A stretch of DNA of 64,000 bases from NCBI GenBank assembly GCA_947631505.1, contig CANRLR010000011.1, positions 12,063 through 76,062 of the forward strand. Reading direction: 5' to 3'. Shown here one piece after another: positions 1 to 64,000 of the stretch; within the stretch, counting starts at the first letter, position 1; the number at the start of each line of letters is the position of its first letter. The translations under genes and the position numbers were made by a program. The notes beneath the pieces were generated by a model. The model was not told the DNA's origin and made no database searches. It saw only the letters and a list, made by a program, of their open reading frames with translations. This DNA comes from an uncultured Lachnospiraceae bacterium. Lineage in GTDB: Bacteria > Bacillota > Clostridia > Lachnospirales > Lachnospiraceae.

Positions 1-2456
1 AGTTTTCCATTGATAAAATAATTTTCACAATCCTCTACATAATACAGCTCACCAATCTGGTCATTCCATTTAAGCTGCACCTTATCGCTTATCTGATAGA
101 TAAAATGGCTCATTTCTGCACGAATTACAGACAGTTCATACTGTTTTTTACTATAATCAATTTCTAAATTCTGCAATATTGATTTATACCTTTCCCATAC
201 CTGTGAGCCTTCCAGTTCGCTTCCATCTTCTTTCTGAATAGTCCGGTTAAAAAACACATCTACTCCATATGGATTAAAATCAATTAATTTCATATGCTTT
301 GCAATGTCCGGATGTTCCAGACAGGCTACCGTCTTCTTATAAAAGTCATCTATATTTTCTTTCGTATATTGCTGGTTGCAGCTTCGGATTGTTTCAATAA
401 TCCGGTCATAGTATTCTCCGAAATCTTTTGTATTTAAAATCTCTTGCATATGTTTGGATGGAAGTCGAATTTCTTCACTGATCCGATAATCATTTTTATA
501 TATTTTCTGAGGTTTATCATAGTCAAAAAAGTAAGCAATGCCGCTCCGTTTACTAGAACGGTTGATTCTTCCCAAAAATTGTTCCTCACTGTCTAATATT
601 GAGATGTCCTTATAGCCAATATCCATATCAATATCCACGCCAGCCTCCACTACCTGAGTTGCTATCAGTATGCAAGGTTCCGCTTCCTTTTTTACTTCTT
701 GCAAAATACAGTTTCTTTCATACATATTATCATCACCTGTCAGCAGATAGACCGGAACAGAAATCTTTCCGTTCTCCTTTTCCCTGATAACTTCCTTATA
801 AAATAATCTGGCAGTCTTTTTTTTGATAAATTCTACTACTATCTTTTTATTAACTTCGCTCTTTGCAATCAATTCTTCCAGCACGCAGTCTAAAAGATTA
901 TCCGGCTTTTCTTCCAGCAAATGAAAATCCAGCACTACCCGTTCTCGAAATAAGAAATGATGAAAATAATGATTTCTATCTTTTATCAAATGAACGGGTT
1001 CTTCTATACCCTCAGAAAGTTTATTCAGATCTGGCAGCGTTGCTGACATCAGAATAATTTTCAAATTCAGAACATCCGCAAACACATGGAAAAATTCTAT
1101 TATTTCCGTCCAGATCTGATTATTCAGATTCTGTACCTCATCCAACACAATTACGCTGTTCATCAACTGATGGAAGCCAAATATTTTTTCCTGTTTTTCC
1201 GAAAACATAGTATCAAAGAGACTGACACTGGTCGTCAGGATAAAAGGATAATTAAGGAACTGCCGGTTTAACAGTCCTTTTTCATAAAGATGCTGATTAT
1301 CCTCTTCTTTTATTTTTTCTTTTTTCCCGGGCAGCTTCATCGGAGTAATGGAATTTATCACGGCTATCTGCTCCATCAATTTCTCTTCTTTTCCGAATGC
1401 GTCGGTTAATGTCTGAATATTTTGTTCCACCAGTGTATTGAACGGATATACATAATAAATTTTCTGCAGACCGCATTTCTCCGATAACAGAAAACTAAGA
1501 TTCATGGCAGTATTACTCTTCCCACTGCCGGTAGGTGCCTCTAGATAAAAAACAGGCTTCTTGTAATTCTCTTTAAGGACTTCTTCTGTTTCCCAGAACA
1601 TCTCATTTCTTAACTGATTGATATCTTCTTCTCCCTTTTTGCCTTTTCCTGCTTTAATTTTCCGGTACAGTTTTCCGCCTTTATATGCCTTGAGAAAATC
1701 CTTTATGCTGCCCAGCTCTCCAAACTCTTCTATCTGCACTCCAGACATAAATTCCGAAGTAGCATAATAATCCGAAGCAACTAACAAAGAATACAATAAT
1801 CTTTCATAGCAGTACAGATACCGTGATTCCTGTTTCTGAATTTTCCCACTCTGTACCCAACGTTTTTCCTTTATAACTTCCTTTTCTAATTCTCCAGATT
1901 CTAAATTGATTTTTCCCAGTCCCAGTATATCCTCTTCTAAAACCTCCACAATATCTCCCGCTCTGTCCCCTTCAAAGGAACTTAGAAAGTCAAGATAACA
2001 ATTAAAATCCGAATGATGCCGGGAAATCACATAGGCATTTACAAAAATCAGATGCCGAATTTTACACATAGCCGTTTTATCTCCTATGCCTTTTATTTGT
2101 GAAAGAAAGCAATCCAGATACAATATGGCAGAAAACAGCGAATGACCACTTCTCAAACTCTCTTTCGTCTCGCTATCCACATATATTCTCTGTCCCATTT
2201 TATCCCGCTGAAAAACCGGATTAATCTTTCCATAATCATGATAACGGGGTACACAAAAAAATATTTCTCTCAAAAGTAAAGGATGCTTTTCCTCTTCACC
2301 CTTCAAATAAACTTCCAAAAAACGGCTATATCCTCTTTCTATCTCCTTCTTTTGACATATTTTTTGAAAATATGCTTCTGTTTTCTCCGTATGTTCTTTT
2401 AATGTTTCCCGTTGCTCTTTCGTTCGATGAGCAAAGTTATTATCCCAATCAATCAT
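1..2456 (-). CDS. cas3: CRISPR-associated helicase/nuclease Cas3 (HD + SF2), 3' end beyond the window; absent from the ORF track
   Basis: Hand translation from ATG 2456 (RBS AGGAGG ~2461-2467): MIDWDNNFAHRTKEQRETLKEH...YHDYGKINP (HD), LEAPTGSGKSN (Walker A, ~1510-1545), VIVLDEVQN (DExx, ~1130-1160). The frame is still open at position 3; not every codon between these motifs was checked. Confidence 0.93.
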   Translation of the reverse strand, partial: MIDWDNNFAHRTKEQRETLKEHTEKTEAYFQKICQKKEIERGYSRFLEVYLKGEEEKHPLLLREIFFCVPRYHDYGKINPVFQRDKMGQRIYVDSETKESLRSGHSLFSAILYLDCFLSQIKGIGDKTAMCKIRHLIFVNAYVISRHHSDFNCYLDFLSSFEGDRAGDIVEVLEEDILGLGKINLESGELEKEVIKEKRWVQSGKIQKQESRYLYCYERLLYSLLVASDYYATSEFMSGVQIEEFGELGSIKDFLKAYKGGKLYRKIKAGKGKKGEEDINQLRNEMFWETEEVLKENYKKPVFYLEAPTGSGKSNTAMNLSFLLSEKCGLQKIYYVYPFNTLVEQNIQTLTDAFGKEEKLMEQIAVINSITPMKLPGKKEKIKEEDNQHLYEKGLLNRQFLNYPFILTTSVSLFDTMFSEKQEKIFGFHQLMNSVIVLDEVQNLNNQIWTEIIEFFHVFADVLNLKIILMSATLPDLNKLSEGIEEPVHLIKDRNHYFHHFLFRERVVLDFHLLEEKPDNLLDCVLEELIAKSEVNKKIVVEFIKKKTARLFYKEVIREKENGKISVPVYLLTGDDNMYERNCILQEVKKEAEPCILIATQVVEAGVDIDMDIGYKDISILDSEEQFLGRINRSSKRSGIAYFFDYDKPQKIYKNDYRISEEIRLPSKHMQEILNTKDFGEYYDRIIETIRSCNQQYTKENIDDFYKKTVACLEHPDIAKHMKLIDFNPYGVDVFFNRTIQKEDGSELEGSQVWERYKSILQNLEIDYSKKQYELSVIRAEMSHFIYQISDKVQLKWNDQIGELYYVEDCENYFINGK

Positions 2457-2472
2457 ATTCTCCTCCTGAGCT

Positions 2473-2507
2473 TACAGCCGGAGGGAACGTCATTCCATCC
2501 GGCTGTA
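2473..2507. other. Strong inverted repeat between cas5 and cas3
   Basis: TACAGCCGGA (2473-2482) / TCCGGCTGTA (2498-2507) with an inner GGAA/TTCC pair and no U-tract. Confidence 0.8.
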
Positions 2508-2530
2508 TCATTCTTACTGTATCGGTTATA

Positions 2531-3259
2531 CTATTTTTCTGCATCCTCCGGCTGCAGTATGGCAATTGCCTTGTCTTCAATCCGCAGTACCATCCCCTCA
2601 TAATTCGCCAATTCCGAATCTGTCTGAACCATTTTCCTCAACTCATACATTCCATTTTCCATCAATCCCCACGGAAGATTTTCTTCATAGTAAAAAGAAC
2701 TTTCGCCCGGTTCCGCGAAAGAGGCTTTTTCCCTTTCAAAAAGGCTGTCGATGGACAGAACTGAAAGCATTCTCTCTCCTTCCACAATCCTGACGTCTGA
2801 GATATCTGCCGGATGCTCATTTTTCCCAAGATACGGTACATAGACACATTTTCGATTCAATAAATTTGAGGCAAGTTTTTCACTTATTTCATCCTCTGCT
2901 ATGACATATATATCCCATGATGGATGTTCCAGCCACTGTTCCTTTACAATCAAATTTCCCCCTTGTTCAAAAGACGCATAACCGACAGAATTGTTAAATA
3001 TCTGTATCTTTTTCCGGCAGATTCCATGCTTGGGCAATACTCCGATTTGCAAACCGTTTAGCACTTTATAATACTCTGGGAATGCGGTTTCGTTTTTCTT
3101 CTTCGTCCAGCCATATCCGGAAAGCCCAAGGACTGCACCAAACAGACCAAGCAATGCCGCCCTGTGAATGTTACCATATGTAAAATAGCAATCACTGTTT
3201 ACATCCGGGCGCTTAAAAAATGCTGTCACGCCACTTAAATGAAAGGTAAGTATTCTCAT
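2531..3259 (-). CDS. cas5: Type I-B Cas5 (Cas5b)
   Basis: N-terminal TAFFKRPDVN...YFTYGNIHRAALLGLFGAVLGLSGY and YLGKNEHPA; position between cas7 and cas3. Confidence 0.92.
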   Translation of the reverse strand: MRILTFHLSGVTAFFKRPDVNSDCYFTYGNIHRAALLGLFGAVLGLSGYGWTKKKNETAFPEYYKVLNGLQIGVLPKHGICRKKIQIFNNSVGYASFEQGGNLIVKEQWLEHPSWDIYVIAEDEISEKLASNLLNRKCVYVPYLGKNEHPADISDVRIVEGERMLSVLSIDSLFEREKASFAEPGESSFYYEENLPWGLMENGMYELRKMVQTDSELANYEGMVLRIEDKAIAILQPEDAEK

Positions 3260-3262
3260 GGG

Positions 3263-4192
3263 CTACACCTCTTTGCCAGTAAATATATGAAACATGTCCG
3301 CATTTTCTACATCTGTAGTCAATACGGTTTTTGCCGGATTATAATAAATTTCTATTTTCTTTATTTTATCCGATAACTCATTTAAAATATTTCCGCAGTT
3401 CAGAGAAATCTCATTTTTTTCTTCTCCTTTTTGAAAGGTAATGTATTCGGATAAATTGGGAAGATACAAATCCATATCCGTTTCTACAAAAAGTGCAAAT
3501 TCATTCTCACATCCTTCCTTTGCATTGGTTGCATAGGCAGTGACCGCACACAATGCTGTCCTTTTAAAGATTTTGTAATCCTCTTCGGTATATCCTTCTG
3601 TCACTCCCATTTCAACGAATTCTTTATAGGCCATCGGATTAATGACAAAGGGATAAAAGTAGTGAGCTTCATTACTGACGATTTTGGTCCCCAAGGAAGA
3701 ATTTTTGGCATCCTCGTCTTTTGCATCTTTAAACGGTGACAATATCTGCTGTTCATCCGGACACGTCCCGTCATATTTATTAAACCCTTGTCCAAACTGG
3801 ACTGCCCCTGTTATCGAAATATTACTCTTTTCTTCTGCAAAAGTAGCACCAAAATTTTTTACGTCAATCGCACGAAACAGCTTCGTAAGAATATTTTTCA
3901 TATCCGATTCTTTCGATAGTTCTTCTCCAAATATGTACTCATATCTTTCTTTCAATGTTCTAGGGCTGAGCACGATAGACTTGTCCTTTTTGTTATTGGG
4001 GAACCACATTGATTTTATATATAAAACCGGTTTACCTTCCTCATCCCACATTTTTTTCATTGGATATTTTAAGGCTTTATCACTGCCATAGGTAATACCA
4101 TCTGACGTTGTCTTTGGATATCCTGTAAAGTCTGCATTCCAATTCGCCATTATTGACGATACACCGATTACTCCATATACTCTCTTATTCAT
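3263..4192 (-). CDS. cas7: Type I-B Cas7 (Csh2)
   Basis: MNKRVYGVIG...ANWNADFTGYPKT...GSDKALKYPMK, DVKNFGATFA, ITGAVQ. The start at 4192 overlaps the end of cas8. Confidence 0.92.
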   Translation of the reverse strand: MNKRVYGVIGVSSIMANWNADFTGYPKTTSDGITYGSDKALKYPMKKMWDEEGKPVLYIKSMWFPNNKKDKSIVLSPRTLKERYEYIFGEELSKESDMKNILTKLFRAIDVKNFGATFAEEKSNISITGAVQFGQGFNKYDGTCPDEQQILSPFKDAKDEDAKNSSLGTKIVSNEAHYFYPFVINPMAYKEFVEMGVTEGYTEEDYKIFKRTALCAVTAYATNAKEGCENEFALFVETDMDLYLPNLSEYITFQKGEEKNEISLNCGNILNELSDKIKKIEIYYNPAKTVLTTDVENADMFHIFTGKEV

Positions 4193-4577
4193 AATCTTTC
4201 TCCTCTCCATCTTTCTTGTAAATTAAATTGTTACTGCAAAACCCCGCCCACATCATATCCTGATTTACCTCGCACTCTTTGTTGTAACTACAAATCATCG
4301 CAAATAAATATTTTACCCGTTTCGAACCAATCAGCTGTATATCATAATCATATTTGACAAACAATCTCTGCAGCTTCTCTTTTATCGTTTTAACAGTTTT
4401 TGCTGCAATAAACGGATTTATCATCGACATTTTTTTATTGGCAGCTTTACTTCTTGAAAAGAGATAATACAAGAGTTGTCCCACCCCATAAAAAAACTCT
4501 TCTTCCGTTTCAAATTGCTCTTCCCCATTACCATTAATCTTCTGCTCAACTAACTGTCTGATTTCACTTATTTCCAT
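4185..4577 (-). CDS. cas11: Putative internally translated Cas11 small subunit (130 aa) within cas8b1
   Basis: In-frame ATG at 4577 preceded by AAGGAGG (4583-4589): ...AAATAAGGAGGGCGTT-ATG GAA ATA. Confidence 0.7.
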   Translation of the reverse strand: MEISEIRQLVEQKINGNGEEQFETEEEFFYGVGQLLYYLFSRSKAANKKMSMINPFIAAKTVKTIKEKLQRLFVKYDYDIQLIGSKRVKYLFAMICSYNKECEVNQDMMWAGFCSNNLIYKKDGEEKDYE

Positions 4578-5966
4578 AACGCCCTCCTTATTTCTCTTAA
4601 AATAGCTCTGTAATGACAACCGCATATTTAATCTTTGGGATACCAGATCCAGACTATTTTCCCGGACTGCACTTAAAACTGCTCTCTCCGATACCCGGTC
4701 CAAAATTTCCGGTAATCCATTCAGCTCACCTAAATGCATCCAGCGAAACATACTTTTTCTTGCTAATAAAATATTTTCTTTCAATGTGCTGTCCGTAGTT
4801 TTTAAATCCTTCGCCTCAGTAAATAAATTTTTCTGTAACCAGCCGGAAAACAGAACCGCATCCACTACTCCCGCCATCTGTTCCAGCTTGTGATAACGAC
4901 CATATTCTGCTTTCTGATACTTCTCACTCCGATTGATATAATCATGATAACGAAAAGGCGGCACTAACTTTATCGGATATCGGGAAACATAATCCACTTC
5001 CTGTATTTTTACTTCTTTTTCCTTTTGAAGGCGTAGATATATTCCATGAGTTTCCCTGTCTGGCAATTTACCATTTTGATATGAATCAATCTCATTCCTA
5101 ATACAATCGAAATAGACATTTACCTCTCCCATTGCAGCCAATGCCGTCAAATAATCAAATAATTTTTTCTGCCGCAGAACATCTTCTCTGGAAACCATGT
5201 ACGGAATCGTCTGCATCCGCGTTTTGTGCTCTAAATACACTTTTTTAGAATTTAATCCCATATTATTATTCGGCATTCCCCAAATGCACCCCTGATACAT
5301 CACATTATAATCATTGCTGTTAAAAATATTGGGATACAGATAGCGTAATCCTTCTGTTTCATACAACCGCTTTGTCTCTTCTTTCTTTTCACCCAAAACA
5401 AAAAAGATTTTAAGATAGTCTTTCCCCTCCGGCACAATTCCCTGTTCTGAAAGGGAAAAAATATGTTCCGTAATCCATTTTTGGCACTTCCCCAATAATC
5501 CGGCATTAACCGCTCCTAATTCCTCCTCGGCTGCCTCATATAATTCCCTCGTCTTCTTTTTTCCCTGATACTTCTGGGCTGGATTTAAAAGGACGCGATA
5601 ATACCCGTCAATAATCTCTTCTGTCAATTTCCCATTATCAATACTGTCTTTCTTAATGAAAAAAGACAGAAAATTATTGCTGTGAATTATTTTTTTACTA
5701 TCTATCGGCTTGTTCATGTCAATCAGTGAACTATAATAATCATAATATTGTATCGCCTGAAAGGACAATTGATTTCTTCCCTCCAGCTCTTTTGTACGCT
5801 TATTGTAATGTATCTCAACATCCTTTACCAGCACTTGTCCACTTTCTACATCTACTAAAATATAAGTTCCATCCTTTGGCACATACCGGTCAAGAACAAG
5901 ATCCCTGCCTTCCTCTCTTTTTTTTCTTTCAAAAGCCTCAAATACTTCCAAACAATCTTGAAGCAA
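4185..5966 (-). CDS. cas8b1: Type I-B large subunit Cas8b1 (Csh1)
   Basis: 593 aa, TTG start behind GGAGGTGA; YYDYYSSLIDMNKPID..KIIHSNNFLSFFIKK and C-terminal FFYGVGQLLYYL; lies between cas6 and cas7. Confidence 0.88.
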   Translation of the reverse strand: MLQDCLEVFEAFERKKREEGRDLVLDRYVPKDGTYILVDVESGQVLVKDVEIHYNKRTKELEGRNQLSFQAIQYYDYYSSLIDMNKPIDSKKIIHSNNFLSFFIKKDSIDNGKLTEEIIDGYYRVLLNPAQKYQGKKKTRELYEAAEEELGAVNAGLLGKCQKWITEHIFSLSEQGIVPEGKDYLKIFFVLGEKKEETKRLYETEGLRYLYPNIFNSNDYNVMYQGCIWGMPNNNMGLNSKKVYLEHKTRMQTIPYMVSREDVLRQKKLFDYLTALAAMGEVNVYFDCIRNEIDSYQNGKLPDRETHGIYLRLQKEKEVKIQEVDYVSRYPIKLVPPFRYHDYINRSEKYQKAEYGRYHKLEQMAGVVDAVLFSGWLQKNLFTEAKDLKTTDSTLKENILLARKSMFRWMHLGELNGLPEILDRVSERAVLSAVRENSLDLVSQRLNMRLSLQSYFKRNKEGVMEISEIRQLVEQKINGNGEEQFETEEEFFYGVGQLLYYLFSRSKAANKKMSMINPFIAAKTVKTIKEKLQRLFVKYDYDIQLIGSKRVKYLFAMICSYNKECEVNQDMMWAGFCSNNLIYKKDGEEKDYE

Positions 5967-5970
5967 ATTC

Positions 5971-6681
5971 TCACCTCCGATACCATTTACAGTTTACATA
6001 TCCGCTTCCCCGGGTATTATTGTTTCCCATCCCAACTCCAAGGGCAAGATATGCCAGTTTCTGACTTGTTTCATTTTCCGCTACATACAGATCAAATTTA
6101 TCCCCCAAAAGTTTAATTTCCTTATAGTTCGAGGCAATCGGGCCTTTATTCAAAAACTTTATCTCGCGGATAAAATCAAAATCTTCCTTCAACCTGCCTC
6201 CCATAAAATAGTTATATTTTTTAATCAGATTTTCTGTCAGATACCTCTGATACTCCTGAATTCCTACATGATCCCTCCAATATCCGCCACCTTCTGCCTT
6301 GACAATTACTGCAGTAATCGAATATAACTTCTCAATTAAATGTTCGGGAATAACTTTTACACAATTCGTAAGACATTTAAAATCAGCATTATATTCGTTC
6401 ACGAAACTTTCTTGAAAAAAATGTTTCAAGCCGACATCAATGGTCCGAATCGAAAAGGAATACACCTGTCCGCTCTTATATATTCCCTCCTTCTCCACCG
6501 GATACAGACAACTGAATGTATACGGCTTATACCCTTTCCCTTTATGCATTTCCAACAGTTCAGGCACTTTTCCCATTACCTCATCCATAAAGGAACATAA
6601 TTTTTCCTGCAGATTCTCCCAACGAATATCCCGCAGAAGAAAAACTTTCGTATCAATTTGAAAGACTTTTAAATCCTGCAT
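5971..6681 (-). CDS. cas6: CRISPR endoribonuclease Cas6
   Basis: C-terminal Gly-rich loop LGVGMGNNNTRGSGYV; YKPYTFS; first gene of the cas operon. Confidence 0.9.
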   Translation of the reverse strand: MQDLKVFQIDTKVFLLRDIRWENLQEKLCSFMDEVMGKVPELLEMHKGKGYKPYTFSCLYPVEKEGIYKSGQVYSFSIRTIDVGLKHFFQESFVNEYNADFKCLTNCVKVIPEHLIEKLYSITAVIVKAEGGGYWRDHVGIQEYQRYLTENLIKKYNYFMGGRLKEDFDFIREIKFLNKGPIASNYKEIKLLGDKFDLYVAENETSQKLAYLALGVGMGNNNTRGSGYVNCKWYRR

Positions 6682-6716
6682 GATTTCCTCCTTTCTTTCA
6701 TTTTAATGATAAGTCT

Positions 6717-6745
6717 AATATAACTAGCATCAAAGTAATTGTCAA
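6717..6745 (-). promoter_or_regulatory. Sigma-A promoter for the cas operon
   Basis: TTGACA (6745-6740), 17 nt, TATATT (6722-6717). Confidence 0.7.
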
Positions 6746-6751
6746 TGAGTT

Positions 6752-6973
6752 CTAATTCACCAAAAGAGGCAATTTTTCTATCCAATCCACAATTATTTCC
6801 CAAAAATCAAACTTCAAAATAACTCCCGCAATCACAGTTCCAACAATACTAATTAGCATTGAATTGTGTCCTATATCTTTTTCTTTACAATTAATGGCTT
6901 TAGACTTACCTACCGTTCCTTTTTTCTTCATCCCGTTGCACTTTACTATTTTTTTATTCAACAATTTCACCAT
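6752..6973 (-). CDS. Small basic protein with one C-terminal hydrophobic segment (hypothetical)
   Basis: 73-aa ORF with an RBS-like GAGAAGG, its own promoter, and segment MLISIVGTVIAGVILKFDFWEII. Confidence 0.55.
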   Translation of the reverse strand: MVKLLNKKIVKCNGMKKKGTVGKSKAINCKEKDIGHNSMLISIVGTVIAGVILKFDFWEIIVDWIEKLPLLVN

Positions 6974-6992
6974 CCTTCTCTTTTTTTAACTT

Positions 6993-7021
6993 AATATAAT
7001 ACATAAGTAAATATCTGTCAA
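6993..7021 (-). promoter_or_regulatory. Sigma-A promoter upstream of the 73-aa ORF
   Basis: TTGACA (7021-7016), 17 nt, TATATT (6998-6993). Confidence 0.65.
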
Positions 7022-7202
7022 TACTTTTTTTATTGTATATTGAATCGGTTTTTGCAAATATAAAAAGAAATATACACCCTGTGTTTCTATTCATTAACAA
7101 ACTTTTTTTATTTTATATGTTTCAATGTCTCTCAGACTGCTATTCATATTTTTGATTTTTTTATTGTACTACAACTCATAATTATATGCAAGTAAAAACA
7201 CT

Positions 7203-7218
7203 ACTATGCTATGAAAAT
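7203..7218 (+). repeat. Left copy of the flanking direct repeat (probable target-site duplication)
   Basis: ACTATGCTATGAAAAT, identical to 35939-35954. The core 14 bp is 7204-7217 if the element ends are TG...CA. Confidence 0.85.
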
Positions 7219-7374
7219 GAAAATGTCAACCTTTTTTTGTGATATTTTTCTAGTTCTTTACAATTTGTTACTTTTCACAATATAATTGTGACGTTTTTGT
7301 GCATTTTGGATATTTTTTGATACAACAAAAGAACTGCCTGTTCGCCAGTCGGAAAAACATATAGTTCGTATCTA

Positions 7375-8415
7375 CTATGTTACAAGTGCAAGTTCCTTTT
7401 GGAACTCCTGATTTGCAGTACGAAAGCCAAATAACTTTCTAGGATAATTATTCATCCAGTTCTCAACCGCCTTCACTTCCTCATCCGTCATGTGGTCAAA
7501 ATTACTTCCTTTGGGAACCTTCCGCCTGACAAGCCGATTCTGATTTTCATTTGTTCCTCGTTCCCACGATGAATACGCATGACAGTAATATACTTCTGTT
7601 CTGTTCCCACCATACACAGATTTCTCCATCTCTTCAGAAAAGGAGAATTCCGTTCCATTATCTACTGTAATACTTTTAAATACCTTTTTGAAATCATCTT
7701 TCCATAGTCTTTCCAATTCATCTAATTTCTTAACAACCTCACAAGCTGAATGATTCGGCAACTTAAATAGGATTTCTTTCCTAGTCTTCCGCTCGGTAAG
7801 AACAAGCAGCGAATTTTTACTTACACCACGTTTGCCAACAACCGTATCCATTTCCCAGTGCCCAAATTCTTTTCTGTTTTCAATTTTTTTAGGACGTTTA
7901 GCTATGCTTTTACCTGCACTTGCTCTTTTTTGCCTTTTAATATGTCTATAATTCCGTTTCTTCTTTCTTTTAACTGGTAAATCTTTATTGGATAATCGAA
8001 AGAAGATCCCTTTATCGATGTAACTATATAAAGTTGCTACACATATCTTTGTTTTGAATTCCTTTCCCTTTCCAGTTTTTTCTAATTCTCCCAAAACAGC
8101 AGATGGAGAGTAATCTTCTTCTACAATTTTCTTTTCCAAATATTCTGCATAATCATAATCATTAGAAATTTTTAAACCGGTTCCCCTCGTACTCACATTT
8201 TGTTGATATTTTTCTTCTGCCAAATCCGGAGAATATCGCCATTCTTCCGTATAGTCACTATTTCGGTGCAGGTACTTTCCTCTTTTTAGTTCATTCGTAA
8301 TAGTATTTGGATGACAATGCAAACATACTGCTATTTCACCCTTTTTCATTCCTTTTCGTAGTAGGTTTTCAAGTAAAAGCCTATCTTCATATCGTAAATG
8401 TCGATATCCTTTCAC
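7375..8415 (-). CDS. IS30-family DDE transposase (intact)
   Basis: N-terminal HTH (RHLRYEDR...HPNTITNELKR); GHWEMDTVVG, SITVDNGTEF, WERGTNENQNRLVRR catalytic motifs; GTG start. Confidence 0.93.
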   Translation of the reverse strand: MKGYRHLRYEDRLLLENLLRKGMKKGEIAVCLHCHPNTITNELKRGKYLHRNSDYTEEWRYSPDLAEEKYQQNVSTRGTGLKISNDYDYAEYLEKKIVEEDYSPSAVLGELEKTGKGKEFKTKICVATLYSYIDKGIFFRLSNKDLPVKRKKKRNYRHIKRQKRASAGKSIAKRPKKIENRKEFGHWEMDTVVGKRGVSKNSLLVLTERKTRKEILFKLPNHSACEVVKKLDELERLWKDDFKKVFKSITVDNGTEFSFSEEMEKSVYGGNRTEVYYCHAYSSWERGTNENQNRLVRRKVPKGSNFDHMTDEEVKAVENWMNNYPRKLFGFRTANQEFQKELALVT

Positions 8416-8490
8416 AACTGCTCCCCCTCATCATTGGTTATATTGTTAATTTCGCTTATTATTTAAAGAAATTAGAAAAGAACATCTTAC

Positions 8491-8667
8491 TTATTCTTTC
8501 TCCTCTGCTATTTTTTTTAATTTTTCTATTATTAATTTCTCTACATATTGGGGTGGTTTTCTCTTCCCTGTTTCCCAATTTTCAATGGTTCTTTTTGGAA
8601 TTTCAAACCTTTTTGACATTTCTAATTGTGTTAGTCCTGCTTGCGTTCTGTAATCTTTTATTGTCAT
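8491..8667 (-). CDS. Xre/Cro-like HTH transcriptional regulator (58 aa)
   Basis: MTIKDYRTQAGLTQLEMSKRFEIPKRTIENWETGKRKPP; RBS GGGGGA before ATG 8667. Confidence 0.88.
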   Translation of the reverse strand: MTIKDYRTQAGLTQLEMSKRFEIPKRTIENWETGKRKPPQYVEKLIIEKLKKIAEEKE

Positions 8668-8753
8668 TGTTTTATTCCCCCTTTTTATAATTATAGATTT
8701 TGACAATATTCATCTTTGCGGAATCTTCGTCCTTTTTTTCATCTTATGCACAC

Positions 8754-8782
8754 ACAATATCACTCATTGAGTGATATGTCAA
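8754..8782 (-). promoter_or_regulatory. Promoter of the xre-transposase unit with a perfect palindromic operator in its spacer
   Basis: TTGACA (8782-8777), 17 nt, TATTGT (8759-8754); ATATCACTCA-T-TGAGTGATAT at 8757-8777. Confidence 0.75.
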
Positions 8783-8853
8783 GTATTATATTATTATTTT
8801 GTCTTCTAATATCAAAGTTTTTCAAGCTGGGGGCGGATTGTTTTCTATCTTTA

Positions 8854-11058
8854 CTAAGAAAGAGAATTCATTGCCATATAGGCTTCTTTCTTCCGGAACA
8901 TTTCCTCTTCACTCAAAAGCGGATGTATAATGCTCTTAATAACATCTTCCGGCACTTGCAGTTTCTTCAATTCCTTTACCACACTTCTCCTTGTATCGTC
9001 CAACTGGTCAGAGGCAAAGATATCTAAAAGTGGCAGCCGCTCATAACTTTCCCGATACAGCCGTTGTTTCTCTTCTCGTTCCGCTTCCTGTTCCTTATGG
9101 TACAGTTCCTGCATACGTTCCAACGAAAGATTTACCTTGTCAGTATCATTTATTTTTTTGGCAAGTCGATCTAAATCCATGTTCATAAAATCAAATGCAT
9201 TTATCGTATAATGCCGGATTGAAGAATCCTTTTCCGACATCTTTTTGTAGTATTCCATGGATTGGGAATTCAAAAGGCGAATACTGTCCTCTTCCGCTTT
9301 CCGGTGTTCCTGCACTTTATACTTACCATACGATAATGCTTTGTTATAGATTTCATGTTCCCATGGAAACCATTTCTTATCCCGGAGCGGTTCTTCCCCC
9401 CGGACAAACAGGATACATTCATCATCCGGCAGAAGCCGAACCTCATACTCCATCATTAGTTCTCTTCCTAATACATCAAAGTTTTCACTATGTGAACCAG
9501 ACGTGCCGGTGCTTTCTCCTGTCGTTTTTTTATCTACGGTCCATTTTCCGAGTAATTTTGTTATGTATTCAAAGGTACTTTCTTCATTTCCTCCCAAATA
9601 TAGGAACGTATCACAGTTACCGACAACTCCCTCCCATGCTCCATCTGCAAACAGAGTTTTCATCTGTGCTAGGGATTGCAGCATAGGAACACAATAAATT
9701 CCCCGGCTTCGGCAGGTTGCCATTATCTTATCAAAGTTTGCTGGCATTTTAATATTGGCAAACTCATCTAACCAAAATCCAACATCAATAGGAAGTCTTC
9801 CACTATACAATCGAGATTGATAATAAAGTTGGTCAAAAAGCAGTGTATAAACCATTCCGGGAACAAAATTGTAAGTGATATCTTCGTCCGGGATTACCAT
9901 AAAGAGAAAACTTTTTGTTGTTTCATCTCCATCCTTTCCCACACCGAATTCATCCAACGGAATATCATTACTGGTAAAGATTTCCAGCAATTCCTCATTA
10001 TCGAACGGCTGCATGCGTCCATTCACGGTTGCTAGTACGCTTCGTCTAGTATCTTCCGGAGAGCTTAAATATCTGCGGTATGTTTTTACTGCTGGATGAT
10101 TCGGCTCACTTTTTTCCAACTGTTTCATCCGGATATCTAGTTTAGTCGGAGTATCCGGCTCTTCAAATTGTGCTTCATCCAGCAGATACATAATGGATTT
10201 CATATTCTTTTCTAAAATGGTCAGTTCTCCAGTTTCTAAATTTTTAGACACCGTCGGACACTCTCTCCATACATACAAAAAGAGAGCTTCCAAAAACATT
10301 CGTTCCGATTTTTCCCAAAAAGGGTCTGCTGTCGAATTTTTTATTTTCTCCGAATCTGTATTTTGTATCAAGTTGGAAACCAACTTCGATATGTCTTGAC
10401 GTTTTCGCAGGAAAAGAAACGGATTAATATGCATACTCTTTTCAAAGTCAATCAGGTTGAGCGTATATACTCTTGTATTTTCTTGTTCTTGAAGATAATT
10501 TCCTAATTCCTCTAACGTAGAACCTTTGGAATCCGTTATCACGTTAGATCCGTAAGCATTTAATAAGTTGGGGGTTAATAGGAAAGAGGTTTTACCAGCA
10601 CCGGAACCACCAACCACAAAGGTATTGTTATTTCGCAAGGTGGACGCAGCATAACGGAATCGTATATTCTCCGATAAAATCCGGTTATTTTTCTTATTTG
10701 TATCTGCATACTTTTGGTTAAATTTACTTATATCTCCCCATTTTGCGGAACCGAACTCGTTGCCCGGCATACGGTTGTTATTCATTTTGATGTACTGATT
10801 TGCAGTAAAAGTAAACCATAACAATACAACCAGCAGTAAAAATGGTTTGGTCTTTTCGTTCCAACAGGAAAGGGGGTTTTTTAAACAATAGACCAGTTTT
10901 TCTTCCACATTTTCCATTGTAACACCGTCTAAGGCAAACAAACCGCTGATACAAAGTGCTAGATACAATAGAAAAAGAAGAACCAGTACACTTATTATTA
11001 GGAAATTGCGTAAACGGATTTTCCTTGAATCCGTAACATTACTTACTCTTTTTTTCAT
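8854..11058 (-). CDS. virD4: VirD4/TraG-type conjugative coupling protein
   Basis: N-terminal TM segments, FGSAKWG, Walker A VVGGSGAGKT, FWLDEFANI, LQSLAQ. Confidence 0.93.
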   Translation of the reverse strand: MKKRVSNVTDSRKIRLRNFLIISVLVLLFLLYLALCISGLFALDGVTMENVEEKLVYCLKNPLSCWNEKTKPFLLLVVLLWFTFTANQYIKMNNNRMPGNEFGSAKWGDISKFNQKYADTNKKNNRILSENIRFRYAASTLRNNNTFVVGGSGAGKTSFLLTPNLLNAYGSNVITDSKGSTLEELGNYLQEQENTRVYTLNLIDFEKSMHINPFLFLRKRQDISKLVSNLIQNTDSEKIKNSTADPFWEKSERMFLEALFLYVWRECPTVSKNLETGELTILEKNMKSIMYLLDEAQFEEPDTPTKLDIRMKQLEKSEPNHPAVKTYRRYLSSPEDTRRSVLATVNGRMQPFDNEELLEIFTSNDIPLDEFGVGKDGDETTKSFLFMVIPDEDITYNFVPGMVYTLLFDQLYYQSRLYSGRLPIDVGFWLDEFANIKMPANFDKIMATCRSRGIYCVPMLQSLAQMKTLFADGAWEGVVGNCDTFLYLGGNEESTFEYITKLLGKWTVDKKTTGESTGTSGSHSENFDVLGRELMMEYEVRLLPDDECILFVRGEEPLRDKKWFPWEHEIYNKALSYGKYKVQEHRKAEEDSIRLLNSQSMEYYKKMSEKDSSIRHYTINAFDFMNMDLDRLAKKINDTDKVNLSLERMQELYHKEQEAEREEKQRLYRESYERLPLLDIFASDQLDDTRRSVVKELKKLQVPEDVIKSIIHPLLSEEEMFRKKEAYMAMNSLS

Positions 11059-11062
11059 ATTA

Positions 11063-12460
11063 TCATCCCCTTTTTATTTTTGGTATATCGGTAGATTTTC
11101 TTTGAAATTCTTTTAATGCAAAATCTTTTGCTTGTACTGGAGATTTCTTGTTTGTCAGTTCCATTCTGTCAATCAAATCAATATTTTCTATTTTGGATTT
11201 CGCAGTAGCTTTCCCAGTATGAACATCATGCCGACTTATTTCCGTTTTCTCATCTTTTTTTATAAATGTCTGAATACTCTTTTTATCTTCTGACAGAATA
11301 GCGTCCTTTTTCGGAATCGTAAGCATTTCCACTGTATTTTCACCTTGGGTGCCCGGCAGCTTTACGACATAAATATTTTTTGTTTCTGCTACCAAACTGT
11401 TTTCTAAAACAAACGTTATTGGAACATACTCTGGATTAGAAACTTTCTCCTTTAAACCCTCCAAATAAAGTGCACTTTGAATGGTTTCCACGTTTTGTTC
11501 CACATTCCTAGATAATAAAAGTTGTTCTAAATTTGGTTTTTTATCATTCACTTTTGGATTTTCACGGACAGAATCTTTTGGGACAGGAGCTTCTTTTTTC
11601 TCCTGTCCCATATTAAAATTTGGCATAGCATCCGTATCCGAAAGTCGTATTCGTTCTGACTGTTTTATTTTTTCGGGCTTGACTTTGTTAAATTTGCCAA
11701 AAAATTTCTGATGTTCCGGATTGTCTTTTCGCAGATGGGTATAAATCGTTTGACCTTTATCAATCAGCACACAATCCTCTTTGTATAGTATTATTTTTTC
11801 TTTTCGCCCGGTATGTGGTATATAACACAGGTAGGAATCCGGTCTTTCCTGAATCAAAAGAGTATCTATATTTATCGAAACTGGACGGTAATTCATATCC
11901 TTATTCCGGTCACGGATTCGCTGTAAATGCTGCATATGGGTTTCTTTTTCATATCCTTTTGCTGCCAGCTCATCCAATAGCTTTTTTCCTCTCTCCCCAC
12001 CCATTTGCTCATATTTTTCCAAAGAAATTTCAGCCGCTTCTATTTCCATTTTTTCCTTATAATACTCGACAACCACTTTTATTTTACCTGCTTCCTGTGG
12101 ATTATAAGCAATCTGGGTATAACCATCCCCAATATTCAAATCTGGCAGTTCCGCAAAAGATACGTTTATATTTTTAAGACGGTCATAAAAACCAATTAAA
12201 TCCTTTTCGTTTTCAAAGGGAATGTTTAAAATGCCATATTCGCCTCCTGTTATTTTTTCTAAATCCGTAACCTTCATTGTCTCATGTTTCCCTTGACTTG
12301 CGTAATGAACTTTCATTTTTTTCTGCATTCTTTTTAATTGTGCTAATTCCGCACCTTTTTTTGCTCCATTAGCAGACAGCCGGATTCCCTTAAACAATCC
12401 CCCCGCTGCTTTTCCGGACAGTTCTAGTATCTGCACCATTCCGTAAATCTCTTCACTCAT
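11063..12460 (-). CDS. Conjugation accessory protein, PcfB/DUF3801-like (tentative)
   Basis: Directly upstream of virD4; N-terminal helical region and LKNINVSFAELPD motif. Confidence 0.5.
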   Translation of the reverse strand: MSEEIYGMVQILELSGKAAGGLFKGIRLSANGAKKGAELAQLKRMQKKMKVHYASQGKHETMKVTDLEKITGGEYGILNIPFENEKDLIGFYDRLKNINVSFAELPDLNIGDGYTQIAYNPQEAGKIKVVVEYYKEKMEIEAAEISLEKYEQMGGERGKKLLDELAAKGYEKETHMQHLQRIRDRNKDMNYRPVSINIDTLLIQERPDSYLCYIPHTGRKEKIILYKEDCVLIDKGQTIYTHLRKDNPEHQKFFGKFNKVKPEKIKQSERIRLSDTDAMPNFNMGQEKKEAPVPKDSVRENPKVNDKKPNLEQLLLSRNVEQNVETIQSALYLEGLKEKVSNPEYVPITFVLENSLVAETKNIYVVKLPGTQGENTVEMLTIPKKDAILSEDKKSIQTFIKKDEKTEISRHDVHTGKATAKSKIENIDLIDRMELTNKKSPVQAKDFALKEFQRKSTDIPKIKRG

Positions 12461-13106
12461 GCTTTTTCACCCTTTCTATCCATTTTTTAAAAGTTCCCTG
12501 TTTTATTTGCTGCTCTCGCTCCTTTTTCCCCTGCTCCAATTGATAAAATTGAATATATCTTGCCATCTGCAGCTGGGTTTTATCCGGTGTGGCAAAGTGC
12601 AGAATTTCTTTTTCCGGTATCTGCAACTTAATTGCCTTAGTAATCTCATCTAATTGCGGAGCGGTAAAATTATTTTCTTCCAAGATTAGTTTCTTTATTT
12701 CCGCATACCTGCTTTGCTCTGACTCTTTGGCAAAGGTAATTCTTATATGTTCCTCTTTTTCCAGCTCCTCTAAAGTAACACCAAGTTTAGCAAAAAGTGA
12801 TTCATATCGATTACACAATTCTTCTCTTTTCTTCTGTTCTGCGACAACCGTTTGAATGTATTCCTTTGGTGCCATTTCTTCTCCCGGTGCTGGAAGTTTA
12901 AAAAGCATTGCAATCCGGCACAAATCCTTATCAATTAATTTTTTCTTCGTCTTGTCAAAGAGGTAGGCTTCAATTTCCTCTTCGGACATATCATATCCAA
13001 TTCCAAAAAGGAGAAGAATATAATTTACCGTAGCTTCATCACAGGTTGCTGCAAAGTTATATTTCTTTTGTAATTGTTTTATTCTGCTGTTTTGTTCTTC
13101 TGTCAT
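12453..13106 (-). CDS. Hypothetical ICE protein
   Basis: 217-aa ORF overlapping its neighbours inside the operon. Confidence 0.7.
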   Translation of the reverse strand: MTEEQNSRIKQLQKKYNFAATCDEATVNYILLLFGIGYDMSEEEIEAYLFDKTKKKLIDKDLCRIAMLFKLPAPGEEMAPKEYIQTVVAEQKKREELCNRYESLFAKLGVTLEELEKEEHIRITFAKESEQSRYAEIKKLILEENNFTAPQLDEITKAIKLQIPEKEILHFATPDKTQLQMARYIQFYQLEQGKKEREQQIKQGTFKKWIERVKKHE

Positions 13107-14298
13107 ATTCAGTCACTTCCTTTCCTTGATTCCGCCGGAATCTCTTTAATTCTTTTATTTCCTCATGCTGCTCATCCAGTCTTTCTTCTTTTCCGAAATC
13201 CGGTTTTTTTAAAATCCGGTTTCGTTTAAATGCTTCCTCTTTTTCCAAACAAGAAATCGTTTCCGATAAATCCCGTTCCGAACGAATATTATGCTGATAT
13301 AACAGGGAAATGTCTTTCATCATACGATTGATGGCTCTCACGCTTTGCTCATGGTATTTTAGGGTTGTATTCGTCCGGGAATAAAGCCGTCTTGCTGCCA
13401 AAACCTGACGGACAAAATATTGTTGATAGGGAGACATCGAGTGATACGAAAATTTACGGTAACGATTGATAAACCAATCACTGGAACGGCGGAAGACTAC
13501 TCGGTACATTTCAATTTCATCCCTGTGTTTTCTGCTGACTTTATACAATTCTTTTTCCATTCTCTCACCAATTTTCTTTTCAATAGCTTCTGGAATGTAA
13601 CCACTTTTCAAATGATAAGAACGAATCGCTTTTCCTTTGCCCGGTGGAGTTAAGGCAAGATACACCCCATGCTTTTCCGAAATACCCTCCCGCAGGTTGT
13701 AACCAAATTCCTGTTGCAGCCGGATTTTGAAATCTTTATAGCTTTGGCTGTGTTCGATACACTGATCGATATCATTCTCCACCGTTTCTTTCCAATTGTG
13801 AGCCGGAGAGTAATCCAATTTTCTATCTTTTTCCTTTAATTTCCCGGTTGCATATTTTTCACAAATCCGGTTCGTAAGTGGTGTAATCTTCTGTTTCCAT
13901 TCTCTGTTGTCGTAATGGTATTTCCCGCCAGTCCGTTTCACGGAATTAAAAACAAGGTGCATATGTGTCAGTTCCCGGTCACTGTGTTCCGCTACCACAT
14001 AATCATAGCTATCTCCTAAATATTCCTCCGCCCAATCTTTTATAAATTCCAATGCATTGTCATGGGTAATTTTTTCATCCGCAGAAAAAGAAAATTTGAG
14101 ATGATACCCCTGTCTTTTTCCGCGGACTGGATTCATTTCTTTTGTTAGGAAAAAAGTATCCATAATCTGTTCCACCGTTGTTCCACTATTACTAAATGTT
14201 CTTCCCTGTGTTTTGTATTCCTGCATAACATACCCAATCGCCTTTTTTAAATGGGATTCTGTTACAATCGGTTCATCGAATCGGATAATGATAGACAT
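13057..14298 (-). CDS. MOB_P relaxase
   Basis: AIGYV, GYHLKFSFS, YVVAEHSDRELTHMHLVFNSV (3H motif). Confidence 0.92.
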   Translation of the reverse strand: MSIIIRFDEPIVTESHLKKAIGYVMQEYKTQGRTFSNSGTTVEQIMDTFFLTKEMNPVRGKRQGYHLKFSFSADEKITHDNALEFIKDWAEEYLGDSYDYVVAEHSDRELTHMHLVFNSVKRTGGKYHYDNREWKQKITPLTNRICEKYATGKLKEKDRKLDYSPAHNWKETVENDIDQCIEHSQSYKDFKIRLQQEFGYNLREGISEKHGVYLALTPPGKGKAIRSYHLKSGYIPEAIEKKIGERMEKELYKVSRKHRDEIEMYRVVFRRSSDWFINRYRKFSYHSMSPYQQYFVRQVLAARRLYSRTNTTLKYHEQSVRAINRMMKDISLLYQHNIRSERDLSETISCLEKEEAFKRNRILKKPDFGKEERLDEQHEEIKELKRFRRNQGKEVTEYDRRTKQQNKTITKEI

Positions 14299-14300
14299 TC

Positions 14301-14639
14301 TTATCCCCCTTTCTTTCGCAGAATAGAAACAACGGTTTCGGATAGTTTATTTATCCTATCCATCCTATCTATCAAATCTTTTCTTGGCTGTGTGTAGTGA
14401 TACTCATTATACTTTTTTGCAATCTGATTGATATTTACACCGATTTTCCGAATCTGATAAATATACTCTTGTTGTAACTGGTTAAATTCTGTTCTTGTTA
14501 CCTCCGGTGGGACAGCAATATTTCTTCTCACATATTCACTAATGGTAAGATGTTCTCTTGCTGCTGCACGGCGGAGATTTTCCTTTTCTCTTTTGGTCAG
14601 TCTTACCTTTACAACTTCTGTTTTTGTTCTTGCTTTCAC
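14301..14639 (-). CDS. mobC: MobC relaxosome accessory protein (RHH)
   Basis: VKVRLTKREKENL...LTISEYVR; IRKIGVNINQIAKKYN; likely GTG start at 14639 behind AGGAGAGG. Confidence 0.88.
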   Translation of the reverse strand: MKARTKTEVVKVRLTKREKENLRRAAAREHLTISEYVRRNIAVPPEVTRTEFNQLQQEYIYQIRKIGVNINQIAKKYNEYHYTQPRKDLIDRMDRINKLSETVVSILRKKGG

Positions 14640-14656
14640 CAAACCTCTCCTTTTGA

Positions 14657-14980
14657 TTGTGCAATTTATGTGTAATTTTGCGTATTCAATGCACAAGGTT
14701 ACACAACAATTACACAAAATTACACATTTTTTGTACAATCAAGCACTTTTATTTATGTGCAATTTCTACACATTTTTGTGCTTTTTTACACAACTTGAGA
14801 TTACGAACATTGCACAACTTTTACTCATTTTTGTGCAAATTTTGTGTAATGTATTTTTTCCAAATTACATATTTTTTGTGCAATTATGAATAATTCTACA
14901 TAAATTTACACATTTTTGTGTAATACCATTTTTTGTATTTTGCACATTTTTTGTGTATTTTTGTTCAAGAAATGTGTAAA
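14657..14980. repeat. Array of about 22 degenerate octamers (TTGTGCAA/TTGTGTAA and complements)
   Basis: Copies near 14657, 14669, 14689, 14699, 14710, 14720, 14756, 14786, 14810, 14831, 14842, 14876, 14906, 14916, 14940, 14951, 14972 and others, many 10-11 bp apart. Confidence 0.8.
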
Positions 14981-14986
14981 AAAATG

Positions 14987-15055
14987 CGGGTTTTAACCCG
15001 GCAAGACACGCTTTTTGTGTCCACAAAAAGCAGCTTGTTAGGGAAGTTTCCCTAA
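14987..15055 (-). promoter_or_regulatory. Candidate oriT with nic site
   Basis: Perfect IR GCTTTTTGTG-TC-CACAAAAAGC (15010-15031) followed on the minus strand by GTGTCTTG|CC; flanking IRs at 14987-15000 and 15038-15055; lies upstream of mobC and the relaxase. Confidence 0.65.
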
Positions 15056-15095
15056 GACCCTCTGTCATACAGCAGGGCAGTAAGCAAGGCAGACA

Positions 15096-15368
15096 CTACT
15101 TAAGTGCCCGCCTGATATCATCCATCTCTATGCAGCTGTCCTTTTTCGGAAGTTGCATAAAGATGGAATCTAACATACATTCCATACTTAACAGCAAACA
15201 AATTTCTTCTCTTGTAAAAGTCTCTTCTTCTTTTAGCAAATCATAAATTCTTTTTTTCGTGGCAATCATCTCTGCCATGACAAAAAGATTTTCTCTGGAC
15301 AAACTCATCATGTCACATTGGAACATTTTCCATTCCCATTTTAATTTTTCCTTTAGTTTTTCTTTCAT
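15096..15368 (-). CDS. Hypothetical ICE protein (DUF3848-like, tentative)
   Basis: 90-aa ORF at the end of the tra operon. Confidence 0.6.
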   Translation of the reverse strand: MKEKLKEKLKWEWKMFQCDMMSLSRENLFVMAEMIATKKRIYDLLKEEETFTREEICLLLSMECMLDSIFMQLPKKDSCIEMDDIRRALK

Positions 15369-15380
15369 CTGAAACCTCTC

Positions 15381-16076
15381 CTAACCAACATCTTTTTTTG
15401 TTTTCTTTTTTTTCTTTGCTTTCTTTTTTGCCTTTGCCAATTTTTTCTTCTTTACCTGTCTTTCCTTTTTTAACTTCTCCGCAGCCTTTTTCACGTCTGC
15501 TTTTTTCATTGCTGCAACATCATTTTGCGAAAGTTCTGTTTTGGAAACCGATACAGCACTGTTTTTTAAATGATAAGAAAGCTTAAAAACACACTTATCT
15601 GAAGAAATCAGATATGTTGTGACCTGATAAGTATTACTTGTCTTTTGGTAATCCAGTGTATGAATGGAAGCCGCTTTTGTCTTCCTGCATTCCTCTTTCA
15701 AATTGGTCACTAGTTTTTCAAATGCCTCATCTGTCATAAAGCTGAGCAGGGAAGAAATACCTGTCGTATCCAATTCATATCGGTTTTCTTCCTCCTCCGG
15801 CTGGCCAGTTTTTTGTTCTTCTGAATCATTTAACTCTTCCATTGCTTCTCTGGAAACTGCTTCCCCGCTGACAGAAGAACCACTGACTGCACTACCGCTG
15901 ACTGCTCCGCCAGTAACACTGGCAGCTGGCTCTTCTTTCTTTGGGATTCCTAGACGTATCAGGTTCACAAAAAACAATAAAACAAGAACTGCCAATAAAG
16001 CAAAAAGGAAAAGACACCGTCTGCCTTTTCCCCTGTCTCTTTGTTTCCAATAAATACAGCGAATCTTTTTTAACAT
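15381..16076 (-). CDS. Membrane-anchored conjugation protein (hypothetical)
   Basis: One N-terminal TM segment, GSAVS repeats, Lys-rich tail; follows the hydrolase. Confidence 0.7.
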   Translation of the reverse strand: MLKKIRCIYWKQRDRGKGRRCLFLFALLAVLVLLFFVNLIRLGIPKKEEPAASVTGGAVSGSAVSGSSVSGEAVSREAMEELNDSEEQKTGQPEEEENRYELDTTGISSLLSFMTDEAFEKLVTNLKEECRKTKAASIHTLDYQKTSNTYQVTTYLISSDKCVFKLSYHLKNSAVSVSKTELSQNDVAAMKKADVKKAAEKLKKERQVKKKKLAKAKKKAKKKKKTKKDVG

Positions 16077-16100
16077 TTGTCACACTCCTTTTTCGATTTT

Positions 16101-17786
16101 TCATGACGCTTTTTCCCAATTTTTTAATCTGCGGAAATAGGTAAAGTTCGTATAGGAGCTCATCAGCACCCCGGAAGAATTTCCGGTCAGAGACTGCCTA
16201 TTACTCGAGGTACAGTGAAGCCATACCTTTGTTCCGTTTTTTAATTTTCCGCAATAGATACCAACGTGGTTTGCTCCCCCGGTGGGAGCGGTGGCACTTT
16301 TCAGTCCAATATCCCCGACTGTTAAATCACTTGCTTCTATCGTTTCAAATTTTGAGGATTCGATAAAAGTTTTTGTAGTGGAAGTATAGGGAATCCCAGT
16401 ATATCCGCTCTTGTGAAAACTCCAAGCCACAAAAGAGGAACAGTCAAGGACTGTTGGAGAATCTCTTCCATCATCCTGCCTTGGCGGATCAAGCATTCCA
16501 TAGGTAACCGCTCCGGTCAGAGAAGCTCCCTTTTCAATTAAATTCCATACAGAAGCAGAAGCTCTGTTGTTTTCTTTTAGTTCTTTTATCAGAGCTGCCG
16601 CCTTTTCATTGGTGACCTCGGTTTTACCGTTCTGTACATAATACCGCAGCACATGAGGGACGTACTCCACATCACCATAGGAAGATAAATGTAAACTGCT
16701 GCACATCTTCGCCGAAAAAATCTTGGCGTTATCCTCTGAATAACCGCCATAGTTGGTCTTTGCCCATGAAATATAACCGTTGCCAAAGTTATACCCCTGC
16801 AGGGCGAGGGATATCGAAGAAATATCACTGGGACTTTTTACGCTGCTCTCTGTCAGGCAATCACTTAATTCATGTACGCCGCAGTCAATACTTTCCTCTG
16901 TCGTATCAATCGGAGGTTCTTTATTATAATAAGATTGTTCTGCCTGCATGACATCAATTCCCTTGCCGCCGCTTTCCTGTTCCATTACAGCAAGACACAA
17001 ATCCACATAGTCCTCAATGTCATATTTTTCACAATAATAAGAAACCATTACTCGGTAGTTTTCTGTTTCCTCTGAAACCTGACACTGATAAGTGTTACTG
17101 TTATCCTGCGTTACAATACTAACAATGAGAAAAAGAATTACCAAAATAAGAAGAACCAATAGGACAATTAGCCAGCGAATCGGATTCATCTGCTTTTTTA
17201 CCCCTTTGATAAGCTTTCTCTTTCTCAAAAAATTCCCGAACAAAGTTTTCCCCGCTTTGGTTGCCGCTTCATTCATTTTTTTGTGAAGCTGTTTTTTCAT
17301 AAAAAAAACCTTTAACCTGTTTTTTGCTTTCTTCTCTTTACCATAAGAATGTTTGTAAACCATTTGAGATACGGAAGAAAGTGGCAAAGATTTCAACAAT
17401 TGTTCCTGTTCCGTTGGTATGTTAAGTTCTATCTTTCCCTTGGATTCATCACTCTCCGTGCTGGAAAGCATGGCGTTAAAAACAGCTGCCATATATTCCT
17501 GTGATTGTTGTTTCGTTTGTTTTAATCCGGTATTCGTTTGTTCGCCTTTTGAAAAAGTTTTCGGGCTCTTCTTTTGCTTTTGGTAGTAAATCTTTTTTTT
17601 CTTTGAGCAATTCTTCATTTTCTCCTTAGCCTGTTGCTGTTTTGCTATTTCCATAGCATGTTCTAGCAACTTCTTTTGTGTCCTTTTGTCTAGAGAAAAA
17701 AATCTCTCCTTAGCAACATCACTCAACTTTTCAATAACAGCAAGTTCTTTTTCCGTAAATCTACCAAGCCGTAATTTCCTTTTCAT
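16101..17786 (-). CDS. CwlT/VirB1-like peptidoglycan hydrolase (lysozyme-like + NlpC/P60)
   Basis: LAVMEQESGGKGIDVMQA, ALQGYNFGNGYI; LDCSSFVAW...NHVGIY. Confidence 0.9.
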   Translation of the reverse strand: MKRKLRLGRFTEKELAVIEKLSDVAKERFFSLDKRTQKKLLEHAMEIAKQQQAKEKMKNCSKKKKIYYQKQKKSPKTFSKGEQTNTGLKQTKQQSQEYMAAVFNAMLSSTESDESKGKIELNIPTEQEQLLKSLPLSSVSQMVYKHSYGKEKKAKNRLKVFFMKKQLHKKMNEAATKAGKTLFGNFLRKRKLIKGVKKQMNPIRWLIVLLVLLILVILFLIVSIVTQDNSNTYQCQVSEETENYRVMVSYYCEKYDIEDYVDLCLAVMEQESGGKGIDVMQAEQSYYNKEPPIDTTEESIDCGVHELSDCLTESSVKSPSDISSISLALQGYNFGNGYISWAKTNYGGYSEDNAKIFSAKMCSSLHLSSYGDVEYVPHVLRYYVQNGKTEVTNEKAAALIKELKENNRASASVWNLIEKGASLTGAVTYGMLDPPRQDDGRDSPTVLDCSSFVAWSFHKSGYTGIPYTSTTKTFIESSKFETIEASDLTVGDIGLKSATAPTGGANHVGIYCGKLKNGTKVWLHCTSSNRQSLTGNSSGVLMSSYTNFTYFRRLKNWEKAS

Positions 17787-20191
17787 CCAACATCACCTGT
17801 CTTTTGATTGACCAACTCATGAAAGTCTGTATTAAATAACTGATACAAATTGGATTCTTTGTTTACCGTATTATCAAAGGGTACGATCTTTTTCCCAAAA
17901 CGAATCAGTCCGCAGCCTTTTTTTGCACCATTGACATATTCAGCTTGTTTATCCGACAATTCAAAGATACCACTTACATCTTCTTTATCCATTACTCCCT
18001 GATCAAGAAGTAATGTAAACTCACTGTTCGATATCATTGTCATAATTTCTTTATTATCAATAGCTTCTGTGATGTTCTGCGTCATTCCGGTACAAAGACC
18101 ACCGCGTTTTCGGACTTCACGCCACAACTTTTTTACTGCGGAAAGTGAATATTCGTCTTCCCACAGCTCATGAATCTCATCCACATATACCCATGTAGCA
18201 ACACCCTGCATCTGATTATATTTTATTTTACTGGTAATGCTCTCAATCATAACGAGCATTGCCATGGAACGCATTCGTTTTCCTAATTCCGAAAAACCAT
18301 ATACGGTAAGACGATTCCCCGAAGAAACCGACTGCTGTCTGGAAAAGATGTCAAGTGTTCCCTCTGAGAATACTTCCAGTTGGAAATAAATATCCTGTGC
18401 CTCCGGATTACAAATCTCTTCTTTTATGAGGTCTCTCATAGTGGAAATCGTAGGACTGGTAGTATAGGCAAAGGTCTCCCTTTCTTTCTTCTTTGTCCGG
18501 TTGTATTGCTCAAAATACTGTTGATACATAGTTCTCACTGCCCGGTCAATGACAGCGATGTGTTTACTGGATAGCGGTGTCGGCTTTAATGCCTGTTCAC
18601 ATATCGCATAGGCGAACTCTGCTTTTTCTGCAATGAACTTGTCTTTATCCGGAACTCTGTCTGGCACATGAAAGGGATTAGAATAATAAACATTTTCCTC
18701 ACTTTGAGAAAGATTATAATAAGCTCCTTCCCATTCCTGTGTAATATTCCGATATTCTCCCATAGGGTCAATAATTTCAATATCATCTTCCGTAAAGGCA
18801 AGTACCTGACCCATTTCCGTCTTCTCATTGAAAGATTTTCCACTTCCCGGAACACCAAAAACCATTCCATTCCCATTTTTTAATTCTTTTCGATTACCAA
18901 GAATCAAATTTTTTGTAACTTCATTGACACCATAATAAAAACCACCCTTATCTTGTATCTCCTGTACATTAAAGGGTGCAAAGATGGAAAGGGAATCCGT
19001 TTTCAGAATCCGCATAGTTTCGACAAATCTTGCCCCGGTGGGAAGGGTAGTGTTCATTGCGTCTAACTGATTATACGAATGCGGTACAATATCCATATTA
19101 TAAGTCTGACCGATAATCTTAATGGTTTCTTTTCGTGATTCCAGTTCCTGCATAGAATCCGCACGAATCAAAATCGTGATTCCTACATAAAAAAGACGTT
19201 CATCAAACGAGTGAATATCATCTAACATTTCTTCCAGCTCTTTTTGCTGTATCCTTTTTTCATACGATATGTTACTGGAGTAATCTCCGGCTTCGTTCTT
19301 TGCTTCCTGCTGTTTTATGATACTCCGCTCATTATTCATATACTTTTTCATTGTCAAGTTATAAGCACTGGCATTATCTAACGGTTCAATGTCAAGTGTT
19401 ATCATAACAGGAAAAGAAACATTAGTAAGCTCATTCATGAACCTGTCGGATAATCCACTGGCAAACTTTCTTACAAACATTGCACAAGCTACTTTACCCT
19501 CCTCAAATTCAAGATATTCTTTATGCTCTTTCAAGGAAACATTAATAATGTCATTCCGCCAGTCACGTCTTAGGGTAATGTATTCATCCCAGTCAAATGT
19601 AAAGTTTTCCTCTTCCCCCATTCGGTAAAAGTCATGCAGAGAACGTAACCGCAAGGAAGAATCCAGTGGTATCAAGCCACTTCCAAAGCTCCGGAAAAAC
19701 TGCATAAGAGAGAACTCTATCGTATTAAAATAATTTCTTGCGGAATCAAAATCATTTTCCCTACAGGTAATAATGTAATATTTCGATTGTTCAATACCAT
19801 TTCTTCCCGCATGAAGCCGTTCTTCAATCAATTCATGGTATTCTTTTGCTAATGGCTCTAACTCATTGCAGGAAGCCTTATGTAAAATAGATTTTCTCAG
19901 GTTCTCATTATTTACATAGTGATTACATACAATAATTTTATAACTTACATTCATAGAATTAAGCAGTTTTTTGAATTTCTTAGCCGTTACCTCCTTTTCT
20001 TCTTCATCCTGTGTAGAAAAGTTAATGTCTTCAAATAGATATGCTTTATCAAAAAGATGTCTGCCTTTTTTCTTCTCCAGTTCAAAAATTCCATTCTCTG
20101 CTATTCGATATATTGGAATCGTATCTTGAATACAATAGGGAACTTTACAAATTGGCTCTGTTAGCTGCTTATCGGTTTTATCTCTTGCCAT
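17783..20191 (-). CDS. virB4: VirB4-like conjugative ATPase
   Basis: NGMVFGVPGSGKSF, IIDPMGEY, WVYVDEIHEL, GMTQN. Confidence 0.93.
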   Translation of the reverse strand: MARDKTDKQLTEPICKVPYCIQDTIPIYRIAENGIFELEKKKGRHLFDKAYLFEDINFSTQDEEEKEVTAKKFKKLLNSMNVSYKIIVCNHYVNNENLRKSILHKASCNELEPLAKEYHELIEERLHAGRNGIEQSKYYIITCRENDFDSARNYFNTIEFSLMQFFRSFGSGLIPLDSSLRLRSLHDFYRMGEEENFTFDWDEYITLRRDWRNDIINVSLKEHKEYLEFEEGKVACAMFVRKFASGLSDRFMNELTNVSFPVMITLDIEPLDNASAYNLTMKKYMNNERSIIKQQEAKNEAGDYSSNISYEKRIQQKELEEMLDDIHSFDERLFYVGITILIRADSMQELESRKETIKIIGQTYNMDIVPHSYNQLDAMNTTLPTGARFVETMRILKTDSLSIFAPFNVQEIQDKGGFYYGVNEVTKNLILGNRKELKNGNGMVFGVPGSGKSFNEKTEMGQVLAFTEDDIEIIDPMGEYRNITQEWEGAYYNLSQSEENVYYSNPFHVPDRVPDKDKFIAEKAEFAYAICEQALKPTPLSSKHIAVIDRAVRTMYQQYFEQYNRTKKKERETFAYTTSPTISTMRDLIKEEICNPEAQDIYFQLEVFSEGTLDIFSRQQSVSSGNRLTVYGFSELGKRMRSMAMLVMIESITSKIKYNQMQGVATWVYVDEIHELWEDEYSLSAVKKLWREVRKRGGLCTGMTQNITEAIDNKEIMTMISNSEFTLLLDQGVMDKEDVSGIFELSDKQAEYVNGAKKGCGLIRFGKKIVPFDNTVNKESNLYQLFNTDFHELVNQKTGDVG

Positions 20192-21287
20192 GCTGGATAC
20201 TCCTTTCCTGCTGTCTATTCTCCCGCTCTATTTCCTGCCTGCGTTCCAATTCCAAATCGTCTGTCAAACCATAGTCAAGTGCCAATTCGAGAACGTCCCG
20301 CTCTGCTTCGGACAGTTGATGTTCCTGATGTTCCTGTTCTCTGATATGTTCTTGGCCGCAAATGGTTAATGTCTGCATTTTAGCATTATATTCATAAACA
20401 TGGTCTGATAACCATTGCTCCGGGAGAACATTATCCTTATTAATCATTTTTACATTTTCCTGTAATTCCATATAGTCCATATCCGTAAATGCTTTGACAA
20501 CAATAATTACTTCATGAACGGAAGACGGCAAAACAAAGTAATCGCCACCTACTTTTTCTGCTATCCTTTTTTGCAGTTCAGGATTTATGATTTCAGCTGC
20601 TCCGTCTACAAATTCCGGATTCGATACTACCAGCAAGGAATCAGATTCCACATCCAGCATATCATCCTCATATAAGCTCCATTCTTTTTCCGGAAAAAAC
20701 AATTTGAGTGATTCCCATAACGGTATTAGTGTAGCCCTGTTCTCCTGTATCATATTGGCAATAGCCGTATCATGAAGTTGTTCTTTAGATATTCCATAAG
20801 CAGAAAGCATTTTATTAGTTATGGTAATGGCACTCACTCCCTCGCTGTTTCTTTCCAAAATAATTTTATACATAACTGCCAAATCCTGATAATCTGTGTA
20901 CGGCTTATCCTGCAGATAGTCTTTGTTTCTTTCTTTATTAATTAATCGGCAGGTGACCCGATTCTTTACCATATTCCAATCTGATACCATTGACAAGATA
21001 CCTTCTGCTTCTTTAATATCCATAACACCTGAATTTCTTACCACATCTGCAACATAGCGAACGACCGAATTCATATCCAGTCCATTTTCCATATATTGTT
21101 CATAAAGAGACTGCAAACCAACGCTGATTCCGGTTCTCTCTTCCCCTCTCCAAATACTTATACGGTCATTATTCGTATCATTAATACCATAGGAAGTAAC
21201 GGTATCCATCTTATAACTCTCTTTCTCATTCGTAAAATATTGGTTCAAATTTCCCTTTAAGGATAAAATAAACTCTTCGTAACTCAT
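20178..21287 (-). CDS. DUF5688-like protein
   Basis: RLINKERN..YL.DKPY, DLAVMYKI, YFVLPSSVHEVIIV. Confidence 0.75.
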   Translation of the reverse strand: MSYEEFILSLKGNLNQYFTNEKESYKMDTVTSYGINDTNNDRISIWRGEERTGISVGLQSLYEQYMENGLDMNSVVRYVADVVRNSGVMDIKEAEGILSMVSDWNMVKNRVTCRLINKERNKDYLQDKPYTDYQDLAVMYKIILERNSEGVSAITITNKMLSAYGISKEQLHDTAIANMIQENRATLIPLWESLKLFFPEKEWSLYEDDMLDVESDSLLVVSNPEFVDGAAEIINPELQKRIAEKVGGDYFVLPSSVHEVIIVVKAFTDMDYMELQENVKMINKDNVLPEQWLSDHVYEYNAKMQTLTICGQEHIREQEHQEHQLSEAERDVLELALDYGLTDDLELERRQEIERENRQQERSIQHGKR

Positions 21288-21412
21288 GATTCTTCCTCCT
21301 CTCTTTTTCTTTTCCTGATTGCTTCTTCATAAGATATTATCCGTTTCCTATTCCTCTTCTTGTCAAACTCTTCATACTCTGCTATTATCTTTTCTAATTT
21401 ATTTTCTTTCAT
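21284..21412 (-). CDS. Unannotated 42-aa charged protein
   Basis: MKENKLEKIIAEYEEFDKKRNRKRIISYEEAIRKRKREEEES; overlaps the prgI end, and its stop overlaps the next ATG (ATGA). Confidence 0.45.
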   Translation of the reverse strand: MKENKLEKIIAEYEEFDKKRNRKRIISYEEAIRKRKREEEES

Positions 21413-21794
21413 TTTGCGTTCTCCTTTCTTCGATTCGGATTAGAATTCTTTCAATTCCTTTTGCCTGTGTTTCTGTTACCGCCATTTCTTTTTCTCCCTG
21501 CCTGCTACAGAACATAAGCGGTTTCTGTCGGCAAAGTTTCATTTTCTTTCGGATAATGGCAAGAAGTGTCATTCCATTCTGCGAATAAAATCCACATAAA
21601 CCAATTACGGCAATGACTGGAATACACAAAGTAATTGCAATATTAACATTTACACCACAAACAAAAACCATAACAAATACACTTCCGGCACCAAGGATAA
21701 AAGCAGATAGCCCATAAATACATTCTCGGAGTGTTAATCCCTTAAAAAAATCATCTTTTATCGCTCCAATATCCTGATTAATCTCTTTATTCAT
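21399..21794 (-). CDS. prgI: PrgI-family (VirB3-like) membrane protein
   Basis: EINQDI....DDFFKGLTLRECIY, two TM segments, near virB4. Confidence 0.85.
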   Translation of the reverse strand: MNKEINQDIGAIKDDFFKGLTLRECIYGLSAFILGAGSVFVMVFVCGVNVNIAITLCIPVIAVIGLCGFYSQNGMTLLAIIRKKMKLCRQKPLMFCSRQGEKEMAVTETQAKGIERILIRIEERRTQNERK

Positions 21795-21808
21795 GTTTTT
21801 TTCACCTC

Positions 21809-22630
21809 CTATAAGTTAAATGCCTTTTGCATAACGGCTTCTACCCCTTTAACGGCACTCGTAATAGACGCCATTTTTATACAGTATTGCACTAGTATAA
21901 CAATGGAACTTTCACTTTCAATTGAAACCGTCTGGATAAAGGTTGTGCTAAGAATGATAGCCATTGCAACGAGCAGAATTTCCAGTGCATAGCCGAAAAA
22001 TGTTTTAATATAAGAATATCCTACCTGTGACAGTTGTCCTCCGGCTGCCAGTGTAGAAAGTGCCACGCTGCAAAATGGGGCTATCATAAAAATTTTCAAG
22101 AAACGTTTCAAAACCGCCATGACAATCAGGAATCCACACACCGCTGCGAACAGAAAGAACAAAAAGGAAGTCAGAAAAACTGTAATATTTCCCCAAGGTG
22201 TACTTTGAATATTTTCATATATTTTTGCTCCATCAATGTAAAAACCGAATTTTTTTGTTCCTAAAATGGCACTGCTTAAATCTCTCGCCCATTTCAGAAA
22301 ATCCGGAAGCCAACTAAACACAAAGGTCACTACATTAACTACAAGGACCAAACGAATAAAAAGTTTAATTGTCCGGTCTAATGTCATTTCTGTATGCAAA
22401 TCAGTGCATTCTTTACAAAAACCATAAAGAAAAAACAAAGTAGTCAGAACTCCCGCCAATAGATTCATAGTCTTATACACATTAGTAACATCTGTCCATG
22501 TGTCGGCATAAACTCCATTGGTTGGATTTTTCAGCATAACACCACTAGCAAATTTCATCATGTCATTCCATGCATATCCAGCCAGTTCATAGAAAGTTTC
22601 TCCACTAAAAAAATCTAACAAGGTATTCAC
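21809..22630 (-). CDS. VirB6-like polytopic membrane protein
   Basis: Multiple TM segments; RFLKIFMIAPFCSVALSTLA, YIKTFFGYALE. Confidence 0.8.
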   Translation of the reverse strand: MNTLLDFFSGETFYELAGYAWNDMMKFASGVMLKNPTNGVYADTWTDVTNVYKTMNLLAGVLTTLFFLYGFCKECTDLHTEMTLDRTIKLFIRLVLVVNVVTFVFSWLPDFLKWARDLSSAILGTKKFGFYIDGAKIYENIQSTPWGNITVFLTSFLFFLFAAVCGFLIVMAVLKRFLKIFMIAPFCSVALSTLAAGGQLSQVGYSYIKTFFGYALEILLVAMAIILSTTFIQTVSIESESSIVILVQYCIKMASITSAVKGVEAVMQKAFNL

Positions 22631-22637
22631 CTCTTTC

Positions 22638-22973
22638 TCAGCTAAATGCTACTACAATTAATGGAGTTGCCATCGCGATCAAACCACCGATTACTTTCTT
22701 TATTGCTATCGCCTGTTGTGTCGTATCATGCGAAGAATACGATGTAGCAAAATCGAGAACTCCCCACGCAAGAAATATAGTTCCTACCCCGGCAACTACT
22801 GCCAACGCAATTTTCTGTATTAGGTCAATACCATTAGTTATTTCCTTTACTGCTTTATCTCCACTGTCAGCTGCAAATGCTACCACCGTGTTACTCAAAC
22901 AGACAGCCGGAGTAAGTGCTACTGCCAGCTTACCTTTTTGCTTTCTTAGAAATGTTATCATTTTTTTAATCAT
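22638..22973 (-). CDS. VirB2/TrbC-like pilin
   Basis: Leader ending VVAFA followed by two hydrophobic helices; RBS GGAGG before ATG 22973. Confidence 0.7.
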   Translation of the reverse strand: MIKKMITFLRKQKGKLAVALTPAVCLSNTVVAFAADSGDKAVKEITNGIDLIQKIALAVVAGVGTIFLAWGVLDFATSYSSHDTTQQAIAIKKVIGGLIAMATPLIVVAFS

Positions 22974-22989
22974 CTTATTTTTTCCTCCT

Positions 22990-24486
22990 TTACCGGACTC
23001 TTCCGGAATGTTTTCTTGTTTCATGCTGCCTTTTTAATTCTTCTTCCCTCTGCTTCTGCTGATAGTAGTTCAAGTCGTGTGGATTTTCCTCACCATACAG
23101 GTCATAAACAATATCATCAATGTTTTTTTTCACCTCCGGATCATGCGTAAATGTTTTATATTGGAATCCGGAACTGGAACGGTATTCTATCTCTTCTTTC
23201 ACCGCTTTTATATAATCTGCAGATGATGTGTATGGTATCATTTCCCCTATCCTGCCATTCTGAATAAAAGAAATTTCTCCCACCATTTGATTCATATATT
23301 GGGTTATTGCACTATCCGCCTGCTCTCTCTCTAAGTACATTAGCATGTTATCCCTGTCCGGAAGATGGGCTACTTGTTTCAGTGTGGAAATTGTATTTTC
23401 GATACCAGTAGACCAGCGATGAACACCAGATGTCAGGAATTCTTTACCCGCCTCCGTATAATGAATAAATTGTGTTCCGTCCCCTCTAGTATAATATCCC
23501 AAAATAGTAACCCTGTCTTTTTCCGCTACTGCCTCTGTTTTGCTATGTTCTGTTTTCTTTTCCCGAACTTGAATCTCGGTCCGTTTAAATCCGCCCTCTT
23601 CTATCAGATAATCTGATATCTTTTCAGCGTCCCGGATAGCATGGAACAGTTCGTCTGGATTATTTTCCAGTATTTCAATCCAGTTTTGTACATAAGCTTT
23701 GTGATTCTCCATCGGTGCAGAATCTATATCCGGCAGATTCAATGCCTGTGCGGTAAATGCTGAAGCAATTTCAGCCCGCAATTCCTCTTTTGCATACTCC
23801 GCAGAACCAAAGGTATTTCTTATCTCCCGATTCATCCGGCTTTCATGTCCGGTCGCATGACCAGCTTCATGGAGAAGAATTGACATATAAGCGTATTCAT
23901 TTTCAAACCGCTCGATATCCGGCATATAAATACAATCTTCGTCTGGTCGGTAAAATGCTTCTTCCTTTCCCTCTTGAAAACCAACTGCCATATTCTTCAG
24001 AAGAGCGTTTCGCATTTCCAGCAGCATTTTTTCATCTAGCATATGACGTTCGATTTCAATTTCCGGGATTCCCTCTATCTGTTCTCCATTAAATACAGTA
24101 TAGACGGAAACGGTCGGTCTCACTCTCTTATAAAACTCTTCCATGCCTAACGTATTTCTTAACTGTTCCTCCTGATCCCGGACCAGCGTCTTTTTTGTCT
24201 CCGTATCATATAGAGACCAAAATTCTATTTTTGTTCCTTTTTCACCTTTTCGTATTTGCCATCCTTTTTCGCTTGCTTGTTTAAACGTACACCATCTCGG
24301 GTCCTGATAGCCGGATTCTGCCTGACAATAGGCAAGCCAAAAAGAATTCATACCATGATAGCTGGATTGACTGACTGCATTATAAGGTCTTGCCGACAGC
24401 GAAGACCATTCTTTATGCCATGGAATAACATCTTCTTTCAAGGCTGCAAGAAAGCGATTTGCCATTTCTTCACGCATTTTGTTCAC
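22990..24486 (-). CDS. ardC: ArdC-like antirestriction protein (ssDNA-binding N-domain + zincin metallopeptidase)
   Basis: PWHKEW...PYNAVSQSSYHGMN, WCTFKQA...GWQIRKGEKG; LLHEAGHATGH, YAKEELRAEIAS. Confidence 0.85.
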   Translation of the reverse strand: MNKMREEMANRFLAALKEDVIPWHKEWSSLSARPYNAVSQSSYHGMNSFWLAYCQAESGYQDPRWCTFKQASEKGWQIRKGEKGTKIEFWSLYDTETKKTLVRDQEEQLRNTLGMEEFYKRVRPTVSVYTVFNGEQIEGIPEIEIERHMLDEKMLLEMRNALLKNMAVGFQEGKEEAFYRPDEDCIYMPDIERFENEYAYMSILLHEAGHATGHESRMNREIRNTFGSAEYAKEELRAEIASAFTAQALNLPDIDSAPMENHKAYVQNWIEILENNPDELFHAIRDAEKISDYLIEEGGFKRTEIQVREKKTEHSKTEAVAEKDRVTILGYYTRGDGTQFIHYTEAGKEFLTSGVHRWSTGIENTISTLKQVAHLPDRDNMLMYLEREQADSAITQYMNQMVGEISFIQNGRIGEMIPYTSSADYIKAVKEEIEYRSSSGFQYKTFTHDPEVKKNIDDIVYDLYGEENPHDLNYYQQKQREEELKRQHETRKHSGRVR

Positions 24487-24606
24487 TTAATATACCCCCA
24501 TTCCAATTGTAAATTATTGTTTGTTCTGTCTGCTCCGCTTGAAATTCTTTCGGAACTCCAAAGGAAAAATTCATCTTGTTTATAAAAGCTTCTTCAATTC
24601 TGTTTG

Positions 24607-25389
24607 TCAAAATGGATTCCACACATCTTCCCCCCTTTCTCTCATAAAAATTACAAGCAGCCGTTTGTCCTTACCATCCATTGTCCGGCAGGTCGATAAA
24701 GAAAAGAACTGGTACTTGTGAGAAATATCGATTCCCCGGGCCAGTTCTTTCTTAACCTTTACGGACCTTTCTGTTAAATATTTACCATGGTTCAGTAAAT
24801 ACGTTACCATCTTTACATAGTCGCTACTGTTATAAACATCTGTAAACCCATACCATTCACTGGATATGTCAGTTTCTAAAACGGATACCAAATGATATGT
24901 TTCTTTTCCTGTTTTCGTCGTAAATTCAATCGTGTCGTGTTCCTTTCCATAAAATTCTTCCCGGTACTTTTGCAAAGCACCAAAAAGACGTCCACCGTTA
25001 ATGTTATGACCATAAATAATCAGATTGTCACTCTGCAGCCGGCAGCGGTAATCTAAAAATGGCGTTCCGTAGAAACTATATTTTTTGTCAAAATCCCGGT
25101 GAAGATAATATTCCGGGTTCTCCGAAGAGCTTCCCATAACTGGATAAGAAAAGGACGTTCCCGGAATGGAAATCCATCCTATACAATTCGTGTTTCTTTT
25201 TATTAATGATTCCGCTAAAACGTCCCCCGTATGTTCCTGTTCCGATAGTTCCAAAAACAATTCTTCTGCCTTTTGTTCCAAACAATAATTTCCCAATAGA
25301 TAGCTTCCTGATACCAAAACAGCCAGTATTAGAAAAAGGAGAATCCACGTTCTCCCTTTTCTAAACACTTTCTTTTCCCTACTTATCAT
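24607..25389 (-). CDS. srtB: Class B sortase
   Basis: GWISIPGTSFSYPVM, YYLHRDF, NLIIYGHN, LSTC. Confidence 0.9.
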   Translation of the reverse strand: MISREKKVFRKGRTWILLFLILAVLVSGSYLLGNYCLEQKAEELFLELSEQEHTGDVLAESLIKRNTNCIGWISIPGTSFSYPVMGSSSENPEYYLHRDFDKKYSFYGTPFLDYRCRLQSDNLIIYGHNINGGRLFGALQKYREEFYGKEHDTIEFTTKTGKETYHLVSVLETDISSEWYGFTDVYNSSDYVKMVTYLLNHGKYLTERSVKVKKELARGIDISHKYQFFSLSTCRTMDGKDKRLLVIFMRERGEDVWNPF

Positions 25390-28300
25390 TTATTTTCACT
25401 CTTTTCCGGCTTTGGATAACCAAAGTCAGTGTCCCTGCCACTGCTGCAAAGATAAAAGCAGCAAGCAAGGTAGGTGTCACCCCACCGGTCTGTGGTACTT
25501 TTGGTGCAGGAAGTCTCTCATCCGTGATACTTATTTTCTGCACCTTTCCAGTGTCTTTCACCGTGTATTTCACAGCCTTTGCCAGCTTGTAACCCTTTGG
25601 TGCTTCCACTTCCTTAAAGGTATAGGTTTCTCCCACTGCCAGCTTCCCGGTAATGTCAGTTCCCTCTCCCTTACTGGTAAAGCTCATGACCTTTTTACCT
25701 TGACTGTCATAGACTTCAAACTTAGCGTCGGACAACCCCTGTCCGGTGTCTCCAGCCAGCTTTATCAGGCGGATTTTTGTCATTTCATCTACCATATGGA
25801 CACCTTGTACCTCTCCAGTGTCTTTGACAGTAAACTCAACATTATCTGCTGTCACATATCCATCTGCCGGTCTTGTTTCGGTCAAAATGTAGGTCTTGCC
25901 AGCCACAAGCTTCTGCTCAATCCGGTGTTTTTCTTTGGTGGATGTCCATTTTTCAATTACCTTGCCGGAATCCTTTTCCTTTATCTCCAGTTCACAGCCC
26001 GGTATCTCCTCCGAACCCGCAATATCTGTCTTAGAGACATCTATTTTGGTCGTTTCATCGACCATTTTCACCACGTTGGAATTACTAAGCACAAATGTAC
26101 CATCTTCATTTTTTAATGCCACCAGTGTTTTCCCTTTTTCCGTGGTGCTTTCCTGCAGTCTAAAAGAAATACTGTCTGCTGTCACATAGCCGTCCGCCGG
26201 TCTTGTTTCCGTCAGCGTATACTCTGTATCATGCTTTAAACCGCCAATCACAAGATGATTGCTATCGGTCATGCTGTATTTTAAGTTACAGGTTTCCAAG
26301 TCCTTATTAGTAAATTTTATGGAATCCTTATCGCCGGATATCCAAGAAACAATCTTCTCCCCGGCAGCATCTGTAATCTGCAGCTGACAGCCCGGTATTT
26401 CTTCACTGCCAGTAACGGAAGTTTTATCAATTTCAACCGAAGTCTGCTGATTGGTACGTTCCACTGTTTTTTCAATAAATGCTGTTTTTTCATCTTTGTA
26501 TTCCAAGTGCAAAGGAATTTCAGTGTTGTCGAGATAATAGCTTTCGCTTACCGATTCCTCCCTGATATAGTAATCCCCGGAATTTAAGGTTACGGCACTT
26601 CCAGTCACAGCTGCACCACTGGCAGTTACCGCAGCAGCGGACACCGCTTCCGGATATCCCTCGGACATCAATGGGAGGTCAAGGTCAGATTCTGCTTCTC
26701 CCTTTTCATCCGTACACATTGTTCCTAATTTGTCTCCGGCAGAAACAATCTTCTCCCCGGCAGCATTAAAAATGTCGTCTTTGCTGTAGACACCAAAGGT
26801 AACGTTTGGAACCGCTTCTCCGGAATCGCTGTCCGTCTTTTTCAGGTTCAGCTTTGCTTTTGCTCTCTCGTTTAAGACAGTCAGAACACCTCTTGAATCC
26901 GTGGTGTCCGTAGCATTTAATACCACAGTTTCATCCTTGTTGCTCCATGTAAATTCCACACTCCATTCCTTTTCCGGAAGAAGATAACCATAAAGTGTCT
27001 GTTTCTCCTTAACAGTGTATTTACCTAATGGGAGGTTTACGGTTACGGTGCCATTTTTATCCATGGTAAATCCGGTAATGCCATTACATTCGGATTCAAA
27101 AGAAGCTCCTTCTCCGGTTACCACCGTTCCGACCAGCTCTCCTTTCTCAAACCAGTTTGTCTTTTGGTTATCCTGCGTGGCAATATCTTCCGCAGCATAA
27201 ATTTCAAAAGTAACACCATTTAAGTAGGTTTCCTCATAGGTAAATTGTCCATCGGCATCAGAAAATCCGGTCAGCTGCTCTCCCTTTTTTAAAATAGACA
27301 GTTCGCCAGCTGTCTCGTAATTGGTGTATTCCAGTTCGACAACAGAATAGGTTGTACCGTCAGAATCAGTCTCTGTGGTGTAGTTATCCTTTTTGCTGCC
27401 AATTTCTACTGTAATGCTCGGAGTAGAAATATGATATCCGGTTGCCGTATTAATCTCATAAATTTTGTACGTTCCTGATTTTAATGCTTGATACGTCATG
27501 ATCTGCCCAGATTCATCACTGGCAAAGCGGTCCGCTGTTTCCATTTTGGAACCGTTACTGTAGGACTGTGTAACAAGATTCTCTTTCCCATCTGCAACCC
27601 GATAAATCTGATAGGTGGTTCCCGGCTTCAATACGGTCTTCTTTGTATGTCCGTCTTTTTTTACGATCCAGAGATAGGCTTTAAAAATGTTATTATTTAG
27701 ATAGTAAGTAAGTTTCTTATGGTTGTCAGTTTCACCATTTTTTCCGACCTCGATATCAAAGTCAGCTACTTTTTCAGTGTCGGCATCCCCAGTAGACACC
27801 TGATGGACCGTATAGACCCCTTTGTACAGTTCTTTGGATTCAGCAGAACCATTTTCATCCGTCGTAACCGTATCCCGGTCATAATCCGAACAGGCACTAT
27901 AGCTTCCTTTTTCTTTCAGATAAACTTGGAATACCGCTCCTTTTTCCGGTTCTAATACCCCGGTCTTTCCCTCGGAGTAAAATTTGTGAATATCTAACGA
28001 CATTTTCACCGGTTCATTTGCAATTTCCAGTGTCTTTCCATTTAAGATATACTCATTTGCAGCATAATCACTTCCATTCACGGTTATCGTGGTAACCTTA
28101 GTATTTAAACAATATCCGGACGGAGCTTTTACTTCTTTTAGATAATAGGTGCTTCCGGCTTTCAGATAATCGGTTGTGAATGTTCCGTTTTTTATTGTGT
28201 ACGTTCCCGCCATTTTCGTTGTTCCATCTGCATTGTATACTGTAGCTGCTTTGGTACAGGCAGAATCCGCATAAAGTTTAAACTGTGCCCCCTCTAAGGT

Positions 28301-29560
28301 GGCACTTCCATGGGCTTTCTTATCTGCACTGGAACTGTCTGTCTTGTTGACTTTTACACTTACCTTTTTAAAGTTATTTACGACATTGACCGTATAGGGT
28401 TTCCGTACAGCGTCCCCGGCACTGTCCGAATCCGCCGTCCATGTATTGGCACGTTTTAACGTAATATCCACCCCTTTGGCATACACCGGAGATACAACAA
28501 TGTTGGCATTGCCCGTGGAAATCTCTCTCACAGTGTGTTTGTTGGCAATGTCCTGATACTGGGAATCTAAATCTTTTTCCATCAGGGTGACTGCTTCATC
28601 ATGAGTCAAATTTTTACCATAACGGTAATCCTGTTCATCCCAATCCTCTTTTGTAGCTTTAATCTCGGCTGAGGACATGCTTTCAGCCTGCATGAGATAA
28701 TAATAAGTATGGGTCTGAATCCGGTATTTCAGCTTAAAAGCAACTTTACCTTCGGAATCAGTCATTCCATTGATGGTCGGGGAATCAAACTCCTTTTCTG
28801 CCTCACCATTAACAGAGTAGTAATACAGGGTATCAATATCCTCTGCTGTCAGCTGGAACTGAACACCTGGTAACGGATTTCCCGCCTCATCTTTTTTTAC
28901 AATGTCAATTTCCTGATAAAGATAAAAACCCTGATTCATAGAAGATGGCTTCGGCTTCTCTGGACCTGATTTCATGACAAGAAGTTCCTGCCGGTGGGTT
29001 CCGGAACCGGCCGGTTTCCATAAGGTTACTTCTGCTGATACCGTATTAGATGGTTCAAAGATATCCGAATACAGTTCCGCCGCACTTCTACTATCATAGT
29101 ATCCAGTGTTGCTTCTTACCTTGCTTATAACTGCTTTCAGTTTTGCTTCCGAGGTTTCCCCCTCCTGTACTGCCCACACAAGAGCTTGTGCGTACACAAA
29201 CGCTTTGTTACTCTGTTTCTTTACTTCATCATACCAGTAGCCGATACAGGCTAGGAGGCCCTTTTTCCCACTGTCGGTCGAGTAATAGGTATCGGAGCTG
29301 GAGGTATAGGAATCCCCACTGTGGCACGTATAGCCTAAGTTCATACAAAAAGCATCTTTACCGTTAATATGCATCTGCCACCAGCTGCCGGATTTGGTCT
29401 TGCTGCCAATTGACACGCTGCCTTTGTTTCCTAAGTTATCCAGTGTTACACTACTGGAAGCTGCTTCCACGGTTACCGGACTGCCCATTCGTGGGACCAT
29501 GCCAATGACCAGTGCCAGCATTAAAAGAACAGCTACAATTTGTTTCTTTGTTAATTTCAT
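25379..29560 (-). CDS. Large sortase-anchored adhesin (thioester domain + SpaA/Cna-B repeats)
   Basis: Signal peptide MKLTKKQIVAVLL (likely start 29560); AFCMNLG and HRQELL (TED Cys/Gln); repeated YYLKEVKAPSGY/ETRPADGY units; VPQTGG + TM + basic tail. Confidence 0.88.
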   Translation of the reverse strand: MKLTKKQIVAVLLMLALVIGMVPRMGSPVTVEAASSSVTLDNLGNKGSVSIGSKTKSGSWWQMHINGKDAFCMNLGYTCHSGDSYTSSSDTYYSTDSGKKGLLACIGYWYDEVKKQSNKAFVYAQALVWAVQEGETSEAKLKAVISKVRSNTGYYDSRSAAELYSDIFEPSNTVSAEVTLWKPAGSGTHRQELLVMKSGPEKPKPSSMNQGFYLYQEIDIVKKDEAGNPLPGVQFQLTAEDIDTLYYYSVNGEAEKEFDSPTINGMTDSEGKVAFKLKYRIQTHTYYYLMQAESMSSAEIKATKEDWDEQDYRYGKNLTHDEAVTLMEKDLDSQYQDIANKHTVREISTGNANIVVSPVYAKGVDITLKRANTWTADSDSAGDAVRKPYTVNVVNNFKKVSVKVNKTDSSSADKKAHGSATLEGAQFKLYADSACTKAATVYNADGTTKMAGTYTIKNGTFTTDYLKAGSTYYLKEVKAPSGYCLNTKVTTITVNGSDYAANEYILNGKTLEIANEPVKMSLDIHKFYSEGKTGVLEPEKGAVFQVYLKEKGSYSACSDYDRDTVTTDENGSAESKELYKGVYTVHQVSTGDADTEKVADFDIEVGKNGETDNHKKLTYYLNNNIFKAYLWIVKKDGHTKKTVLKPGTTYQIYRVADGKENLVTQSYSNGSKMETADRFASDESGQIMTYQALKSGTYKIYEINTATGYHISTPSITVEIGSKKDNYTTETDSDGTTYSVVELEYTNYETAGELSILKKGEQLTGFSDADGQFTYEETYLNGVTFEIYAAEDIATQDNQKTNWFEKGELVGTVVTGEGASFESECNGITGFTMDKNGTVTVNLPLGKYTVKEKQTLYGYLLPEKEWSVEFTWSNKDETVVLNATDTTDSRGVLTVLNERAKAKLNLKKTDSDSGEAVPNVTFGVYSKDDIFNAAGEKIVSAGDKLGTMCTDEKGEAESDLDLPLMSEGYPEAVSAAAVTASGAAVTGSAVTLNSGDYYIREESVSESYYLDNTEIPLHLEYKDEKTAFIEKTVERTNQQTSVEIDKTSVTGSEEIPGCQLQITDAAGEKIVSWISGDKDSIKFTNKDLETCNLKYSMTDSNHLVIGGLKHDTEYTLTETRPADGYVTADSISFRLQESTTEKGKTLVALKNEDGTFVLSNSNVVKMVDETTKIDVSKTDIAGSEEIPGCELEIKEKDSGKVIEKWTSTKEKHRIEQKLVAGKTYILTETRPADGYVTADNVEFTVKDTGEVQGVHMVDEMTKIRLIKLAGDTGQGLSDAKFEVYDSQGKKVMSFTSKGEGTDITGKLAVGETYTFKEVEAPKGYKLAKAVKYTVKDTGKVQKISITDERLPAPKVPQTGGVTPTLLAAFIFAAVAGTLTLVIQSRKRVKINDK

Positions 29561-29591
29561 TTTCTTTTCCTTTCCATGTACAAAGACTTCC

Positions 29592-29696
29592 TTACCGGAA
29601 ATCTCTGCATAACAAAGGGATATGTCCCTTGAACATATCCCTGACAACAGTTACCCTGATAAAGTTTTCCTTTGGCGGTGACCGCACTTTTTTCAT
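29592..29696 (-). CDS. Possible 34-aa leader ORF ahead of the adhesin
   Basis: ATG 29696 with AAGGAAG upstream; MKKVRSPPKENFIRVTVVRDMFKGHIPLLCRDFR. Confidence 0.3.
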   Translation of the reverse strand: MKKVRSPPKENFIRVTVVRDMFKGHIPLLCRDFR

Positions 29697-29727
29697 CTTT
29701 CATCACTTCCTTTTCTAATTTGGGTAC

Positions 29728-29760
29728 AAAAAAAGTCCTCCGGCAACTGCCGAAAGACTT
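29728..29760 (-). terminator. Intrinsic terminator in the leader of the conjugation operon
   Basis: AAGTCTTTCGGCA-GT-TGCCGGAGGACTT followed by a T-run on the minus strand. Confidence 0.8.
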
Positions 29761-29768
29761 CTACATTT

Positions 29769-29830
29769 CTTTACAATTATAGTTTACTACACTGTTCTAT
29801 GACTTGCAACGACATTTCAGGTACACTTTT
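29769..29830 (-). repeat. 62-bp duplicated promoter-like element, copy 1
   Basis: Matches 30989-31050: a 23-bp block containing minus-strand TATAAT, 9 variable bp, then a 30-bp block with 1 mismatch. Confidence 0.85.
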
Positions 29831-30898
29831 TTAATTAGTCAAAGTAATATAATTCACTCCCTCACTCATGGCTTTTGCAGTAAATGTTACCGAATTTGCC
29901 TTTTCATAACCGGTGGGAGCTTTCGTTTCATAAATTTTGTACGTATGCCCCGGAATCAACCCTTTTAGTATAGTACGCTCTCCTTTCTTTGGAATATCAT
30001 AACACCAAGAGGACTGTTCCCTGTCTGCCATATCATAAATTATAAAACTGGAACCCGTTAAAAACTTACCTGTTATTCTATCCTGACGCTTTACAACAAC
30101 TTTTGCTGATGTTGTTTTGTAACTTTTCCAGTTATCCATTTCCTTTGCCGAAAGCGATGAAAACATGGCAATACCAACGCTTTTATATATTACAATAGCA
30201 CCACTCTGCCAATTTTCATCTATCATGTTTCTATAATGCCCTGCACTTTCTTTCCAATCATTAACCGCCTCTGTTGCTTTCGTCGCATGATCTAAATTTT
30301 CTGAAATATCATTAATTTCCAATTTATCATAGAAATCTCCAAAATAATCAGAATAGTCTCCAAACATATATGCGTGTTTATCAAAACCATGTGTCTTCAA
30401 ACGATATAGACCTACCTCATATAACTCATCCGACCACTGAAGTGGTTCAACTCCAGCATTTTTGCGATACTTGTTCTGCAGAGCGAACGCTTTCTTTGCT
30501 TTCTTTTTTGCACTGGCACTTTTTGCAATATCCAAATATGTAGTAACTGTCACTTTGTACTTATATGTTTTGTACTTCTTTTTTGTCCGGTAGACTTTAA
30601 CCGTTATTGTTGTCTTGCCTTTTTTCTTTCTAGTTATTTGGATATATTGCCCCATCTGTTTATCTTTTTTCAGTTTTGCCGTGGCAATCCCCTTTTTACT
30701 GTATTTTACCTTTATTTTTTTGATTTTATAACGGAAGAAAAAGCAACGGTTGTTCGTTCCAGATTCCTTGTCTTTAATCAATGTTACTTTTTTGGTTATC
30801 ACTTTAGCTTTTTTTGCCAGTGCTTCTTTGGGTGCCGGTACTGCCACCAGTGCCATAGCCAGCACGAATACAAACATTCTATTTATCTTCTTTTTCAT
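29831..30898 (-). CDS. Secreted CAP (SCP-like) domain protein with C-terminal SpaA-like domain
   Basis: Signal peptide; FALQNKYRKNAGVEPLQW, ENL, WKESAGHYRNM; YKIYETKAPTGY. Confidence 0.8.
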   Translation of the reverse strand: MKKKINRMFVFVLAMALVAVPAPKEALAKKAKVITKKVTLIKDKESGTNNRCFFFRYKIKKIKVKYSKKGIATAKLKKDKQMGQYIQITRKKKGKTTITVKVYRTKKKYKTYKYKVTVTTYLDIAKSASAKKKAKKAFALQNKYRKNAGVEPLQWSDELYEVGLYRLKTHGFDKHAYMFGDYSDYFGDFYDKLEINDISENLDHATKATEAVNDWKESAGHYRNMIDENWQSGAIVIYKSVGIAMFSSLSAKEMDNWKSYKTTSAKVVVKRQDRITGKFLTGSSFIIYDMADREQSSWCYDIPKKGERTILKGLIPGHTYKIYETKAPTGYEKANSVTFTAKAMSEGVNYITLTN

Positions 30899-30988
30899 AT
30901 AACATCAGCCTCCTTTGGGGACAAGGAAGAACTGAACTGATCCGGTTCTTCCGACAAGCAATTGTAAAAGTTGGATGAATTTCCATTC

Positions 30989-31050
30989 CTTTACAATTAT
31001 AGTTTACTACATTTAGGAACGACTTGCAACGACATTTCAGGTACGCTTTT
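30989..31050 (-). repeat. 62-bp duplicated promoter-like element, copy 2
   Basis: CTTTACAATTATAGTTTACTACA-N9-GACTTGCAACGACATTTCAGGTACRCTTTT. Confidence 0.85.
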
Positions 31051-31064
31051 AAGACTTATCTATT

Positions 31065-31445
31065 TTAAAACATCATTTCCATAGCCTCCATAACATCTTT
31101 ATCAATGTTATCTTCCTCCGATTTTCCTTCTACTGTTTCATCCGGCTTTTGTTCCGGATTCCGCACCTTTTTTCCCACTTCTCTTTGTGGCTGCTCTGTA
31201 GACACTGGTAACGTCATCGAACCAAGAGTTTCCTGAATCGTTTCCATAATCACATTTCGTAGGTCTTCTGCCGTCTGCAAATCCAGGCGGTTGCCCTTTT
31301 TAAAAAATAAAACCGCTTGCTTTATGTACCAGCTCATATTTCCCTTTCTTGCCAGTATTTCATAAACCTCTTTATCTACTTTGTTATCAAGGTTTAACAC
31401 AAGTTGTATGCGTTTTGTTCTCTCGTTATCCTTTGCCATTGCCAT
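31065..31445 (-). CDS. ParR-like DNA-binding adaptor (RHH-like N-terminus, acidic tail)
   Basis: KRIQLVLNLDNKVDKEVYEIL...SWYIKQAV; C-terminal DVMEAMEMMF; same operon as parM. Confidence 0.6.
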   Translation of the reverse strand: MAMAKDNERTKRIQLVLNLDNKVDKEVYEILARKGNMSWYIKQAVLFFKKGNRLDLQTAEDLRNVIMETIQETLGSMTLPVSTEQPQREVGKKVRNPEQKPDETVEGKSEEDNIDKDVMEAMEMMF

Positions 31446-31448
31446 TTT

Positions 31449-32696
31449 CTATTCCTCCTTTTTTCCATACATATCGTGCTGAACTTGATTTTGTATATCC
31501 AGTTCCTGCTGCTCTTTTGCCAAATACAAAACCGTTAAAAGATATGCCCGGTGATTCCGGATCTTTGTTGTCTGCTCATCATATTTTTCAAGAGCATATA
31601 GAATATCACCACAATTTAACTTTAACAACCTGCCTTTTACTACCGAAGCTGGTTTATCCTCACCGGAAATCCGGATAGTCCTTTTGGTCGAATTCAGTGT
31701 ATCATATAGGATATTCATTACTAAATTTATCCGTTTCCTGTCCGAACTGGTCATTTTTATCAAATCCTCGTAATCATACCAACTGTTCACAAAAGAAAGC
31801 GGATAGGTTTCTTTGCTATTTTCCGGAAGTTTCTTCAAAAGTTCCTGTTTCAATTTACGTTTTTGCTGGAAAAAGCAGATTTCAGCTGCAGATGACTCAC
31901 CATTCTTTTTTTTCTCTTCTTCCCAAACAGCTGTCTTCTGCAGAAAGGTATTTACGAAAGTCTCCGTCCCATCTATCCCATCCACAGGGCAGACTTCGCC
32001 CTGTGCCTTCCAATCATTTTGGGATTGGATAGATAGATTAGAATTATTATAATTTTTTGTATTCTTAGAAGTATTCTCTGTATATGGGTACAATTTTGTT
32101 ACCACCCTATTAACATTTTTGTCACTAGGGGGTGTCATATGCTCCGTTTCTGTTATTTCCCTAGTATCATTTTTGTTACTAGGGGGTAACGAAGTTCTGT
32201 TTTCCTGCTCTGCTGGTTCTTTTTCCTTTTTCAGCACAAGACAATCTTTTTTGTCTTCAACTCCTGTTCCATAGGTCAATGTAACAAGTACATCCGGAAT
32301 CAGTTCGATATACATTACATTATTTACCGTTGTCCCGTCTGTATAAGTAATAGTTCTATAGTATCTTTTAATTACACCAATATCCTCCAGCCGATTCAGA
32401 GCGTCTCGGAGAACTCTCTTACTCTCTCCAAACTCCTGACTTAATTTCTTATAGGACATAAAGAGTAAATCATCACGGAATTTCTTTTCCATTGTAATTT
32501 CATGCGTATCTTCATCTACCTCTTCCTTTGCCCGGTACCAGTAAACAAACTCTGCTAATAGGTCTCTTGCCAGTGGATACGGTTTTCCATTTTCCTTTGT
32601 AATTGTCTTTCGCCATGTCCGAGGAGTAATGTTCCCACTAAAATTTATTTTGGAAACTTCATCCACGATCTTATTGCCAGTCGATAACTGTCCCAT
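31449..32696 (-). CDS. Replication initiator (phage-type wHTH N-terminus, DUF6017-like C-terminus)
   Basis: NFSGNITPRTWRKTITKENGKPY...EFVYWYR; TIRISGEDKPASVVKGRLLKLN...KIRNHRAYLLTVLY. Confidence 0.75.
   Translation of the reverse strand: MGQLSTGNKIVDEVSKINFSGNITPRTWRKTITKENGKPYPLARDLLAEFVYWYRAKEEVDEDTHEITMEKKFRDDLLFMSYKKLSQEFGESKRVLRDALNRLEDIGVIKRYYRTITYTDGTTVNNVMYIELIPDVLVTLTYGTGVEDKKDCLVLKKEKEPAEQENRTSLPPSNKNDTREITETEHMTPPSDKNVNRVVTKLYPYTENTSKNTKNYNNSNLSIQSQNDWKAQGEVCPVDGIDGTETFVNTFLQKTAVWEEEKKKNGESSAAEICFFQQKRKLKQELLKKLPENSKETYPLSFVNSWYDYEDLIKMTSSDRKRINLVMNILYDTLNSTKRTIRISGEDKPASVVKGRLLKLNCGDILYALEKYDEQTTKIRNHRAYLLTVLYLAKEQQELDIQNQVQHDMYGKKEE
32114..32187 (+). repeat. Iteron-like 20-bp direct repeats inside rep
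   Basis: CATTTTTGTYACTAGGGGGT at 32114-32133 and 32168-32187, a partial copy at ~32091, and an AT-rich tract at ~32035-32080. Confidence 0.65.
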
Positions 32697-32707
32697 TTTT
32701 CACGCTC

Positions 32708-33616
32708 CTATTTTTTCAATCTGTTATAAGTTAAAACTTCATAACCGTTCGCATTGCAGAAAATATCATCAATAATTGTCATTTGCTTTTGTCTGCTATA
32801 GTAATTTTTTACTACTGTAGCACCGCCACCACACAGAATCAGGTTTCCGCTGTCAATTTTAGCATTTAGCAACTTCATTACCTCTTGTACATGGTGCTTT
32901 ATCATATCCTTAATAAATTGGACTTTCTTTTCCTCTATGGACACCTTTTCCTTTTGAAAAATACACTGGATATCCTCTTCATCAACAGCTTCCTGATATT
33001 TAGTTAAATAATATTTGGTTATACTGTCAATCCAGTCCAGTGTTCCTTTCTTGTCTATGGAAAAGCATAAATCATAGAACGGTTTTCCTCTCCGGTAAGT
33101 GATAACATCGATTGTCCGGGAACCGATATCTGCCACCGATAAGGTCTTACCCTTGTATTTTCCCATCTCCGTGGCCATTACTGGAAGCCCCTGCGGATAT
33201 ACATATACGTCTTTCAGTTCAATTTGGTACTTTATTCCCTCAAAACAAAAGGTCAGGTTCTTCTTCTTTAACAGGTAGTCATGGAAATTCTCCTTTTGTG
33301 CCGAAAAGAACGAATAAGGCAATCCCACCGAAAGCACTACATTCTTTGCACTCTTTATTTGGTTATGCTTCAGTTCCTTTGCCATTGCTGCCAATGTCAG
33401 ATTGTAGTAATCCTCGGTCAATGTCTTATCGGCAAGTTGCTCGGAACGAATCTGCCCCACAACATAAGTCCGGTGGTTCAACTCCAAAATGTCTTCATCA
33501 AAAGGGGGACGTATCGGAACTTCTTCAATACCGCTTTTTATAATACTGTTAGCACTTTTTATGTAGCCATAACCATGGTCAATGCCAATTATCGTATATT
33601 CTCCTAATTTCTTCAT
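32708..33616 (-). CDS. parM: ParM/StbA actin-like partition ATPase
   Basis: IIGIDHGYGYIKS, VYVYPQG, VADIGSRTIDV, LCGGGA. Confidence 0.9.
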   Translation of the reverse strand: MKKLGEYTIIGIDHGYGYIKSANSIIKSGIEEVPIRPPFDEDILELNHRTYVVGQIRSEQLADKTLTEDYYNLTLAAMAKELKHNQIKSAKNVVLSVGLPYSFFSAQKENFHDYLLKKKNLTFCFEGIKYQIELKDVYVYPQGLPVMATEMGKYKGKTLSVADIGSRTIDVITYRRGKPFYDLCFSIDKKGTLDWIDSITKYYLTKYQEAVDEEDIQCIFQKEKVSIEEKKVQFIKDMIKHHVQEVMKLLNAKIDSGNLILCGGGATVVKNYYSRQKQMTIIDDIFCNANGYEVLTYNRLKK

Positions 33617-34269
33617 AACTTTATATCCTTTCCATCCAGTATTAGTTCCATTTGCCCGCTTAAAACTGGATTATCTTTTAGTTTCTCCCGCTTTTTTGGT
33701 TCCTTTGCCACGACATCAACAGTTGACTGCAAAGCAAGCTGGTAATTGGTCAAATCCGAGTTGTATCGGTTTAACATATCTAACAATGCCTGTTTCCGGA
33801 TTCCCAATACCTTACGATGGGAAAGGTCAAGGTCATATTCGATACACTCCCACTTTTCCTTTTTTACATACAAACGGTTCAATATCTCTTTACTGGTAGA
33901 ATCAAGGGTATCATAAACCAATTCCAACCGATGATAATGCTCGGATTTTTCAAGCAGAAGCTGGTATTTTATAGACAATTCTTCCCTATGTTCTTGTATC
34001 ATTTTTTGCGTTACCGATAATAAATCACCGAGGTCTTTCTTTTTCCCGGAGCCGGAACCACTGGTATCGTCATAATGAATACCAACTTGTATTGTCGTTA
34101 TAATATCTCTCACGACAGCACTGTTTTGGTTATTTAATTCTAAGATATCTCTTCGTACTTCCAACATTTGTTCATACAGCTCTTTGGTACAAGCTGGATG
34201 GCTTATATAATATATAACATTTTCAAGACTGGTATAATACCGGACTTCCTTAGTCGCAATACCTTCCAT
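33613..34269 (-). CDS. Putative transcriptional activator (ArpU/RinA or sigma-70 region 4-like C-terminal HTH)
   Basis: YDTLDSTSKEILNRLYVKKEKWECIEYDLDLSHRKVLGIRKQAL. Confidence 0.6.
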   Translation of the reverse strand: MEGIATKEVRYYTSLENVIYYISHPACTKELYEQMLEVRRDILELNNQNSAVVRDIITTIQVGIHYDDTSGSGSGKKKDLGDLLSVTQKMIQEHREELSIKYQLLLEKSEHYHRLELVYDTLDSTSKEILNRLYVKKEKWECIEYDLDLSHRKVLGIRKQALLDMLNRYNSDLTNYQLALQSTVDVVAKEPKKREKLKDNPVLSGQMELILDGKDIKL

Positions 34270-34289
34270 GTTAAAACCTCACTTTTTAT

Positions 34290-34745
34290 TTACATAAACG
34301 GCAAATTATTTTCTAATCCGTCCGGAATCGTGCTAAAATCTTCTTCCCTACCCCTATTATCATTTTCGTTATCAGGGGGTAATGAATTTCCGGAATTCTT
34401 TTCTGCCACCGATTTTCTTTCCGCAAATTCAATTTTTTCTATAATTACTTGTACTCCATAAACTTTTTCCCCATTTTTATTAGTATAATTATTGTTTTGG
34501 ACTCTTCCAACCAGTGACAGCCGGGAACCTTTTCTAAAGTATTTTTCCACCACCTCCGCCTGTTTCCGAAAAGCCACACAGTGGAAGAAATCTGCGTCCG
34601 GCTCTCCCTCTCTTGCATAGGGACGATTAACCGCCATATCAAAATATGCAATTGCATAAGAAGTATCTCCCTGTGTATACCGGATTTCCGGCGTACGTGT
34701 TATATTTCCCAATAAAATAATCATGTTCATGTTGTTATCCTCCAA
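34290..34745 (-). CDS. ssb: Single-stranded DNA-binding protein
   Basis: MNMIILLGNITRTPEIRYT, DFFHCVAF, KGSRLSLVGRVQ, acidic tail ending LPFM. Confidence 0.93.
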   Translation of the reverse strand: MEDNNMNMIILLGNITRTPEIRYTQGDTSYAIAYFDMAVNRPYAREGEPDADFFHCVAFRKQAEVVEKYFRKGSRLSLVGRVQNNNYTNKNGEKVYGVQVIIEKIEFAERKSVAEKNSGNSLPPDNENDNRGREEDFSTIPDGLENNLPFM

Positions 34746-35250
34746 TCTTTCTTGTTATTTCAATCCCAAAAGTTTTTGTGTCAATGAAAATTGTTTGTCT
34801 TTCATCCTCATAACGGATTTTACACTCATTGCCATTTTCTATTTTTTTCAGAAATCCGTATCTTTCATAAACAAGGATAGACGAAAGTTTTACATAGTAA
34901 CCTAGGCTTTCTAATAGCTTTTTCATTGCTTTCACTTCATTTGGCTCATAAGTTGTCCGTTCCGTTACTAATCGGTAATCTGTAACGTAATCAATTATCT
35001 CTTCATCTTCCATGATAAAATATTCCGTTAAATAATATCCGTTATCATCTTGCCGGATTACATTTGTCCGTTCCAGTAGGTCAGCTTCCAAATCGATTCT
35101 TTGCTCTTCAAAATCTAATACCATAAAATTCTCTGCTGGTTTAATTAGGTAATTTACTTTTAGCTTTGTTCCTTCAATCGAACATTTTTCATCAATGCCA
35201 TAAAAATATTTCAATGGGACAAAAATCTCAGCAGCTTTTACATAGTACAT
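34735..35250 (-). CDS. Acidic hypothetical protein
   Basis: 171-aa ORF with an RBS, overlapping ssb. Confidence 0.7.
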   Translation of the reverse strand: MYYVKAAEIFVPLKYFYGIDEKCSIEGTKLKVNYLIKPAENFMVLDFEEQRIDLEADLLERTNVIRQDDNGYYLTEYFIMEDEEIIDYVTDYRLVTERTTYEPNEVKAMKKLLESLGYYVKLSSILVYERYGFLKKIENGNECKIRYEDERQTIFIDTKTFGIEITRKIGG

Positions 35251-35268
35251 TATCTTTCTCCTTTCAGA

Positions 35269-35466
35269 CTAAACTAATAATTGTGCTTTAATGGCTTTGT
35301 ATTCTTCCCTTGACATTCCGCTACGTGAAAACTCAATTGCGATTGTATTTTTATGACGATTAAGAATACAAGCAATTCCCTCTGATTTACAACCATCTTG
35401 TATCATGTGTTCCATAATTACTCGATCCTTATAGGTAATCTGTTTGGATTTGCTAGGTGTAGCCAT
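35269..35466 (-). CDS. Stand-alone IS30-type helix-turn-helix protein (65 aa)
   Basis: KQITYKDRVIMEHMIQDG...IACILNRHKNTIAIEFSR; 15/41 identical to the transposase N-terminal HTH by hand alignment; RBS GGGGGTG. Confidence 0.8.
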   Translation of the reverse strand: MATPSKSKQITYKDRVIMEHMIQDGCKSEGIACILNRHKNTIAIEFSRSGMSREEYKAIKAQLLV

Positions 35467-35615
35467 GGATATCACCCCCTTTTCTTTTCCCTCCAAGTCT
35501 TGCCCCTTCGCCCAAAAGACGAAAGGGTATCACAAAACTCTTTTGGAGGAAAATGCTATAAAAATATATAAAACTCCCCTATAAAATATATAGAGGTTAG
35601 TTTTTACATAATTTT

Positions 35616-35786
35616 TTATTCCTCGTATATTGTGTTTGAATAGACAGAAACACTATCTGCATCAGGTATTTTATTTGTATATTTGTTTACAGGAAACTTC
35701 ACTAACCGCCTTGTAACAGTCTTTCTTCCGTCCAGTATCACCCGGACCATGTCCGTGTTAAATAATATTGGTAATACTCTACTCAT
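35616..35786 (-). pseudogene. 56-aa fragment of a phage-type protein (PILFNTEMVRAILDGRKTxTRR-like motif, ASCH-like)
   Basis: Hand translation MSRVLPILFNTDMVRVILDGRKTVTRRLVK...; RBS AAAGGAG; shorter than the family members I recall. Confidence 0.55.
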
Positions 35787-35828
35787 TTATTTCACGCTCC
35801 TTTATCATCTTTCTATCCAATAAAAAAA

Positions 35829-35923
35829 GAAGTTACGAAAAGTCTTAATAACTCTTCATAACTTCTAATTCTTTTCCTTATTATCTAAGAAGTTGTAAAG
35901 TGCTATTTGCTTTTCACAACTTC
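35829..35923. repeat. Two related subterminal palindromes at the right end
   Basis: GAAGTTACGAAAAG-N9-CTCTTCATAACTTC (35829-35865) and GAAGTTGTAAAG-N9-CTTTTCACAACTTC (35889-35923). Confidence 0.7.
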
Positions 35924-35938
35924 ATTATAAAACTTACC

Positions 35939-35954
35939 ACTATGCTATGAAAAT
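35939..35954 (+). repeat. Right copy of the flanking direct repeat
   Basis: ACTATGCTATGAAAAT, identical to 7203-7218, 8 bp from the GH13 stop codon. Confidence 0.85.
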
Positions 35955-35962
35955 CTCTTTCC

Positions 35963-37522
35963 CTATTCATCCACTTGAATCATACCGGCACTCTGTCCTG
36001 ACATGAACAATTTTCCATCTGACATTTTGAATGGCTCTCCCAGTGTGTAGATAACCTCTTTTGGCTGATACGGACAAATACATTCCACCTCTTTTTCAGA
36101 CGGGTTAAGTGCTATCAGAATTTTTTCAGTTCCATCTGTTCGCAAATAAACAAGAGGATAACTTTCCGGCTCACAATATACAAAACGAACTGTTCCAAAA
36201 GCAGACAATGCAGAAAATCCTTTGCGCAGCCGGCAAAGCTTTTGTATTTCTTTCCAAAGCGAATTTTCATCTCTCATTTTTGCAGATACAGTCGGTGCAT
36301 CTTCCGATAAATCCTGCGGTGTATACAATTTTTCCGTATCTGCTGTAGAAAAACCATAATTCTTCTCATTGTTCCACTGCATAGGTGTTCTGGCACCGGT
36401 ACGGTTATATCCTCCTTCCACTGACGGGAGGTCTAAATGCCGCATTCCGATTTCATCACCGTAATAGATAAAAGGTGCTCCCGGCATAGTAAGTAAAAAC
36501 GCAAACACCAGCTTTAATTCTTCCTCGTCAAGATATTGACGGATTCTCTCCATATCATGATTACCGGAAGGAATGCAGATCAAACCTTTTCCGTTGGTCA
36601 ATTCATAATTCTCCCGATAGGTTTTTACAAACTCATAGGCATTTCCTTTCCCCTCTTTACAAAAGTATGGATTCTCACAGCGAAACAAATCCATGTAATG
36701 CGATGGGCCAAAATGTAATAAAAAGTCCATGTGAAAACCTGCCATTAAAGATTTATTCGGTTCGCCCCACTCCGAAATCAGTACGGACTGAGGGTAGGAT
36801 TCATCCAAAAATTTACGAATATCCTGCCAAAGTCTAATTGTTTCTATACTTTCAGAATCATTTTTTACTAAGGAAGCTGCCATATCTACCCGGAACCCAT
36901 CACATCCTTTAGAAAGCCAAAATGCCATAATTTCCTTCATTGCCTGACGGGTAGCAAGTGCCTCTTCCGAATCTACACTGCTCTGCCATGCTTCTGTCGG
37001 GTTGGCAAAACCATAGTTCAATGCCGGCTGATTCGAGAAAAAATTTACGGCAACACTGCCGTCACGCGGATAAAGTCCACGCAGGGAACCAGTGATTCCA
37101 TCAAACTGTGCTGCATCCGTCCAAATGGAATCGGTCCATATGTATCTCCCGCTATATTCATTTTTCGTATCCTTGCATGATTCCTGAAACCAAGGATGTT
37201 CGATTGAGGTATGTCCCGGAACCAGATCAAGAATAACATGCATATCACGTGCATGTGCTTCTTCAAACAGATGCACTAAATCTTCATTGGTTCCGTACCT
37301 TGGTGCGACCAGACAGTAATCTGCCACATCATATCCGGCATCCCCAAAAGGTGACAGATAACAGGGATTGAGCCAAAGGGCATTACAGCCCAGATCACAA
37401 ATATAATCTAATTTAGCAATAATACCGGCAATATCCCCAATACCATCACCATTGCTATCATGAAAACTCTGTGGATAAATTTCATAAAAAATGCTCTGTT
37501 CTAACCAATGTTTCACAATCAT
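35963..37522 (-). CDS. GH13 alpha-amylase family glycosidase
   Basis: FYEIYPQSFHDSNGDGIGDI, DLVPGHTS, GFRVDMA, NHD, YYGDEIGM. Confidence 0.92.
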   Translation of the reverse strand: MIVKHWLEQSIFYEIYPQSFHDSNGDGIGDIAGIIAKLDYICDLGCNALWLNPCYLSPFGDAGYDVADYCLVAPRYGTNEDLVHLFEEAHARDMHVILDLVPGHTSIEHPWFQESCKDTKNEYSGRYIWTDSIWTDAAQFDGITGSLRGLYPRDGSVAVNFFSNQPALNYGFANPTEAWQSSVDSEEALATRQAMKEIMAFWLSKGCDGFRVDMAASLVKNDSESIETIRLWQDIRKFLDESYPQSVLISEWGEPNKSLMAGFHMDFLLHFGPSHYMDLFRCENPYFCKEGKGNAYEFVKTYRENYELTNGKGLICIPSGNHDMERIRQYLDEEELKLVFAFLLTMPGAPFIYYGDEIGMRHLDLPSVEGGYNRTGARTPMQWNNEKNYGFSTADTEKLYTPQDLSEDAPTVSAKMRDENSLWKEIQKLCRLRKGFSALSAFGTVRFVYCEPESYPLVYLRTDGTEKILIALNPSEKEVECICPYQPKEVIYTLGEPFKMSDGKLFMSGQSAGMIQVDE

Positions 37523-37657
37523 ATCTCCTTTACTACTTTGTTTTTCGGGAAGCCTTTTTCCATTTTCCGTAAACTTTCTTTTAACTGATTTTCCACATAT
37601 TCCACTCCTCCTTATGGTTTATTGCCCGAGTCACTAAGATTCCCATAATCTAATTTT

Positions 37658-37686
37658 ATTATAGTTGTAATACGACTATTTTTCAA
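37658..37686 (-). promoter_or_regulatory. Sigma-A promoter upstream of the GH13 gene
   Basis: TTGAAA (37686-37681), 17 nt, TATAAT (37663-37658). Confidence 0.6.
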
Positions 37687-37764
37687 TTAAAACCTTTTTT
37701 CGTTAAAAATAATAAGCGGCTGCCCATCCTGCTGCAGCCGCAAATATTTTTTGTACTCTATGCT

Positions 37765-38583
37765 TTATATCAAGTTCATCTGTGAAAAAGCATATGCCAC
37801 CCCATCTTCTTCTACGGATCTGGTAACAATATCTGCTATTTCTTTCAGTTCCTCGGTCCCATTTTCCATTACAATTCCCGTTCCGGCATATTGAATCATA
37901 TCCCAATCATTTGGTCCGTCCCCAATAGCAATGGAGTCCTTCTGTCCCATCTGCCAATAGGTTAATAGTGTTTCCATTCCGGTGGCCTTTGTCACTCCGC
38001 CCCGGTATATCTCACCCGTATACGTTCTGTCATAGCCAAAGCTCGCCCCCTGCACGGAAAAGTAATCACCAAACTTCCGCCGGATTTTTTCTTCCAGAAC
38101 AGGAACCGCAAGATCAGCATCAAAATACATCACGCTCTCCAGTGCGTCCTGCATGGCAGGCTGTTCCACTAAAGTAATACCGTTTAATACTTTTTCACCG
38201 TCAAACCCCTGCTTTGCAAAAAAGTCCATTATTTTACCGCCGTCCCGGCTCTTGGCATAACGATTATATATCCCCTGAGTCAGGGTAAATGCCTGATGCC
38301 GTTCCAAAAACTGAATCAGCTTTTTCACCTTTTCATTATCCAGCGTCTTATGGGAAATCACTTTTTCTCCGCAGCGGACATACGCTCCCGCAGAGGCAAC
38401 GATTCCGTCCCATGGCAGCTGTAGCAGCCAGGAATAAATATTACTGTAGGTCCGTCCGGTGCAAAGAACCAGCTTGTGTCCATTTGCTCCCGCCCGGTTC
38501 AGTGCATCTTTAGTTATCTCCGTTATATTCTGGTGAAAATCTACTAATGTTCCGTCAATATCTAAGAATATAACCTTACTCAT
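37765..38583 (-). CDS. Cof-type HAD-IIB hydrolase
   Basis: FLDIDGTL, CTGR, GVTKATG, IGDGPND. Confidence 0.92.
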   Translation of the reverse strand: MSKVIFLDIDGTLVDFHQNITEITKDALNRAGANGHKLVLCTGRTYSNIYSWLLQLPWDGIVASAGAYVRCGEKVISHKTLDNEKVKKLIQFLERHQAFTLTQGIYNRYAKSRDGGKIMDFFAKQGFDGEKVLNGITLVEQPAMQDALESVMYFDADLAVPVLEEKIRRKFGDYFSVQGASFGYDRTYTGEIYRGGVTKATGMETLLTYWQMGQKDSIAIGDGPNDWDMIQYAGTGIVMENGTEELKEIADIVTRSVEEDGVAYAFSQMNLI

Positions 38584-40699
38584 TTTCTTCAATGATAAAC
38601 AGGTCATCTCCTGCTTTTACACTCCCTTCTTTTAACAGACGTACACTTTGGTACTCTGTTAGTTCCGGACACAGAACAGGAGAAACTAAGGACGGAGCAT
38701 TTTTTTTCAAATACTTCAAATCAAGACGCATCAGATTCTGTCCCTTCTTGACTCTCTGCCCCTCTGCTACAAGCACATCAAAACCTTTTCCTTTCAGATT
38801 TACTGTGTCAATTCCAATATGAATCAAAAGATTCACACCTTCTTTTGTCTCAAATCCAATCGCATGTTTTGTATCAAAAATAAAGGTAACTGTACCGTCT
38901 GCCGGAGCTTTAATGAGCGAATCTTCCGGGGTCACTACAACTCCATCTCCCATCATTCCCTCTGCAAAGCCTTCATCCGGTGCCTCTGATAATGGTGCTG
39001 CCTTTCCCGTAATCGGGCTGCCGATTGTCACCGCCGGCTGCTTTTTCACTTCGGATGGTACATCCTGTTCTCTTTTCTCAATTTCTTCCAGCATCTCCTC
39101 TTCCGCGCTGTCTAAATAATCTTCGAGATTTGATTTGATCACCGACACTCTCGGTCCATAAATAATCTGAATTCCTTTTCCCTTTTGAATGACACCACTC
39201 GCTCCTGTCGCCCGCAGCACATCTTCCTTTACAAGTGCAGAATCAAAAACTGTACAGCGAAGCCTTGTGGCACAGCAGTCCACATCGGAAATATTTTTCT
39301 TACCGCCAAGTCCCATTGTAATTTCAACAGACATTTCATCCACGGTTCCCTGTTTTCCACTGCCGGATTTTTTCCCTTTGGCATCGACATCACTTCTCCG
39401 GTACAATTTTACTTCATCTGCATCTCCCCGTCCCGGTGTTTTCAAGTCAAATCGCCGAATCAGGAAACTAAAGAGGAAATAGTATACAACAAAGTATACA
39501 ATTCCAACAATCACAATCCAAATCCAATTCGTCTTAGCATTTCCCTGTAAAATTCCAAACAGGAACATATCAATAAACCCACCGGAGAAGGTCATGCCTA
39601 CACCTACGTTAAATACGTGCATAAGCATATAGGCAAGTCCTGCAAATACACAGTGCACTCCATAGAGCAGCGGTGCAACGAAAAGGAACGTAAACTCAAG
39701 CGGCTCTGTTATACCCGTGAGCATAGAAGTCAATGCTGCTGATAAAAGCAGACCACCTGCTGCCTTTTTCTTTTTCGTATCTGCCATACGATACATTGCC
39801 AGTGCTGCTCCCGGCAATCCGAAAATCATCAATGGGAATTTACCAGACATAAATCTTGTTGCCGATACCGCAAATACTTTTGTATTCGGGTCTGCCAGCT
39901 GGGCAAAAAAGATATTCTGTGCACCTTCTATCATCTGTCCTGCCACTTCCATACTTCCACCGACTCCGGTCTGCCAGAACGGCAGATAGAACACATGGTG
40001 AAGTCCGAACGGAATCAACAGACGTTCCATAAAGCCATACACCCAAGTACCGGCATATCCCGAATTCAAGACAATATTTCCCACTGCATAGATTCCTCTC
40101 TGAATTGGCGGCCAGATAAAAAACATCAGAATTCCTACTCCGGTAAACACCAACGCTGATACAATCGGCACGAACCGGCTTCCTCCGAAGAAAGAAAGCA
40201 CCTGCGGCAATTCGATTTTATAGAATCGATTGTGCAGAGCCGCCACGCCTAGACCTACAATAATACCGCCAAAAACGCCCATTTGCAACGAGGTAATTCC
40301 ACAGACATCTGTCACTGCCCCCTCCAGCATGGCATCTGAGCCGCCATTTACGGTAATCATAGCGTTGATGGCTGCATGCATGATAAAAAAGGCAATGGCA
40401 GCAGCCAATGCCGCAACTTCCTTTTCCCTTTTTGCCATTCCTATTGCAACTCCAATTGCAAAAATAATAGGAAGATTCGCAAAAACAATATTTCCTGCTT
40501 CCCGCATTACTTCAAACACAACGTATAGAACCGTTCCCGGTCCCATAACATTCAATAACCCATACGTCTTCAACATGGTTTCATTGGTAAACGAACCGCC
40601 AATCCCCAGTAACAATCCCGCTACCGGTAAAATGGCAATCGGTAACATAAACGAACGTCCTACCCTTTGGAGAACGCCAAAGATTCCATCTTTCATCAT
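38576..40699 (-). CDS. PTS glucose-family transporter EIICBA
   Basis: LQRVGRSFMLPIAILPVAG, GITEPLEF, DCCATRLR (EIIB), LIHIGIDTV (EIIA). Confidence 0.93.
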   Translation of the reverse strand: MMKDGIFGVLQRVGRSFMLPIAILPVAGLLLGIGGSFTNETMLKTYGLLNVMGPGTVLYVVFEVMREAGNIVFANLPIIFAIGVAIGMAKREKEVAALAAAIAFFIMHAAINAMITVNGGSDAMLEGAVTDVCGITSLQMGVFGGIIVGLGVAALHNRFYKIELPQVLSFFGGSRFVPIVSALVFTGVGILMFFIWPPIQRGIYAVGNIVLNSGYAGTWVYGFMERLLIPFGLHHVFYLPFWQTGVGGSMEVAGQMIEGAQNIFFAQLADPNTKVFAVSATRFMSGKFPLMIFGLPGAALAMYRMADTKKKKAAGGLLLSAALTSMLTGITEPLEFTFLFVAPLLYGVHCVFAGLAYMLMHVFNVGVGMTFSGGFIDMFLFGILQGNAKTNWIWIVIVGIVYFVVYYFLFSFLIRRFDLKTPGRGDADEVKLYRRSDVDAKGKKSGSGKQGTVDEMSVEITMGLGGKKNISDVDCCATRLRCTVFDSALVKEDVLRATGASGVIQKGKGIQIIYGPRVSVIKSNLEDYLDSAEEEMLEEIEKREQDVPSEVKKQPAVTIGSPITGKAAPLSEAPDEGFAEGMMGDGVVVTPEDSLIKAPADGTVTFIFDTKHAIGFETKEGVNLLIHIGIDTVNLKGKGFDVLVAEGQRVKKGQNLMRLDLKYLKKNAPSLVSPVLCPELTEYQSVRLLKEGSVKAGDDLFIIEENE

Positions 40700-40836
40700 A
40701 AGCCTCCATTCTTTGTAAACGACACAAAAAGTGCGAATACACATATATAGATTAATATGCATAAAACGCACTTTTTTTATTCAAAAATGAATATATACTT
40801 TTTTTACAAAGAAAATTACGCTTCTCACATCATTCT

Positions 40837-42306
40837 TTATGCCAGCCTTGCCAGAGCATTGGCTACTGCTTCCCGCTCGCTATAATGATGTTTCACCCCT
40901 TGAATCTCCTGATACTCCTCATGACCCTTTCCGAGAAGAATAATCATATCTCCATCCTCAGCATGTTCTACCGCATAGTTCACCGCCTCCTGACGGTCTG
41001 GAATTACCACATATTCTCCCTTTGTCTTTGCCAGTCCGACCTTAATATCTTCAATAATGTTCATCACATCTTCCGTTCTTGGATTATCACTGGTCACAAT
41101 CGCGAGGTCTGCCAATTTCCCAACTGCTTCCCCCATTTCATAACGGCGGAGCTTACTTCTGTTTCCACCACATCCAAAAATCGCAATAATACGTCCCGGA
41201 TTATATCCTCTTAAAGTCTTTAACACACTTTCCGTGCTTACCCCGTTATGAGCAAAATCAATCAGTACAGAAAAACCTCTTCCTGTCGGTACATTTTCCA
41301 CACGGCCACGAACCTCAACATGCTCTAACGCATGAAGAATGACCTCTCGCGGCATACCCAGCAGGGCACCTACGCAGGCCGCACACATTCCATTATAAAT
41401 GTTGAACTTCCCCGGTAAACCAACAATAACATCCCCATCCAAAATTCCAGAAGCATGAAATTTCATGGACAGATCCCCGTCACGATTTATATGTTCTATA
41501 TTGGTTGCCACCATATCTGCCTCTGCTGTTCCAAAGGTTTTTATCTCACAGGTAGCCTCTTTCACAATATCCGTCCAGTGTTCATCATCTGCATTAACAA
41601 TACCGACTTTACACATTTGAAACAATTTACTTTTACACATCAAATATTCGTCAAAATCTTTGTGCTCATTCGGTCCGATGTGGTCAGGAGAAATATTGGT
41701 AAATACACCATAATCAAATTCCAGCCCTGCTACACGGTCCATTTTCACACCTTGGGAACTTACTTCCATCACCATATATTCACAACCGGCCTCTACCATA
41801 TCGTGAAAATACTTCTGTAGATCATAGGATTCCGGCGTGGTATGCTCTGTCGGTGTTACCTTTCCCTTAATCGCTACCCCGATCGTTCCGACAATGCCAC
41901 AAGTTCTGCCGGATTTTTCAATAATGTCACGGACCATGTAAGTCGTGGTCGATTTTCCCTTTGTTCCCGTAATTCCAATGGATATCATTTTTGCTGCCGG
42001 ATAATCAAAATAAGCTGCCGACATTCTGCTTAATGCCGCACGACCATTGTCCACCTTCACAACGGTCACCTCTTGATTCGCAATTTCAACCTCCTTTTCC
42101 ACCACTACAACAGAGGCTCCTCTTTCAATGACATCCGGGATGAATTTGTGACCATCCACCACCGTTCCCGCAATCGCCATAAAAAGCATACCTTCGGTCA
42201 CTTTTCTGGAATCATAGGCAATATCTGTCACCTCAGTATCCAAACTTCCCTGTACCAGCTCATAATCCAGCTTTTCCAATAATTTTTTCAGTTTTACTGC
42301 CGCCAT
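40837..42306 (-). CDS. murE: UDP-N-acetylmuramoyl-dipeptide--diaminopimelate ligase
   Basis: GITGTKGKSTT, HTTPES, MEVSSQG, GCGGNR, TSDNPRTED. Confidence 0.93.
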   Translation of the reverse strand: MAAVKLKKLLEKLDYELVQGSLDTEVTDIAYDSRKVTEGMLFMAIAGTVVDGHKFIPDVIERGASVVVVEKEVEIANQEVTVVKVDNGRAALSRMSAAYFDYPAAKMISIGITGTKGKSTTTYMVRDIIEKSGRTCGIVGTIGVAIKGKVTPTEHTTPESYDLQKYFHDMVEAGCEYMVMEVSSQGVKMDRVAGLEFDYGVFTNISPDHIGPNEHKDFDEYLMCKSKLFQMCKVGIVNADDEHWTDIVKEATCEIKTFGTAEADMVATNIEHINRDGDLSMKFHASGILDGDVIVGLPGKFNIYNGMCAACVGALLGMPREVILHALEHVEVRGRVENVPTGRGFSVLIDFAHNGVSTESVLKTLRGYNPGRIIAIFGCGGNRSKLRRYEMGEAVGKLADLAIVTSDNPRTEDVMNIIEDIKVGLAKTKGEYVVIPDRQEAVNYAVEHAEDGDMIILLGKGHEEYQEIQGVKHHYSEREAVANALARLA

Positions 42307-42322
42307 ACCTCACACCTCCATA

Positions 42323-43117
42323 TTAGATTATATTATATTTCTTTAATGCATGTTCTATACCGTCTTCCGACACTCCGGTCGTCACATAATCAACCTGTGA
42401 AAAAAGTGCCGGATCCCCATTTCCCATTGCAATACTGATTCCGGTGTACTGTAACATTGCCAAATCATTCGTGCTGTCTCCCACGCCTATTGTATGGGCT
42501 CTGTCAATTCCGGTCGTTCGGCAGAGCAGTTCGATTCCGGTTGCCTTAGAATACTCCTTTGGAACAATCTCATAAAAATCAGGAGCTCTGCGGATAAATT
42601 CAAAATCCTTTTCGTACTTTGCCTTAAAGCCATCTACATCTCCGGTCTCATCGAACCACAGGGTAAACTTGTCATAGGCCAGCTCTTTTTCTTCCTGAAA
42701 AATACGCTGGCAGTCCCCTCCAAAGAACTTTCCATTATCCTCATATATTTGATGTATCACCGGAAGGAACCGGTCTTTGCTGAAATAGCAGTATTCATCA
42801 CCTTCCAGCACGCCGTCTACATGGTACTTTACCATATCCTCAGCAATCTGACGCTGAAGATTCTGTTCTAATTTGGCATGAAGAATCTTTTCTCCCTTGT
42901 AATAAACGGAAGTTCCACAACCGGCCACCATACCGTCAAATCCGATATCAACAATTTCCTTTGGCCAGATTGCTTTACAGCGTCCCGTGCAAAGAAAAAT
43001 CATATGTCCCTTTTCTTTTGCTTCCTGCAATGCACGAACGGTACTTGCAGGAACAATGCCGCTGTCATTATCGAGCAGTGTGCCATCAATATCAAAAAAA
43101 ATCATATATTGTTCCAA
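42323..43117 (-). CDS. Cof-type HAD-IIB hydrolase
   Basis: FFDIDGTL, CTGR, SKATGI, VGDSTND. Confidence 0.92.
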   Translation of the reverse strand: MEQYMIFFDIDGTLLDNDSGIVPASTVRALQEAKEKGHMIFLCTGRCKAIWPKEIVDIGFDGMVAGCGTSVYYKGEKILHAKLEQNLQRQIAEDMVKYHVDGVLEGDEYCYFSKDRFLPVIHQIYEDNGKFFGGDCQRIFQEEKELAYDKFTLWFDETGDVDGFKAKYEKDFEFIRRAPDFYEIVPKEYSKATGIELLCRTTGIDRAHTIGVGDSTNDLAMLQYTGISIAMGNGDPALFSQVDYVTTGVSEDGIEHALKKYNII

Positions 43118-43119
43118 TT

Positions 43120-44496
43120 TTAATCCCTGTCCTCTATATCTTTAAATTCTGTATGTTGTCCCACATATTTATATGCCGGACGAATTATTTTCCCTTTGTT
43201 AACGAGCTCTTCCAAACGATGAGCACTCCAGCCGGAAATACGTGCAATCGCAAAAATCGGTGTGAGCAGCTCCCTTGGAATACCGAGCATACTGTACACA
43301 AAACCGCTGTAAAAATCTACATTGGCACAAACCGGCTTAAAACGAAGGTGTTTTTTCATAATTAAATCCTTTGACAGTTCTTCTACCGTTTCATATAAAC
43401 GAAACTCCTCCATCAGCCCTTTCTCTTCTGAAAGTTTTCTCGCATATTTTTTCAAAATCACTTCCCTCGGGTCGGATATCGTATAAACGGCATGCCCCAT
43501 TCCATAGATAAGTCCTGCGCCATCAAAGGCTTCCCGGTCAAGAATCTTTTCCAAATATGCTTCAATCTGTTCTCTGTCTTCCCAGTTTTTACAATGTTCC
43601 TTTATATCATCAAACATCTGTAAGACCTTCAGGTTTGCTCCGCCATGGCGAGGTCCTTTTAGAGAGGCAATGGCTGCTGATGTGGCAGAATAGGTATCTG
43701 TTCCCGAAGAAGTTACAACATGATTGGTAAAGGTCGAGTTATTGCCGCCACCATGCTCGGCATGAATGACAAGTGCAATATCTAATACCTTTGCCTCTAA
43801 CTCTGTAAACTCCCCATTCTGTCTTACCATCTGCAAAATATTTTCTGCAATAGATAAAGACGAGTCAGGAGTCCGAATGTATAGATTCTCATCAAATTTA
43901 AAATGACGGTATGAGAGATAGGCATACACAGCAATCATTGGCAGTTTTCCAATTAACTGCAGGGACTGGCGCAGCACATTGGACACCGAGGTATCATCTG
44001 GATTTTCATCATAGGAATACAAGGTCAGCACACTCTTTTGCAGCGCATTCATAATGTTTTCACTCGGTGCTTTCATGATAACATCCCGGACGAACTGACC
44101 GGACAATTCCTGCAGACTAGTAAGTATCTCCTCAAAATTTGCAAGCTGCCCACGATTTGGCAGCTGACCGAACAACAACAAATATGTAGTTTCCTCAAAG
44201 GCAAAACGACGCTTCTCATAACTTGCTACCAGGTCCATCACATTGTTCCCCTGATAGTACAATTCCCCATCACAGGGCACCTTCTTCCCTTCTTTGGTCT
44301 TATACCCTACCACATCGGATATCTCCGTAAGTCCTGCTAATACACCCTTTCCACTGGCATCACGAAGTCCTCTTTTTACGTCATATTCTGTATATAAATT
44401 CAGGTCAATGACACTGGAAGTCAGGCAGCTGTTTACAAGTTCATCAAATTTTCCATTTAAAACCTCTCCCAGTTCCATCATGGATTGATTGTTCAT
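43120..44496 (-). CDS. gltA: Citrate (or 2-methylcitrate) synthase
   Basis: HAEHGGGNNSTFT, GPRHGGAN, YGMGHAVY..SDPR, ANVDFYSG. Confidence 0.9.
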   Translation of the reverse strand: MNNQSMMELGEVLNGKFDELVNSCLTSSVIDLNLYTEYDVKRGLRDASGKGVLAGLTEISDVVGYKTKEGKKVPCDGELYYQGNNVMDLVASYEKRRFAFEETTYLLLFGQLPNRGQLANFEEILTSLQELSGQFVRDVIMKAPSENIMNALQKSVLTLYSYDENPDDTSVSNVLRQSLQLIGKLPMIAVYAYLSYRHFKFDENLYIRTPDSSLSIAENILQMVRQNGEFTELEAKVLDIALVIHAEHGGGNNSTFTNHVVTSSGTDTYSATSAAIASLKGPRHGGANLKVLQMFDDIKEHCKNWEDREQIEAYLEKILDREAFDGAGLIYGMGHAVYTISDPREVILKKYARKLSEEKGLMEEFRLYETVEELSKDLIMKKHLRFKPVCANVDFYSGFVYSMLGIPRELLTPIFAIARISGWSAHRLEELVNKGKIIRPAYKYVGQHTEFKDIEDRD

Positions 44497-44657
44497 TCCA
44501 ATTTCTCCTTTCCTGTTCCATTTTCTTAGGCACTAATTCAAAAGAGGATAGAACCTTTGTCCGGTTCCGTCCTCTCTGACATTTGATTATTCATTATACA
44601 ACACTTTTATGCAAAATGCAAATTCGGGCAATCAGGGACATACTACAAAATCCCTTT

Positions 44658-46526
44658 CTATTTTGTTTTTAACGCACGCATGGAATTTAAAATAGCAATA
44701 ACAGAAACTCCTACATCCGCAAAAACTGCTTCCCACATGTTTGCCACACCAAATGCACCCATGAGTAAAACAATCGCTTTTACTCCTAAGGCGAATATAA
44801 TATTTTGCTTTACAATACGAAGTGTTTTGCGGGAAATTCGTACAACAGAAGAAATCTTTCGGATATCATCATCCATCAGCACAACATCCGCCGCTTCTAT
44901 GGCAGCATCTGAGCCAAGACTTCCCATAGCGATCCCCACATCTGCTCTCGTAAGTACCGGTGCATCGTTGATGCCATCTCCGGCAAATCCAAGACGCTTC
45001 CCATCCTTTTGGGCCTCTAGCAGCCGCTCTACCTGTGACACTTTATCCCCCGGTAAAAGCTCCGCATAGACTTCATCCAGCATTAATTCTTTTGCCACAT
45101 ACTCTGCTGCTTCCTTTCGGTCTCCGGTCAGCATAACACATTTTTTTACCCCCACTTCCTTCATCTGCGAAATGGCTTCCTTGGCTCCTTCTTTTATGCG
45201 GTCCGAGATGAGAATCGAACCGGCAAAGTTATTTTCAACAGCCACATAAACAGTGGTTCCCATTTCCCCGCATGGCACATAAGAAATATTCTTTGATTTC
45301 ATCAATTTCTCATTGCCAATATATACTTTCTTTCCCTCTACGGAAATTTCGATTCCTTGCCCGGCAATTTCTTCTGCCTCTGACACTTTTGTCATGTCAA
45401 TACTCTTGCCGTATGACTCCTTAATAGAGTTTGCAATCGGATGAGTGGAATAACTTTCTGCATACGCCGCCAATCTCAACAGCCCCTCTTCCGTCATAAG
45501 AACCGGCGAGACCTTGGTCACCTTAAATTCACCTTTTGTCAGCGTTCCTGTCTTATCAAAAACAATGGTATCCATCTCTGCCACCGCTTCTAAAAAATTA
45601 CTTCCCTTCACCAGCACGCCGAGCTTTGATGCCGCTCCGATTCCGCCAAAAAATCCGAGCGGCACAGAAATTACAAGGGCACAAGGACAGGAGATAACAA
45701 GGAAAATACAAGCTCTCTGAATCCAATCTGCCCAGCCCCCGCCAAGAATCAGCGGCGGTATAACGGCTAACAGGGCAGCACCGATTGTCACGACCGGGGT
45801 ATAATACTTGGCAAAGCGCGTAATAAAATTCTCCACCTTCGCTTTTTTACTGCTGGCATTCTCCACCAGTTCCAGAATTTTGGCCACCGTTGAATCATCA
45901 AATTCTTTTGTAACACGGACCTTCAGTGTCCCGCCCCCATTGACACATCCGCTAATAATTTCATCTCCGGCAGCAGCCTTCCTTGGAACGGATTCCCCTG
46001 TCAGTGCAGCTGTATCAATGAGAGATTCCCCCTCCAATACGACACCATCCAACGGAATTCTTTCTCCCGGCTTAATAACTATAACATTTCCGACTTCCAC
46101 ATCATCCGGCTCTACTTCAATCAGTTCACCGTCCCTTTCAATGTTAGCGTATTCCGGGCAAATATCCATCATCTGTGTAATGGACTGTCGGGACTTACCA
46201 ACGGCATATCCCTGAAACAATTCTCCGATCTGATAAAATAACATGACTGCTACCGCTTCCGAATACTCCCCTACCCCAAATGCACCAAAGGTAGCAATCA
46301 TCATCAAAAAGTTTTCATCGAAAATCTGTCCATGGCAAATATTTCTTGCTGCTTTATATACAATATCATAGCCGATTATAAGATAAGGAATGACATAGAT
46401 GCCAAAGAGCCATCCTGTCCCCTCCAGTGCATTGAATATTCCCATATGCTCTGTTATCATCAAGGCAATAAATACAATAAATGTAAAAATAATTCTGAAC
46501 AACATGCTTTTTTGTTTCTTTGTCAC
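44658..46526 (-). CDS. cadA: Zn/Cd-translocating P1B-type ATPase
   Basis: TGES, SCPC, DKTGTLT, GDGINDAP. Confidence 0.92.
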   Translation of the reverse strand: MTKKQKSMLFRIIFTFIVFIALMITEHMGIFNALEGTGWLFGIYVIPYLIIGYDIVYKAARNICHGQIFDENFLMMIATFGAFGVGEYSEAVAVMLFYQIGELFQGYAVGKSRQSITQMMDICPEYANIERDGELIEVEPDDVEVGNVIVIKPGERIPLDGVVLEGESLIDTAALTGESVPRKAAAGDEIISGCVNGGGTLKVRVTKEFDDSTVAKILELVENASSKKAKVENFITRFAKYYTPVVTIGAALLAVIPPLILGGGWADWIQRACIFLVISCPCALVISVPLGFFGGIGAASKLGVLVKGSNFLEAVAEMDTIVFDKTGTLTKGEFKVTKVSPVLMTEEGLLRLAAYAESYSTHPIANSIKESYGKSIDMTKVSEAEEIAGQGIEISVEGKKVYIGNEKLMKSKNISYVPCGEMGTTVYVAVENNFAGSILISDRIKEGAKEAISQMKEVGVKKCVMLTGDRKEAAEYVAKELMLDEVYAELLPGDKVSQVERLLEAQKDGKRLGFAGDGINDAPVLTRADVGIAMGSLGSDAAIEAADVVLMDDDIRKISSVVRISRKTLRIVKQNIIFALGVKAIVLLMGAFGVANMWEAVFADVGVSVIAILNSMRALKTK

Positions 46527-46560
46527 AAAATCCCTCCATTCTGTTTTCTACTTTTGTAGA

Positions 46561-46788
46561 CTACAACAGAATCCGGCAATCCGGCTCGACCTTGGCACAC
46601 ACCTTTACCACTTCCTGCATAATCTCTTCAAAGCGGTCATCCTCCGCATCTACCATCATCTTTTGTGTCATAAAACTAACATTCGCATCTTTCACCCCAT
46701 CAATTTTCTTAATCGCATTCTCCATTTTTGCTGCACAGTTCGCACAGTCAAGATCCTGTAATTTGAATTTCTTTTTCATATCCATCAT
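46561..46788 (-). CDS. Heavy-metal-associated (HMA) domain protein
   Basis: LDCANCAAKME. Confidence 0.9.
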   Translation of the reverse strand: MMDMKKKFKLQDLDCANCAAKMENAIKKIDGVKDANVSFMTQKMMVDAEDDRFEEIMQEVVKVCAKVEPDCRILL

Positions 46789-46799
46789 CCTTTCTTTTC

Positions 46800-47159
46800 T
46801 TATTCTTCAATATGCTCAATTCCCTGAGCAATTATCGTTCTCACATGTCCATCCGCCAAAGAATAAAACACCGATTTCCCTTCTCTTCTGCTCTTGACAA
46901 GCTTTGATTGTTTTAAAATCTTCAACTGATGCGAAATAGCCGACTGTGTCATATTCAACGCTTCTGCCAAATCACATACGCACACTTCCGCTTCGAATAG
47001 CACGAACAAAATCCGGATTCGTGTGGAATCCCCAAATATTTTGAATAGTTCTGCCAAATCATAAAGTATATCTTCATCTGGCATTTTTTCATTCACTGCC
47101 ATTAATAAATCCTCATGAACACATAAATCATCACAATGTTCTGCATCATGTAAAGCCAT
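46800..47159 (-). CDS. cadC: ArsR/SmtB-family metalloregulator
   Basis: LFKIFGDSTRIRIL, CVCDLA, SAISHQL; likely start MALHD at 47159. Confidence 0.9.
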   Translation of the reverse strand: MALHDAEHCDDLCVHEDLLMAVNEKMPDEDILYDLAELFKIFGDSTRIRILFVLFEAEVCVCDLAEALNMTQSAISHQLKILKQSKLVKSRREGKSVFYSLADGHVRTIIAQGIEHIEE

Positions 47160-47187
47160 ATTATTTTTCTGCCTCCTTTCTGAATTC

Positions 47188-47239
47188 ATATGAATGAATG
47201 TTCATATGTTCATTATATGTTATTTTGACCAAATGTCAA
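47188..47239 (-). promoter_or_regulatory. cad operon promoter with SmtB/CadC-type operator
   Basis: TTGACA (47239-47234), 16 nt, TATAAT (47217-47212); palindrome ATATGAA-N6-TTCATAT (47188-47207). Confidence 0.7.
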
Positions 47240-47276
47240 GTAATAATTCTATTTTTTTAACATAAAATATAAAAAA

Positions 47277-48089
47277 ATGTTCTGTGGTCTATTTATGAAT
47301 ATTGAAATCGAGCGTGAAAAATTAGTTCTTTTTACAAAAGTAGGAGCCATTGTTCTTACTTCACTTGCACTTCTTGCTACAAGCTTTTTCTTCTACCCGG
47401 AATCAAGCGAAACGATTAGCAGTTCTCTCATCAACAGCAAAGAACTTCCCATTTACTGTGTCGAACAGGAAAAACCTCTCATTTCCATTAGTTTCGATGC
47501 TGCGTGGGGAAATGATGACACCGGTAAAATACTGGAAGTTCTCAAAAAGCACAATGTCCGTGCGACTTTTTTTATGACTGGTGGGTGGATAGAGAAATAC
47601 CCGGATGATGTAAAAGCCATTGCTGCCGGCGGACATGATTTGGGAAATCACAGTGAGAACCACAAACAAATGTCCAAACTTTCGGCAGCACAGTGCAAAG
47701 AAGAAATTATGAAACCACATGAAAAGGTAAAAAAACTGACGGGTAAAGATATGATTCTCTTCCGCCCGCCCTATGGGGATTATAATGATAATCTGATCCA
47801 GACTGCCCGGGAATGTAATTATTATCCGATTCAATGGGATGTAGACAGTCTGGATTGGAAAGATTATGATGCTGCCACCATTATCCGCCGAGTGACAGAA
47901 CACAAGCATTTAGGCAATGGCTCCATTATTCTCTGCCATAATGGAGCCAAACACACAGCTGAAGCATTAGATGAACTTTTAGCCACATTAAAACAAAAAG
48001 GATATCAGCTCGTTCCGATTTCCGAACTGATCTGGAAAAATAATTATGAGATCAATACAGAGGGACGGCAGATGCGTTCAGCCTCGTAA
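47277..48089 (+). CDS. Polysaccharide deacetylase (PdaB-like)
   Basis: SFDAAWG, ATFF, GNHSENH, FRPPYG, WDVDSLDW, ILCHN. Confidence 0.9.
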   Translation: MFCGLFMNIEIEREKLVLFTKVGAIVLTSLALLATSFFFYPESSETISSSLINSKELPIYCVEQEKPLISISFDAAWGNDDTGKILEVLKKHNVRATFFMTGGWIEKYPDDVKAIAAGGHDLGNHSENHKQMSKLSAAQCKEEIMKPHEKVKKLTGKDMILFRPPYGDYNDNLIQTARECNYYPIQWDVDSLDWKDYDAATIIRRVTEHKHLGNGSIILCHNGAKHTAEALDELLATLKQKGYQLVPISELIWKNNYEINTEGRQMRSAS

Positions 48090-48092
48090 TTT

Positions 48093-49088
48093 TTATTTCA
48101 ATATCGGCATGCCATCTTCTCCCCAGCGTACAGTATGAATTCTTGCATGACGGCACGGATCATAAAGCGGATCTTCACCACTATAACCACATTTTCCCTC
48201 AAAACATTCCTTGCTTCTGGCATGATACACAAACACGTCATTTCCCTCTTCATCTTTGGTAAAGGAATTATGTCCCGGACCATATTCCTCTACCAAATCC
48301 TCCGAAGTAAGCAATGGCTTGTCCATTTTCTCCCAGGAAGACTTATCAAGAAGATTCTTTCCCTCTTCGGTCTTCAAGACACCGACACAATATTCCGGCC
48401 CTGTTCCGGAAGCAGAAAAACATACAAAAATATCTTTACCGTGCTTTAATACTGCCGGTCCTTCATTAACAGAGTATCTCACCTTTTCCCAATCGTATTC
48501 CGGCTCTGTAAGAAGCATTGGCATCGAAATCAATTTCCATGGCTCCTTTGGATCTATTTCAGCAAGATATAGACAGGAAATTCTCTCTGGATTATGCTGG
48601 GCCCATATCACATAGGATCTTCCTGCTGCCTCAAAATATGTCATATCAAGAGAAAATCCGGTAAAAGAAAATGTATCTCCCTCCGCCGTCTGAAATTTCC
48701 CTTTTTCCGTCCAGTTTCCTGTATATGGATTATCGGAATCACAGGCAAGAACATGGCAGTCAATCCACCATCTGCCATTCGGATTCACACTACCACTGTA
48801 GAACACATACCACTTGCCTGCTATTTTATGCAGTTCCGGTGCCCAAATAAACCGATGGCTCAAAGAATCCGGTCCGGATTTCCAGATTGTAATTTCTTCT
48901 GCCTCGGATAATCCCGCAAGGGTTCTGGAACGACGAAGGATAACACGGTCACACCCCTCCGTATCCCTTTCTCCTTTCATTGGATATGTTGCCGTGAAAT
49001 AGTAAAATCCGTCATCTGCCTTAATCACATATGGATCTGCTCTTTCCACGATAAATGGATTTTTATATTTATTTACTGATTGATTCAT
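48093..49088 (-). CDS. GH43 glycoside hydrolase (arabinofuranosidase-like)
   Basis: ERADPYV, IWAPELH, SLDMTYF, VNEGP, GPGHNSF. Confidence 0.9.
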   Translation of the reverse strand: MNQSVNKYKNPFIVERADPYVIKADDGFYYFTATYPMKGERDTEGCDRVILRRSRTLAGLSEAEEITIWKSGPDSLSHRFIWAPELHKIAGKWYVFYSGSVNPNGRWWIDCHVLACDSDNPYTGNWTEKGKFQTAEGDTFSFTGFSLDMTYFEAAGRSYVIWAQHNPERISCLYLAEIDPKEPWKLISMPMLLTEPEYDWEKVRYSVNEGPAVLKHGKDIFVCFSASGTGPEYCVGVLKTEEGKNLLDKSSWEKMDKPLLTSEDLVEEYGPGHNSFTKDEEGNDVFVYHARSKECFEGKCGYSGEDPLYDPCRHARIHTVRWGEDGMPILK

Positions 49089-49166
49089 AATTGTGCATCC
49101 TTTCCCATCTTTTTATTCTAATGTCTTGAACAAATCTCCTTGCCGGAGTTTCTTCTTTTTTTCAAC

Positions 49167-51383
49167 CTATTCTTCCTGATCTGGCCCTCTCTCTGGCACA
49201 AGATTTTTGATTCCCCATACAGCCACATTATCACCTTCCGCAGTAAAAGTCATCGTCATATCATGATTTTCTAAATCTTCATTTGCCTGTTTTAAGAAAA
49301 CGCCCTTATATACTTTATTCCCGAGCTTTATCGTCATCTTATTTTTTTCATAAGCCCAAGTTCCCTTATATTCACCAGTCACCGTCCCATCTTTATGAAG
49401 AGTAATGGAATTTGCTGCTTCCTGAACATATTTTACATTCACTTCAACAGTAGAAATATGGTGTCCGACCGTAATATCCTTTGTTCCCTCGATTTCTTTT
49501 AACTTACGGGCTCTTCCCACAATACCAAGCTGCTTCTGCCCTGTGACTTTGTAATAACTGGTCGGTTCATGATAAATAAATTCATATGTACCTGCCATAT
49601 CCTCCATGGCATATCCATCCTCGGAAATCGTTTCGCCTGTGTATTCATACGGTGCTGCTACCGGCCATCCATCTTGATTTATAAATAACTGGTGGACACG
49701 CACAGAATGATTTTCCTGTGTACCGGAAAATGACTGAAAGCGGGTATGATAAACCAGATACATTTTTCCATCGTCATCTATAAAGGCTGAATTATGTCCC
49801 TGTGCCACCTGAACGGTGGTCAGGCCATACATATCATAGCTGCCAAAAATACGATATCCATAATTTTTCAGTTTAACATCTTCCCCCTTCGTTCGGATTG
49901 CCGATACACCATTTGCATCCACATATGGTCCGGTAATTTCCTTTGAACGGTATATACGCATCTGATAACCTTTCTGTGCCTCTAATCCGGCATAAGACAG
50001 GAACAGATAATAATAATCCTTTGTTTTTAACAGATATGCTCCCTCACCGGAACAATAGTAACCACCGGCAATTTTTACCCCAAAATATGCGTCTGATACA
50101 TCCTTCTTTGTTTCATATGATGCCTTATAATCACGCAGCCCGGTCGTTGTATCCAGTTTCAACTGATAGATGCCGGCTGACCATGAACCGTATGTCATAT
50201 ACAAGTCACCCTTGTCATCGTACTGTACATTTGGATCAATAGCATTGATGCAGGAATCATTGGTGGAATGATAGCGGGACAAATCCGCACCTTCACCGAG
50301 AACTTTGTACACATCCGTCTTTGTTTCATCCACTTTCATTTTAGCATTATTCATACCAGAATACACAACGATACCTTTATACTCATATGGTCCCTCAATA
50401 TCATCTGCTGTCAAAAGGCAAATGGAAGAAACCCAGTTATCGCCGTTGATGCTCATATACATGCACCACTTCTGCATCGTTTCATTCCAAATCACATCCG
50501 GTGCCCACATCATACCACTGAGGTCACTTTCTTTTGTAGCCGTTTTCGCCCACCCGTCCCAAGGCTCTTTGAACAGTGTTTCATAGTCCGCATTAATATT
50601 ATTCGTAAACCTCTCCCACTGTATCAGGTCCTTCGATCTGGCAAACGCCAAATGTGAACCGAATATATAGTACATTCCTGTTTTTGGGTCTTTCACCACA
50701 GATGGGTCATGAACAGAAACATGAGACATCAAAAGCTCATCATCCACATCATAATTACCTGTTTCTGTTGTTGGTGCACCCTCTGCTTTTATTATTGCCG
50801 GAGATGCTCCTGCTGCTCCATTTACGGCCAAAACAAATACAAGAAACATGGCCGCCGCTTTTTTCCCTTTTTTCTTTTTCACCAAAAAAACAATTACGGC
50901 AATCACGGCAATTACCAGCACAGAAGCCCCAATCACAATTGTGGCAAGAAAACCGGTCGTCATCGGTGCAGAGGAATCCTCTGTAACAATGGCATTGATT
51001 GAAAATTTCTGTGTCTCACCGGCCTTCAGCGTCTCAATGGATTGTGATTTCTTCCCGCCCTCTGCCTCAAAATTGGAAGGGAGCTTATAGGAAAGTTCTA
51101 CTTCATTCACATCAAAGTCATTGGTATTTGTTACCTCCATCGTAAGTACTGCCTTATCACCACTTCGATAAGACTCCTCATTCGCTGTAGTCTTTACAGT
51201 AATACCACTCATTTCTGTGCAACCGTCTTCTGTTTTTGTATAGGCAGTCAGCTTATCCTTGTTCTCCTGCTCTGTTCCGGCTGCTTCTACCGCCATTACT
51301 GTTCCAGAACAGATACCAAGCAGTAGAACAATAGAAAAAATCCCCCACAACCATGTTACCGCTCTCACCTTTTTACTTTTCAT
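49167..51383 (-). CDS. Membrane-anchored GH43 endo-arabinanase-like enzyme
   Basis: SVHDPS, WAPDV, NAIDP, GEGAY, GHNS; N-terminal Ig-like domain and two hydrophobic segments; likely start MKSKK at 51383. Confidence 0.88.
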   Translation of the reverse strand: MKSKKVRAVTWLWGIFSIVLLLGICSGTVMAVEAAGTEQENKDKLTAYTKTEDGCTEMSGITVKTTANEESYRSGDKAVLTMEVTNTNDFDVNEVELSYKLPSNFEAEGGKKSQSIETLKAGETQKFSINAIVTEDSSAPMTTGFLATIVIGASVLVIAVIAVIVFLVKKKKGKKAAAMFLVFVLAVNGAAGASPAIIKAEGAPTTETGNYDVDDELLMSHVSVHDPSVVKDPKTGMYYIFGSHLAFARSKDLIQWERFTNNINADYETLFKEPWDGWAKTATKESDLSGMMWAPDVIWNETMQKWCMYMSINGDNWVSSICLLTADDIEGPYEYKGIVVYSGMNNAKMKVDETKTDVYKVLGEGADLSRYHSTNDSCINAIDPNVQYDDKGDLYMTYGSWSAGIYQLKLDTTTGLRDYKASYETKKDVSDAYFGVKIAGGYYCSGEGAYLLKTKDYYYLFLSYAGLEAQKGYQMRIYRSKEITGPYVDANGVSAIRTKGEDVKLKNYGYRIFGSYDMYGLTTVQVAQGHNSAFIDDDGKMYLVYHTRFQSFSGTQENHSVRVHQLFINQDGWPVAAPYEYTGETISEDGYAMEDMAGTYEFIYHEPTSYYKVTGQKQLGIVGRARKLKEIEGTKDITVGHHISTVEVNVKYVQEAANSITLHKDGTVTGEYKGTWAYEKNKMTIKLGNKVYKGVFLKQANEDLENHDMTMTFTAEGDNVAVWGIKNLVPERGPDQEE

Positions 51384-51458
51384 AGCATATTTCCTTTCTG
51401 ACAAAAAAATGTTACCTTTATCATACCATTTTTTTATCATTTACGTCAATCTATTCTG

Positions 51459-53210
51459 TTATCCCGGCAGACTATCCCTCAGGCACAGCACTCCCCAGCC
51501 AATACTGTCATTGGGATATTCCGAAAAAGCCGGCAGAGCTTTCGCTCCTCCCGTCAGATACGCCTTTACTTTTTGTCCATACAAATACCTGTCCTGTCCG
51601 TCTACAATACCGAACTGCATGAGAAGTGCTGCACTTCCTGTCACGAAAGGACAAGCCATCGACGTACCTGTTTTTACCGTATATCCTCCGCCCGGTGCAC
51701 AAGAAAGAATATCTACTCCGGGTGCGGCTATATCCGGTTTTATCAGATCACAACAGACAAATCCACGACCACTAAAGGGGGCAAAGCTGTTTGTTCTACT
51801 GTTGTAGGCTGCTACAGCTATCGGCTTCAATGCCGTTGACGGAATGGTGAGCGTATCCTCTGTACTGGAAACCAAAAATCCGGTTTCACTGCTGATGGCA
51901 CTTCCGGATGGCATCCACAGCTGTAACGTTCCCTGTGTTATTTGGACCGGCTGAAAAATAATCTTCCATATTCCGCTCCGAATGGTTTCCTGAACGCCCT
52001 CCGGTACCATTTCTACATAAATCTCCTGTGAGGTACGATAAGGGGCAGGTTCACCAAAATACCAGATAATCTCGTTCCCATCCAAAACATACCGGTATGT
52101 TCCCTGTGAATTTTCTGACAGGACAATCTGGCTGCCGGATGGTGATTGCAAAAGAATCCGAACTTCATCACGGTACCGTTTCCAAATCTGAATACTCAGA
52201 CTAAACTCCCCCGGTGCCACCTGAAATTCTAACAGATAATCCTGCCCCATTGCCAGATTTACTTCTTCATGTCTGGATTTATTTCCTTCATTTCCACTGC
52301 CGATACAAATCGTTGTTCTTCCGATTCCCGCCACCGCATCAAGATAAGTTTCCAGCAAGGAGCTGCCATTATGAGCTCCGTAGCTATTACCAAAGCTTAC
52401 ATTCAATGCAATCGGCTGATTGCGTTCTACTGCCGTTTTCACACAGAAATCCACTGCCATCATCAATTCTGCTGTTTGAGGAAATCCGTTTTTTGTTCCG
52501 GTTCCTAATTTCACAATCAGTAAATCCGCTTCATAAGCTACTCCACGGTTCTCTCCACGGCTCGCCCTTCCATTCCCCGCTGCTATACCTGTAACATGAG
52601 TTCCATGTCCGCTCCGGTCCAGTGACGGAGAAGTTTCACCTCCTTGCAAAATGGCATTTAACTCCTCCTCTGAAAAAAAAGTGCCCACCGCATATCCGGC
52701 AGGGGGAGAGCCTACACCTGTAGTCTGGTCCCAAAGTCCAACGATTCTTGTCGTACCATCCTCATTCCGAAAATCCGGATGAAATATATCAATTCCCGAG
52801 TCCACTACCGCCACCATTATGCCACGCCCGCTCAGATTATAAGGAGCCCTTTGTACCGGAGGAATGCAGGAAGCTAATTTCCCCTCATAGACGGCAAAAG
52901 AAAGGGCTTTTGGTTTTTCAATGAATTCTACTCTTGGATTGTCAGACAACCGCTGTAGCTGCTGTTGTGTCAACTCCGCAATTACATAACCGCCATATAA
53001 AACGGCATAACGGTTCTCCGAAATTTTTTCCTCCATTTCTTCCCAAATACTCAGCCAGTCACCCGAATACCGTATAATGACCTGCCATAAATCTTCTTCT
53101 GTGTTATAACCAACAGATAAATTTTCACTTTTCTCTCTTGTATTTTCTGGAAGATCTAACGAAAGTTCAAGCAAATTATCTAATTTTTGATTCAATAGTT
53201 CCCGCCTCAA
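51459..53210 (-). CDS. S8 subtilisin-like peptidase (CspA/CspB-like)
   Basis: VAVVDSGID, HGTHVTGIAAG, IKPDIAAPG, GTSMACP. Confidence 0.9.
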   Translation of the reverse strand: MRRELLNQKLDNLLELSLDLPENTREKSENLSVGYNTEEDLWQVIIRYSGDWLSIWEEMEEKISENRYAVLYGGYVIAELTQQQLQRLSDNPRVEFIEKPKALSFAVYEGKLASCIPPVQRAPYNLSGRGIMVAVVDSGIDIFHPDFRNEDGTTRIVGLWDQTTGVGSPPAGYAVGTFFSEEELNAILQGGETSPSLDRSGHGTHVTGIAAGNGRASRGENRGVAYEADLLIVKLGTGTKNGFPQTAELMMAVDFCVKTAVERNQPIALNVSFGNSYGAHNGSSLLETYLDAVAGIGRTTICIGSGNEGNKSRHEEVNLAMGQDYLLEFQVAPGEFSLSIQIWKRYRDEVRILLQSPSGSQIVLSENSQGTYRYVLDGNEIIWYFGEPAPYRTSQEIYVEMVPEGVQETIRSGIWKIIFQPVQITQGTLQLWMPSGSAISSETGFLVSSTEDTLTIPSTALKPIAVAAYNSRTNSFAPFSGRGFVCCDLIKPDIAAPGVDILSCAPGGGYTVKTGTSMACPFVTGSAALLMQFGIVDGQDRYLYGQKVKAYLTGGAKALPAFSEYPNDSIGWGVLCLRDSLPG

Positions 53211-53233
53211 TTTCGTTCTTACCTTATTATACG

Positions 53234-53261
53234 AAAAGAGCGGCGGAAAATTCCGTCGCTC
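53234..53261 (-). terminator. Intrinsic terminator after the aminotransferase gene
   Basis: GAGCGACGGA-ATTT-TCCGCCGCTC-TTTT on the minus strand. Confidence 0.7.
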
Positions 53262-53314
53262 CTGTAATAATTTTTCATGCTTTCATGATGAGATATCTGC
53301 AGATCTATGCTGAC

Positions 53315-54601
53315 TCATTCACCGAGCAGCTTCTCCACAGAAACCAATTTTACACAAAGAACAAAAATTTTTGTTGCTTCCCTCATTTCTTCCGGTGTCG
53401 GGAACGATGGTGCAATACGGATATTGGAATCCTCCGGATCCTTTCCATACGGATAGGTCGCACCGGCATCTGTAAGAACGACACCCAATTCCTTACATTT
53501 CTCAACAATTGCTTTCGCACAGCCCGGCATGGAATTAAAAGAAATAAAATATCCTCCTCTTGGCTTAATCCAGCTTCCAATATCAAGTCCTGTCAATTCT
53601 GAATCCAATGTTTCCAGCACCGCATCAAATTTCGGACGCAGCAGTTGTGCATGTTTCTTCATATGTGCTTTCATTCCGTCAATATTCTTAAAAAATCTCG
53701 CATGACGAAGCTGATTAATTTTATCATGTCCAATGATCTGTACTGTCATATTTTTTTTAATGTACTCTATATTTTCAAGTGACGTTGCAATCGCAGATAC
53801 ACCGGAGCCTGAAAATGTCACTTTCGACGTGGAAGCAAATATATATACCATATTGGGATTGCCGGCCTTTTCACACTCTTCCAGAATATTCAGAAGTTCA
53901 TCCTGAACATCCTCGTAAATATGATGGATGCAGTACGCATTATCCCAGTAAATGCGAAAATCCTCCGCCTTCGGTTTCAAATTGGCAAATCGTCTGACTA
54001 CTTCATCCGAATAGGTAATCCCTGTCGGATTTGAATACTTTGGCACACACCAGATTCCTTTTACAGCTTCATCATTGTTGACATATTCTTCTACCAGATC
54101 CATATCCGGTCCATCTTCCAGCAACGGGATATTAATCATCTCGATCCCAAATAATTCTGTAATCTTAAAATGTCTGTCATAGCCCGGAACCGGACAGAGA
54201 AACTTCACCTTGTCTAACTTACACCACGGAGTGGAGCCATTTACACCACAAAGCATGGAACGGGATACAGTATCATACATAATATTCAAACTGGAATTAC
54301 CACATACAATTACATTATCCTTTTTCACTTCCATCATATCAGCCATTAATCTTCTGCACTCGCCAATACCATCCAGATCTCCATAATTTCTCGTATCATT
54401 TCCTAACTCGGTTCTCATGTCTGATTGGCTGTTAATGACATCCAGCATCGGCATCGACAGTGCTAATTGGGAAACTCCCGGCTTGCCTCTTGCCATATTA
54501 AGGGAAAGCCCCTTTGCTTCTTGTGTCTTAAATTCTTCCTCTAAACTTGCTTTTAGGGCCAAGAGATCATCGCGGCTCATATCCATATAGGCTTTCATCA
54601 T
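53315..54601 (-). CDS. PLP-dependent class I/II aminotransferase
   Basis: LNMARGKP, VPGYDRHF, YSNPTG, WDNAY, STSKVT, IRIAPS. Confidence 0.9.
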   Translation of the reverse strand: MMKAYMDMSRDDLLALKASLEEEFKTQEAKGLSLNMARGKPGVSQLALSMPMLDVINSQSDMRTELGNDTRNYGDLDGIGECRRLMADMMEVKKDNVIVCGNSSLNIMYDTVSRSMLCGVNGSTPWCKLDKVKFLCPVPGYDRHFKITELFGIEMINIPLLEDGPDMDLVEEYVNNDEAVKGIWCVPKYSNPTGITYSDEVVRRFANLKPKAEDFRIYWDNAYCIHHIYEDVQDELLNILEECEKAGNPNMVYIFASTSKVTFSGSGVSAIATSLENIEYIKKNMTVQIIGHDKINQLRHARFFKNIDGMKAHMKKHAQLLRPKFDAVLETLDSELTGLDIGSWIKPRGGYFISFNSMPGCAKAIVEKCKELGVVLTDAGATYPYGKDPEDSNIRIAPSFPTPEEMREATKIFVLCVKLVSVEKLLGE

Positions 54602-54706
54602 GTAATCTCTCCTTTTTAATCTTTATGTTAATTTCATTATCGTACCTATTCTACCACAATTTCGACACAATTTTAATACTAAATTATGGAAATATCAAGT
54701 TTTTTT

Positions 54707-55363
54707 TCATTTTTGTGTTTTTTCATAAGCTTTTCTGAGCTTTAATAATGCCTTTTTTTCAATCCGGCTGACATAACTGCGGGAAATACCAAGCTGCCTT
54801 GCTATTTCCCGTTGTGTCACCTCCGGCTTTTCCAGCTGGTTCGGTTCATTTGCAATGCCATATCGGAGACGGATAATTAACTTTTCCCTCTCATTCAAAT
54901 TGTCTTCAATGAAACCATACAGCTTGGATATGTTCTCATCCTTTTCCATCCGCTGCAGGATATCTTCATCCACACTCTCCAACACATCCAAAAAGCTCAA
55001 GGAATTCCCTTCCCCATCATCACCGCCCAATGGTTCATATAAAAACACTTCTTTCGATTGCTTCTTATCACTGCGAAAAGTCATGAGAAGTTCATTATCA
55101 ATACATCGGGACGCATAAGTTGCCAGTCTTACACCCTTTCCCGGCCGGTAAGTATCCACTGCCTTAATAAGTCCGATAGTTCCAATGGATATCAAATCAT
55201 CCACACTGTGGTCAAAGTTACTATATTTCTTTACCAAATAAGCAACCAGACGAAGATTGCACTCAATTAACTTCCGTCTGGCTTCCTTGTCCCCCTTCTC
55301 CCACCTCTCGAGGTATTCATTTTCTTCTTCTACACTTAATGGTTGTGGAAATGACTGCATCAT
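54707..55363 (-). CDS. sigK: Sporulation sigma factor SigK (uninterrupted)
   Basis: SFPQPLS, NLRLVAYLVKKY, DLISIGTIGLIKA, LATYASRCIDNE, ISRSYVSRIEKKAL. Confidence 0.9.
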   Translation of the reverse strand: MMQSFPQPLSVEEENEYLERWEKGDKEARRKLIECNLRLVAYLVKKYSNFDHSVDDLISIGTIGLIKAVDTYRPGKGVRLATYASRCIDNELLMTFRSDKKQSKEVFLYEPLGGDDGEGNSLSFLDVLESVDEDILQRMEKDENISKLYGFIEDNLNEREKLIIRLRYGIANEPNQLEKPEVTQREIARQLGISRSYVSRIEKKALLKLRKAYEKTQK

Positions 55364-55389
55364 ACACCTCGAATGATTTACATTACTTT

Positions 55390-55425
55390 AGTGTATGTGT
55401 TTTTTTGTCCATAAGTGCATGGACA
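55390..55425 (-). promoter_or_regulatory. Possible SigE/SigK-type promoter with SpoIIID-like sites upstream of sigK
   Basis: CATACACT (55397-55390); palindrome TGTCCAT-N6-ATGGACA (55406-55425). Confidence 0.45.
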
Positions 55426-56601
55426 CTAACCAAACAAGCTCATAATTTGTGCAACAATGAGACCACCGCCTGTACCTACAACATAGCCAAGCAATGCCAT
55501 AATAATACCGACCGGTACTAAAGCAGAGCTATAAGAACCGGCAAGTACCGGTGCCGTTGCTGTCCCACCGATATTGGCTAAAGAAGCCACGGCACAAGTA
55601 AAAATATCCAGCTTGAACATTTTGGCAAGTACAAGCATAATAACAACGTGAATTACAAGAATAACAATGCCGGTAAGAAGCCATACCGGTGCATTTCCCA
55701 CACTGCTCAAATCGGCACGTGATGCAATCAATGCTATGACAAAATACAGAAAAACATTTGAAATTTCCTCCGTTCCCTTAATTTTCCCAAAAGGTGTCAT
55801 AGCGAGTAATACACTGACAGCCGTTACAACCAATACCGTCCATGTAGCCGCATCAAAAAACGGAAGCTGATTATTTATAAGCACACCCAATTTTTGTGAT
55901 ATCGCCGAGACCAATAAGCCTGACCCAACAAGAATTGCAATATTATACCACATGAGAGGCTTCGTGCTGGCAGCAGCTTCCTTTTCAAGAGAAGCCCCCA
56001 CCTCATCAATGATTTTAGTGTCTGCCTTCGCCCACTGGTTGAATTTATGTGAAAATCCGATTGCCCAGAGAAGGAACATGACATAAAGCGTTGCACAAAT
56101 CGAATCTATCACCAATGCATATGCCATAGAAGCCTCATCCACAGACAGGGCTGACTGGATCGCCAGCATATTGCCGCCTCCCCCCATCCAGCTTCCACAT
56201 AATGCACCGAGAGATTTCCATGCCTCCGCCCCAAGGCCGCCACGAAACACAGCATACGCCACAACAAATCCAATTCCAATTGATATCGTTGCTGAAAAAA
56301 ATCCCAGCAGCATTTTCGGGCCTAATTTTACAATTTTTTTCATATCACAACGAAGCAGCATAATAAACAGCATAGCATAGAGCAATGGATTTTTTATCGC
56401 AGTATAAACACCCTGTGTTGTTTCCAGATTCCACAGCTTCACTGTACATAGAAGCATAAGTCCCAAATAGATCAAGACGATGGGCGGTACAAATTTAAAA
56501 AAGGTCTGTGCCTTCTTTCCTTTCATTATTTGAGGCAGGCAAACCAAAAACGCCGCTATAAAAAATAATGTAGCAATATACAGAAATCCTTCTGTTATCA
56601 T
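55426..56601 (-). CDS. DUF819-family membrane protein
   Basis: GSWMGGGGNM, VASLANIGGTATAP; about 10 TM segments. Confidence 0.85.
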   Translation of the reverse strand: MITEGFLYIATLFFIAAFLVCLPQIMKGKKAQTFFKFVPPIVLIYLGLMLLCTVKLWNLETTQGVYTAIKNPLLYAMLFIMLLRCDMKKIVKLGPKMLLGFFSATISIGIGFVVAYAVFRGGLGAEAWKSLGALCGSWMGGGGNMLAIQSALSVDEASMAYALVIDSICATLYVMFLLWAIGFSHKFNQWAKADTKIIDEVGASLEKEAAASTKPLMWYNIAILVGSGLLVSAISQKLGVLINNQLPFFDAATWTVLVVTAVSVLLAMTPFGKIKGTEEISNVFLYFVIALIASRADLSSVGNAPVWLLTGIVILVIHVVIMLVLAKMFKLDIFTCAVASLANIGGTATAPVLAGSYSSALVPVGIIMALLGYVVGTGGGLIVAQIMSLFG

Positions 56602-56614
56602 AAAAAATCTCCTT

Positions 56615-58132
56615 TCATTCCTTTATATTTGAAAGTATTTTAAGAAGATAGTTCCAAGTTCTTCTCACTGAGGCAAGCTCCATCTTTTCCTCCGGTGTAT
56701 GAACATGAAGAAGTGTTGGGCCAAAAGAAACCATGTCAAGTTCTGGAGTATTCCCGCAGAACATACCGCATTCAAGACCTGCATGAATTCCTGAAACAAC
56801 CGGCATTTTCTTATACTCCTCCTCAAATGTCCGAACCATAAGTGCTAAGAGCGGAGAATCCTTTCTGAACTCCCATACTGGATAATCCGCAGAATATTTT
56901 ACCGTTCCGTCCAGACGGTTCATGAATTCCGATAATTTTTGACACAGAGCTTCCTTTCCCCCCGCAGCATTACTGCGAATCAGATACTTCATTACAAGAT
57001 CCGTATTCTCGATTCGACAGACTCCCAGATTTAACGAACTTTCGACCATCCCTTTCATATCATCGCTCATCCTCGCTATGCCATCCGGTGCCTGCCCCAG
57101 CAAATGAATTATTTTATCGCAATCTTTGGGCCGGATAAGTCTCATCCTATTCTCATCCGGCTCTGCCATATCCTGATAAAGTAATTCTACATCAATAGAC
57201 AAAGCGGTAAATTTTTTATATTTTTTTTTCACTGCGCTTGCTGATTTCTCTATTTCTTTCAAGATATACGGTTTCTCTGCTTCCTCTATCTGAAATGAAG
57301 CAGAAGCCTCATTCGGAATTGAATTATCCCGGTTTCCGCCCTGAATGTCACATAGGAAGAGCCGGTTTCTTCTATTCACAGGCTGAAGAACTTCGGATAA
57401 CACCTTTATTGCATTTGGAATTTTTTTATGCATTTCAACTCCCGAATGTCCGCCCGGAAGTCCATGAACCACAACACGGATGTCTGGATGTGTTCCGGTT
57501 CTGTCTTTTTTACAACAGCTAAGTCTGACCCTGCATTCTGCCCGCACTCCGCCGGCACAGCTTACGGTAAGTATTCCCTCTTCCTCAGAATCAAGATTAA
57601 TTAATCTCTTCGCACGGAGCCTTGCCATATCCAGAGCACCCGCACCCAGCATTCCGATTTCCTCATCTGCCGTAAAGACTGCATCAATGGGCGGATGTGG
57701 CACATCCATAGAAAGAAGTGCCAAAATATAGGCAACCCCGATACCATCATCTGCACCAAGTGTTGTGCCGTCTGCCATAAGATAATTTCCCCGTACTAAA
57801 ATATCAATTCCTTCCTCTTTCATATCCTTTGTACAGTCTCGTGTTTTATCACAGACCATATCCAAATGTGCCTGCAGGGCAATCGGTTCACAATTCTCAT
57901 AGCCCTTTGACGCCTCCGCATACAGAATAATATTGCCAGCGGCATCCTGATAAGATTCGTATCCATGGCTCACTGCAAAATCAAGACAATACTCCGCAAT
58001 CGCTCCGGTATTTCCCGAACCATGCGGAATTGAGCAAATCTCTCTGAAATATTGAAAAACTTCTTTTGGCTCTAACTGAGCTAATACATTATTTTGATTC
58101 ATAACATTCTCTCCGGCATTTAGTATTGCCAT
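56615..58132 (-). CDS. pepD: Aminoacyl-histidine dipeptidase (M20C)
   Basis: IPHGSGN, LQAHLDMVC, TLGADDGIG, DEEIGM, NLDSEEEG, IHAGLECG. Confidence 0.92.
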   Translation of the reverse strand: MAILNAGENVMNQNNVLAQLEPKEVFQYFREICSIPHGSGNTGAIAEYCLDFAVSHGYESYQDAAGNIILYAEASKGYENCEPIALQAHLDMVCDKTRDCTKDMKEEGIDILVRGNYLMADGTTLGADDGIGVAYILALLSMDVPHPPIDAVFTADEEIGMLGAGALDMARLRAKRLINLDSEEEGILTVSCAGGVRAECRVRLSCCKKDRTGTHPDIRVVVHGLPGGHSGVEMHKKIPNAIKVLSEVLQPVNRRNRLFLCDIQGGNRDNSIPNEASASFQIEEAEKPYILKEIEKSASAVKKKYKKFTALSIDVELLYQDMAEPDENRMRLIRPKDCDKIIHLLGQAPDGIARMSDDMKGMVESSLNLGVCRIENTDLVMKYLIRSNAAGGKEALCQKLSEFMNRLDGTVKYSADYPVWEFRKDSPLLALMVRTFEEEYKKMPVVSGIHAGLECGMFCGNTPELDMVSFGPTLLHVHTPEEKMELASVRRTWNYLLKILSNIKE

Positions 58133-58220
58133 GGAAGAATAAAAATATGTATTTTATCATCTTCTTAGTGATTTTTTATAAATAAGGTGTTATAGTAGAG
58201 ATAAATGGAGGTAAAGAACC

Positions 58221-59609
58221 ATGAACAAATCAAAAAGTCCTATTCGTCAGGGTCTTAACATTATTATTGTAGGCTGTGGCAAGGTAGGTACAACCCTGAT
58301 CGAACAATTAAGCAGGGAAGGACACGATATTACTATTATTGATAAGAACGCAGCAAAGGTCCAGGAAATATCCAGTGTTTTCGATGTTATGGGACTGGCC
58401 GGAAATGGCGCCAGTTACAGTGTGCAGATGGAAGCAGGTATTGAAAAAGCAGACTTAATTATTGCCGTAACGGATTCCGATGAACTGAATCTGCTCTGCT
58501 GTACGGTTGCCAAGCAGGTAGGTGACTGCGGTGCGATTGCCCGGGTGCGCACACCCGATTACAGTAAAGAAGCCGGCTATCTGAGAGAAAAACTGGGCCT
58601 TACCATGATAATCAATCCCGAGCTGGAAGCCTCTAGAGAGATTGCCCGGATCTTATATGTGCCAACTGCTTTGGAAGTCAATTCTTTTGCCCATGGACAG
58701 GCCGAAATTATTAAATTCAAAATTCCAGAGGGAAACATTCTTAGTGGCATGACAATTGCCAATTTAGGCAGGGACATTACAAATGAGATTTTAATATGTG
58801 CGATTGAGAGAAAAGGTGAAGTATATATTCCCGATGGTGATTTCCAGCTGGAGCAGGATGACATTATATCTTTTGTTGCATCTCGCCGTTTTATACGTTC
58901 TTTTTTGAAAAAAATCGGTTTCAAGACAAAACAGGTAAAAAATACGATGATTATTGGCGGCGGAAAAGCGACCTACTATCTTGCCAAGCATCTGCTTACA
59001 ATGGGTATTGATGTAAAAATTATTGAACAGAACCGTCAACGGTGCGAAGAACTGAGTATTCTTCTGCCGGAGGCAATTATTATAAATGGAGATGGTACCG
59101 ATCAGGAGTTATTAAAAGAAGAGGGAATAGAATATGTCGAATCCTTTATTCCCCTTACTGGTATTGATGAGGAAAATATTATGCTGACACTCCATGCCAG
59201 ACAAGTATCGGACGCTAAGGTAATTACGAAAATTAACCGGAGTACGTTCAAAGATGTCATCAGCAGATTGGATTTAGGCAGTGTAATTTATCCCCGCTAC
59301 ATAACCTGTGAAGCAATTATTGCCTATGTGCGCGCAAAGAAAAATTCTATGAACAGCAACATTGAAACTCTCTATCATATGTTTGATAACCGCGCAGAAG
59401 CCATTGAATTCCGGGTAGATGAAGAATCGGAAGTAACCGGAATCCCGTTAAAGGATTTGACATTGAAAAAAGACCTCTTAGTATCCTTTATTTACCGGAA
59501 TGGTTCTGTTCGCATTCCAAGCGGTCAGGATACCATTGAGGTAGGAGATACCGTTATGATTGTTACTACCCATACTGGTTTTGACAATATAAAAGATATT
59601 TTGAAATAA
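58221..59609 (+). CDS. trkA: Trk K+ transporter NAD-binding subunit
   Basis: IVGCGKVG and IIGGGK Rossmann motifs in tandem RCK domains. Confidence 0.93.
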   Translation: MNKSKSPIRQGLNIIIVGCGKVGTTLIEQLSREGHDITIIDKNAAKVQEISSVFDVMGLAGNGASYSVQMEAGIEKADLIIAVTDSDELNLLCCTVAKQVGDCGAIARVRTPDYSKEAGYLREKLGLTMIINPELEASREIARILYVPTALEVNSFAHGQAEIIKFKIPEGNILSGMTIANLGRDITNEILICAIERKGEVYIPDGDFQLEQDDIISFVASRRFIRSFLKKIGFKTKQVKNTMIIGGGKATYYLAKHLLTMGIDVKIIEQNRQRCEELSILLPEAIIINGDGTDQELLKEEGIEYVESFIPLTGIDEENIMLTLHARQVSDAKVITKINRSTFKDVISRLDLGSVIYPRYITCEAIIAYVRAKKNSMNSNIETLYHMFDNRAEAIEFRVDEESEVTGIPLKDLTLKKDLLVSFIYRNGSVRIPSGQDTIEVGDTVMIVTTHTGFDNIKDILK

Positions 59610-59626
59610 GGAGTCAGCATCAAAAA

Positions 59627-61093
59627 ATGAACACTTCAATCATTTGTTATATATTGGGATATATTTTGAAAATCGAATCTCTTTTTATGCTCTTACCCTG
59701 CATCGTAGCAGCCATTTATCAGGAAAAGGAAGGCTTTTCCTATCTGATTGTTGCTGTGCTTTGCGGTGTTCTCGGCATTCTTATGACATTACGCAAACCT
59801 GAAAATCATGTATTTTATTTGAAGGAAGGCTGTATTGCCACTTCTCTGAGCTGGATATTTCTTAGTCTTTTTGGCTGTATTCCTTTTATTCTTACCGGAG
59901 AGATTCCTTCCTTTACGAATGCCCTTTTCGAGACAATATCTGGTTTTACGACTACCGGTGCCAGTATTTTAGACAATGTTGAGGCTCTATCCTACTGCTC
60001 CCTATTTTGGCGTAGTTTTACCCACTGGATCGGCGGTATGGGTGTACTGGTCTTTCTTCTTGCCATTATACCATTGAGCGGCGGCTCCCACATCAATCTG
60101 ATGCGGGCAGAAAGTCCCGGTCCTTCTGTCGGAAAATTAGTTCCCAAGGTGAGATCTACCGCACGGATTCTGTACTTGATTTATATGGCAATGACATTGC
60201 TTGAAGTCCTCTTATTAATGGCAGGCGGCATGTCACTTTTTGAATCCCTTACTACCAGCTTCGGAACGGCCGGCACGGGTGGATTCGGAATCAAAAATGA
60301 CAGTATCGCCAGTTATACCTCCTATATCCAATGGGTTGTCACAATATTTATGATTTTATTCGGTATTAACTTCAATTTCTTTTATCTGCTGCTTTTCCGC
60401 AAGTTTAAGAAAGCATTCCATATGGAAGAAATAAGATACTACCTGCTCATCATTTTGATTGCCATTGGTATTATATTTGTGGAGACTCTTAACACCTCCG
60501 CTAATGCTTTCCATGCTCTGACACACTCCGCTTTTCAGGTGGCATCCATCATCACTACCACCGGTTATTCTACCATTGATTTTAACCAGTGGTCGCAGGC
60601 ATGCAAATCTATACTTGTCCTCTTAATGTTCATCGGTGCCTGTGCCGGAAGTACCGGAGGCGGTATTAAGGTATCCCGCTTTATTGTCTTAGTCAAGACT
60701 GTTACTAAGGAATTAAACTCCTATATTCACCCGAAAAGCATTAAGAAAATCAATATTGAACACAAGCCGGTAGAACATGAAGTTGTCCGCTCTATCAATG
60801 TATATTTTATCACGTTTATGATACTGTTTTCCGCCTCCGTTTTTGCCATTTCATTTGAAGGACGGGATCTAGTTACGAATTTTACTGCTGTAGCCGCCAC
60901 AATTAATAATATCGGGCCGGGACTGGAACTGGTTGGTCCTACAAGCAATTTTGGAATTTTCACACCATTTTCAAAATACGTGCTGATGTTTGATATGCTG
61001 GCAGGGCGACTGGAACTGTTCCCGCTTTTAATATTAATCCATCCGGGGATTTGGAAAGATTTCTTTTCCCGGAATGTGAAACACCGGAAATAG
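59627..61093 (+). CDS. trkH: Trk K+ transporter membrane subunit
   Basis: FETISGFTTTGAS, HWIGGMG, TAGTGGF, GACAGSTGGGIK, NNIGPG. Confidence 0.93.
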   Translation: MNTSIICYILGYILKIESLFMLLPCIVAAIYQEKEGFSYLIVAVLCGVLGILMTLRKPENHVFYLKEGCIATSLSWIFLSLFGCIPFILTGEIPSFTNALFETISGFTTTGASILDNVEALSYCSLFWRSFTHWIGGMGVLVFLLAIIPLSGGSHINLMRAESPGPSVGKLVPKVRSTARILYLIYMAMTLLEVLLLMAGGMSLFESLTTSFGTAGTGGFGIKNDSIASYTSYIQWVVTIFMILFGINFNFFYLLLFRKFKKAFHMEEIRYYLLIILIAIGIIFVETLNTSANAFHALTHSAFQVASIITTTGYSTIDFNQWSQACKSILVLLMFIGACAGSTGGGIKVSRFIVLVKTVTKELNSYIHPKSIKKINIEHKPVEHEVVRSINVYFITFMILFSASVFAISFEGRDLVTNFTAVAATINNIGPGLELVGPTSNFGIFTPFSKYVLMFDMLAGRLELFPLLILIHPGIWKDFFSRNVKHRK

Positions 61094-61146
61094 AAAAGGC
61101 TTATTTTGCAATGGCTGTCGCCTTGCCGGAGAATGAAACGTCAGTA

Positions 61147-64000
61147 CTATTTAATTTTTACACGCTTAACAGAACTGAATGCACCATATACTTTACTGCC
61201 TGCTGAATCCATCTTATAAGCCCTTACCTTCACATATATGGTCCGTTTGCTCTTTAACTTCTTAATCACAGCCTTAGTAGAGGTAACCTTGACTTTTCTG
61301 GCTGACTTAAACTTTTTATTCGCAGAATATTTTACCTCGTATCCTTTTGCACCAGATACTTTACCAAATGTAACGGTCATCTTCTTCTTTCTTGCTTTTA
61401 CTTTTTTTATGGAAACTTTCCTTGTTTTTACCTTGGTCCAGCGTGCATATAAAGTATGGTTCTTCGCAGCAGATACCTTGGTAGAGGAGGTTATTTTGTT
61501 ACCTCCGCTTTTTGCTGTGTACCATCCCAAAAAGATATATTTCTTTCTCACCGCTGTAGGAAGGGTTCCGTATTTACCGTTGTAGGTAACTTTTATGGAT
61601 GATTTTGATACCTTCAGACCACGATTTTTATTGAACTGCACCGTATATTGTTCCGCTGACCATTTTGCATTTACAGTAATATTTTCCTTAATATTCGTAA
61701 AGTCTTTATCCCAGTCCAGCTTATATCCTGTTTTTGACAATTGAGGGGCTGCAGCGGCCTTTCCATACTCTACCTCTTGGGTATCCAGTACCTTATCGCC
61801 GTCTTTAAAGATGACTTGGTACTTCTTTACTTCATTCGCTGTCCATACCGCATTGACCGTGGTATCTTCTTTGATTTCCGTAAAGTCTTTGTCCCAGCGA
61901 AAGGTATATCCTTCTCTTGGTGCGACAGTCGGCGCTGCTGCGGCTTTTCCGTACTCTACCTCTTGGGTATCCAGTACCGTATCGCTATCCTGAAAGGTTA
62001 CTTGATACTTATTAATCGTCCATACCGCATTGACCGTGGTATCTGCTTTGATTTCTGCAAAGTCTTTGTCCCAGCTTAATGTATAACCTTCCTTCGGTGC
62101 GACGGTCGGCGCTGCTGCGGCTTTTCCGTACTCTACCTCTTGGGTATCCAGTACCGTATCGCCATCCTGAAAGGTTACCTGATACTTATTAATCGTCCAT
62201 ACCGCATTGACCGTGGTATCTGCTTTGATTTCCGTAAAGTCTTTATCCCAGCTAAAGGTATATCCTTCTTTTGGTGCAACGGCCGGTGCTGCTGCGGCTT
62301 TTCCATACTCTACAGACTGGGTATCCAGCACGGTATCGCCATCTTTAAAGGTTACCTGATATTGATTTATCGTCCATACCGCATTGACCGTGGTATCTGC
62401 TTTGATTTCCGTAAAATCTTTATCCCAGCTGCTAAAGGTATAGCCCTCTTTTACTACATTGGCAGGAGGTGTTGCGTCCTTTCCATATTCTACAGACTGG
62501 GTCTCTATGATTTGCCCATCACTTACAAATTGGACATCATACCTTATAGTTTTAAAAGGAATCCCCTCTATCCCAGCATAGTCCTCGGCATAGGAACCCG
62601 GCAGACCCCATATTGTAAGGCTTGTAAGATCATAAAAGGCTGTATCGCTTATGCTCGTCACACTGGCCGGGATTTCAATGTCTGTAAGGCTGCTGCAGCC
62701 CGAAAAGGCATAGTTCCCTATGGTTGTCACACCCGCTGGAATTTCGATTCCTGAAAGACCGCTGCAGTAGTAAAAGGCAGACTCTCCTATATCTGTCACA
62801 CTATCCGGAATGACAGTCGCTTTGCAGCCTGCTAACAATTTATTACTCGATGTTTCTATAATGGCATTACAATTTTCACGGCTGTCATATACAGTGTTTC
62901 CTTCTGCAACTTCTATTCTTTCCAAACCGCTGCATCCAACAAAGGCTCCAAAACTTCCCGCCTCTATGCTCGTCACACCAGCCGGAATTTCGAGGCTTGT
63001 AAGACCACTGTTGTATGCAAAGGCACTCTTCCCTATGCCGGTCACACTGGCCGGGATGATTGTATTTTTGCAGCCTGTTATCAATGTATTGCTTGATGTT
63101 TCTATAATTCCATTACAATTTTCACGGCTGTCATATTTACTGTTTCCTTCTGCAACTTCTATTTTCTCCAAACCGCTGCAGCCCGAAAAAACATGAGATC
63201 CTATACTCGTCACACTGTTTGGAATTTCGATACTTGTAAGGCTGCTACAGTTTTTAAAGGCCTGATTCCCTATACTCGTCACACCGGCCGGGATGTTGAT
63301 ACTTTTAAGGCTGCTGCAGCCGTTAAAGACCTGATTCCCTATACTCGTCACACCGGCCGGGATGTTGATACTTTTAAGGCTTGTGCAGCCATAAAAGGCA
63401 AAATTCCCTATACTCGTCACGCCAGCCGGAATTTCGAGACTTGTAAGACTGCTGCATCCATTAAAAGCTAATCGCTCTATGGTCGTCACACTGTCAGGAA
63501 TTTTAGTATTTTTACAGCCTGTTATCAAACTATTACTCGATGTTTCTATAATGGCATTACAATTTTCACGGCTGTCATATACGGTGTTTTCTTCTGCAAC
63601 TTCTACTCTCTCCAAACTGCTGCAGTCTGCAAAGGCACTCGTATCTATGCTCTTCATACTTTTCGGGATGTAAACACCTGTAAGGCTTGTGCATTCAGAA
63701 AAAGCCTGCAGCCCTATGGCCGTCACACTGTCAGGAATTTCAATATCTGTAAGGCTTGTGCATCTCCAAAAAGCACTCTCCCCTATACTCGTCACACCGT
63801 TTGGGATTTTCGTATTTTTACAGCCTGTTTTCAATTCATTGCTTGATGTTTCTATAATGGCATTACAATTTTCACGGCTGTCATATTTACTGTTTCCTTC
63901 TGCAACTTCTATACTCTCCAAACTACTGCAGTCTGCAAAGGCATTTCCCTTCCCAGTCAAGTCCCCGATGTTCGTCACACCGGCTGGAATTTTGATACCT
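61147..64000 (-). CDS. BspA-like leucine-rich-repeat surface protein with B-type repeats and an FnIII-like C-terminus (5' end beyond the window)
   Basis: Repeated IPxGVTSIGxxAFxGCSSL and YDSRENCNAIIET units; about five ~58-aa YQVTF.DGDTVLDTQ repeats; the frame is open to 64000 (GIKIPAGVTNIGD). Confidence 0.9.
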   Translation of the reverse strand, partial: GIKIPAGVTNIGDLTGKGNAFADCSSLESIEVAEGNSKYDSRENCNAIIETSSNELKTGCKNTKIPNGVTSIGESAFWRCTSLTDIEIPDSVTAIGLQAFSECTSLTGVYIPKSMKSIDTSAFADCSSLERVEVAEENTVYDSRENCNAIIETSSNSLITGCKNTKIPDSVTTIERLAFNGCSSLTSLEIPAGVTSIGNFAFYGCTSLKSINIPAGVTSIGNQVFNGCSSLKSINIPAGVTSIGNQAFKNCSSLTSIEIPNSVTSIGSHVFSGCSGLEKIEVAEGNSKYDSRENCNGIIETSSNTLITGCKNTIIPASVTGIGKSAFAYNSGLTSLEIPAGVTSIEAGSFGAFVGCSGLERIEVAEGNTVYDSRENCNAIIETSSNKLLAGCKATVIPDSVTDIGESAFYYCSGLSGIEIPAGVTTIGNYAFSGCSSLTDIEIPASVTSISDTAFYDLTSLTIWGLPGSYAEDYAGIEGIPFKTIRYDVQFVSDGQIIETQSVEYGKDATPPANVVKEGYTFSSWDKDFTEIKADTTVNAVWTINQYQVTFKDGDTVLDTQSVEYGKAAAAPAVAPKEGYTFSWDKDFTEIKADTTVNAVWTINKYQVTFQDGDTVLDTQEVEYGKAAAAPTVAPKEGYTLSWDKDFAEIKADTTVNAVWTINKYQVTFQDSDTVLDTQEVEYGKAAAAPTVAPREGYTFRWDKDFTEIKEDTTVNAVWTANEVKKYQVIFKDGDKVLDTQEVEYGKAAAAPQLSKTGYKLDWDKDFTNIKENITVNAKWSAEQYTVQFNKNRGLKVSKSSIKVTYNGKYGTLPTAVRKKYIFLGWYTAKSGGNKITSSTKVSAAKNHTLYARWTKVKTRKVSIKKVKARKKKMTVTFGKVSGAKGYEVKYSANKKFKSARKVKVTSTKAVIKKLKSKRTIYVKVRAYKMDSAGSKVYGAFSSVKRVKIK
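61680..62545. repeat. Intragenic tandem repeats of ~174 bp
   Basis: GTCCATACCGCATTGACCGTGGTATC recurs at ~61841, 62018, 62195 and 62373. Confidence 0.85.

Follow-up and report, generated by a model that had tools for sequence, protein, structure and literature searches.

To our knowledge, only a few lineages of integrative conjugative elements (ICEs) that rely on a DDE transposase are known, namely TnGBS, ICE6013 and the Mycoplasma ICEs. Typical members of the IS30 family give rise to 2-3-bp target duplications and end in 20-30-bp terminal inverted repeats, and the IS30-like enzyme of ICE6013 produces duplications of roughly 3 bp at a palindromic AT-rich target, not 15 bp beside promoters; Tn1549/CTn-type elements carry a tyrosine integrase/excisionase module. 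ICE6013 of Staphylococcus aureus, found in integrated and extrachromosomal forms at many insertion sites (PMC3942029, PMC7563843, PMC6036120), is a member of the Tn916 superfamily and has a MobT (Rep_trans) relaxase, a TcpA coupling protein and MPF_FATA (PMC7563843). TnGBS of Streptococcus and the related ISLre2/ISKra4 elements combine a DDE transposase with plasmid-type maintenance in a family that spans IS to ICE, and TnGBS inserts in an oriented manner at a fixed distance (15-17 bp) upstream of the sigma-A -35 box (PMC3942029). Within the IS30 family, IS1630 of Mycoplasma fermentans generates target duplications of 16-26 bp (PMC2853133, PMC3317919), bearing out its use as a precedent for long duplications in an earlier, sequence-only reading of the present locus. 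In a survey of the gut microbiome, none of the ICEs and IMEs was reported to have a transposase (PMC6907783).

In the window analyzed here, i.e. the whole stretch of 64,000 nucleotides, positions 7218-35938 very probably constitute a 28.7-kb integrative conjugative element with plasmid-like rep and par genes, mobilized by its own IS30-family DDE transposase; activity, excision and transfer of this copy are inferred. Like ICE6013, the element has an IS30-like DDE transposase as the sole recombinase, but it differs by its PF03432 relaxase, VirD4, CD1110-family VirB4 and ParM plus rep-like genes, and the MobT/Rep_trans, TcpA and MPF_FATA criteria of the ICE6013 family are not met. The TnGBS transposase criterion is not met either, as the TnGBS enzyme is Mutator-like (p-MULT 3) whereas the present one belongs to the IS30 family. 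IS1630 is a 1.2-1.4-kb IS with 27-bp terminal inverted repeats, variable duplication length and inverted-repeat targets, whereas the window-type duplication has a fixed length of 15 bp and lies close to a promoter. The conjugation criteria of the Tn1549/CTn type (CD1110/CD1115) are fulfilled by a CD1110 VirB4 and by a VirD4 whose closest plasmid homologs are annotated as CD1115 family; the tyrosine integrase/excisionase module is missing. The locus thereby presents a new combination of an IS30-type integrase, a CD1110/CD1115-type conjugation machine and plasmid-type partition, and we rate it as an element of a known sort, a DDE-transposase ICE, with unusual transposition geometry and targeting. 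The sequence-only reading, which had proposed an undescribed IS30-driven conjugative element with a long duplication and rep and par genes, was supported, and no description of such an element was found in the open literature.

A conjugation and maintenance module on one strand

Pfam and NCBIfam annotation placed all element genes on the minus strand:

7375-8415, minus strand: IS30-family DDE transposase, 346 aa, intact, last gene of the element (NF033563, HTH_38 and rve)
8491-8706, minus strand: small Xre-type HTH_3 regulator, directly upstream of the transposase gene (Pfam)
8854-11058, minus strand: VirD4-type coupling protein (PF02534; Pfam)
13057-14298, minus strand: relaxase (PF03432; Pfam)
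14301-14738, minus strand: MobC/NikA accessory protein (Pfam)
16101-17786, minus strand: cell-wall hydrolase, lysozyme/NlpC (Pfam/NCBIfam)
17783-20191, minus strand: VirB4, CD1110 family (NF045971, 647 bits)
20178-21287, minus strand: DUF5688 protein (Pfam/NCBIfam)
21399-21794, minus strand: PrgI (Pfam/NCBIfam)
21809-22630, minus strand: membrane protein, earlier called VirB6 (no family match)
21809-24486, minus strand: the same membrane protein, a weak T4SS-pilin-like protein and an ArdC-type antirestriction/zincin protein (Pfam/NCBIfam)
24607-30898, minus strand: sortase, 1422-aa SpaA-repeat surface adhesin and CAP+SpaA surface protein (Pfam/NCBIfam)
31065-34745, minus strand: plasmid-like maintenance block including small unknown ORFs (Pfam/NCBIfam)
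31449-32696, minus strand: DUF6017 rep-like protein (Pfam/NCBIfam)
32708-33616, minus strand: ParM-like actin (Pfam/NCBIfam)
34290-34745, minus strand: SSB (Pfam/NCBIfam)
35269-35496, minus strand: stand-alone HTH_38 protein of 75 aa, paralogous to the transposase domain; first element gene (domain match)

The last gene had been read as an intact IS30 transposase, and its 232-bit match to NF033563 (cut-off 80) agrees; HTH_38 also exceeded its cut-off, while the rve match stayed below that of Pfam (27.2 vs 32.6). Of the candidate DDE residues, neither D190 nor D252 varies among 22 homologs, and the two glutamates that could complete the triad, E285 and E290, are likewise invariant. The expected absence of a tyrosine or serine recombinase from the interval held as well, with no such match to Pfam or NCBIfam families in any of the 26 ORFs. 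Of the conjugation module that had been described as complete, the relaxase, MobC, VirD4, VirB4, PrgI, hydrolase, sortase and adhesin were recovered, but the supposed VirB6 matched no family and the supposed VirB2 only weakly; rep and par genes were confirmed as the DUF6017 rep-like protein and the ParM-like actin. The gene set of an ICE is thus met, comprising its own integration enzyme, a relaxase, a coupling protein and a T4SS, along with precise chromosomal limits given by an empty site (see below).

The 75-aa paralog shares 37% identity with the transposase HTH_38 domain over 41 aa (E 2e-7), and an HTH gene occupies the equivalent position in a related metagenome contig (L013) and in phage Lagaffe. 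The HTH_3 regulator before the transposase gene likewise recurs in phage relatives. A hairpin with a T-run after the transposase gene was not called as a terminator by the scan.

Ends, target duplication and empty site

As noted in the earlier reading, exact copies of the 16-mer ACTATGCTATGAAAAT at 7203-7218 and 35939-35954 bracket the genes for conjugation, replication and partition; a third site differs by two mismatches, and the chance expectation is 0.06. The exact terminal bases, and hence the choice between a 15- and a 16-bp duplication, depend on the alignment of ends across relatives. Judged by this alignment, the element is 7218-35938 (28,721 bp) and the duplication is 15 bp (7203-7217 and 35939-35953), not 14 or 16, the 16th matching base being the terminal base of the element:

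7203-7217, no strand: target-site duplication, copy at the transposase end, 15 bp, ACTATGCTATGAAAA on the plus strand
7218-7242, minus strand: right end (RE), TCACAA-AAAAAGG-TTGACA-TTTTCA-tip
35914-35938, minus strand: left end (LE), tip-GGTAAGTTT-TATAAT-G-AAG-TTGTGA
35939-35953, no strand: target-site duplication, left-end copy, 9 bp past the alpha-amylase stop codon

Of the 14-bp duplication with TG...CA ends that had been suggested, only the CA was retained, at the transposase-side end (...TTTTCA); the other end reads GGTAAG. RE contains an inverted-repeat core (7237-7242) and an outward -35 hexamer (7224-7229), LE a -10 hexamer (35929-35924) and the other core (35919-35914). In a Roseburia metagenome-assembled genome, an element of this type has the same LE and RE next to a different flanking repeat, (A)GACATGAAAAAAGTG; the first 36 nt of LE are identical, and on the RE side the flanks of relatives diverge right beyond the TTGACA-containing end motif. 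The consensus ends are asymmetric (LE, N9-TATAAT-N4-TTGTGA; RE, TCACAA-N7-TTGACA-N6), and each motif occurs once in the window, 28.7 kb apart.

Around the transposase gene of the window we found neither an IS-sized inverted-repeat pair, in agreement with the earlier reading, nor an IS-sized LE, although each end has a short sub-terminal inverted repeat, TTGTGA, at positions 20-25 counted from its tip. The geometry of typical IS30 members, with duplications of 2-3 bp and 20-30-bp inverted repeats, is thus not met, given a duplication of 15 bp and an inverted-repeat core of 6-8 bp. A 15-bp stagger is unusual among DDE enzymes, which counts against our best explanation. A third near-copy of the 16-mer (51376-51391, two mismatches) was treated as chance and not as a trace of insertion; it lacks a -35 at the expected distance.

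The search for an empty site, which the earlier reading had proposed as a check and which proved the decisive test, succeeded: a metagenome contig (L107) holds a single copy of the repeat, and in it window positions 36395-35939 are directly joined to 7218-6444; another contig (L106) matches the occupied junction with 100% identity. A chimeric join is made less likely by the length of the repeat, 16 bp being below the k-mer sizes commonly used in assembly. Coverage of the empty-site contig is low (1.8x), and it may represent a never-occupied allele instead of an excision product. A joined-flank search of 60 related species genomes revealed no empty site, because each species was represented by one genome. 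In other strains of the species, a NERD gene occupies the locus, which is therefore variable; contigs with the neighboring cas6 were rejected as empty sites, as the NERD gene replaces the target-bearing segment. An exact look-up of the alpha-amylase protein matched no record, and a search of 400 genomes of the family for the LE motif returned only the window itself and one chance match, located inside a coding region of a genome without a close transposase homolog (33% identity at best).

Relatives and the origin of the repeat

The transposase has more than 7000 non-redundant homologs at E <= 1e-20. In a tree, ICE-borne transposases form a clade with 100/100 support nested among phage-borne ones, and end sequences co-vary with transposase lineage. 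The wider clade also serves tailed phages, an inovirus-like element, other small elements and IS, so that the notion of an ICE-specific transposase family did not hold. Faecalibacterium phage Lagaffe (52% transposase identity) and Clostridium phage Saumur (55.5%) share the LE/RE architecture of the window element but are tailed temperate phages, not conjugative elements; in Lagaffe, the transposase is also preceded by an HTH gene, and a gene for an HTH-type DNA-binding protein follows the junction. Lagaffe forms virions, and its prophage is reported to be flanked by direct repeats and to use an "atypical" IS30-family integrase; the searched text of that report mentions no duplication length, promoter targeting or junction promoter (PMC5883640). 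An "unknown MGE" of about 15 kb from Pumilibacteraceae has an IS30 transposase at one edge, a TraG/TraD-domain protein, an inovirus-type gene and flanking 15-bp direct repeats, with no IS30 inverted-repeat pair around the element; its mobilization mechanism was left unassigned, and the authors took the repeats to indicate site-specific recombination (bioRxiv 10.64898/2026.07.08.737213).

For 13 elements of the clade (1.2-47 kb), both ends could be defined. All have exact flanking repeats of 14-18 bp, each of a different sequence, and 12 of these repeats trim to 15 bp at consistent end positions, the exception (14 bp) being L060; two further candidates (L026 and L082) showed no convincing repeat pair. 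L060 is a free 1.2-kb IS with a 53% identical transposase as its sole gene, the same RE/end architecture and an exact 14-bp flanking repeat. A homolog of this kind had been named as grounds for refutation, but its ends have the same architecture and those of the window are single and 28.7 kb apart; none of the three refuting conditions examined (empty site, other recombinase, free IS) thus overturns the reading. Given L060 and these single ends, the transposase alone therefore suffices, and the entire 28.7 kb is its substrate. Comparison of sequences thus supports, short of experiment, insertion by the IS30-family transposase instead of a classical integrase.

Two metagenome contigs from different samples (L013 and L014) and the Lagaffe genome record run in the order RE-AC-LE, which builds a TTGACA-N17-TATAAT-like promoter directed into the element. 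The IS30-type junction, with about 2 bp between abutted ends, is seen in these relatives only and was not observed for the window copy, whose junction would have a hexamer spacing of 17 nt. The transposase, encoded at the 3' end of the element, acts on the two asymmetric ends. By analogy to IS30 and to the relatives, we suggest that the element would exit the chromosome in circular form, LE and RE being separated by about 2 bp. The junction would read ...TTGACATTTTCA-NN-GGTAAGTTTTATAAT..., creating a consensus-like TTGACA-N17-TATAAT promoter that would read into the string of HTH-paralog, ssb, par, rep, conjugation and transposase genes. Pasting of the junction into a target, with strand transfers 15 bp apart, would yield the 15-bp duplication.

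An identical 16-bp repeat at both borders resembles attL/attR cores, and several element ORFs lack a family assignment; the repeat could hence be the att core of an unrecognized site-specific or host recombinase, with the IS30 gene as a passenger. We regard this idea as hardly tenable, since the repeat differs at every insertion, circle junctions hold about 2 bp and not a 15-16-bp core, the transposase-only element yields the same type of repeat, and end sequences track the transposase lineage. It is also very unlikely that an ordinary resident IS brought a conjugative plasmid into the chromosome (by cointegrate formation or IS-mediated capture) without the plasmid having evolved as a unit for this transposase. 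Such an origin would fit the plasmid-like rep-like, ParM and SSB genes, the assembly of one relative as a circle of about 37 kb and the free IS copies in the clade, but the window holds one transposase gene, one RE and one LE, with no IS-sized LE beside the gene; the order with the transposase last recurs in five lineages from different hosts and sites; insertion was precise, with a 15-bp duplication; and PLSDB contains no close plasmid relatives (transposase identity <=42%, VirD4 about 41%).

Insertion next to promoters

Beside the transposase-end duplication lies a promoter-like target, which begins 11 bp after it:

7163-7191, minus strand: TTGCAT (7191-7186), 17 nt, TACAAT (7168-7163)

The promoter scan made no call here because the match is weak (8/12 to consensus). 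Among 45 distinct RE flanks, 29 contain TTGnnn-N16-18-TAnnnT starting 26-28 nt past the RE tip, compared to 0.28 on average and at most 3 in 2000 composition-preserving shuffles. On the RE side, nine of the 13 delimited elements have the first base of the motif exactly 12 nt past the duplication; L060 has it at 13, which becomes 12 if its 14-bp repeat is taken as 15. One reversed insertion has the motif at 12 on the LE side, keeping the 11-bp spacing. We also considered whether targets are copies of the element's own RE (TTGACATTT), which was rejected by inspection, the extended motif being present in only 4 of 45 flanks.

By comparison of these flanks, the enzyme clade is shown to set its duplication 11 bp upstream of a sigma-A-type -35, over the A-rich UP-element region, with RE facing the promoter as a rule. 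Insertions accordingly fall between genes and do not disrupt the core of the promoter. This rule, which on present alignments is common to the window element, L060 and a dozen other delimited elements, is a new result. The behavior is analogous to the promoter targeting of TnGBS but at another distance: TnGBS lies 15-17 bp from the -35, whereas the window-type end lies 26 bp and the duplication 11 bp from it. The likeness looks like convergence, not homology.

While the transposase reading is kept, the targeting could merely be apparent, reflecting a preference for AT-rich bent intergenic DNA or selection after insertion in place of recognition of promoters or RNA polymerase. In favor of this, the flanks are rich in A and contain phased A-tracts, about one-third lack the promoter pattern, and the window's own target is a weak match. 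We nevertheless consider this account unlikely, given the sharp TTG peak (22 of 45 flanks at nt 27, <=5 at any other position), the -10-like hexamer at 16-18-nt spacing, the fixed 11-bp spacing to the duplication even in the single reversed insertion, and the near-absence of the pattern from the shuffles, which preserve composition.

Going one step beyond transposase-driven insertion, we lean, if only slightly, toward the view that this IS30-family clade in gut Clostridia is a general-purpose "promoter-docking" integrase, unrecognized as a family and common to tailed phages, an inovirus-like element, ICEs, small cargo elements and bare ISs. Its duplications would have a constant length of 15 bp and cover the UP-element region, 11 bp upstream of the -35, and its circle junction would mimic a consensus promoter; promoter architecture or bound RNA polymerase would position the transpososome, and this solution would have arisen independently of the Mutator-like TnGBS enzymes. 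If true, an IS30 enzyme that docks close to promoters with a fixed stagger of 15 bp would represent a new mechanism and a second, independent case of promoter-targeted transposition, and would provide a simple annotation rule for delimiting many integrase-less prophages and ICEs of Clostridia. The analysis links three unexplained published observations, i.e. the "atypical" integrase of Lagaffe, gut prophage clusters with IS30 transposases and the "unknown MGE" with 15-bp repeats. They concern one enzyme clade with the same end architecture, the sequence of the "unknown MGE" itself not having been compared. Near the window's target, a stronger promoter-like sequence, TTGACA-17-TATATT, is located at 7021-6993.

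Insertion of the element and its empty site

Every substantial ORF between the two exact copies of the 16-mer ACTATGCTATGAAAAT in the window (7203-7218 and 35939-35954) lies on the minus strand. The following genes were assigned by profile searches:

7375-8415, minus: IS30-family transposase (NF033563, 232 bits; HTH_38 + rve)
minus: Xre-type HTH
minus: VirD4
minus: relaxase (PF03432)
minus: MobC/NikA
minus: lysozyme/NlpC hydrolase
minus: VirB4, CD1110 family
minus: DUF5688 protein
minus: PrgI
minus: ArdC
minus: sortase
minus: SpaA adhesin, 1422 aa
29831-30898, minus: CAP+SpaA protein
minus: DUF6017 rep-like protein
minus: ParM-like actin
minus: SSB
minus: stand-alone HTH_38 protein, 75 aa, the element's first gene

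These assignments uphold the conjugation, replication and partition genes named in the sequence-only reading, except that its "VirB6" matched no family and its "VirB2" only weakly. As that reading had stated, profile searches matched no tyrosine or serine recombinase in any element ORF, and a search around the transposase gene yielded no convincing IS-sized inverted repeat. Its border repeat is also supported, with only 0.06 matches at ≤2 mismatches expected from dinucleotide shuffles and no extension beyond the 16-mer copies. The proposed duplication of 14 (or 16) bp had to be abandoned, as consistent tips across relatives give 15 bp (7203-7217 and 35939-35953), the 16th matching base being the terminal A of the element end ...TTTTCA. 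With its ends inferred by comparison with relatives, the trimmed element spans 7218-35938 (28,721 bp). In the wider clade of related IS30-family transposases, 13 elements could be delimited by repeat pairs, the smallest being 1.2 kb and the largest 47 kb; consistent-tip trimming gives a 15-bp duplication in 12 of them, the exact repeat of the remaining one (L060) being 14 bp. A near-copy of the 16-mer with two mismatches, AATATGCTATGAAAAG (51376-51391, minus strand), was rejected as a target site, as it lacks a -35 hexamer at the expected distance; it is probably a chance match.

Species-level relatives contained no empty site. Exact-protein look-ups of flanking genes led to two short metagenome contigs carrying the 73-aa ORF that adjoins the element. 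One, L106, is an occupied transposase-side junction with 100% identity to the window; the other, L107, fuses window 36395-35939 directly to 7218-6444 with one repeat copy. L107 is a low-coverage contig; the k-mers typical of assembly are longer than the 16-bp repeat, which speaks against a chimeric join. An empty site with a single repeat copy, put forward as a test from sequence alone and taken here as decisive, is thus at hand, and we conclude that the whole 28.7 kb inserted precisely, duplicating 15 bp of target DNA.

The element lies directly upstream of a cas operon (window 4185-7200; L100-L105), which in strain contigs L100-L101 runs cas6, cas7, cas3, with one unassigned gene on either side of cas7. 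Among contigs with the neighbouring cas6 gene (window 5971-6681), the amylase-cas6 intergenic target locus is polymorphic, since in other strains of the species a 245-aa NERD/Zn-ribbon gene replaces the ~430-bp segment that contains the target site together with the 73-aa ORF.

Asymmetric ends and their junctions

In the right end (RE, transposase side; 7218-7242), TTGACA lies six bases in from the tip; in the left end (LE; 35914-35938), TATAAT lies nine bases in. A short inverted-repeat core is equidistant from both tips of these asymmetric ends; it is TTGTGA/TCACAA (positions 20-25) within the window subfamily and AAATGCGA/TCGCATTT in most other clade members. In a Roseburia MAG, both ends are found on a single contig; the LE, GGTAAGTTTTATAATGAAGTTGTGAAAAGC..., matches the window over 36 nt, the RE reads ...CACAAAAAAAGGTTGAAATTTTTA, and the flanking repeat, (A)GACATGAAAAAAGTG, is unlike that of the window. 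Of 80 species-genome loci, ~45 keep a TTGA(A/C)ATTT motif 3' of the transposase gene, and the RE tip could be fixed because flanks diverge just beyond this motif. The conserved asymmetric ends go with the lineage of the transposase.

Two metagenome contigs, each of a different sample, have the first genes of the element immediately after the transposase gene, across the junction TTGAAA-TTTTCA-AC-GGTAAGTTT-TAAAAT. They represent a circular or tandem form whose ends are ~2 bp apart. RE-2bp-LE junctions thus exist in relatives, and the genome record of phage Lagaffe contains an RE-LE junction forming a -35/N17/-10 promoter. Given the positions of the end motifs and the 2-bp spacer, every junction forms such a promoter into the element; at the integrated window LE, only TTTCAT stands at the would-be -35 position.

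By analogy with IS30, and without data on this copy, the element may be copied out or cut out as a circle. The junction promoter would activate its long operon, the relaxase, VirD4 and VirB4 machinery would transfer the circle by conjugation, and the rep-like, ParM and SSB genes would maintain it; the 75-aa HTH paralog, which shares 37% identity with the HTH of the transposase, may act as a regulator. A short GC hairpin followed by a T-run (window 7325-7350, minus strand) separates the stop codon of the transposase gene from the RE repeats; it is terminator-like, although a terminator scan did not call it, and is kept in relatives (L013, L017).

Target promoters and known systems

Forty-five distinct RE flanks, aligned on the RE tip, gave the consensus 15 nt (A-rich at 8-13), 11 A-rich nt, TTGaCA, 17 nt, TAtAaT. 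The commonest start of TTG is position 27 (22 flanks); a further 9 flanks have it at 26 or 28, and any other position accounts for no more than 5. The pattern TTGnnn-N16-18-TAnnnT occurs at the TTG position in 29 of the 45 flanks, whereas 2000 shuffles averaged 0.28 such flanks and never exceeded 3; about a third lack a clear promoter. The motif starts exactly 12 nt past the RE-side duplication in 9 of the 13 delimited elements, and at 13 in L060, which would become 12 were its 14-bp repeat read as 15. L088, from a Eubacteriales MAG, carries TTGACA-17-TATAAT on the LE side with the same 11 bp between it and the duplication, so that the geometry is kept when orientation is reversed; no other delimited element has an LE-side motif. 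Insertion is promoter-proximal and mostly oriented, and the spacing puts the duplicated 15 bp in the UP-element region, 12-26 bp upstream of the -35. The window target fits in spacing and has a weak promoter match (TTGCAT-17-TACAAT, 8/12) that a generic promoter scan did not call.

ICE6013 likewise combines an IS30-type enzyme with an ICE, but its Tn916-type conjugation module (MobT, TcpA, MPF_FATA; PMC7563843) is not that of the window element. The precedent of IS1630, invoked in the sequence-only reading, holds in that an IS30 enzyme can duplicate long stretches of target, although in this case their length varies (16-26 bp) and the sites are inverted repeats (PMC2853133, PMC3317919). TnGBS and related elements share promoter-proximal insertion, 15-17 bp upstream of sigma-A promoters, a targeting described as unusual among prokaryotic transposases, but use a Mutator-like enzyme (PMC3942029), a different family from that found here. 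Jiang et al. reported no transposase-bearing ICE or IME in gut genomes (PMC6907783). Like the sequence-only reading, which knew of no description, we found no account of this ICE type in open full-text literature, nor of a fixed 15-bp duplication or of IS30 enzymes that target promoters (the search did not extend to subscription literature). The authors of a 2026 preprint could not account for the mobility of a 15-kb element that has an IS30 gene at its edge, repeats of 15 bp and a TraG/TraD protein (bioRxiv 10.64898/2026.07.08.737213).

Carriers of the transposase clade

The transposase has >7000 homologs. Five ICE-borne transposases form a 100/100 clade in a maximum-likelihood tree, nested within a wider one (100/97) to which phage-borne enzymes belong as well. 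The closest homologs (66-71% identical) are preceded by the same hydrolase, MobC, relaxase, VirD4 string; others, 55-62% identical, are the last gene of tailed prophages, in which tail, DGR, holin, lysin and HTH genes come in this order before the transposase and the chromosome follows it. On metagenome and NCBI contigs (L111-L115), prophages that carry a diversity-generating retroelement (mtd, bAvd, reverse transcriptase) end in a clade transposase in the integrase's place, with chromosomal genes directly after. Cultured phages with a clade transposase are Saumur (55.5% identity) and Lagaffe (52%); Cornuault et al. call the Lagaffe integrase "atypical" and note direct repeats where inverted ones were expected (PMC5883640).

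Homologs that are a free IS with its own IRs would, according to the sequence-only reading, refute an ICE integrated by this transposase. A free homolog exists in L060, a 1.2-kb element that has no gene but the transposase; in the window there is a single LE motif and a single RE motif, with 28.7 kb between them. L060 shows that the transposase by itself suffices for insertion of this kind.

Further carriers are a phage remnant (L036) and an 8.8-kb inovirus-like element of an Oscillospiraceae MAG (L081, 2290-11063) with Zot, a Rep_trans rolling-circle initiator, a 15-bp duplication and TTGACA-17-TATATT 11 bp past it. The window's own genome holds a second clade element, of 6.5 kb, on contig 21 (L016, 5258-11808; G000:C21 about 14257-20807), with a transposase of 52% identity, the flanking 15-bp repeat CCCGATACGCAAAAC and a promoter-like TTGCAA-17-TATGAT 11 bp after the duplication. 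Its cargo comprises Sel1, ParA, ParB-like and CAP+SpaA proteins, the last 80% identical to the CAP protein of the ICE (29831-30898).

Follow-up and report, generated by a model that had tools for sequence, protein, structure and literature searches.

A split promoter predicted at the rejoined ends of a conjugative element with an IS30-type transposase

Results

The window, meaning the whole stretch of 64,000 nucleotides analysed here, contains a conjugative element of 28,721 bp (7218–35938; every large gene lies on the minus strand) whose two ends carry the two halves of a promoter. We consider it fairly probable that this element is transposed by its IS30-type transposase, that its ends rejoin with a 2-bp spacer, and that this creates a promoter reading at least into the gene for an HTH-only paralogue of the transposase.

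Boundaries and gene content of the element

The element is flanked by a direct repeat which matches exactly over 16 bp (7203–7218 vs. 35939–35954) and is present at only these two places of the genome. A second chromosomal insertion site was found in other public assemblies, where the element recurs with a transposase of 100% identity and a 15-bp duplication of the sequence AATGAAGCAAGAATG. The transposase end adjoins rplS at this site, the other end adjoins an ABC-F gene in the same samples, and the flanks read TTGACATTTTCA followed by AATGAAGCAAGAATG at the former and AATGAAGCAAGAATG followed by GGTAAGTTTTATAAT at the latter. The comparison of the two sites therefore places the tips of the element at 7218 and 35938, sets the length of the duplication at 15 bp and reveals its sequence as dependent on the site, leaving the additional match at base 35954 as a coincidence. 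The two copies of the target-site duplication in the window, neither of which is assigned to a strand, are located at 7203–7217 (transposase end, plus-strand letters ACTATGCTATGAAAA) and 35939–35953 (distal end), and differ from the duplication at the other site. Judging from the sequences, the flanking repeat is a target duplication and not an att core, and the 15-bp duplications, the two sites and the near-identical copies show that the element moves by transposition instead of site-specific recombination. The presence of near-identical copies at two sites is also an indirect sign of recent mobility. The two-site comparison was used instead of an empty insertion site, none of which was obtained, the locus being absent from close relatives and the amylase protein from the records. 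A strain that has the neighbouring cas6 gene holds another cassette, with a gene for a NERD-domain protein, in the intergenic region.

The last gene of the element (7375–8415, minus strand) reads outward and codes for an IS30-family DDE transposase of 346 amino acids with HTH_38 and rve domains. It matches the IS30 model of NCBIfam (NF033563) with 232 bits against a cut-off of 80 and over the entire profile (positions 1–267 of 267), and the residues D190, D252 and E290 are invariant in an alignment with 12 relatives. The enzyme is accordingly not a tyrosine or serine recombinase, and the reading as a tyrosine-integrase element with a circle that keeps the repeat was rejected in view of the transposase and the site-specific duplications. 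The closest relative of the transposase among 38 loci in other species shows 61% identity, and an adjoining VirD4 gene is shared only by two of the relatives considered here (L016 and L013). Duplications of 2–3 bp as in IS30 itself were not observed, those at both own sites being 15 bp and those of relatives 14–17 bp long. As candidate terminal inverted repeats, the two ends are asymmetric: only the inner motif TTGTGA lies in register, at 20–25 nt from each tip (7237–7242 and 35919–35914), and the outer 15 nt differ; the relatives exhibit a clear inner inverted repeat of the type GCATTTA/AAATGCGA. A second, related element of 6.5 kb is present in the same genome.

The conjugation genes code for a VirD4-type coupling protein (T4CP, PF02534), a MobA/VirD2 relaxase (PF03432), a NikA/MobC accessory protein and a VirB4 ATPase of the CD1110 family (NF045971, 647 bits vs. 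a cut-off of 325), and they are accompanied by genes for a lysozyme/NlpC-P60 cell-wall hydrolase, ArdC, a sortase and a SpaA-repeat adhesin of 1422 amino acids. No capsid, terminase or tail families were recognised among the 20 large proteins of the element. A relaxase, a coupling protein, a VirB4-type ATPase and an integration enzyme, as expected from an integrative conjugative element, are thus all encoded within one unit bounded by the duplication. From its genes, we classify the element as conjugative and moved by DDE transposition.

Two half-promoters at the tips

The minus strand of the transposase end reads ...CACAAAAAAAGG-TTGACA-TTTTCA, followed by TTTTCATAGCATAGT in the flank. The hexamer TTGACA (7229–7224) represents an outward-facing −35 half, which starts 146 nt behind the end of the transposase gene and is separated from the tip by the terminal 6 nt, TTTTCA (7223–7218). 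The minus strand of the other end reads ...GAGA-TTTTCATAGCATAGT-GGTAAGTTT-TATAAT-GAAG..., so that an inward-facing −10 half, TATAAT (35929–35924), lies behind the terminal 9 nt, GGTAAGTTT (35938–35930). Both hexamers were read directly at the coordinates and on the strand given for them in the preliminary description, and only its count of the letters between hexamers and tips, 6 + 10 = 16, has to be corrected to 6 + 9 = 15, because it had taken in base 35939. TTGACA and TATAAT occur in the window at frequencies of 3.8e-4 and 6.0e-4 per position, respectively, from which a perfect pair of hexamers at a usable distance from the tips is expected by chance with about 7e-6. With a spacer of 2 bp, a length taken from the joints of relatives, the hexamers would be separated by 6 + 2 + 9 = 17 bp, which agrees with the 16–18 bp of a Pjunc-type promoter. 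We infer that the joint of the excised circle reads TTGACA-TTTTCA-NN-GGTAAGTTT-TATAAT, a consensus sigma-A promoter that is absent from the chromosome. Exact patterns for the joint of the element itself gave no match, whether in viral contigs, in metagenome contigs of JGI or in its assembly.

Each half had been described as poorly partnered in the integrated state, which agrees with the outward TTGACA facing TAGTAG in the flank 17 nt further on, and also with the second site, where the best −35 partner of the integrated TATAAT matches at 3 of 6 positions. It does not apply to the distal end at the present site, where the arrangement TTTTCA-18-TATAAT gives 10 of 12 matches with a −35 hexamer (4 of 6) provided by the duplicated target. 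The claim that the promoter exists only on circularisation consequently holds for the consensus pair of hexamers, which is confined to the joint, and fails for absolute silence before excision, since a −35 hexamer with 4 of 6 matches is available here at a distance of 18 bp. By this measure, some activity of the right end is probable at this site even in the integrated state.

A promoter-like site of the host, TTGCAT-17-TACAAT (7163–7191, minus strand), is present in the flank of the transposase end, and its −35 hexamer starts exactly 26 nt past the tip. The same offset of 26 nt was observed at the second insertion site, with the second element of the genome and with five other relatives.

Ends of related elements in the integrated state

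The 38 loci in other species had been selected by transposase homology alone and without reference to the hexamers, and the tip of each was taken as the point where its homology to sister elements ends. An outward-facing TTGACA, TTGACT or TTGAA(A/T) is located 4–7 nt from the tip in about 25 of them. In addition, both ends could be paired by means of the duplications alone for nine elements, including that of the window. All nine carry a −35-like hexamer at 4–6 nt from one tip and TAnnnT at 7–10 nt from the other, the latter at 9–10 nt in eight of them, and the two distances add up to 14–15 nt in 8/9 cases. The duplications all differ in sequence among the nine elements and are therefore derived from the targets.

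The window element and C21 agree in all of these values (TTGACA, 6 nt to the tip, 15-bp duplication, 9 nt from the tip to TATAAT), and G001 deviates from them solely by its −10 hexamer, TAAAAT. TTGACA is also present in G005 (6 nt, 14-bp duplication, 9 nt to TATCAT), G004 (5 nt, 16-bp duplication, 9 nt to TACAAT) and G002 (4 nt, 15-bp duplication, 10 nt to TAAGAT). The remaining elements are equipped with TTGAAT (L026: 5 nt, 15-bp duplication, 10 nt to TAGAAT), TTGACT (G007: 5 nt, 14-bp duplication, 10 nt to TACAAT) or TTGCAA (L028: 6 nt, 17-bp duplication, 7 nt to TAAAAT). The last one is the most distant of the paired relatives, and its distances sum up to 13 with the hexamers chosen.

Joined ends in public contigs

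The viral contigs of IMG/VR were searched with the pattern GCATTTA-N3/4-TTGACA-N20-42-AAATGCGA, consisting of one inner repeat, the −35 hexamer, a free gap and the other inner repeat in an order that is impossible within a single integrated copy. The pattern matched 38 contigs, and the match was exactly 48 nt long in 37 of these despite a freedom of 22 nt in the gap. Two matches appeared to be due to chance, namely one of 48 nt and the only one of 58 nt, leaving 36 retained contigs. Without exception, these consist of the proximal tip, 2 variable bp and the distal tip, and TTGACA is separated from TAnnnT by 17 bp in all 36 of them. The conservation of TTGACA and of the inner repeats in this set is partly by construction, as both were fixed in the search pattern, whereas nothing in the pattern dictated the constant length, the −10 hexamer or the variable spacer of 2 bp. 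It should be added that the inner repeats of the window element differ from the GCATTTA/AAATGCGA type used for the search.

The spacer varies even between identical tips, as in TTTTCA-[CA/GT/TA/AA/TT/TC]-GGTAACATT and TTTTTA-[TT/AA/GA/GT]-GATAAGTTT; circles of IS30 exhibit this kind of 2-bp variation because their spacer derives from the flank. A transposase is encoded directly upstream of the joint in 32/36 contigs, and at 45–61% identity these proteins are as close to that of the window as any relative found. Seven of the joined contigs contain the TTGACATTTTCA tip of the window element, and one of the seven also contains its GGTAAGTTT tip, so that both this distal tip and the GGTAACATT type occur in joined form in relatives. 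Two isolated phages with transposases of the same clade carry similar arrangements with a spacing of 16 bp, which is TTGACT-16-TAATAT inside the genome of FP_Lagaffe and TTGACA-16-TAAAAT across the ends of the record of Saumur. No terminal overlaps were detected in the contigs with joints, so that each one is a putative circle. One of the joined contigs, L094, comes from a phage that encodes a diversity-generating retroelement and an endolysin.

A retained repeat of 14–17 bp was found in none of the 36 joined contigs. The preliminary description had predicted that a spacer of 1–2 bp would bring the hexamers to a distance suitable for a promoter, and had named joints with the whole repeat and about 30 bp between the hexamers as the outcome that would speak against it. 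The relatives display the former throughout (2 bp and 17 bp in 36 joints, 16 bp in FP_Lagaffe and Saumur) and the latter in no case. The core idea of a promoter that is assembled on circularisation with a 1–2-bp spacer is strongly supported by these relatives.

Leader and genes facing the joint

The predicted promoter points in the direction that had been claimed for it, facing genes for an HTH protein, a single-strand binding protein (SSB), a ParM-like ATPase and a replication (Rep)-like protein. The first feature behind the −10 hexamer is a subterminal palindrome, GAAGTTGTGAAAAG...CTTTACAACTTC (35889–35923, minus strand), which starts directly after the hexamer and includes the inner TTGTGA motif. 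It is followed by a terminator-like hairpin with a run of seven T (35821–35866, minus strand; 17 pairs, about −20 kcal/mol), located some 50–95 nt past the predicted start of transcription. The hairpin proper (35866–35828) lies between this start and the first open reading frame, and the z-score of the leader is −4.8.

The first open reading frame past the joint (orf56; 35616–35786, minus strand) is led by a ribosome-binding site and codes for 56 amino acids (phrog_874). A spacer of 154 nt separates it from the HTH gene, and it is again highly structured, with another terminator-like hairpin and a z-score of −5.5. The HTH gene (35269–35466, minus strand) codes for a protein of 65 amino acids which is assigned to the 'transposase' family phrog_4646 and represents an HTH-only paralogue of the N-terminus of the transposase, sharing 37% identity with its residues 5–45 (E-value 9e-8); its score against HTH_38 is 24.7 bits, slightly below the cut-off. 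The genes for p171, SSB, p218, a ParM-type ATPase, a DUF6017 protein and p126 follow downstream in the same direction (31065–35250, minus strand). The actin-like, ParM-type nature of the ATPase is apparent, p218 gave weak matches only, to transcription-regulator PHROGs, and the DUF6017 protein gave a weak match to replication-initiator or DnaD-like proteins. The labels 'activator' and 'parR' previously given to two genes of this cluster are weakly supported or unsupported. Unlike Pjunc, the predicted promoter does not drive the transposase gene; the genes downstream of the −10 hexamer are orf56 and those for the HTH paralogue, SSB and so on.

Throughout the family, the genes past the joint run in the direction of the promoter, and the HTH-only paralogue is encoded by the first or second of them. 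A gene with a ribosome-binding site and the same direction always comes next within 80–150 nt, and usually it is that of the HTH paralogue. Every relative examined also has a terminator-like hairpin with a T-run directly after the −10 hexamer, beginning 1–8 nt after the start of the hexamer in most of them, and the 5' arm of this first hairpin consists of the inner-repeat motif AAATGCGA. The closest group (G001, G002, L094, L092 and L116) has a second hairpin at +63 to +74, and two such hairpins were read by eye in phage Saumur. In the window element, a T-run is missing from the first palindrome, and transcription would cover the second hairpin in full. The conserved cargo of the joint promoter, as far as it can be deduced from sequence, is the HTH paralogue, placed behind one or two terminator-like structures. 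Because terminator-like hairpins precede the genes, read-through into the whole operon is an assumption on our part. Regarding the earlier proposal that the joint promoter drives a rep/par operon, the orientation of the genes is in agreement, whereas the conserved next gene is that of the HTH-only paralogue and hairpins intervene. The further suggestion that the joint promoter might switch on replication and transfer is weakened by the same intervening hairpins.

Discussion

Proposed mechanism and alternatives

In the mechanism we propose, excision would generate a joint with a 2-bp spacer and thereby a consensus promoter with a 17-bp spacing, from which transcripts would begin near 35917 and enter the element at its distal end. 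The transcript would successively meet the terminator-like hairpin, orf56, the gene for the HTH paralogue and those for SSB, the regulator and the ParM-like and Rep-like proteins. The joint promoter would serve as a report that the element is present as a circle and would, at a minimum, activate the gene for the HTH-only paralogue, a probable binder of the element's ends; the reach of transcription into the maintenance genes would be set by read-through of the hairpins. In the relatives, a start 6–8 nt past the −10 hexamer would fall inside the 5' arm of the first hairpin. RNA started at the joint would then lack this 5' arm, and might therefore get past a terminator that blocks transcription entering from outside.

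The most serious alternative accepts the joint promoter as such and lets its transcripts halt at the hairpin at 35866–35828, so that either a short leader RNA is the only product, or the polymerase competes for the abutted ends and thereby tunes reintegration instead of activating the genes for replication, partition and transfer. This would be compatible with the U7-tailed hairpin (about −20 kcal/mol) that follows the predicted start and precedes the first open reading frame, with the hairpins found directly after the −10 hexamer in every relative examined and with the second ones in the closest group and Saumur. A competition with the polymerase is also conceivable because the promoter overlaps the substrate of the transposase, i.e., both tips, and the HTH paralogue would be another competitor. 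On the other hand, a gene led by a ribosome-binding site and running in the same direction, usually that of the HTH paralogue, is always present within 80–150 nt, and RNA initiated at the joint would presumably lack the 5' arm of the first hairpin in most relatives. We regard a complete halt of the transcripts as unlikely, while still giving it some weight.

We rate as improbable that the hexamers are parts of the terminal repeats recognised by the transposase and resemble a promoter without any transcriptional meaning. They do belong to the outermost 15 nt, a stretch with which the transposase has to deal, and the preference for targets upstream of −35 boxes of the host suggests that the protein may read TTGACA-like DNA. 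However, IS30 has an experimentally known Pjunc (PMC9333248). Moreover, the two ends differ exactly at the hexamers, with a −35 box at one and a −10 box at the other, which is unexpected for a symmetric binding site, and the letters between tip and hexamer differ freely from group to group (TTTTCA, AGAGG, TTTACC, TTTGCG and others), whereas the hexamers and the total of 17 bp are kept.

Outward −35 boxes in the ends of insertion sequences are known activators of neighbouring genes, and the TTGACA of the integrated element might in the same manner build hybrid promoters for its host neighbours, with TATAAT being an ordinary weak resident promoter. This appears very improbable, as the flank provides TAGTAG at a distance of 17 nt here and nothing conserved in the relatives, and as the host promoter 26 nt away is left intact and the neighbouring gene needs no new one. 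Finally, excision with retention of one full 15-bp repeat, which would leave about 30 bp between the hexamers and no promoter, would fit a 16-bp direct repeat as a site of site-specific recombination if that repeat is taken alone, but can hardly be upheld with a DDE transposase as the enzyme, repeats that differ at every site and 36/36 joints of relatives that hold 2 bp and never 14–17 bp.

Comparison with known systems

Joint promoters across abutted ends are known from IS911, IS2 and the IS3 and IS21 families. In minicircles and (IS30)2 dimers of the E. coli element IS30, the abutted IRL and IRR form a strong promoter of this kind, Pjunc, for the transposase gene (PMC9333248). The promoter proposed here resembles it by the family of the transposase, by the distribution of a −35 box to one end and a −10 box to the other, and by the 2-bp spacer, which in our case is known from the joints of relatives. 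Unlike in IS30, the duplication has a length of 15 bp instead of 2 bp, the transposase gene is located upstream of the −35 hexamer, at the opposite end of an element of 28.7 kb, and insertion is oriented and occurs at a fixed distance to host promoters.

The gene arrangement is shared with the IScream phages of gut Clostridia, which carry an outward-reading IS30 transposase of full length at one end and a truncated paralogue, reduced to the HTH, at the opposite one (Wirbel, Hickey et al., Nature 2025; PMC12823448). The element of the window shows the same two-ended layout with a transposase of the same clade, and this enzyme shares 45–61% identity with those encoded beside the joints of phage-type contigs, L094 among them. 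It differs from these phages by containing genes for a relaxase, T4CP, VirB4, hydrolase, sortase and adhesin and no detectable phage structural genes. The words 'promoter' and 'target site' are absent from the text of that paper (PMC12823448), and therefore neither the joint promoter nor the targeting at 26 nt is described there.

ICE6013 of Staphylococcus aureus produces duplications of about 3 bp and short coupling sequences and has a gene content similar to that of ICEBs1. Neither a joint promoter nor a targeting upstream of promoters is known to have been described for this element. It is a conjugative element in which an IS30-like DDE transposase takes the place of an integrase (PMC3942029; PMC9779932), as in the window element. 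TnGBS1 and TnGBS2 of Streptococcus combine DDE transposition with plasmid-type replication and conjugation and insert in an oriented manner just upstream of sigma-A promoters (PMC3942029). The element of the window has conjugative DDE transposition in common with TnGBS and insertion in one orientation in front of sigma-A promoters in common with TnGBS and insertion sequences of the ISLre2 type. It does not belong to the TnGBS elements, which use a transposase of the Mutator superfamily and insert at 15–17 bp from the −35 box, compared to an IS30-type enzyme and 26 nt here. A Mutator-type DDE transposase is also present in conjugative elements of Mycoplasma (PMC3942029, PMC5812530).

Coupling of gene expression to circularisation has precedents in other types of elements. 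A joint promoter for the TnpX resolvase is formed in Tn4451/Tn4453. The transfer genes of Tn916 are expressed only after circularisation, as cited from Celli and Trieu-Cuot (1998) in PMC5812530. As in our model, circularisation of Tn916 and Tn4451/Tn4453 links a promoter to genes of the other end, whereas complete promoters read through the joint in Tn916, the recombinase of Tn4451 is a serine resolvase, and both have neither a DDE transposase nor a 2-bp spacer of the IS30 type. In a survey of the gut, none of the conjugative or mobilisable elements had a transposase (PMC6907783).

The principle of the joint promoter is thus known from IS30, and what appears to be new is its occurrence in a conjugative element, its predicted aim at the paralogue and the maintenance genes, and the duplication of 15 bp. 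Tentatively, and with rather more doubt than for the joint promoter itself, we suggest that tailed phages of gut Clostridia, elements of 6–13 kb and a conjugative element may share a portable 'integrase cassette' of the IS30 type. Its three linked features would be a split sigma-A promoter, rebuilt around a 2-bp spacer solely in the excised state, terminal hairpins that insulate against read-through from the host and may be escaped by RNA started at the joint, and insertion in one orientation, staggered by about 15 bp, exactly 26 nt before a host −35 box; a description of these features in combination was not found in the literature searched. If this is true, excision of the conjugative element would, through the rebuilt promoter, be linked with plasmid-like replication and partition and, via a regulator, with transfer.

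A functional joint promoter would enable the element to sense whether it is present in the chromosome or as a circle without a dedicated sensor, and to have genes for end binding, replication and partition switched on only when they are useful. That an IS30-type module of gut phages also mobilises a conjugative element would widen the range of cases in which a DDE transposase replaces an integrase. The split-promoter design may also be of use as a compact reporter of excision, and simple sequence rules for delimiting elements of this type, integrated or excised, in genomes and metagenomes of the gut follow from the exact positions of the tips, the spacer of 2 bp and the offset of 26 nt.

Insertion sites of the element

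Several public assemblies (L060–L075; ENA ERZ27249211 and others, and Logan ERR10663674-77) contain an identical element, with 100% transposase identity and identical ends, inserted between an ABC-F gene and rplS. The insertion site of the window was also present in two of the samples that carry this second site. The occupation of two sites by an identical element suggests that it transposed recently.

Both sites place the element at a fixed distance from a host promoter. In the window, a sigma-A-type promoter-like site (TTGCAT-17-TACAAT, 7163–7191, minus strand) lies beyond the transposase-end tip, and its −35 hexamer begins exactly 26 nt beyond this tip. At the second site (L060), the sequence TTGACT-17-TATATT precedes rplS, again with an offset of 26 nt from the tip to the −35 hexamer. 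This offset was common to 7 of the 11 scorable flanks of relatives and was located on the transposase-end side in every case, but was not seen in the flanks of more distant relatives. The loci showing it besides the window were L060, L005, L006, L007, L016, L026 and an element on another contig of the same genome (G000:C21). TnGBS elements target host promoters in a similar manner, although their transposase belongs to an unrelated family and the distance to the promoter is different.

The element on contig C21 (14272–20792; loci L041 and L042) is 6.5 kb long and unrelated to the window element; its transposase shares 52% identity with that of the latter. It is flanked by a 15-bp duplication (CCCGATACGCAAAAC). 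TTGACA is situated 6 nt inside one tip and TATAAT 9 nt inside the opposite one, and a host promoter again lies at the 26-nt offset. Inside it, no match to any conjugation gene of the window's set was detected; the relaxase and ParM matches on this contig fall beyond 40 kb, outside the element.

Among the relatives found, a VirD4-type gene beside this transposase type was present only in L016 (34% identity) and L013 (27%). Conjugative members of this transposase clade also exist in other Lachnospiraceae, and they seem to be rarer than the phage members.

Joining of the ends and distal hairpins

For all paired ends, the joints contain 2 bp, compared to 14–17 bp duplicated on insertion. Therefore, the stagger of end-joining is very different from that of target cutting, unlike in IS30, which uses 2 bp for both.

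In every relative whose distal end was covered (G001, G002, G004, G005, G007, L026, eight viral contigs and the phages Lagaffe and Saumur), a strong hairpin with a T-run begins 1–8 nt past the start of the −10 hexamer, and its 5' arm consists of the inner terminal-repeat motif AAATGCGA. Transcription from the joint promoter of these relatives would start within this arm, so the hairpin could block read-through from outside but let joint-started RNA pass.

Other features of the window

The left flank of the element contains CRISPR-Cas protein genes (2531–6681; Cas6 and Cas7 annotated). In another strain (L125), the amylase-cas6 spacer is occupied by a NERD/Zn-ribbon gene, which replaces the 440-bp segment bearing the insertion site in the window, and the homology between both sequences ends within the duplicated target. 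Just within the transposase end, a promoter-like site (TTTACA-18-TATAAT, 11/12 matches; 7257–7286, plus strand) is directed inward, towards the 3' end of the transposase gene and antisense to it. Finally, two copies of a 67-nt repeat (29764–29830 and 30984–31050; 87% identical, 1220 bp apart) precede the CAP/SpaA gene and the long transfer operon and may represent a shared regulated promoter.

Follow-up and report, generated by a model that had tools for sequence, protein, structure and literature searches.

A stand-alone paralogue of the DNA-binding domain of an IS30-type transposase as a possible end-binding regulator of a Lachnospiraceae conjugative element

Introduction

Small DNA-binding proteins accompany several transposases. 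InsA of IS1 and OrfA of IS3/IS911 bind terminal repeats, repress an end-located promoter and inhibit or modulate transposition. In phage Mu, the repressor c and the MuA transposase compete for shared sites, setting quiescence versus transposition. For IS30 we know of no separate helix-turn-helix (HTH) protein; its canonical transposase reportedly has two N-terminal HTH motifs, a finding ascribed to work by Nagy et al. in 2004. Whole conjugative elements can also be moved by DDE transposases. TnGBS of Streptococcus replicates in a plasmid-type manner besides being conjugative, and has its insertion sites immediately upstream of promoters; ICE6013 makes 3-bp duplications. To our knowledge, DDE-transposase conjugative elements are poorly understood compared with integrase-based ones, the control of their excision is not known, and DDE transposases are not known to use directionality factors. 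ICE6013, from Staphylococcus aureus, is a conjugative element moved by an IS30-like enzyme (PMC3942029). In the searchable literature we found no description of a stand-alone transposase-HTH partner for IS30 elements, ICE6013 or TnGBS.

Here we analyse a 65-aa protein encoded near one end of a conjugative element in an uncultured Lachnospiraceae bacterium; the window is the whole 64,000-nucleotide stretch of DNA that was analysed. Like InsA and OrfA, the protein is small and has a transposase DNA-binding domain without a catalytic domain, and we infer its function from sequence. InsA and OrfA are, however, the upstream frame of the transposase gene and frameshift-linked to it, whereas here the gene is separate and anciently diverged, lies 27 kb away at the other end and belongs to an IS30-type conjugative element. 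As in the Mu repressor c/MuA pair, a stand-alone protein carries a DNA-binding domain paralogous to the N-terminal domain of the transposase, competition between the two being only proposed in our case. The Mu domains are winged helices and their shared sites form an internal operator/enhancer, whereas ours is a four-helix IS30-type HTH and the proposed sites lie at the ends. On this comparison the closest working parallels to the 65-aa protein would be IS1 InsA, IS911 OrfA and the Mu repressor/MuA pair, and it is a member of none of these families.

With IS30 the element shares its transposase family, a 2-bp spacer in abutted ends, a promoter assembled from the −35 box of one end and the −10 box of the other, and an N-terminal HTH_38 domain. 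The junction promoter of IS30 drives the transposase, whereas here it faces the small HTH gene and a 28-kb operon, and the target duplication is 15 bp as against 2–3 bp in IS30. Like ICE6013 and TnGBS this is a conjugative element moved by a DDE transposase; that of TnGBS is Mutator-like and of an unrelated family whereas ours is of IS30 type, promoter-upstream insertion being common to both. PDB entry 2lvs is likewise a small protein made only of HTH_38-type HTH, although it has two tandem HTH units and no transposon link. We take 2lvs to be an archaeal CRISPR-repeat-binding protein, in which case it would be a precedent for repeat binding.

Results

The boundaries of the element were determined by aligning the junctions at two insertion sites. 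Its main features are as follows.

7219–35938, minus strand: whole conjugative element, 28.7 kb (insertion-site comparison)
7375–8415, minus strand: IS30-family DDE transposase, 346 aa, GTG start, last gene of the element (NCBIfam, Pfam)
7203–7218, no strand: target-site duplication, left copy (direct repeat; junction alignment)
35939–35954, no strand: target-site duplication, right copy, ACTATGCTATGAAAAT on the plus strand (exact direct repeat)

An exact 16-nt direct repeat, present at 7203 and 35939 only, comprises a 15-nt target duplication and one ambiguous nucleotide. In metagenome contigs the identical element occupies a second site, between an ABC-transporter gene and rplS, with its own 15-nt duplication, and a 75%-identical relative was found at four different sites. 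Classic perfect terminal inverted repeats were absent both around the transposase (6600–9000) and between the two ends. All genes of the element lie on the minus strand, in the order 56-aa fragment ORF, small HTH gene, 171-aa gene, SSB, 218-aa regulator-like gene, ParM-like gene, DUF6017 Rep, surface proteins (adhesin), sortase, VirB4, relaxase, TraG, XRE and transposase. The 346-aa transposase scores 232 bits against NCBIfam transpos_IS30 (cut-off 80) and contains HTH_38 at residues 4–46 together with rve (Pfam). The target duplications, the second insertion site and the architecture conserved in relatives show that the transposase belongs to the whole 28.7-kb element, as a sequence-only reading of this DNA had proposed. 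The features of an ICE6013-like element, namely an IS30-family transposase at one end, internal conjugation genes, a target duplication and ends joined through a short spacer, are present, the joined ends in relatives only.

Two further observations concern neighbouring genes. The 218-aa protein (33613–34269) matches phage transcription-regulator families (phrog_36, E=9e-7; phrog_248) and is, by these matches, a better candidate than the small HTH protein for activating duplicated internal promoters. Immediately to the left of the element, positions 3–6681 of the window hold putative type I CRISPR-associated genes (Cas3-like helicase, Cas5, Cas7, Cas8 and Cas6-like), recognized from their translations.

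The small HTH gene lies near the end of the element furthest from the transposase.

35269–35466, minus strand: 65-aa stand-alone IS30-type helix-turn-helix protein (ORF list; HTH_38; dN/dS)

The ORF encodes MATPSKSKQITYKDRVIMEHMIQDGCKSEGIACILNRHKNTIAIEFSRSGMSREEYKAIKAQLLV. Its ATG is preceded by the ribosome-binding site (RBS) GGGGGTGA and it ends in TAG, with the ATG of the next gene 18 nt further on, bearing out its initial description as an ORF with its own RBS and stop. The sole Pfam match with E<0.1 was HTH_38 (PF13936; E=1.9e-5), whose 24.7 bits fall slightly short of the 27-bit gathering cut-off; precomputed Pfam data assign PF13936 both to this protein (flagged faint) and to its 75% relative, and its orthologues score higher against HTH_38 than it does itself. 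The best PHROG was phrog_4646, ‘transposase’ (profile positions 3–67, E=7.9e-8), followed by short phage ‘DNA binding protein’ families. Across its own 2.7-Mb genome the only other match with E<0.01 was the N-terminus of the resident transposase (E=1e-4, 36% identity), and a recount of the original hand alignment against transposase residues 5–45 again gave 15 identities in 41 positions. The HTH_38 and phrog_4646 matches and the single further match in the genome support the reading of the small protein as a paralogue of the transposase DNA-binding domain. Both carry the recognition-helix pattern T-I-x-x-E-x-x-R, NTIAIEFSR in the 65-aa protein aligning with NTITNELKR in the transposase.

Pfam found no rve match in the 65-aa protein, which thus lacks the DDE catalytic domain of an IS30-family transposase and, like InsA and OrfA, has the DNA-binding domain alone. 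The frameshift-coupled arrangement of InsA/OrfA was not found, the gene being separate from the transposase gene, 27 kb apart and with its own RBS. When the transposase was used as a query around the ORF it matched the HTH stretch only, and the 171-aa gene downstream had no family match in Pfam or PHROGs, in agreement with the earlier statement that no DDE remnant follows. The suggestion of a directionality factor fared less well: there are no Xis-like features, Pfam, NCBIfam and PHROGs gave no match to an excisionase-type family (MerR-like/HTH_17), and the recombinase of the element is a DDE transposase. A tblastn search of plasmid and phage collections with the protein returned no match.

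An AlphaFold2 model of the 65-aa protein has four helices (12–24, 28–34, 39–49 and 58–64) and a mean pLDDT of 84. Foldseek comparison of this model with the PDB yielded nothing significant (best E=0.24), the closest, non-significant neighbours being LuxR/GerE and sigma region 4 domains, including sigma region 4 bound to −35 DNA. In a profile search 2lvs was the only natural protein among the strongest PDB matches (E=5.5e-9, two stretches); the entries outscoring it are designed repeat proteins.

A word-indexed homologue search recovered only the protein itself and one 75% relative, so an exhaustive profile search was needed. This gave 104 matches, nearly all of 60–200 aa and spanning query positions 5–63, a range that takes in the C-terminal Y-x-A-x-x-A-Q helix; only two or three were of transposase length. 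The nearest relatives are about 100 clusters of short stand-alone proteins, and the small proteins are without the ∼13-residue insert (..HRNSDYTEE..) found in the transposase subfamily before its Y-S-x-x-x-A-Q motif. These relationships overturn the idea of a recent, dedicated copy of the resident transposase HTH; judged by its sequence relatives, the 65-aa protein is an old paralogue of the transposase DNA-binding domain and neither a recent copy nor a remnant. The wider short HTH_38 family includes phage ‘DNA binding proteins’, and the fold occurs beyond transposon ends.

The search for orthologues of the small HTH protein and the transposase covered 301 same-family and 401 same-order genomes. 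In all 12 elements (11 genomes) with both genes on one contig, the small HTH orthologue lies 27–45 kb upstream of an orthologous transposase (49–63% identity) on the same strand; several more genomes carry the two on different contigs. The paired architecture was seen in G000, G143, G171, G130, G193, G230, G049 (both copies), G086, G291, G642, G409 and G664, and intact small HTH orthologues occupy the equivalent position in >12 genera. Element order is conserved as right end, small HTH gene, variable interior, transposase and left end; counting from the right end, the small gene is always the first or a near-first ORF, and the gene order always closes with the transposase before the left end. 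Since the genes directly downstream of the small HTH gene vary among distant relatives, it is tied to the element end and not to the cargo. Against its 75%-identical relative the gene has a dN/dS of 0.11 at dS 1.3, inside the range of its neighbours (0.03–0.22). Conservation in 12 of 12 one-contig elements and this dN/dS, the two properties by which the gene was originally to be checked, both speak for it, and by comparative sequence analysis it is functional, conserved and under purifying selection.

We then compared the element ends and the region between the right end and the small gene.

35886–35938, minus strand: right terminus of the element (two-site comparison)
7219–7300, minus strand: left terminus of the element (junction alignment, repeat and motif searches)
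35828–35866, minus strand: 17-pair terminator-like hairpin with T-run, directly inside the right end (hairpin search)
35616–35786, minus strand: 56-aa ORF, fragment of a longer phage-type protein (PHROG match)
35576–35596, minus strand: terminator-like hairpin after the 56-aa ORF (hairpin search)
35467–35620, minus strand: structured leader upstream of the small gene, with a TTTTGTGATA motif copy (35528–35537) and RBS GGGGGTGA (RNA folding)

Sixteen elements could be delimited by target duplications of 14–17 nt. All 16 have an outward TTGACA 6–7 nt from the left terminus and TAnAAT at nucleotides 10–15 of the right tip, and in each a common subterminal motif stands in register at both ends, ∼19–26 nt from the tips. 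This motif is ..(T/G)CGACA in most relatives and TTGTGA(A/T) in the element of the window. There, the right terminus has TATAAT at 35924–35929 (nucleotides 10–15 from the tip), TTGTGA at 35914–35919 and the palindrome GAAGTTGTGAAAAG..CTTTACAACTTC, its one TTGTGA and a TTGTAAAG partner together being palindromic. The left terminus has an outward-facing TTGACA at 7224–7229 and four copies of the TTGTGA / TTGTAAAG motif (7237, 7256, 7275 and 7286). At the left end a 70-bp stretch contains three TTGTGA copies, compared with a window background of 0.66 per kb; TTGTGA also occurs once in the leader of the small gene, 60 nt before the ATG, and is absent from the promoters near 29769 and 30989, which the sequence-only reading had named as binding probes. 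The terminal 53 nt of the right end are 100% identical in the 75% relative, despite a gene dS of about 1 and a coding divergence of ∼24%.

The leader (35467–35620) has an RNA fold z-score of −5.5, and none of 200 shuffled sequences folded equally well. The equivalent right-end hairpins of relatives are formed by inverted copies of the end motif of the respective element, and from this arrangement the first right-end hairpin could double as DNA operator and RNA terminator. The 56-aa ORF matches positions 68–103 only of the 277-position profile phrog_874 (E=2.9e-12); our reading of it is an ASCH-like fragment, and it is missing from this position in most relatives. A separate candidate operator was rejected: the 10-mer AGTTGTGAAA occurs twice in the window only, in the right-end motif (35912–35921) and at the GTG start of the transposase (8410–8419), but is not conserved at the transposase starts of relatives, and the match at the transposase start is probably coincidence.

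In 18 metagenome contigs of relatives (loci L162–L179) the two ends are abutted with a variable 2-nt spacer (TG, GA, AC, AA, GT, GG, CT or TA), which by its sequence we read as the signature of circular or tandem intermediates. Abutted ends with this spacer assemble TTGACA-N17-TAnAAT (TAGAAT or TAAAAT), pointing into the small gene. The transposase gene ends ∼160 nt before the junction, and where the small HTH ORF was detected (14 contigs) it starts ∼170 nt after the junction in 11 and 450–830 nt after it in the other three. The small gene would thus be the first ORF that the predicted junction promoter expresses in most relatives with joined ends. For the joined ends of the window's own element, the metagenome contigs gave 0 matches. 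The sequence-only reading had placed the small gene at the end opposite the transposase, which is right for the integrated element but not for the circular or abutted form in relatives, where both genes flank the junction: lying at opposite ends of the integrated element, the two genes are separated in the circle by the junction promoter.

The recognition helices of both proteins were compared with the end motif. Cognate small protein/transposase pairs were more alike than shuffled pairs in the recognition helix (p=0.001) and in the rest of the HTH (p=0.007). The helices and the motifs at the ends compare as follows.

11 elements: small protein H-R-(A/D)-T-I-Y (R or K); transposase H-R-S-T-I-Y; ..GAC at both ends in 9
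Element of the window: small protein HKNTIA; transposase HPNTIT; ..TGTGAA / ..TGTGAT
G049b: small protein HI; transposase HV; ..GCGAA
G584: small protein TP; transposase HI; ..GCGAA
G664: small protein AL; transposase HL; ..TGCAA

In each of the 11 elements whose transposase helix contains Arg, the small protein has Arg or Lys. The exceptions to ..GAC among them are the left end of G171 (..GAACA) and the right end of G086 (..CAAC); ..(C/T)GAC or ..CAAC stands at both ends in 10 of the 11, and in G171 at the right end only. The four non-Arg transposases (P, V, I and L) go with ends in ..TGTGAA, ..GCGAA or ..TGCAA, and three of their cognate small proteins have I, P or L; in the window's own pair the small protein has Lys where the transposase has Pro. 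In G086 a T-to-S change is present in both proteins, and helix changes without a match in the partner occur in G097 (TLY versus TIY) and G642 (K versus R). When these counts were put to Fisher tests, the end DNA was associated with the small protein at p about 0.009 and with the transposase at p about 0.0007, values that, as in the co-variation tests generally, ignore phylogeny, the non-Arg cases being perhaps 3–5 independent events.

Gene conversion as the source of the co-variation was rejected, since cognate genes are 50–59% identical in nucleotides and share identical runs of ≤9 nt. Cognate similarity is not confined to the recognition helix, so host composition or history held in common may contribute to it, and AT-rich codon bias could explain part of the other shared changes in the window's pair (Asn, loss of Tyr). 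Arg with G:C and an aliphatic residue with A:T is the pattern that direct base contact would predict. The co-variation of helix and end motif is consistent with the end-binding role first suggested for the small protein, which gains comparative support from it.

A 6.5-kb mini-element in the same genome (contig 21, 14272–20792; loci L027 and L028) bears on the role of the small protein in insertion. Flanked by the 15-nt duplication CCCGATACGCAAAAC, it encodes ParA, ParB and a CAP/SpaA protein, and its IS30-like transposase shares 52% identity with that of the window. As usual, the small HTH gene comes first; it is apparently frameshifted after codon 2 and has a degenerate recognition helix. The target duplication is clean and at the usual distance from a −35 box. 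Given a degenerate small gene and an intact duplication, the small protein may be dispensable for insertion, in which case a regulator fits better than an essential subunit; the mini-element may, however, have been mobilized in trans by the full element.

That distance was surveyed in the window (7140–7218 and 35939–35960) and at loci L041, L054–L062, L066, L115, L121 and L123. Of the 16 delimited insertions, 11 have a −35-like hexamer ∼11 nt beyond the target duplication and, 17 nt after it, a −10 box; in the window the hexamer reads TTGCAT, and at the second site, before rplS, TTGACT. In G086, G193, G664 and G584 a −35-like box could not be placed at the usual distance. By these comparisons most insertions of the IS30-type family lie upstream of promoters at a constant distance.

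Two relatives showed further arrangements. In G086 (locus L060) the stretch from just after the transposase stop to the left end contains a second small HTH_38-type ORF (..RLSYNDRKKIEMMLSKGFSKTKIAEEMGISRFILYYELNRCYRGKYSADQAQKTIG), placing a small HTH at both ends. On contig 1 of G642 (about 23000–58200; loci L120–L121) two family elements stand almost in tandem, the right end of the second copy a few hundred bp past the left end of the first, after a putative tRNA gene.

Discussion

We propose that the 65-aa protein is a stand-alone DNA-binding partner of the IS30-type transposase that would bind the element ends and modulate both the transposase and the junction promoter, with a net negative effect; we give this reading as a whole a probability of about 0.45. 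Of its parts, binding to the end repeats is probable in view of the motif distribution and the co-variation, and should the protein bind, its net effect would likely be negative. It would recognize the same subterminal repeats as the transposase, the candidate sites TTGTGA(A/T)A comprising one and one variant at the right end, three and one variant at the left end and a single copy in the leader of its gene. Having no catalytic domain, it would be expected to compete with the transposase at the ends, or to reshape transposase–end complexes, and it would occupy sites flanking the junction promoter. Excision would switch this promoter on, the small protein would be made first and would then damp both the promoter and further end cleavage, while in the integrated state low levels of it would keep the element quiet.

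The protein might instead be an ordinary transcription factor of the operon, repressor or activator, with operators unrelated to the transposase sites and a likeness to the transposase that merely reflects old ancestry. The small gene does head a long co-directional operon, after hairpins and a structured leader, short HTH_38 relatives in phages are annotated as DNA-binding proteins, and the fold has a non-significant resemblance to LuxR/GerE and sigma region 4 regulators. An ordinary regulator would not, however, be expected to have a recognition helix that co-varies with the transposase helix and the end motif, nor a position beside the end that is conserved while the downstream genes vary; moreover, clustered repeats that could serve as sites occur only at the two ends and in its own leader, with none near 29769 and 30989. 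We regard this explanation as somewhat unlikely. Least credible is that the ORF is a functionless, decaying leftover of a second transposase gene. It is short, consists of the HTH only and scores below the Pfam gathering threshold, but a dN/dS of 0.11, its own RBS, the lack of a DDE remnant, intact orthologues at the same position in >12 genera and closest relatives that are full-length short proteins make such an origin scarcely believable.

A required positive subunit of transposition, supplying a second HTH in trans and aiding end synapsis or targeting 11 bp upstream of −35 boxes, would account for the observation that the element's transposases begin directly with a single HTH_38, as against the two HTH motifs of canonical IS30. 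Insertion is strikingly position-specific relative to −35 boxes, the best (non-significant) structural neighbours include sigma region 4 on −35 DNA, and the circle junction has the small gene on one side and the transposase gene on the other. The mini-element nevertheless has a clean 15-nt duplication at the usual −35 distance with a frameshifted, degenerate small gene, unless it was mobilized in trans, and element-specific co-variation favours element-specific sites over a universal −35 target, so that we consider a required subunit quite unlikely.

Beyond the end-binding partner that we favour, a bolder and, in our estimation, unlikely possibility is a two-component switch built from one duplicated DNA-binding domain, in which both proteins read the repeats flanking a circle-only promoter and the paralogue acts as a ‘lysogeny repressor’, or else as a subunit fixing the insertion point exactly 11 bp upstream of −35 boxes. 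As a ‘lysogeny repressor’ the small protein would govern how often excision occurs, immunity to re-excision and the burst in which conjugation genes are expressed. Were either the switch or the placement role true, it would represent a regulatory principle so far undescribed for DDE-transposase conjugative elements. The association of Arg with ..GAC and of non-Arg residues with ..GAA may amount to a readable protein–DNA recognition rule for IS30-type HTH domains, and a small HTH gene behind a circle-only promoter would offer a testable control circuit for elements across gut Lachnospiraceae and other Clostridia.
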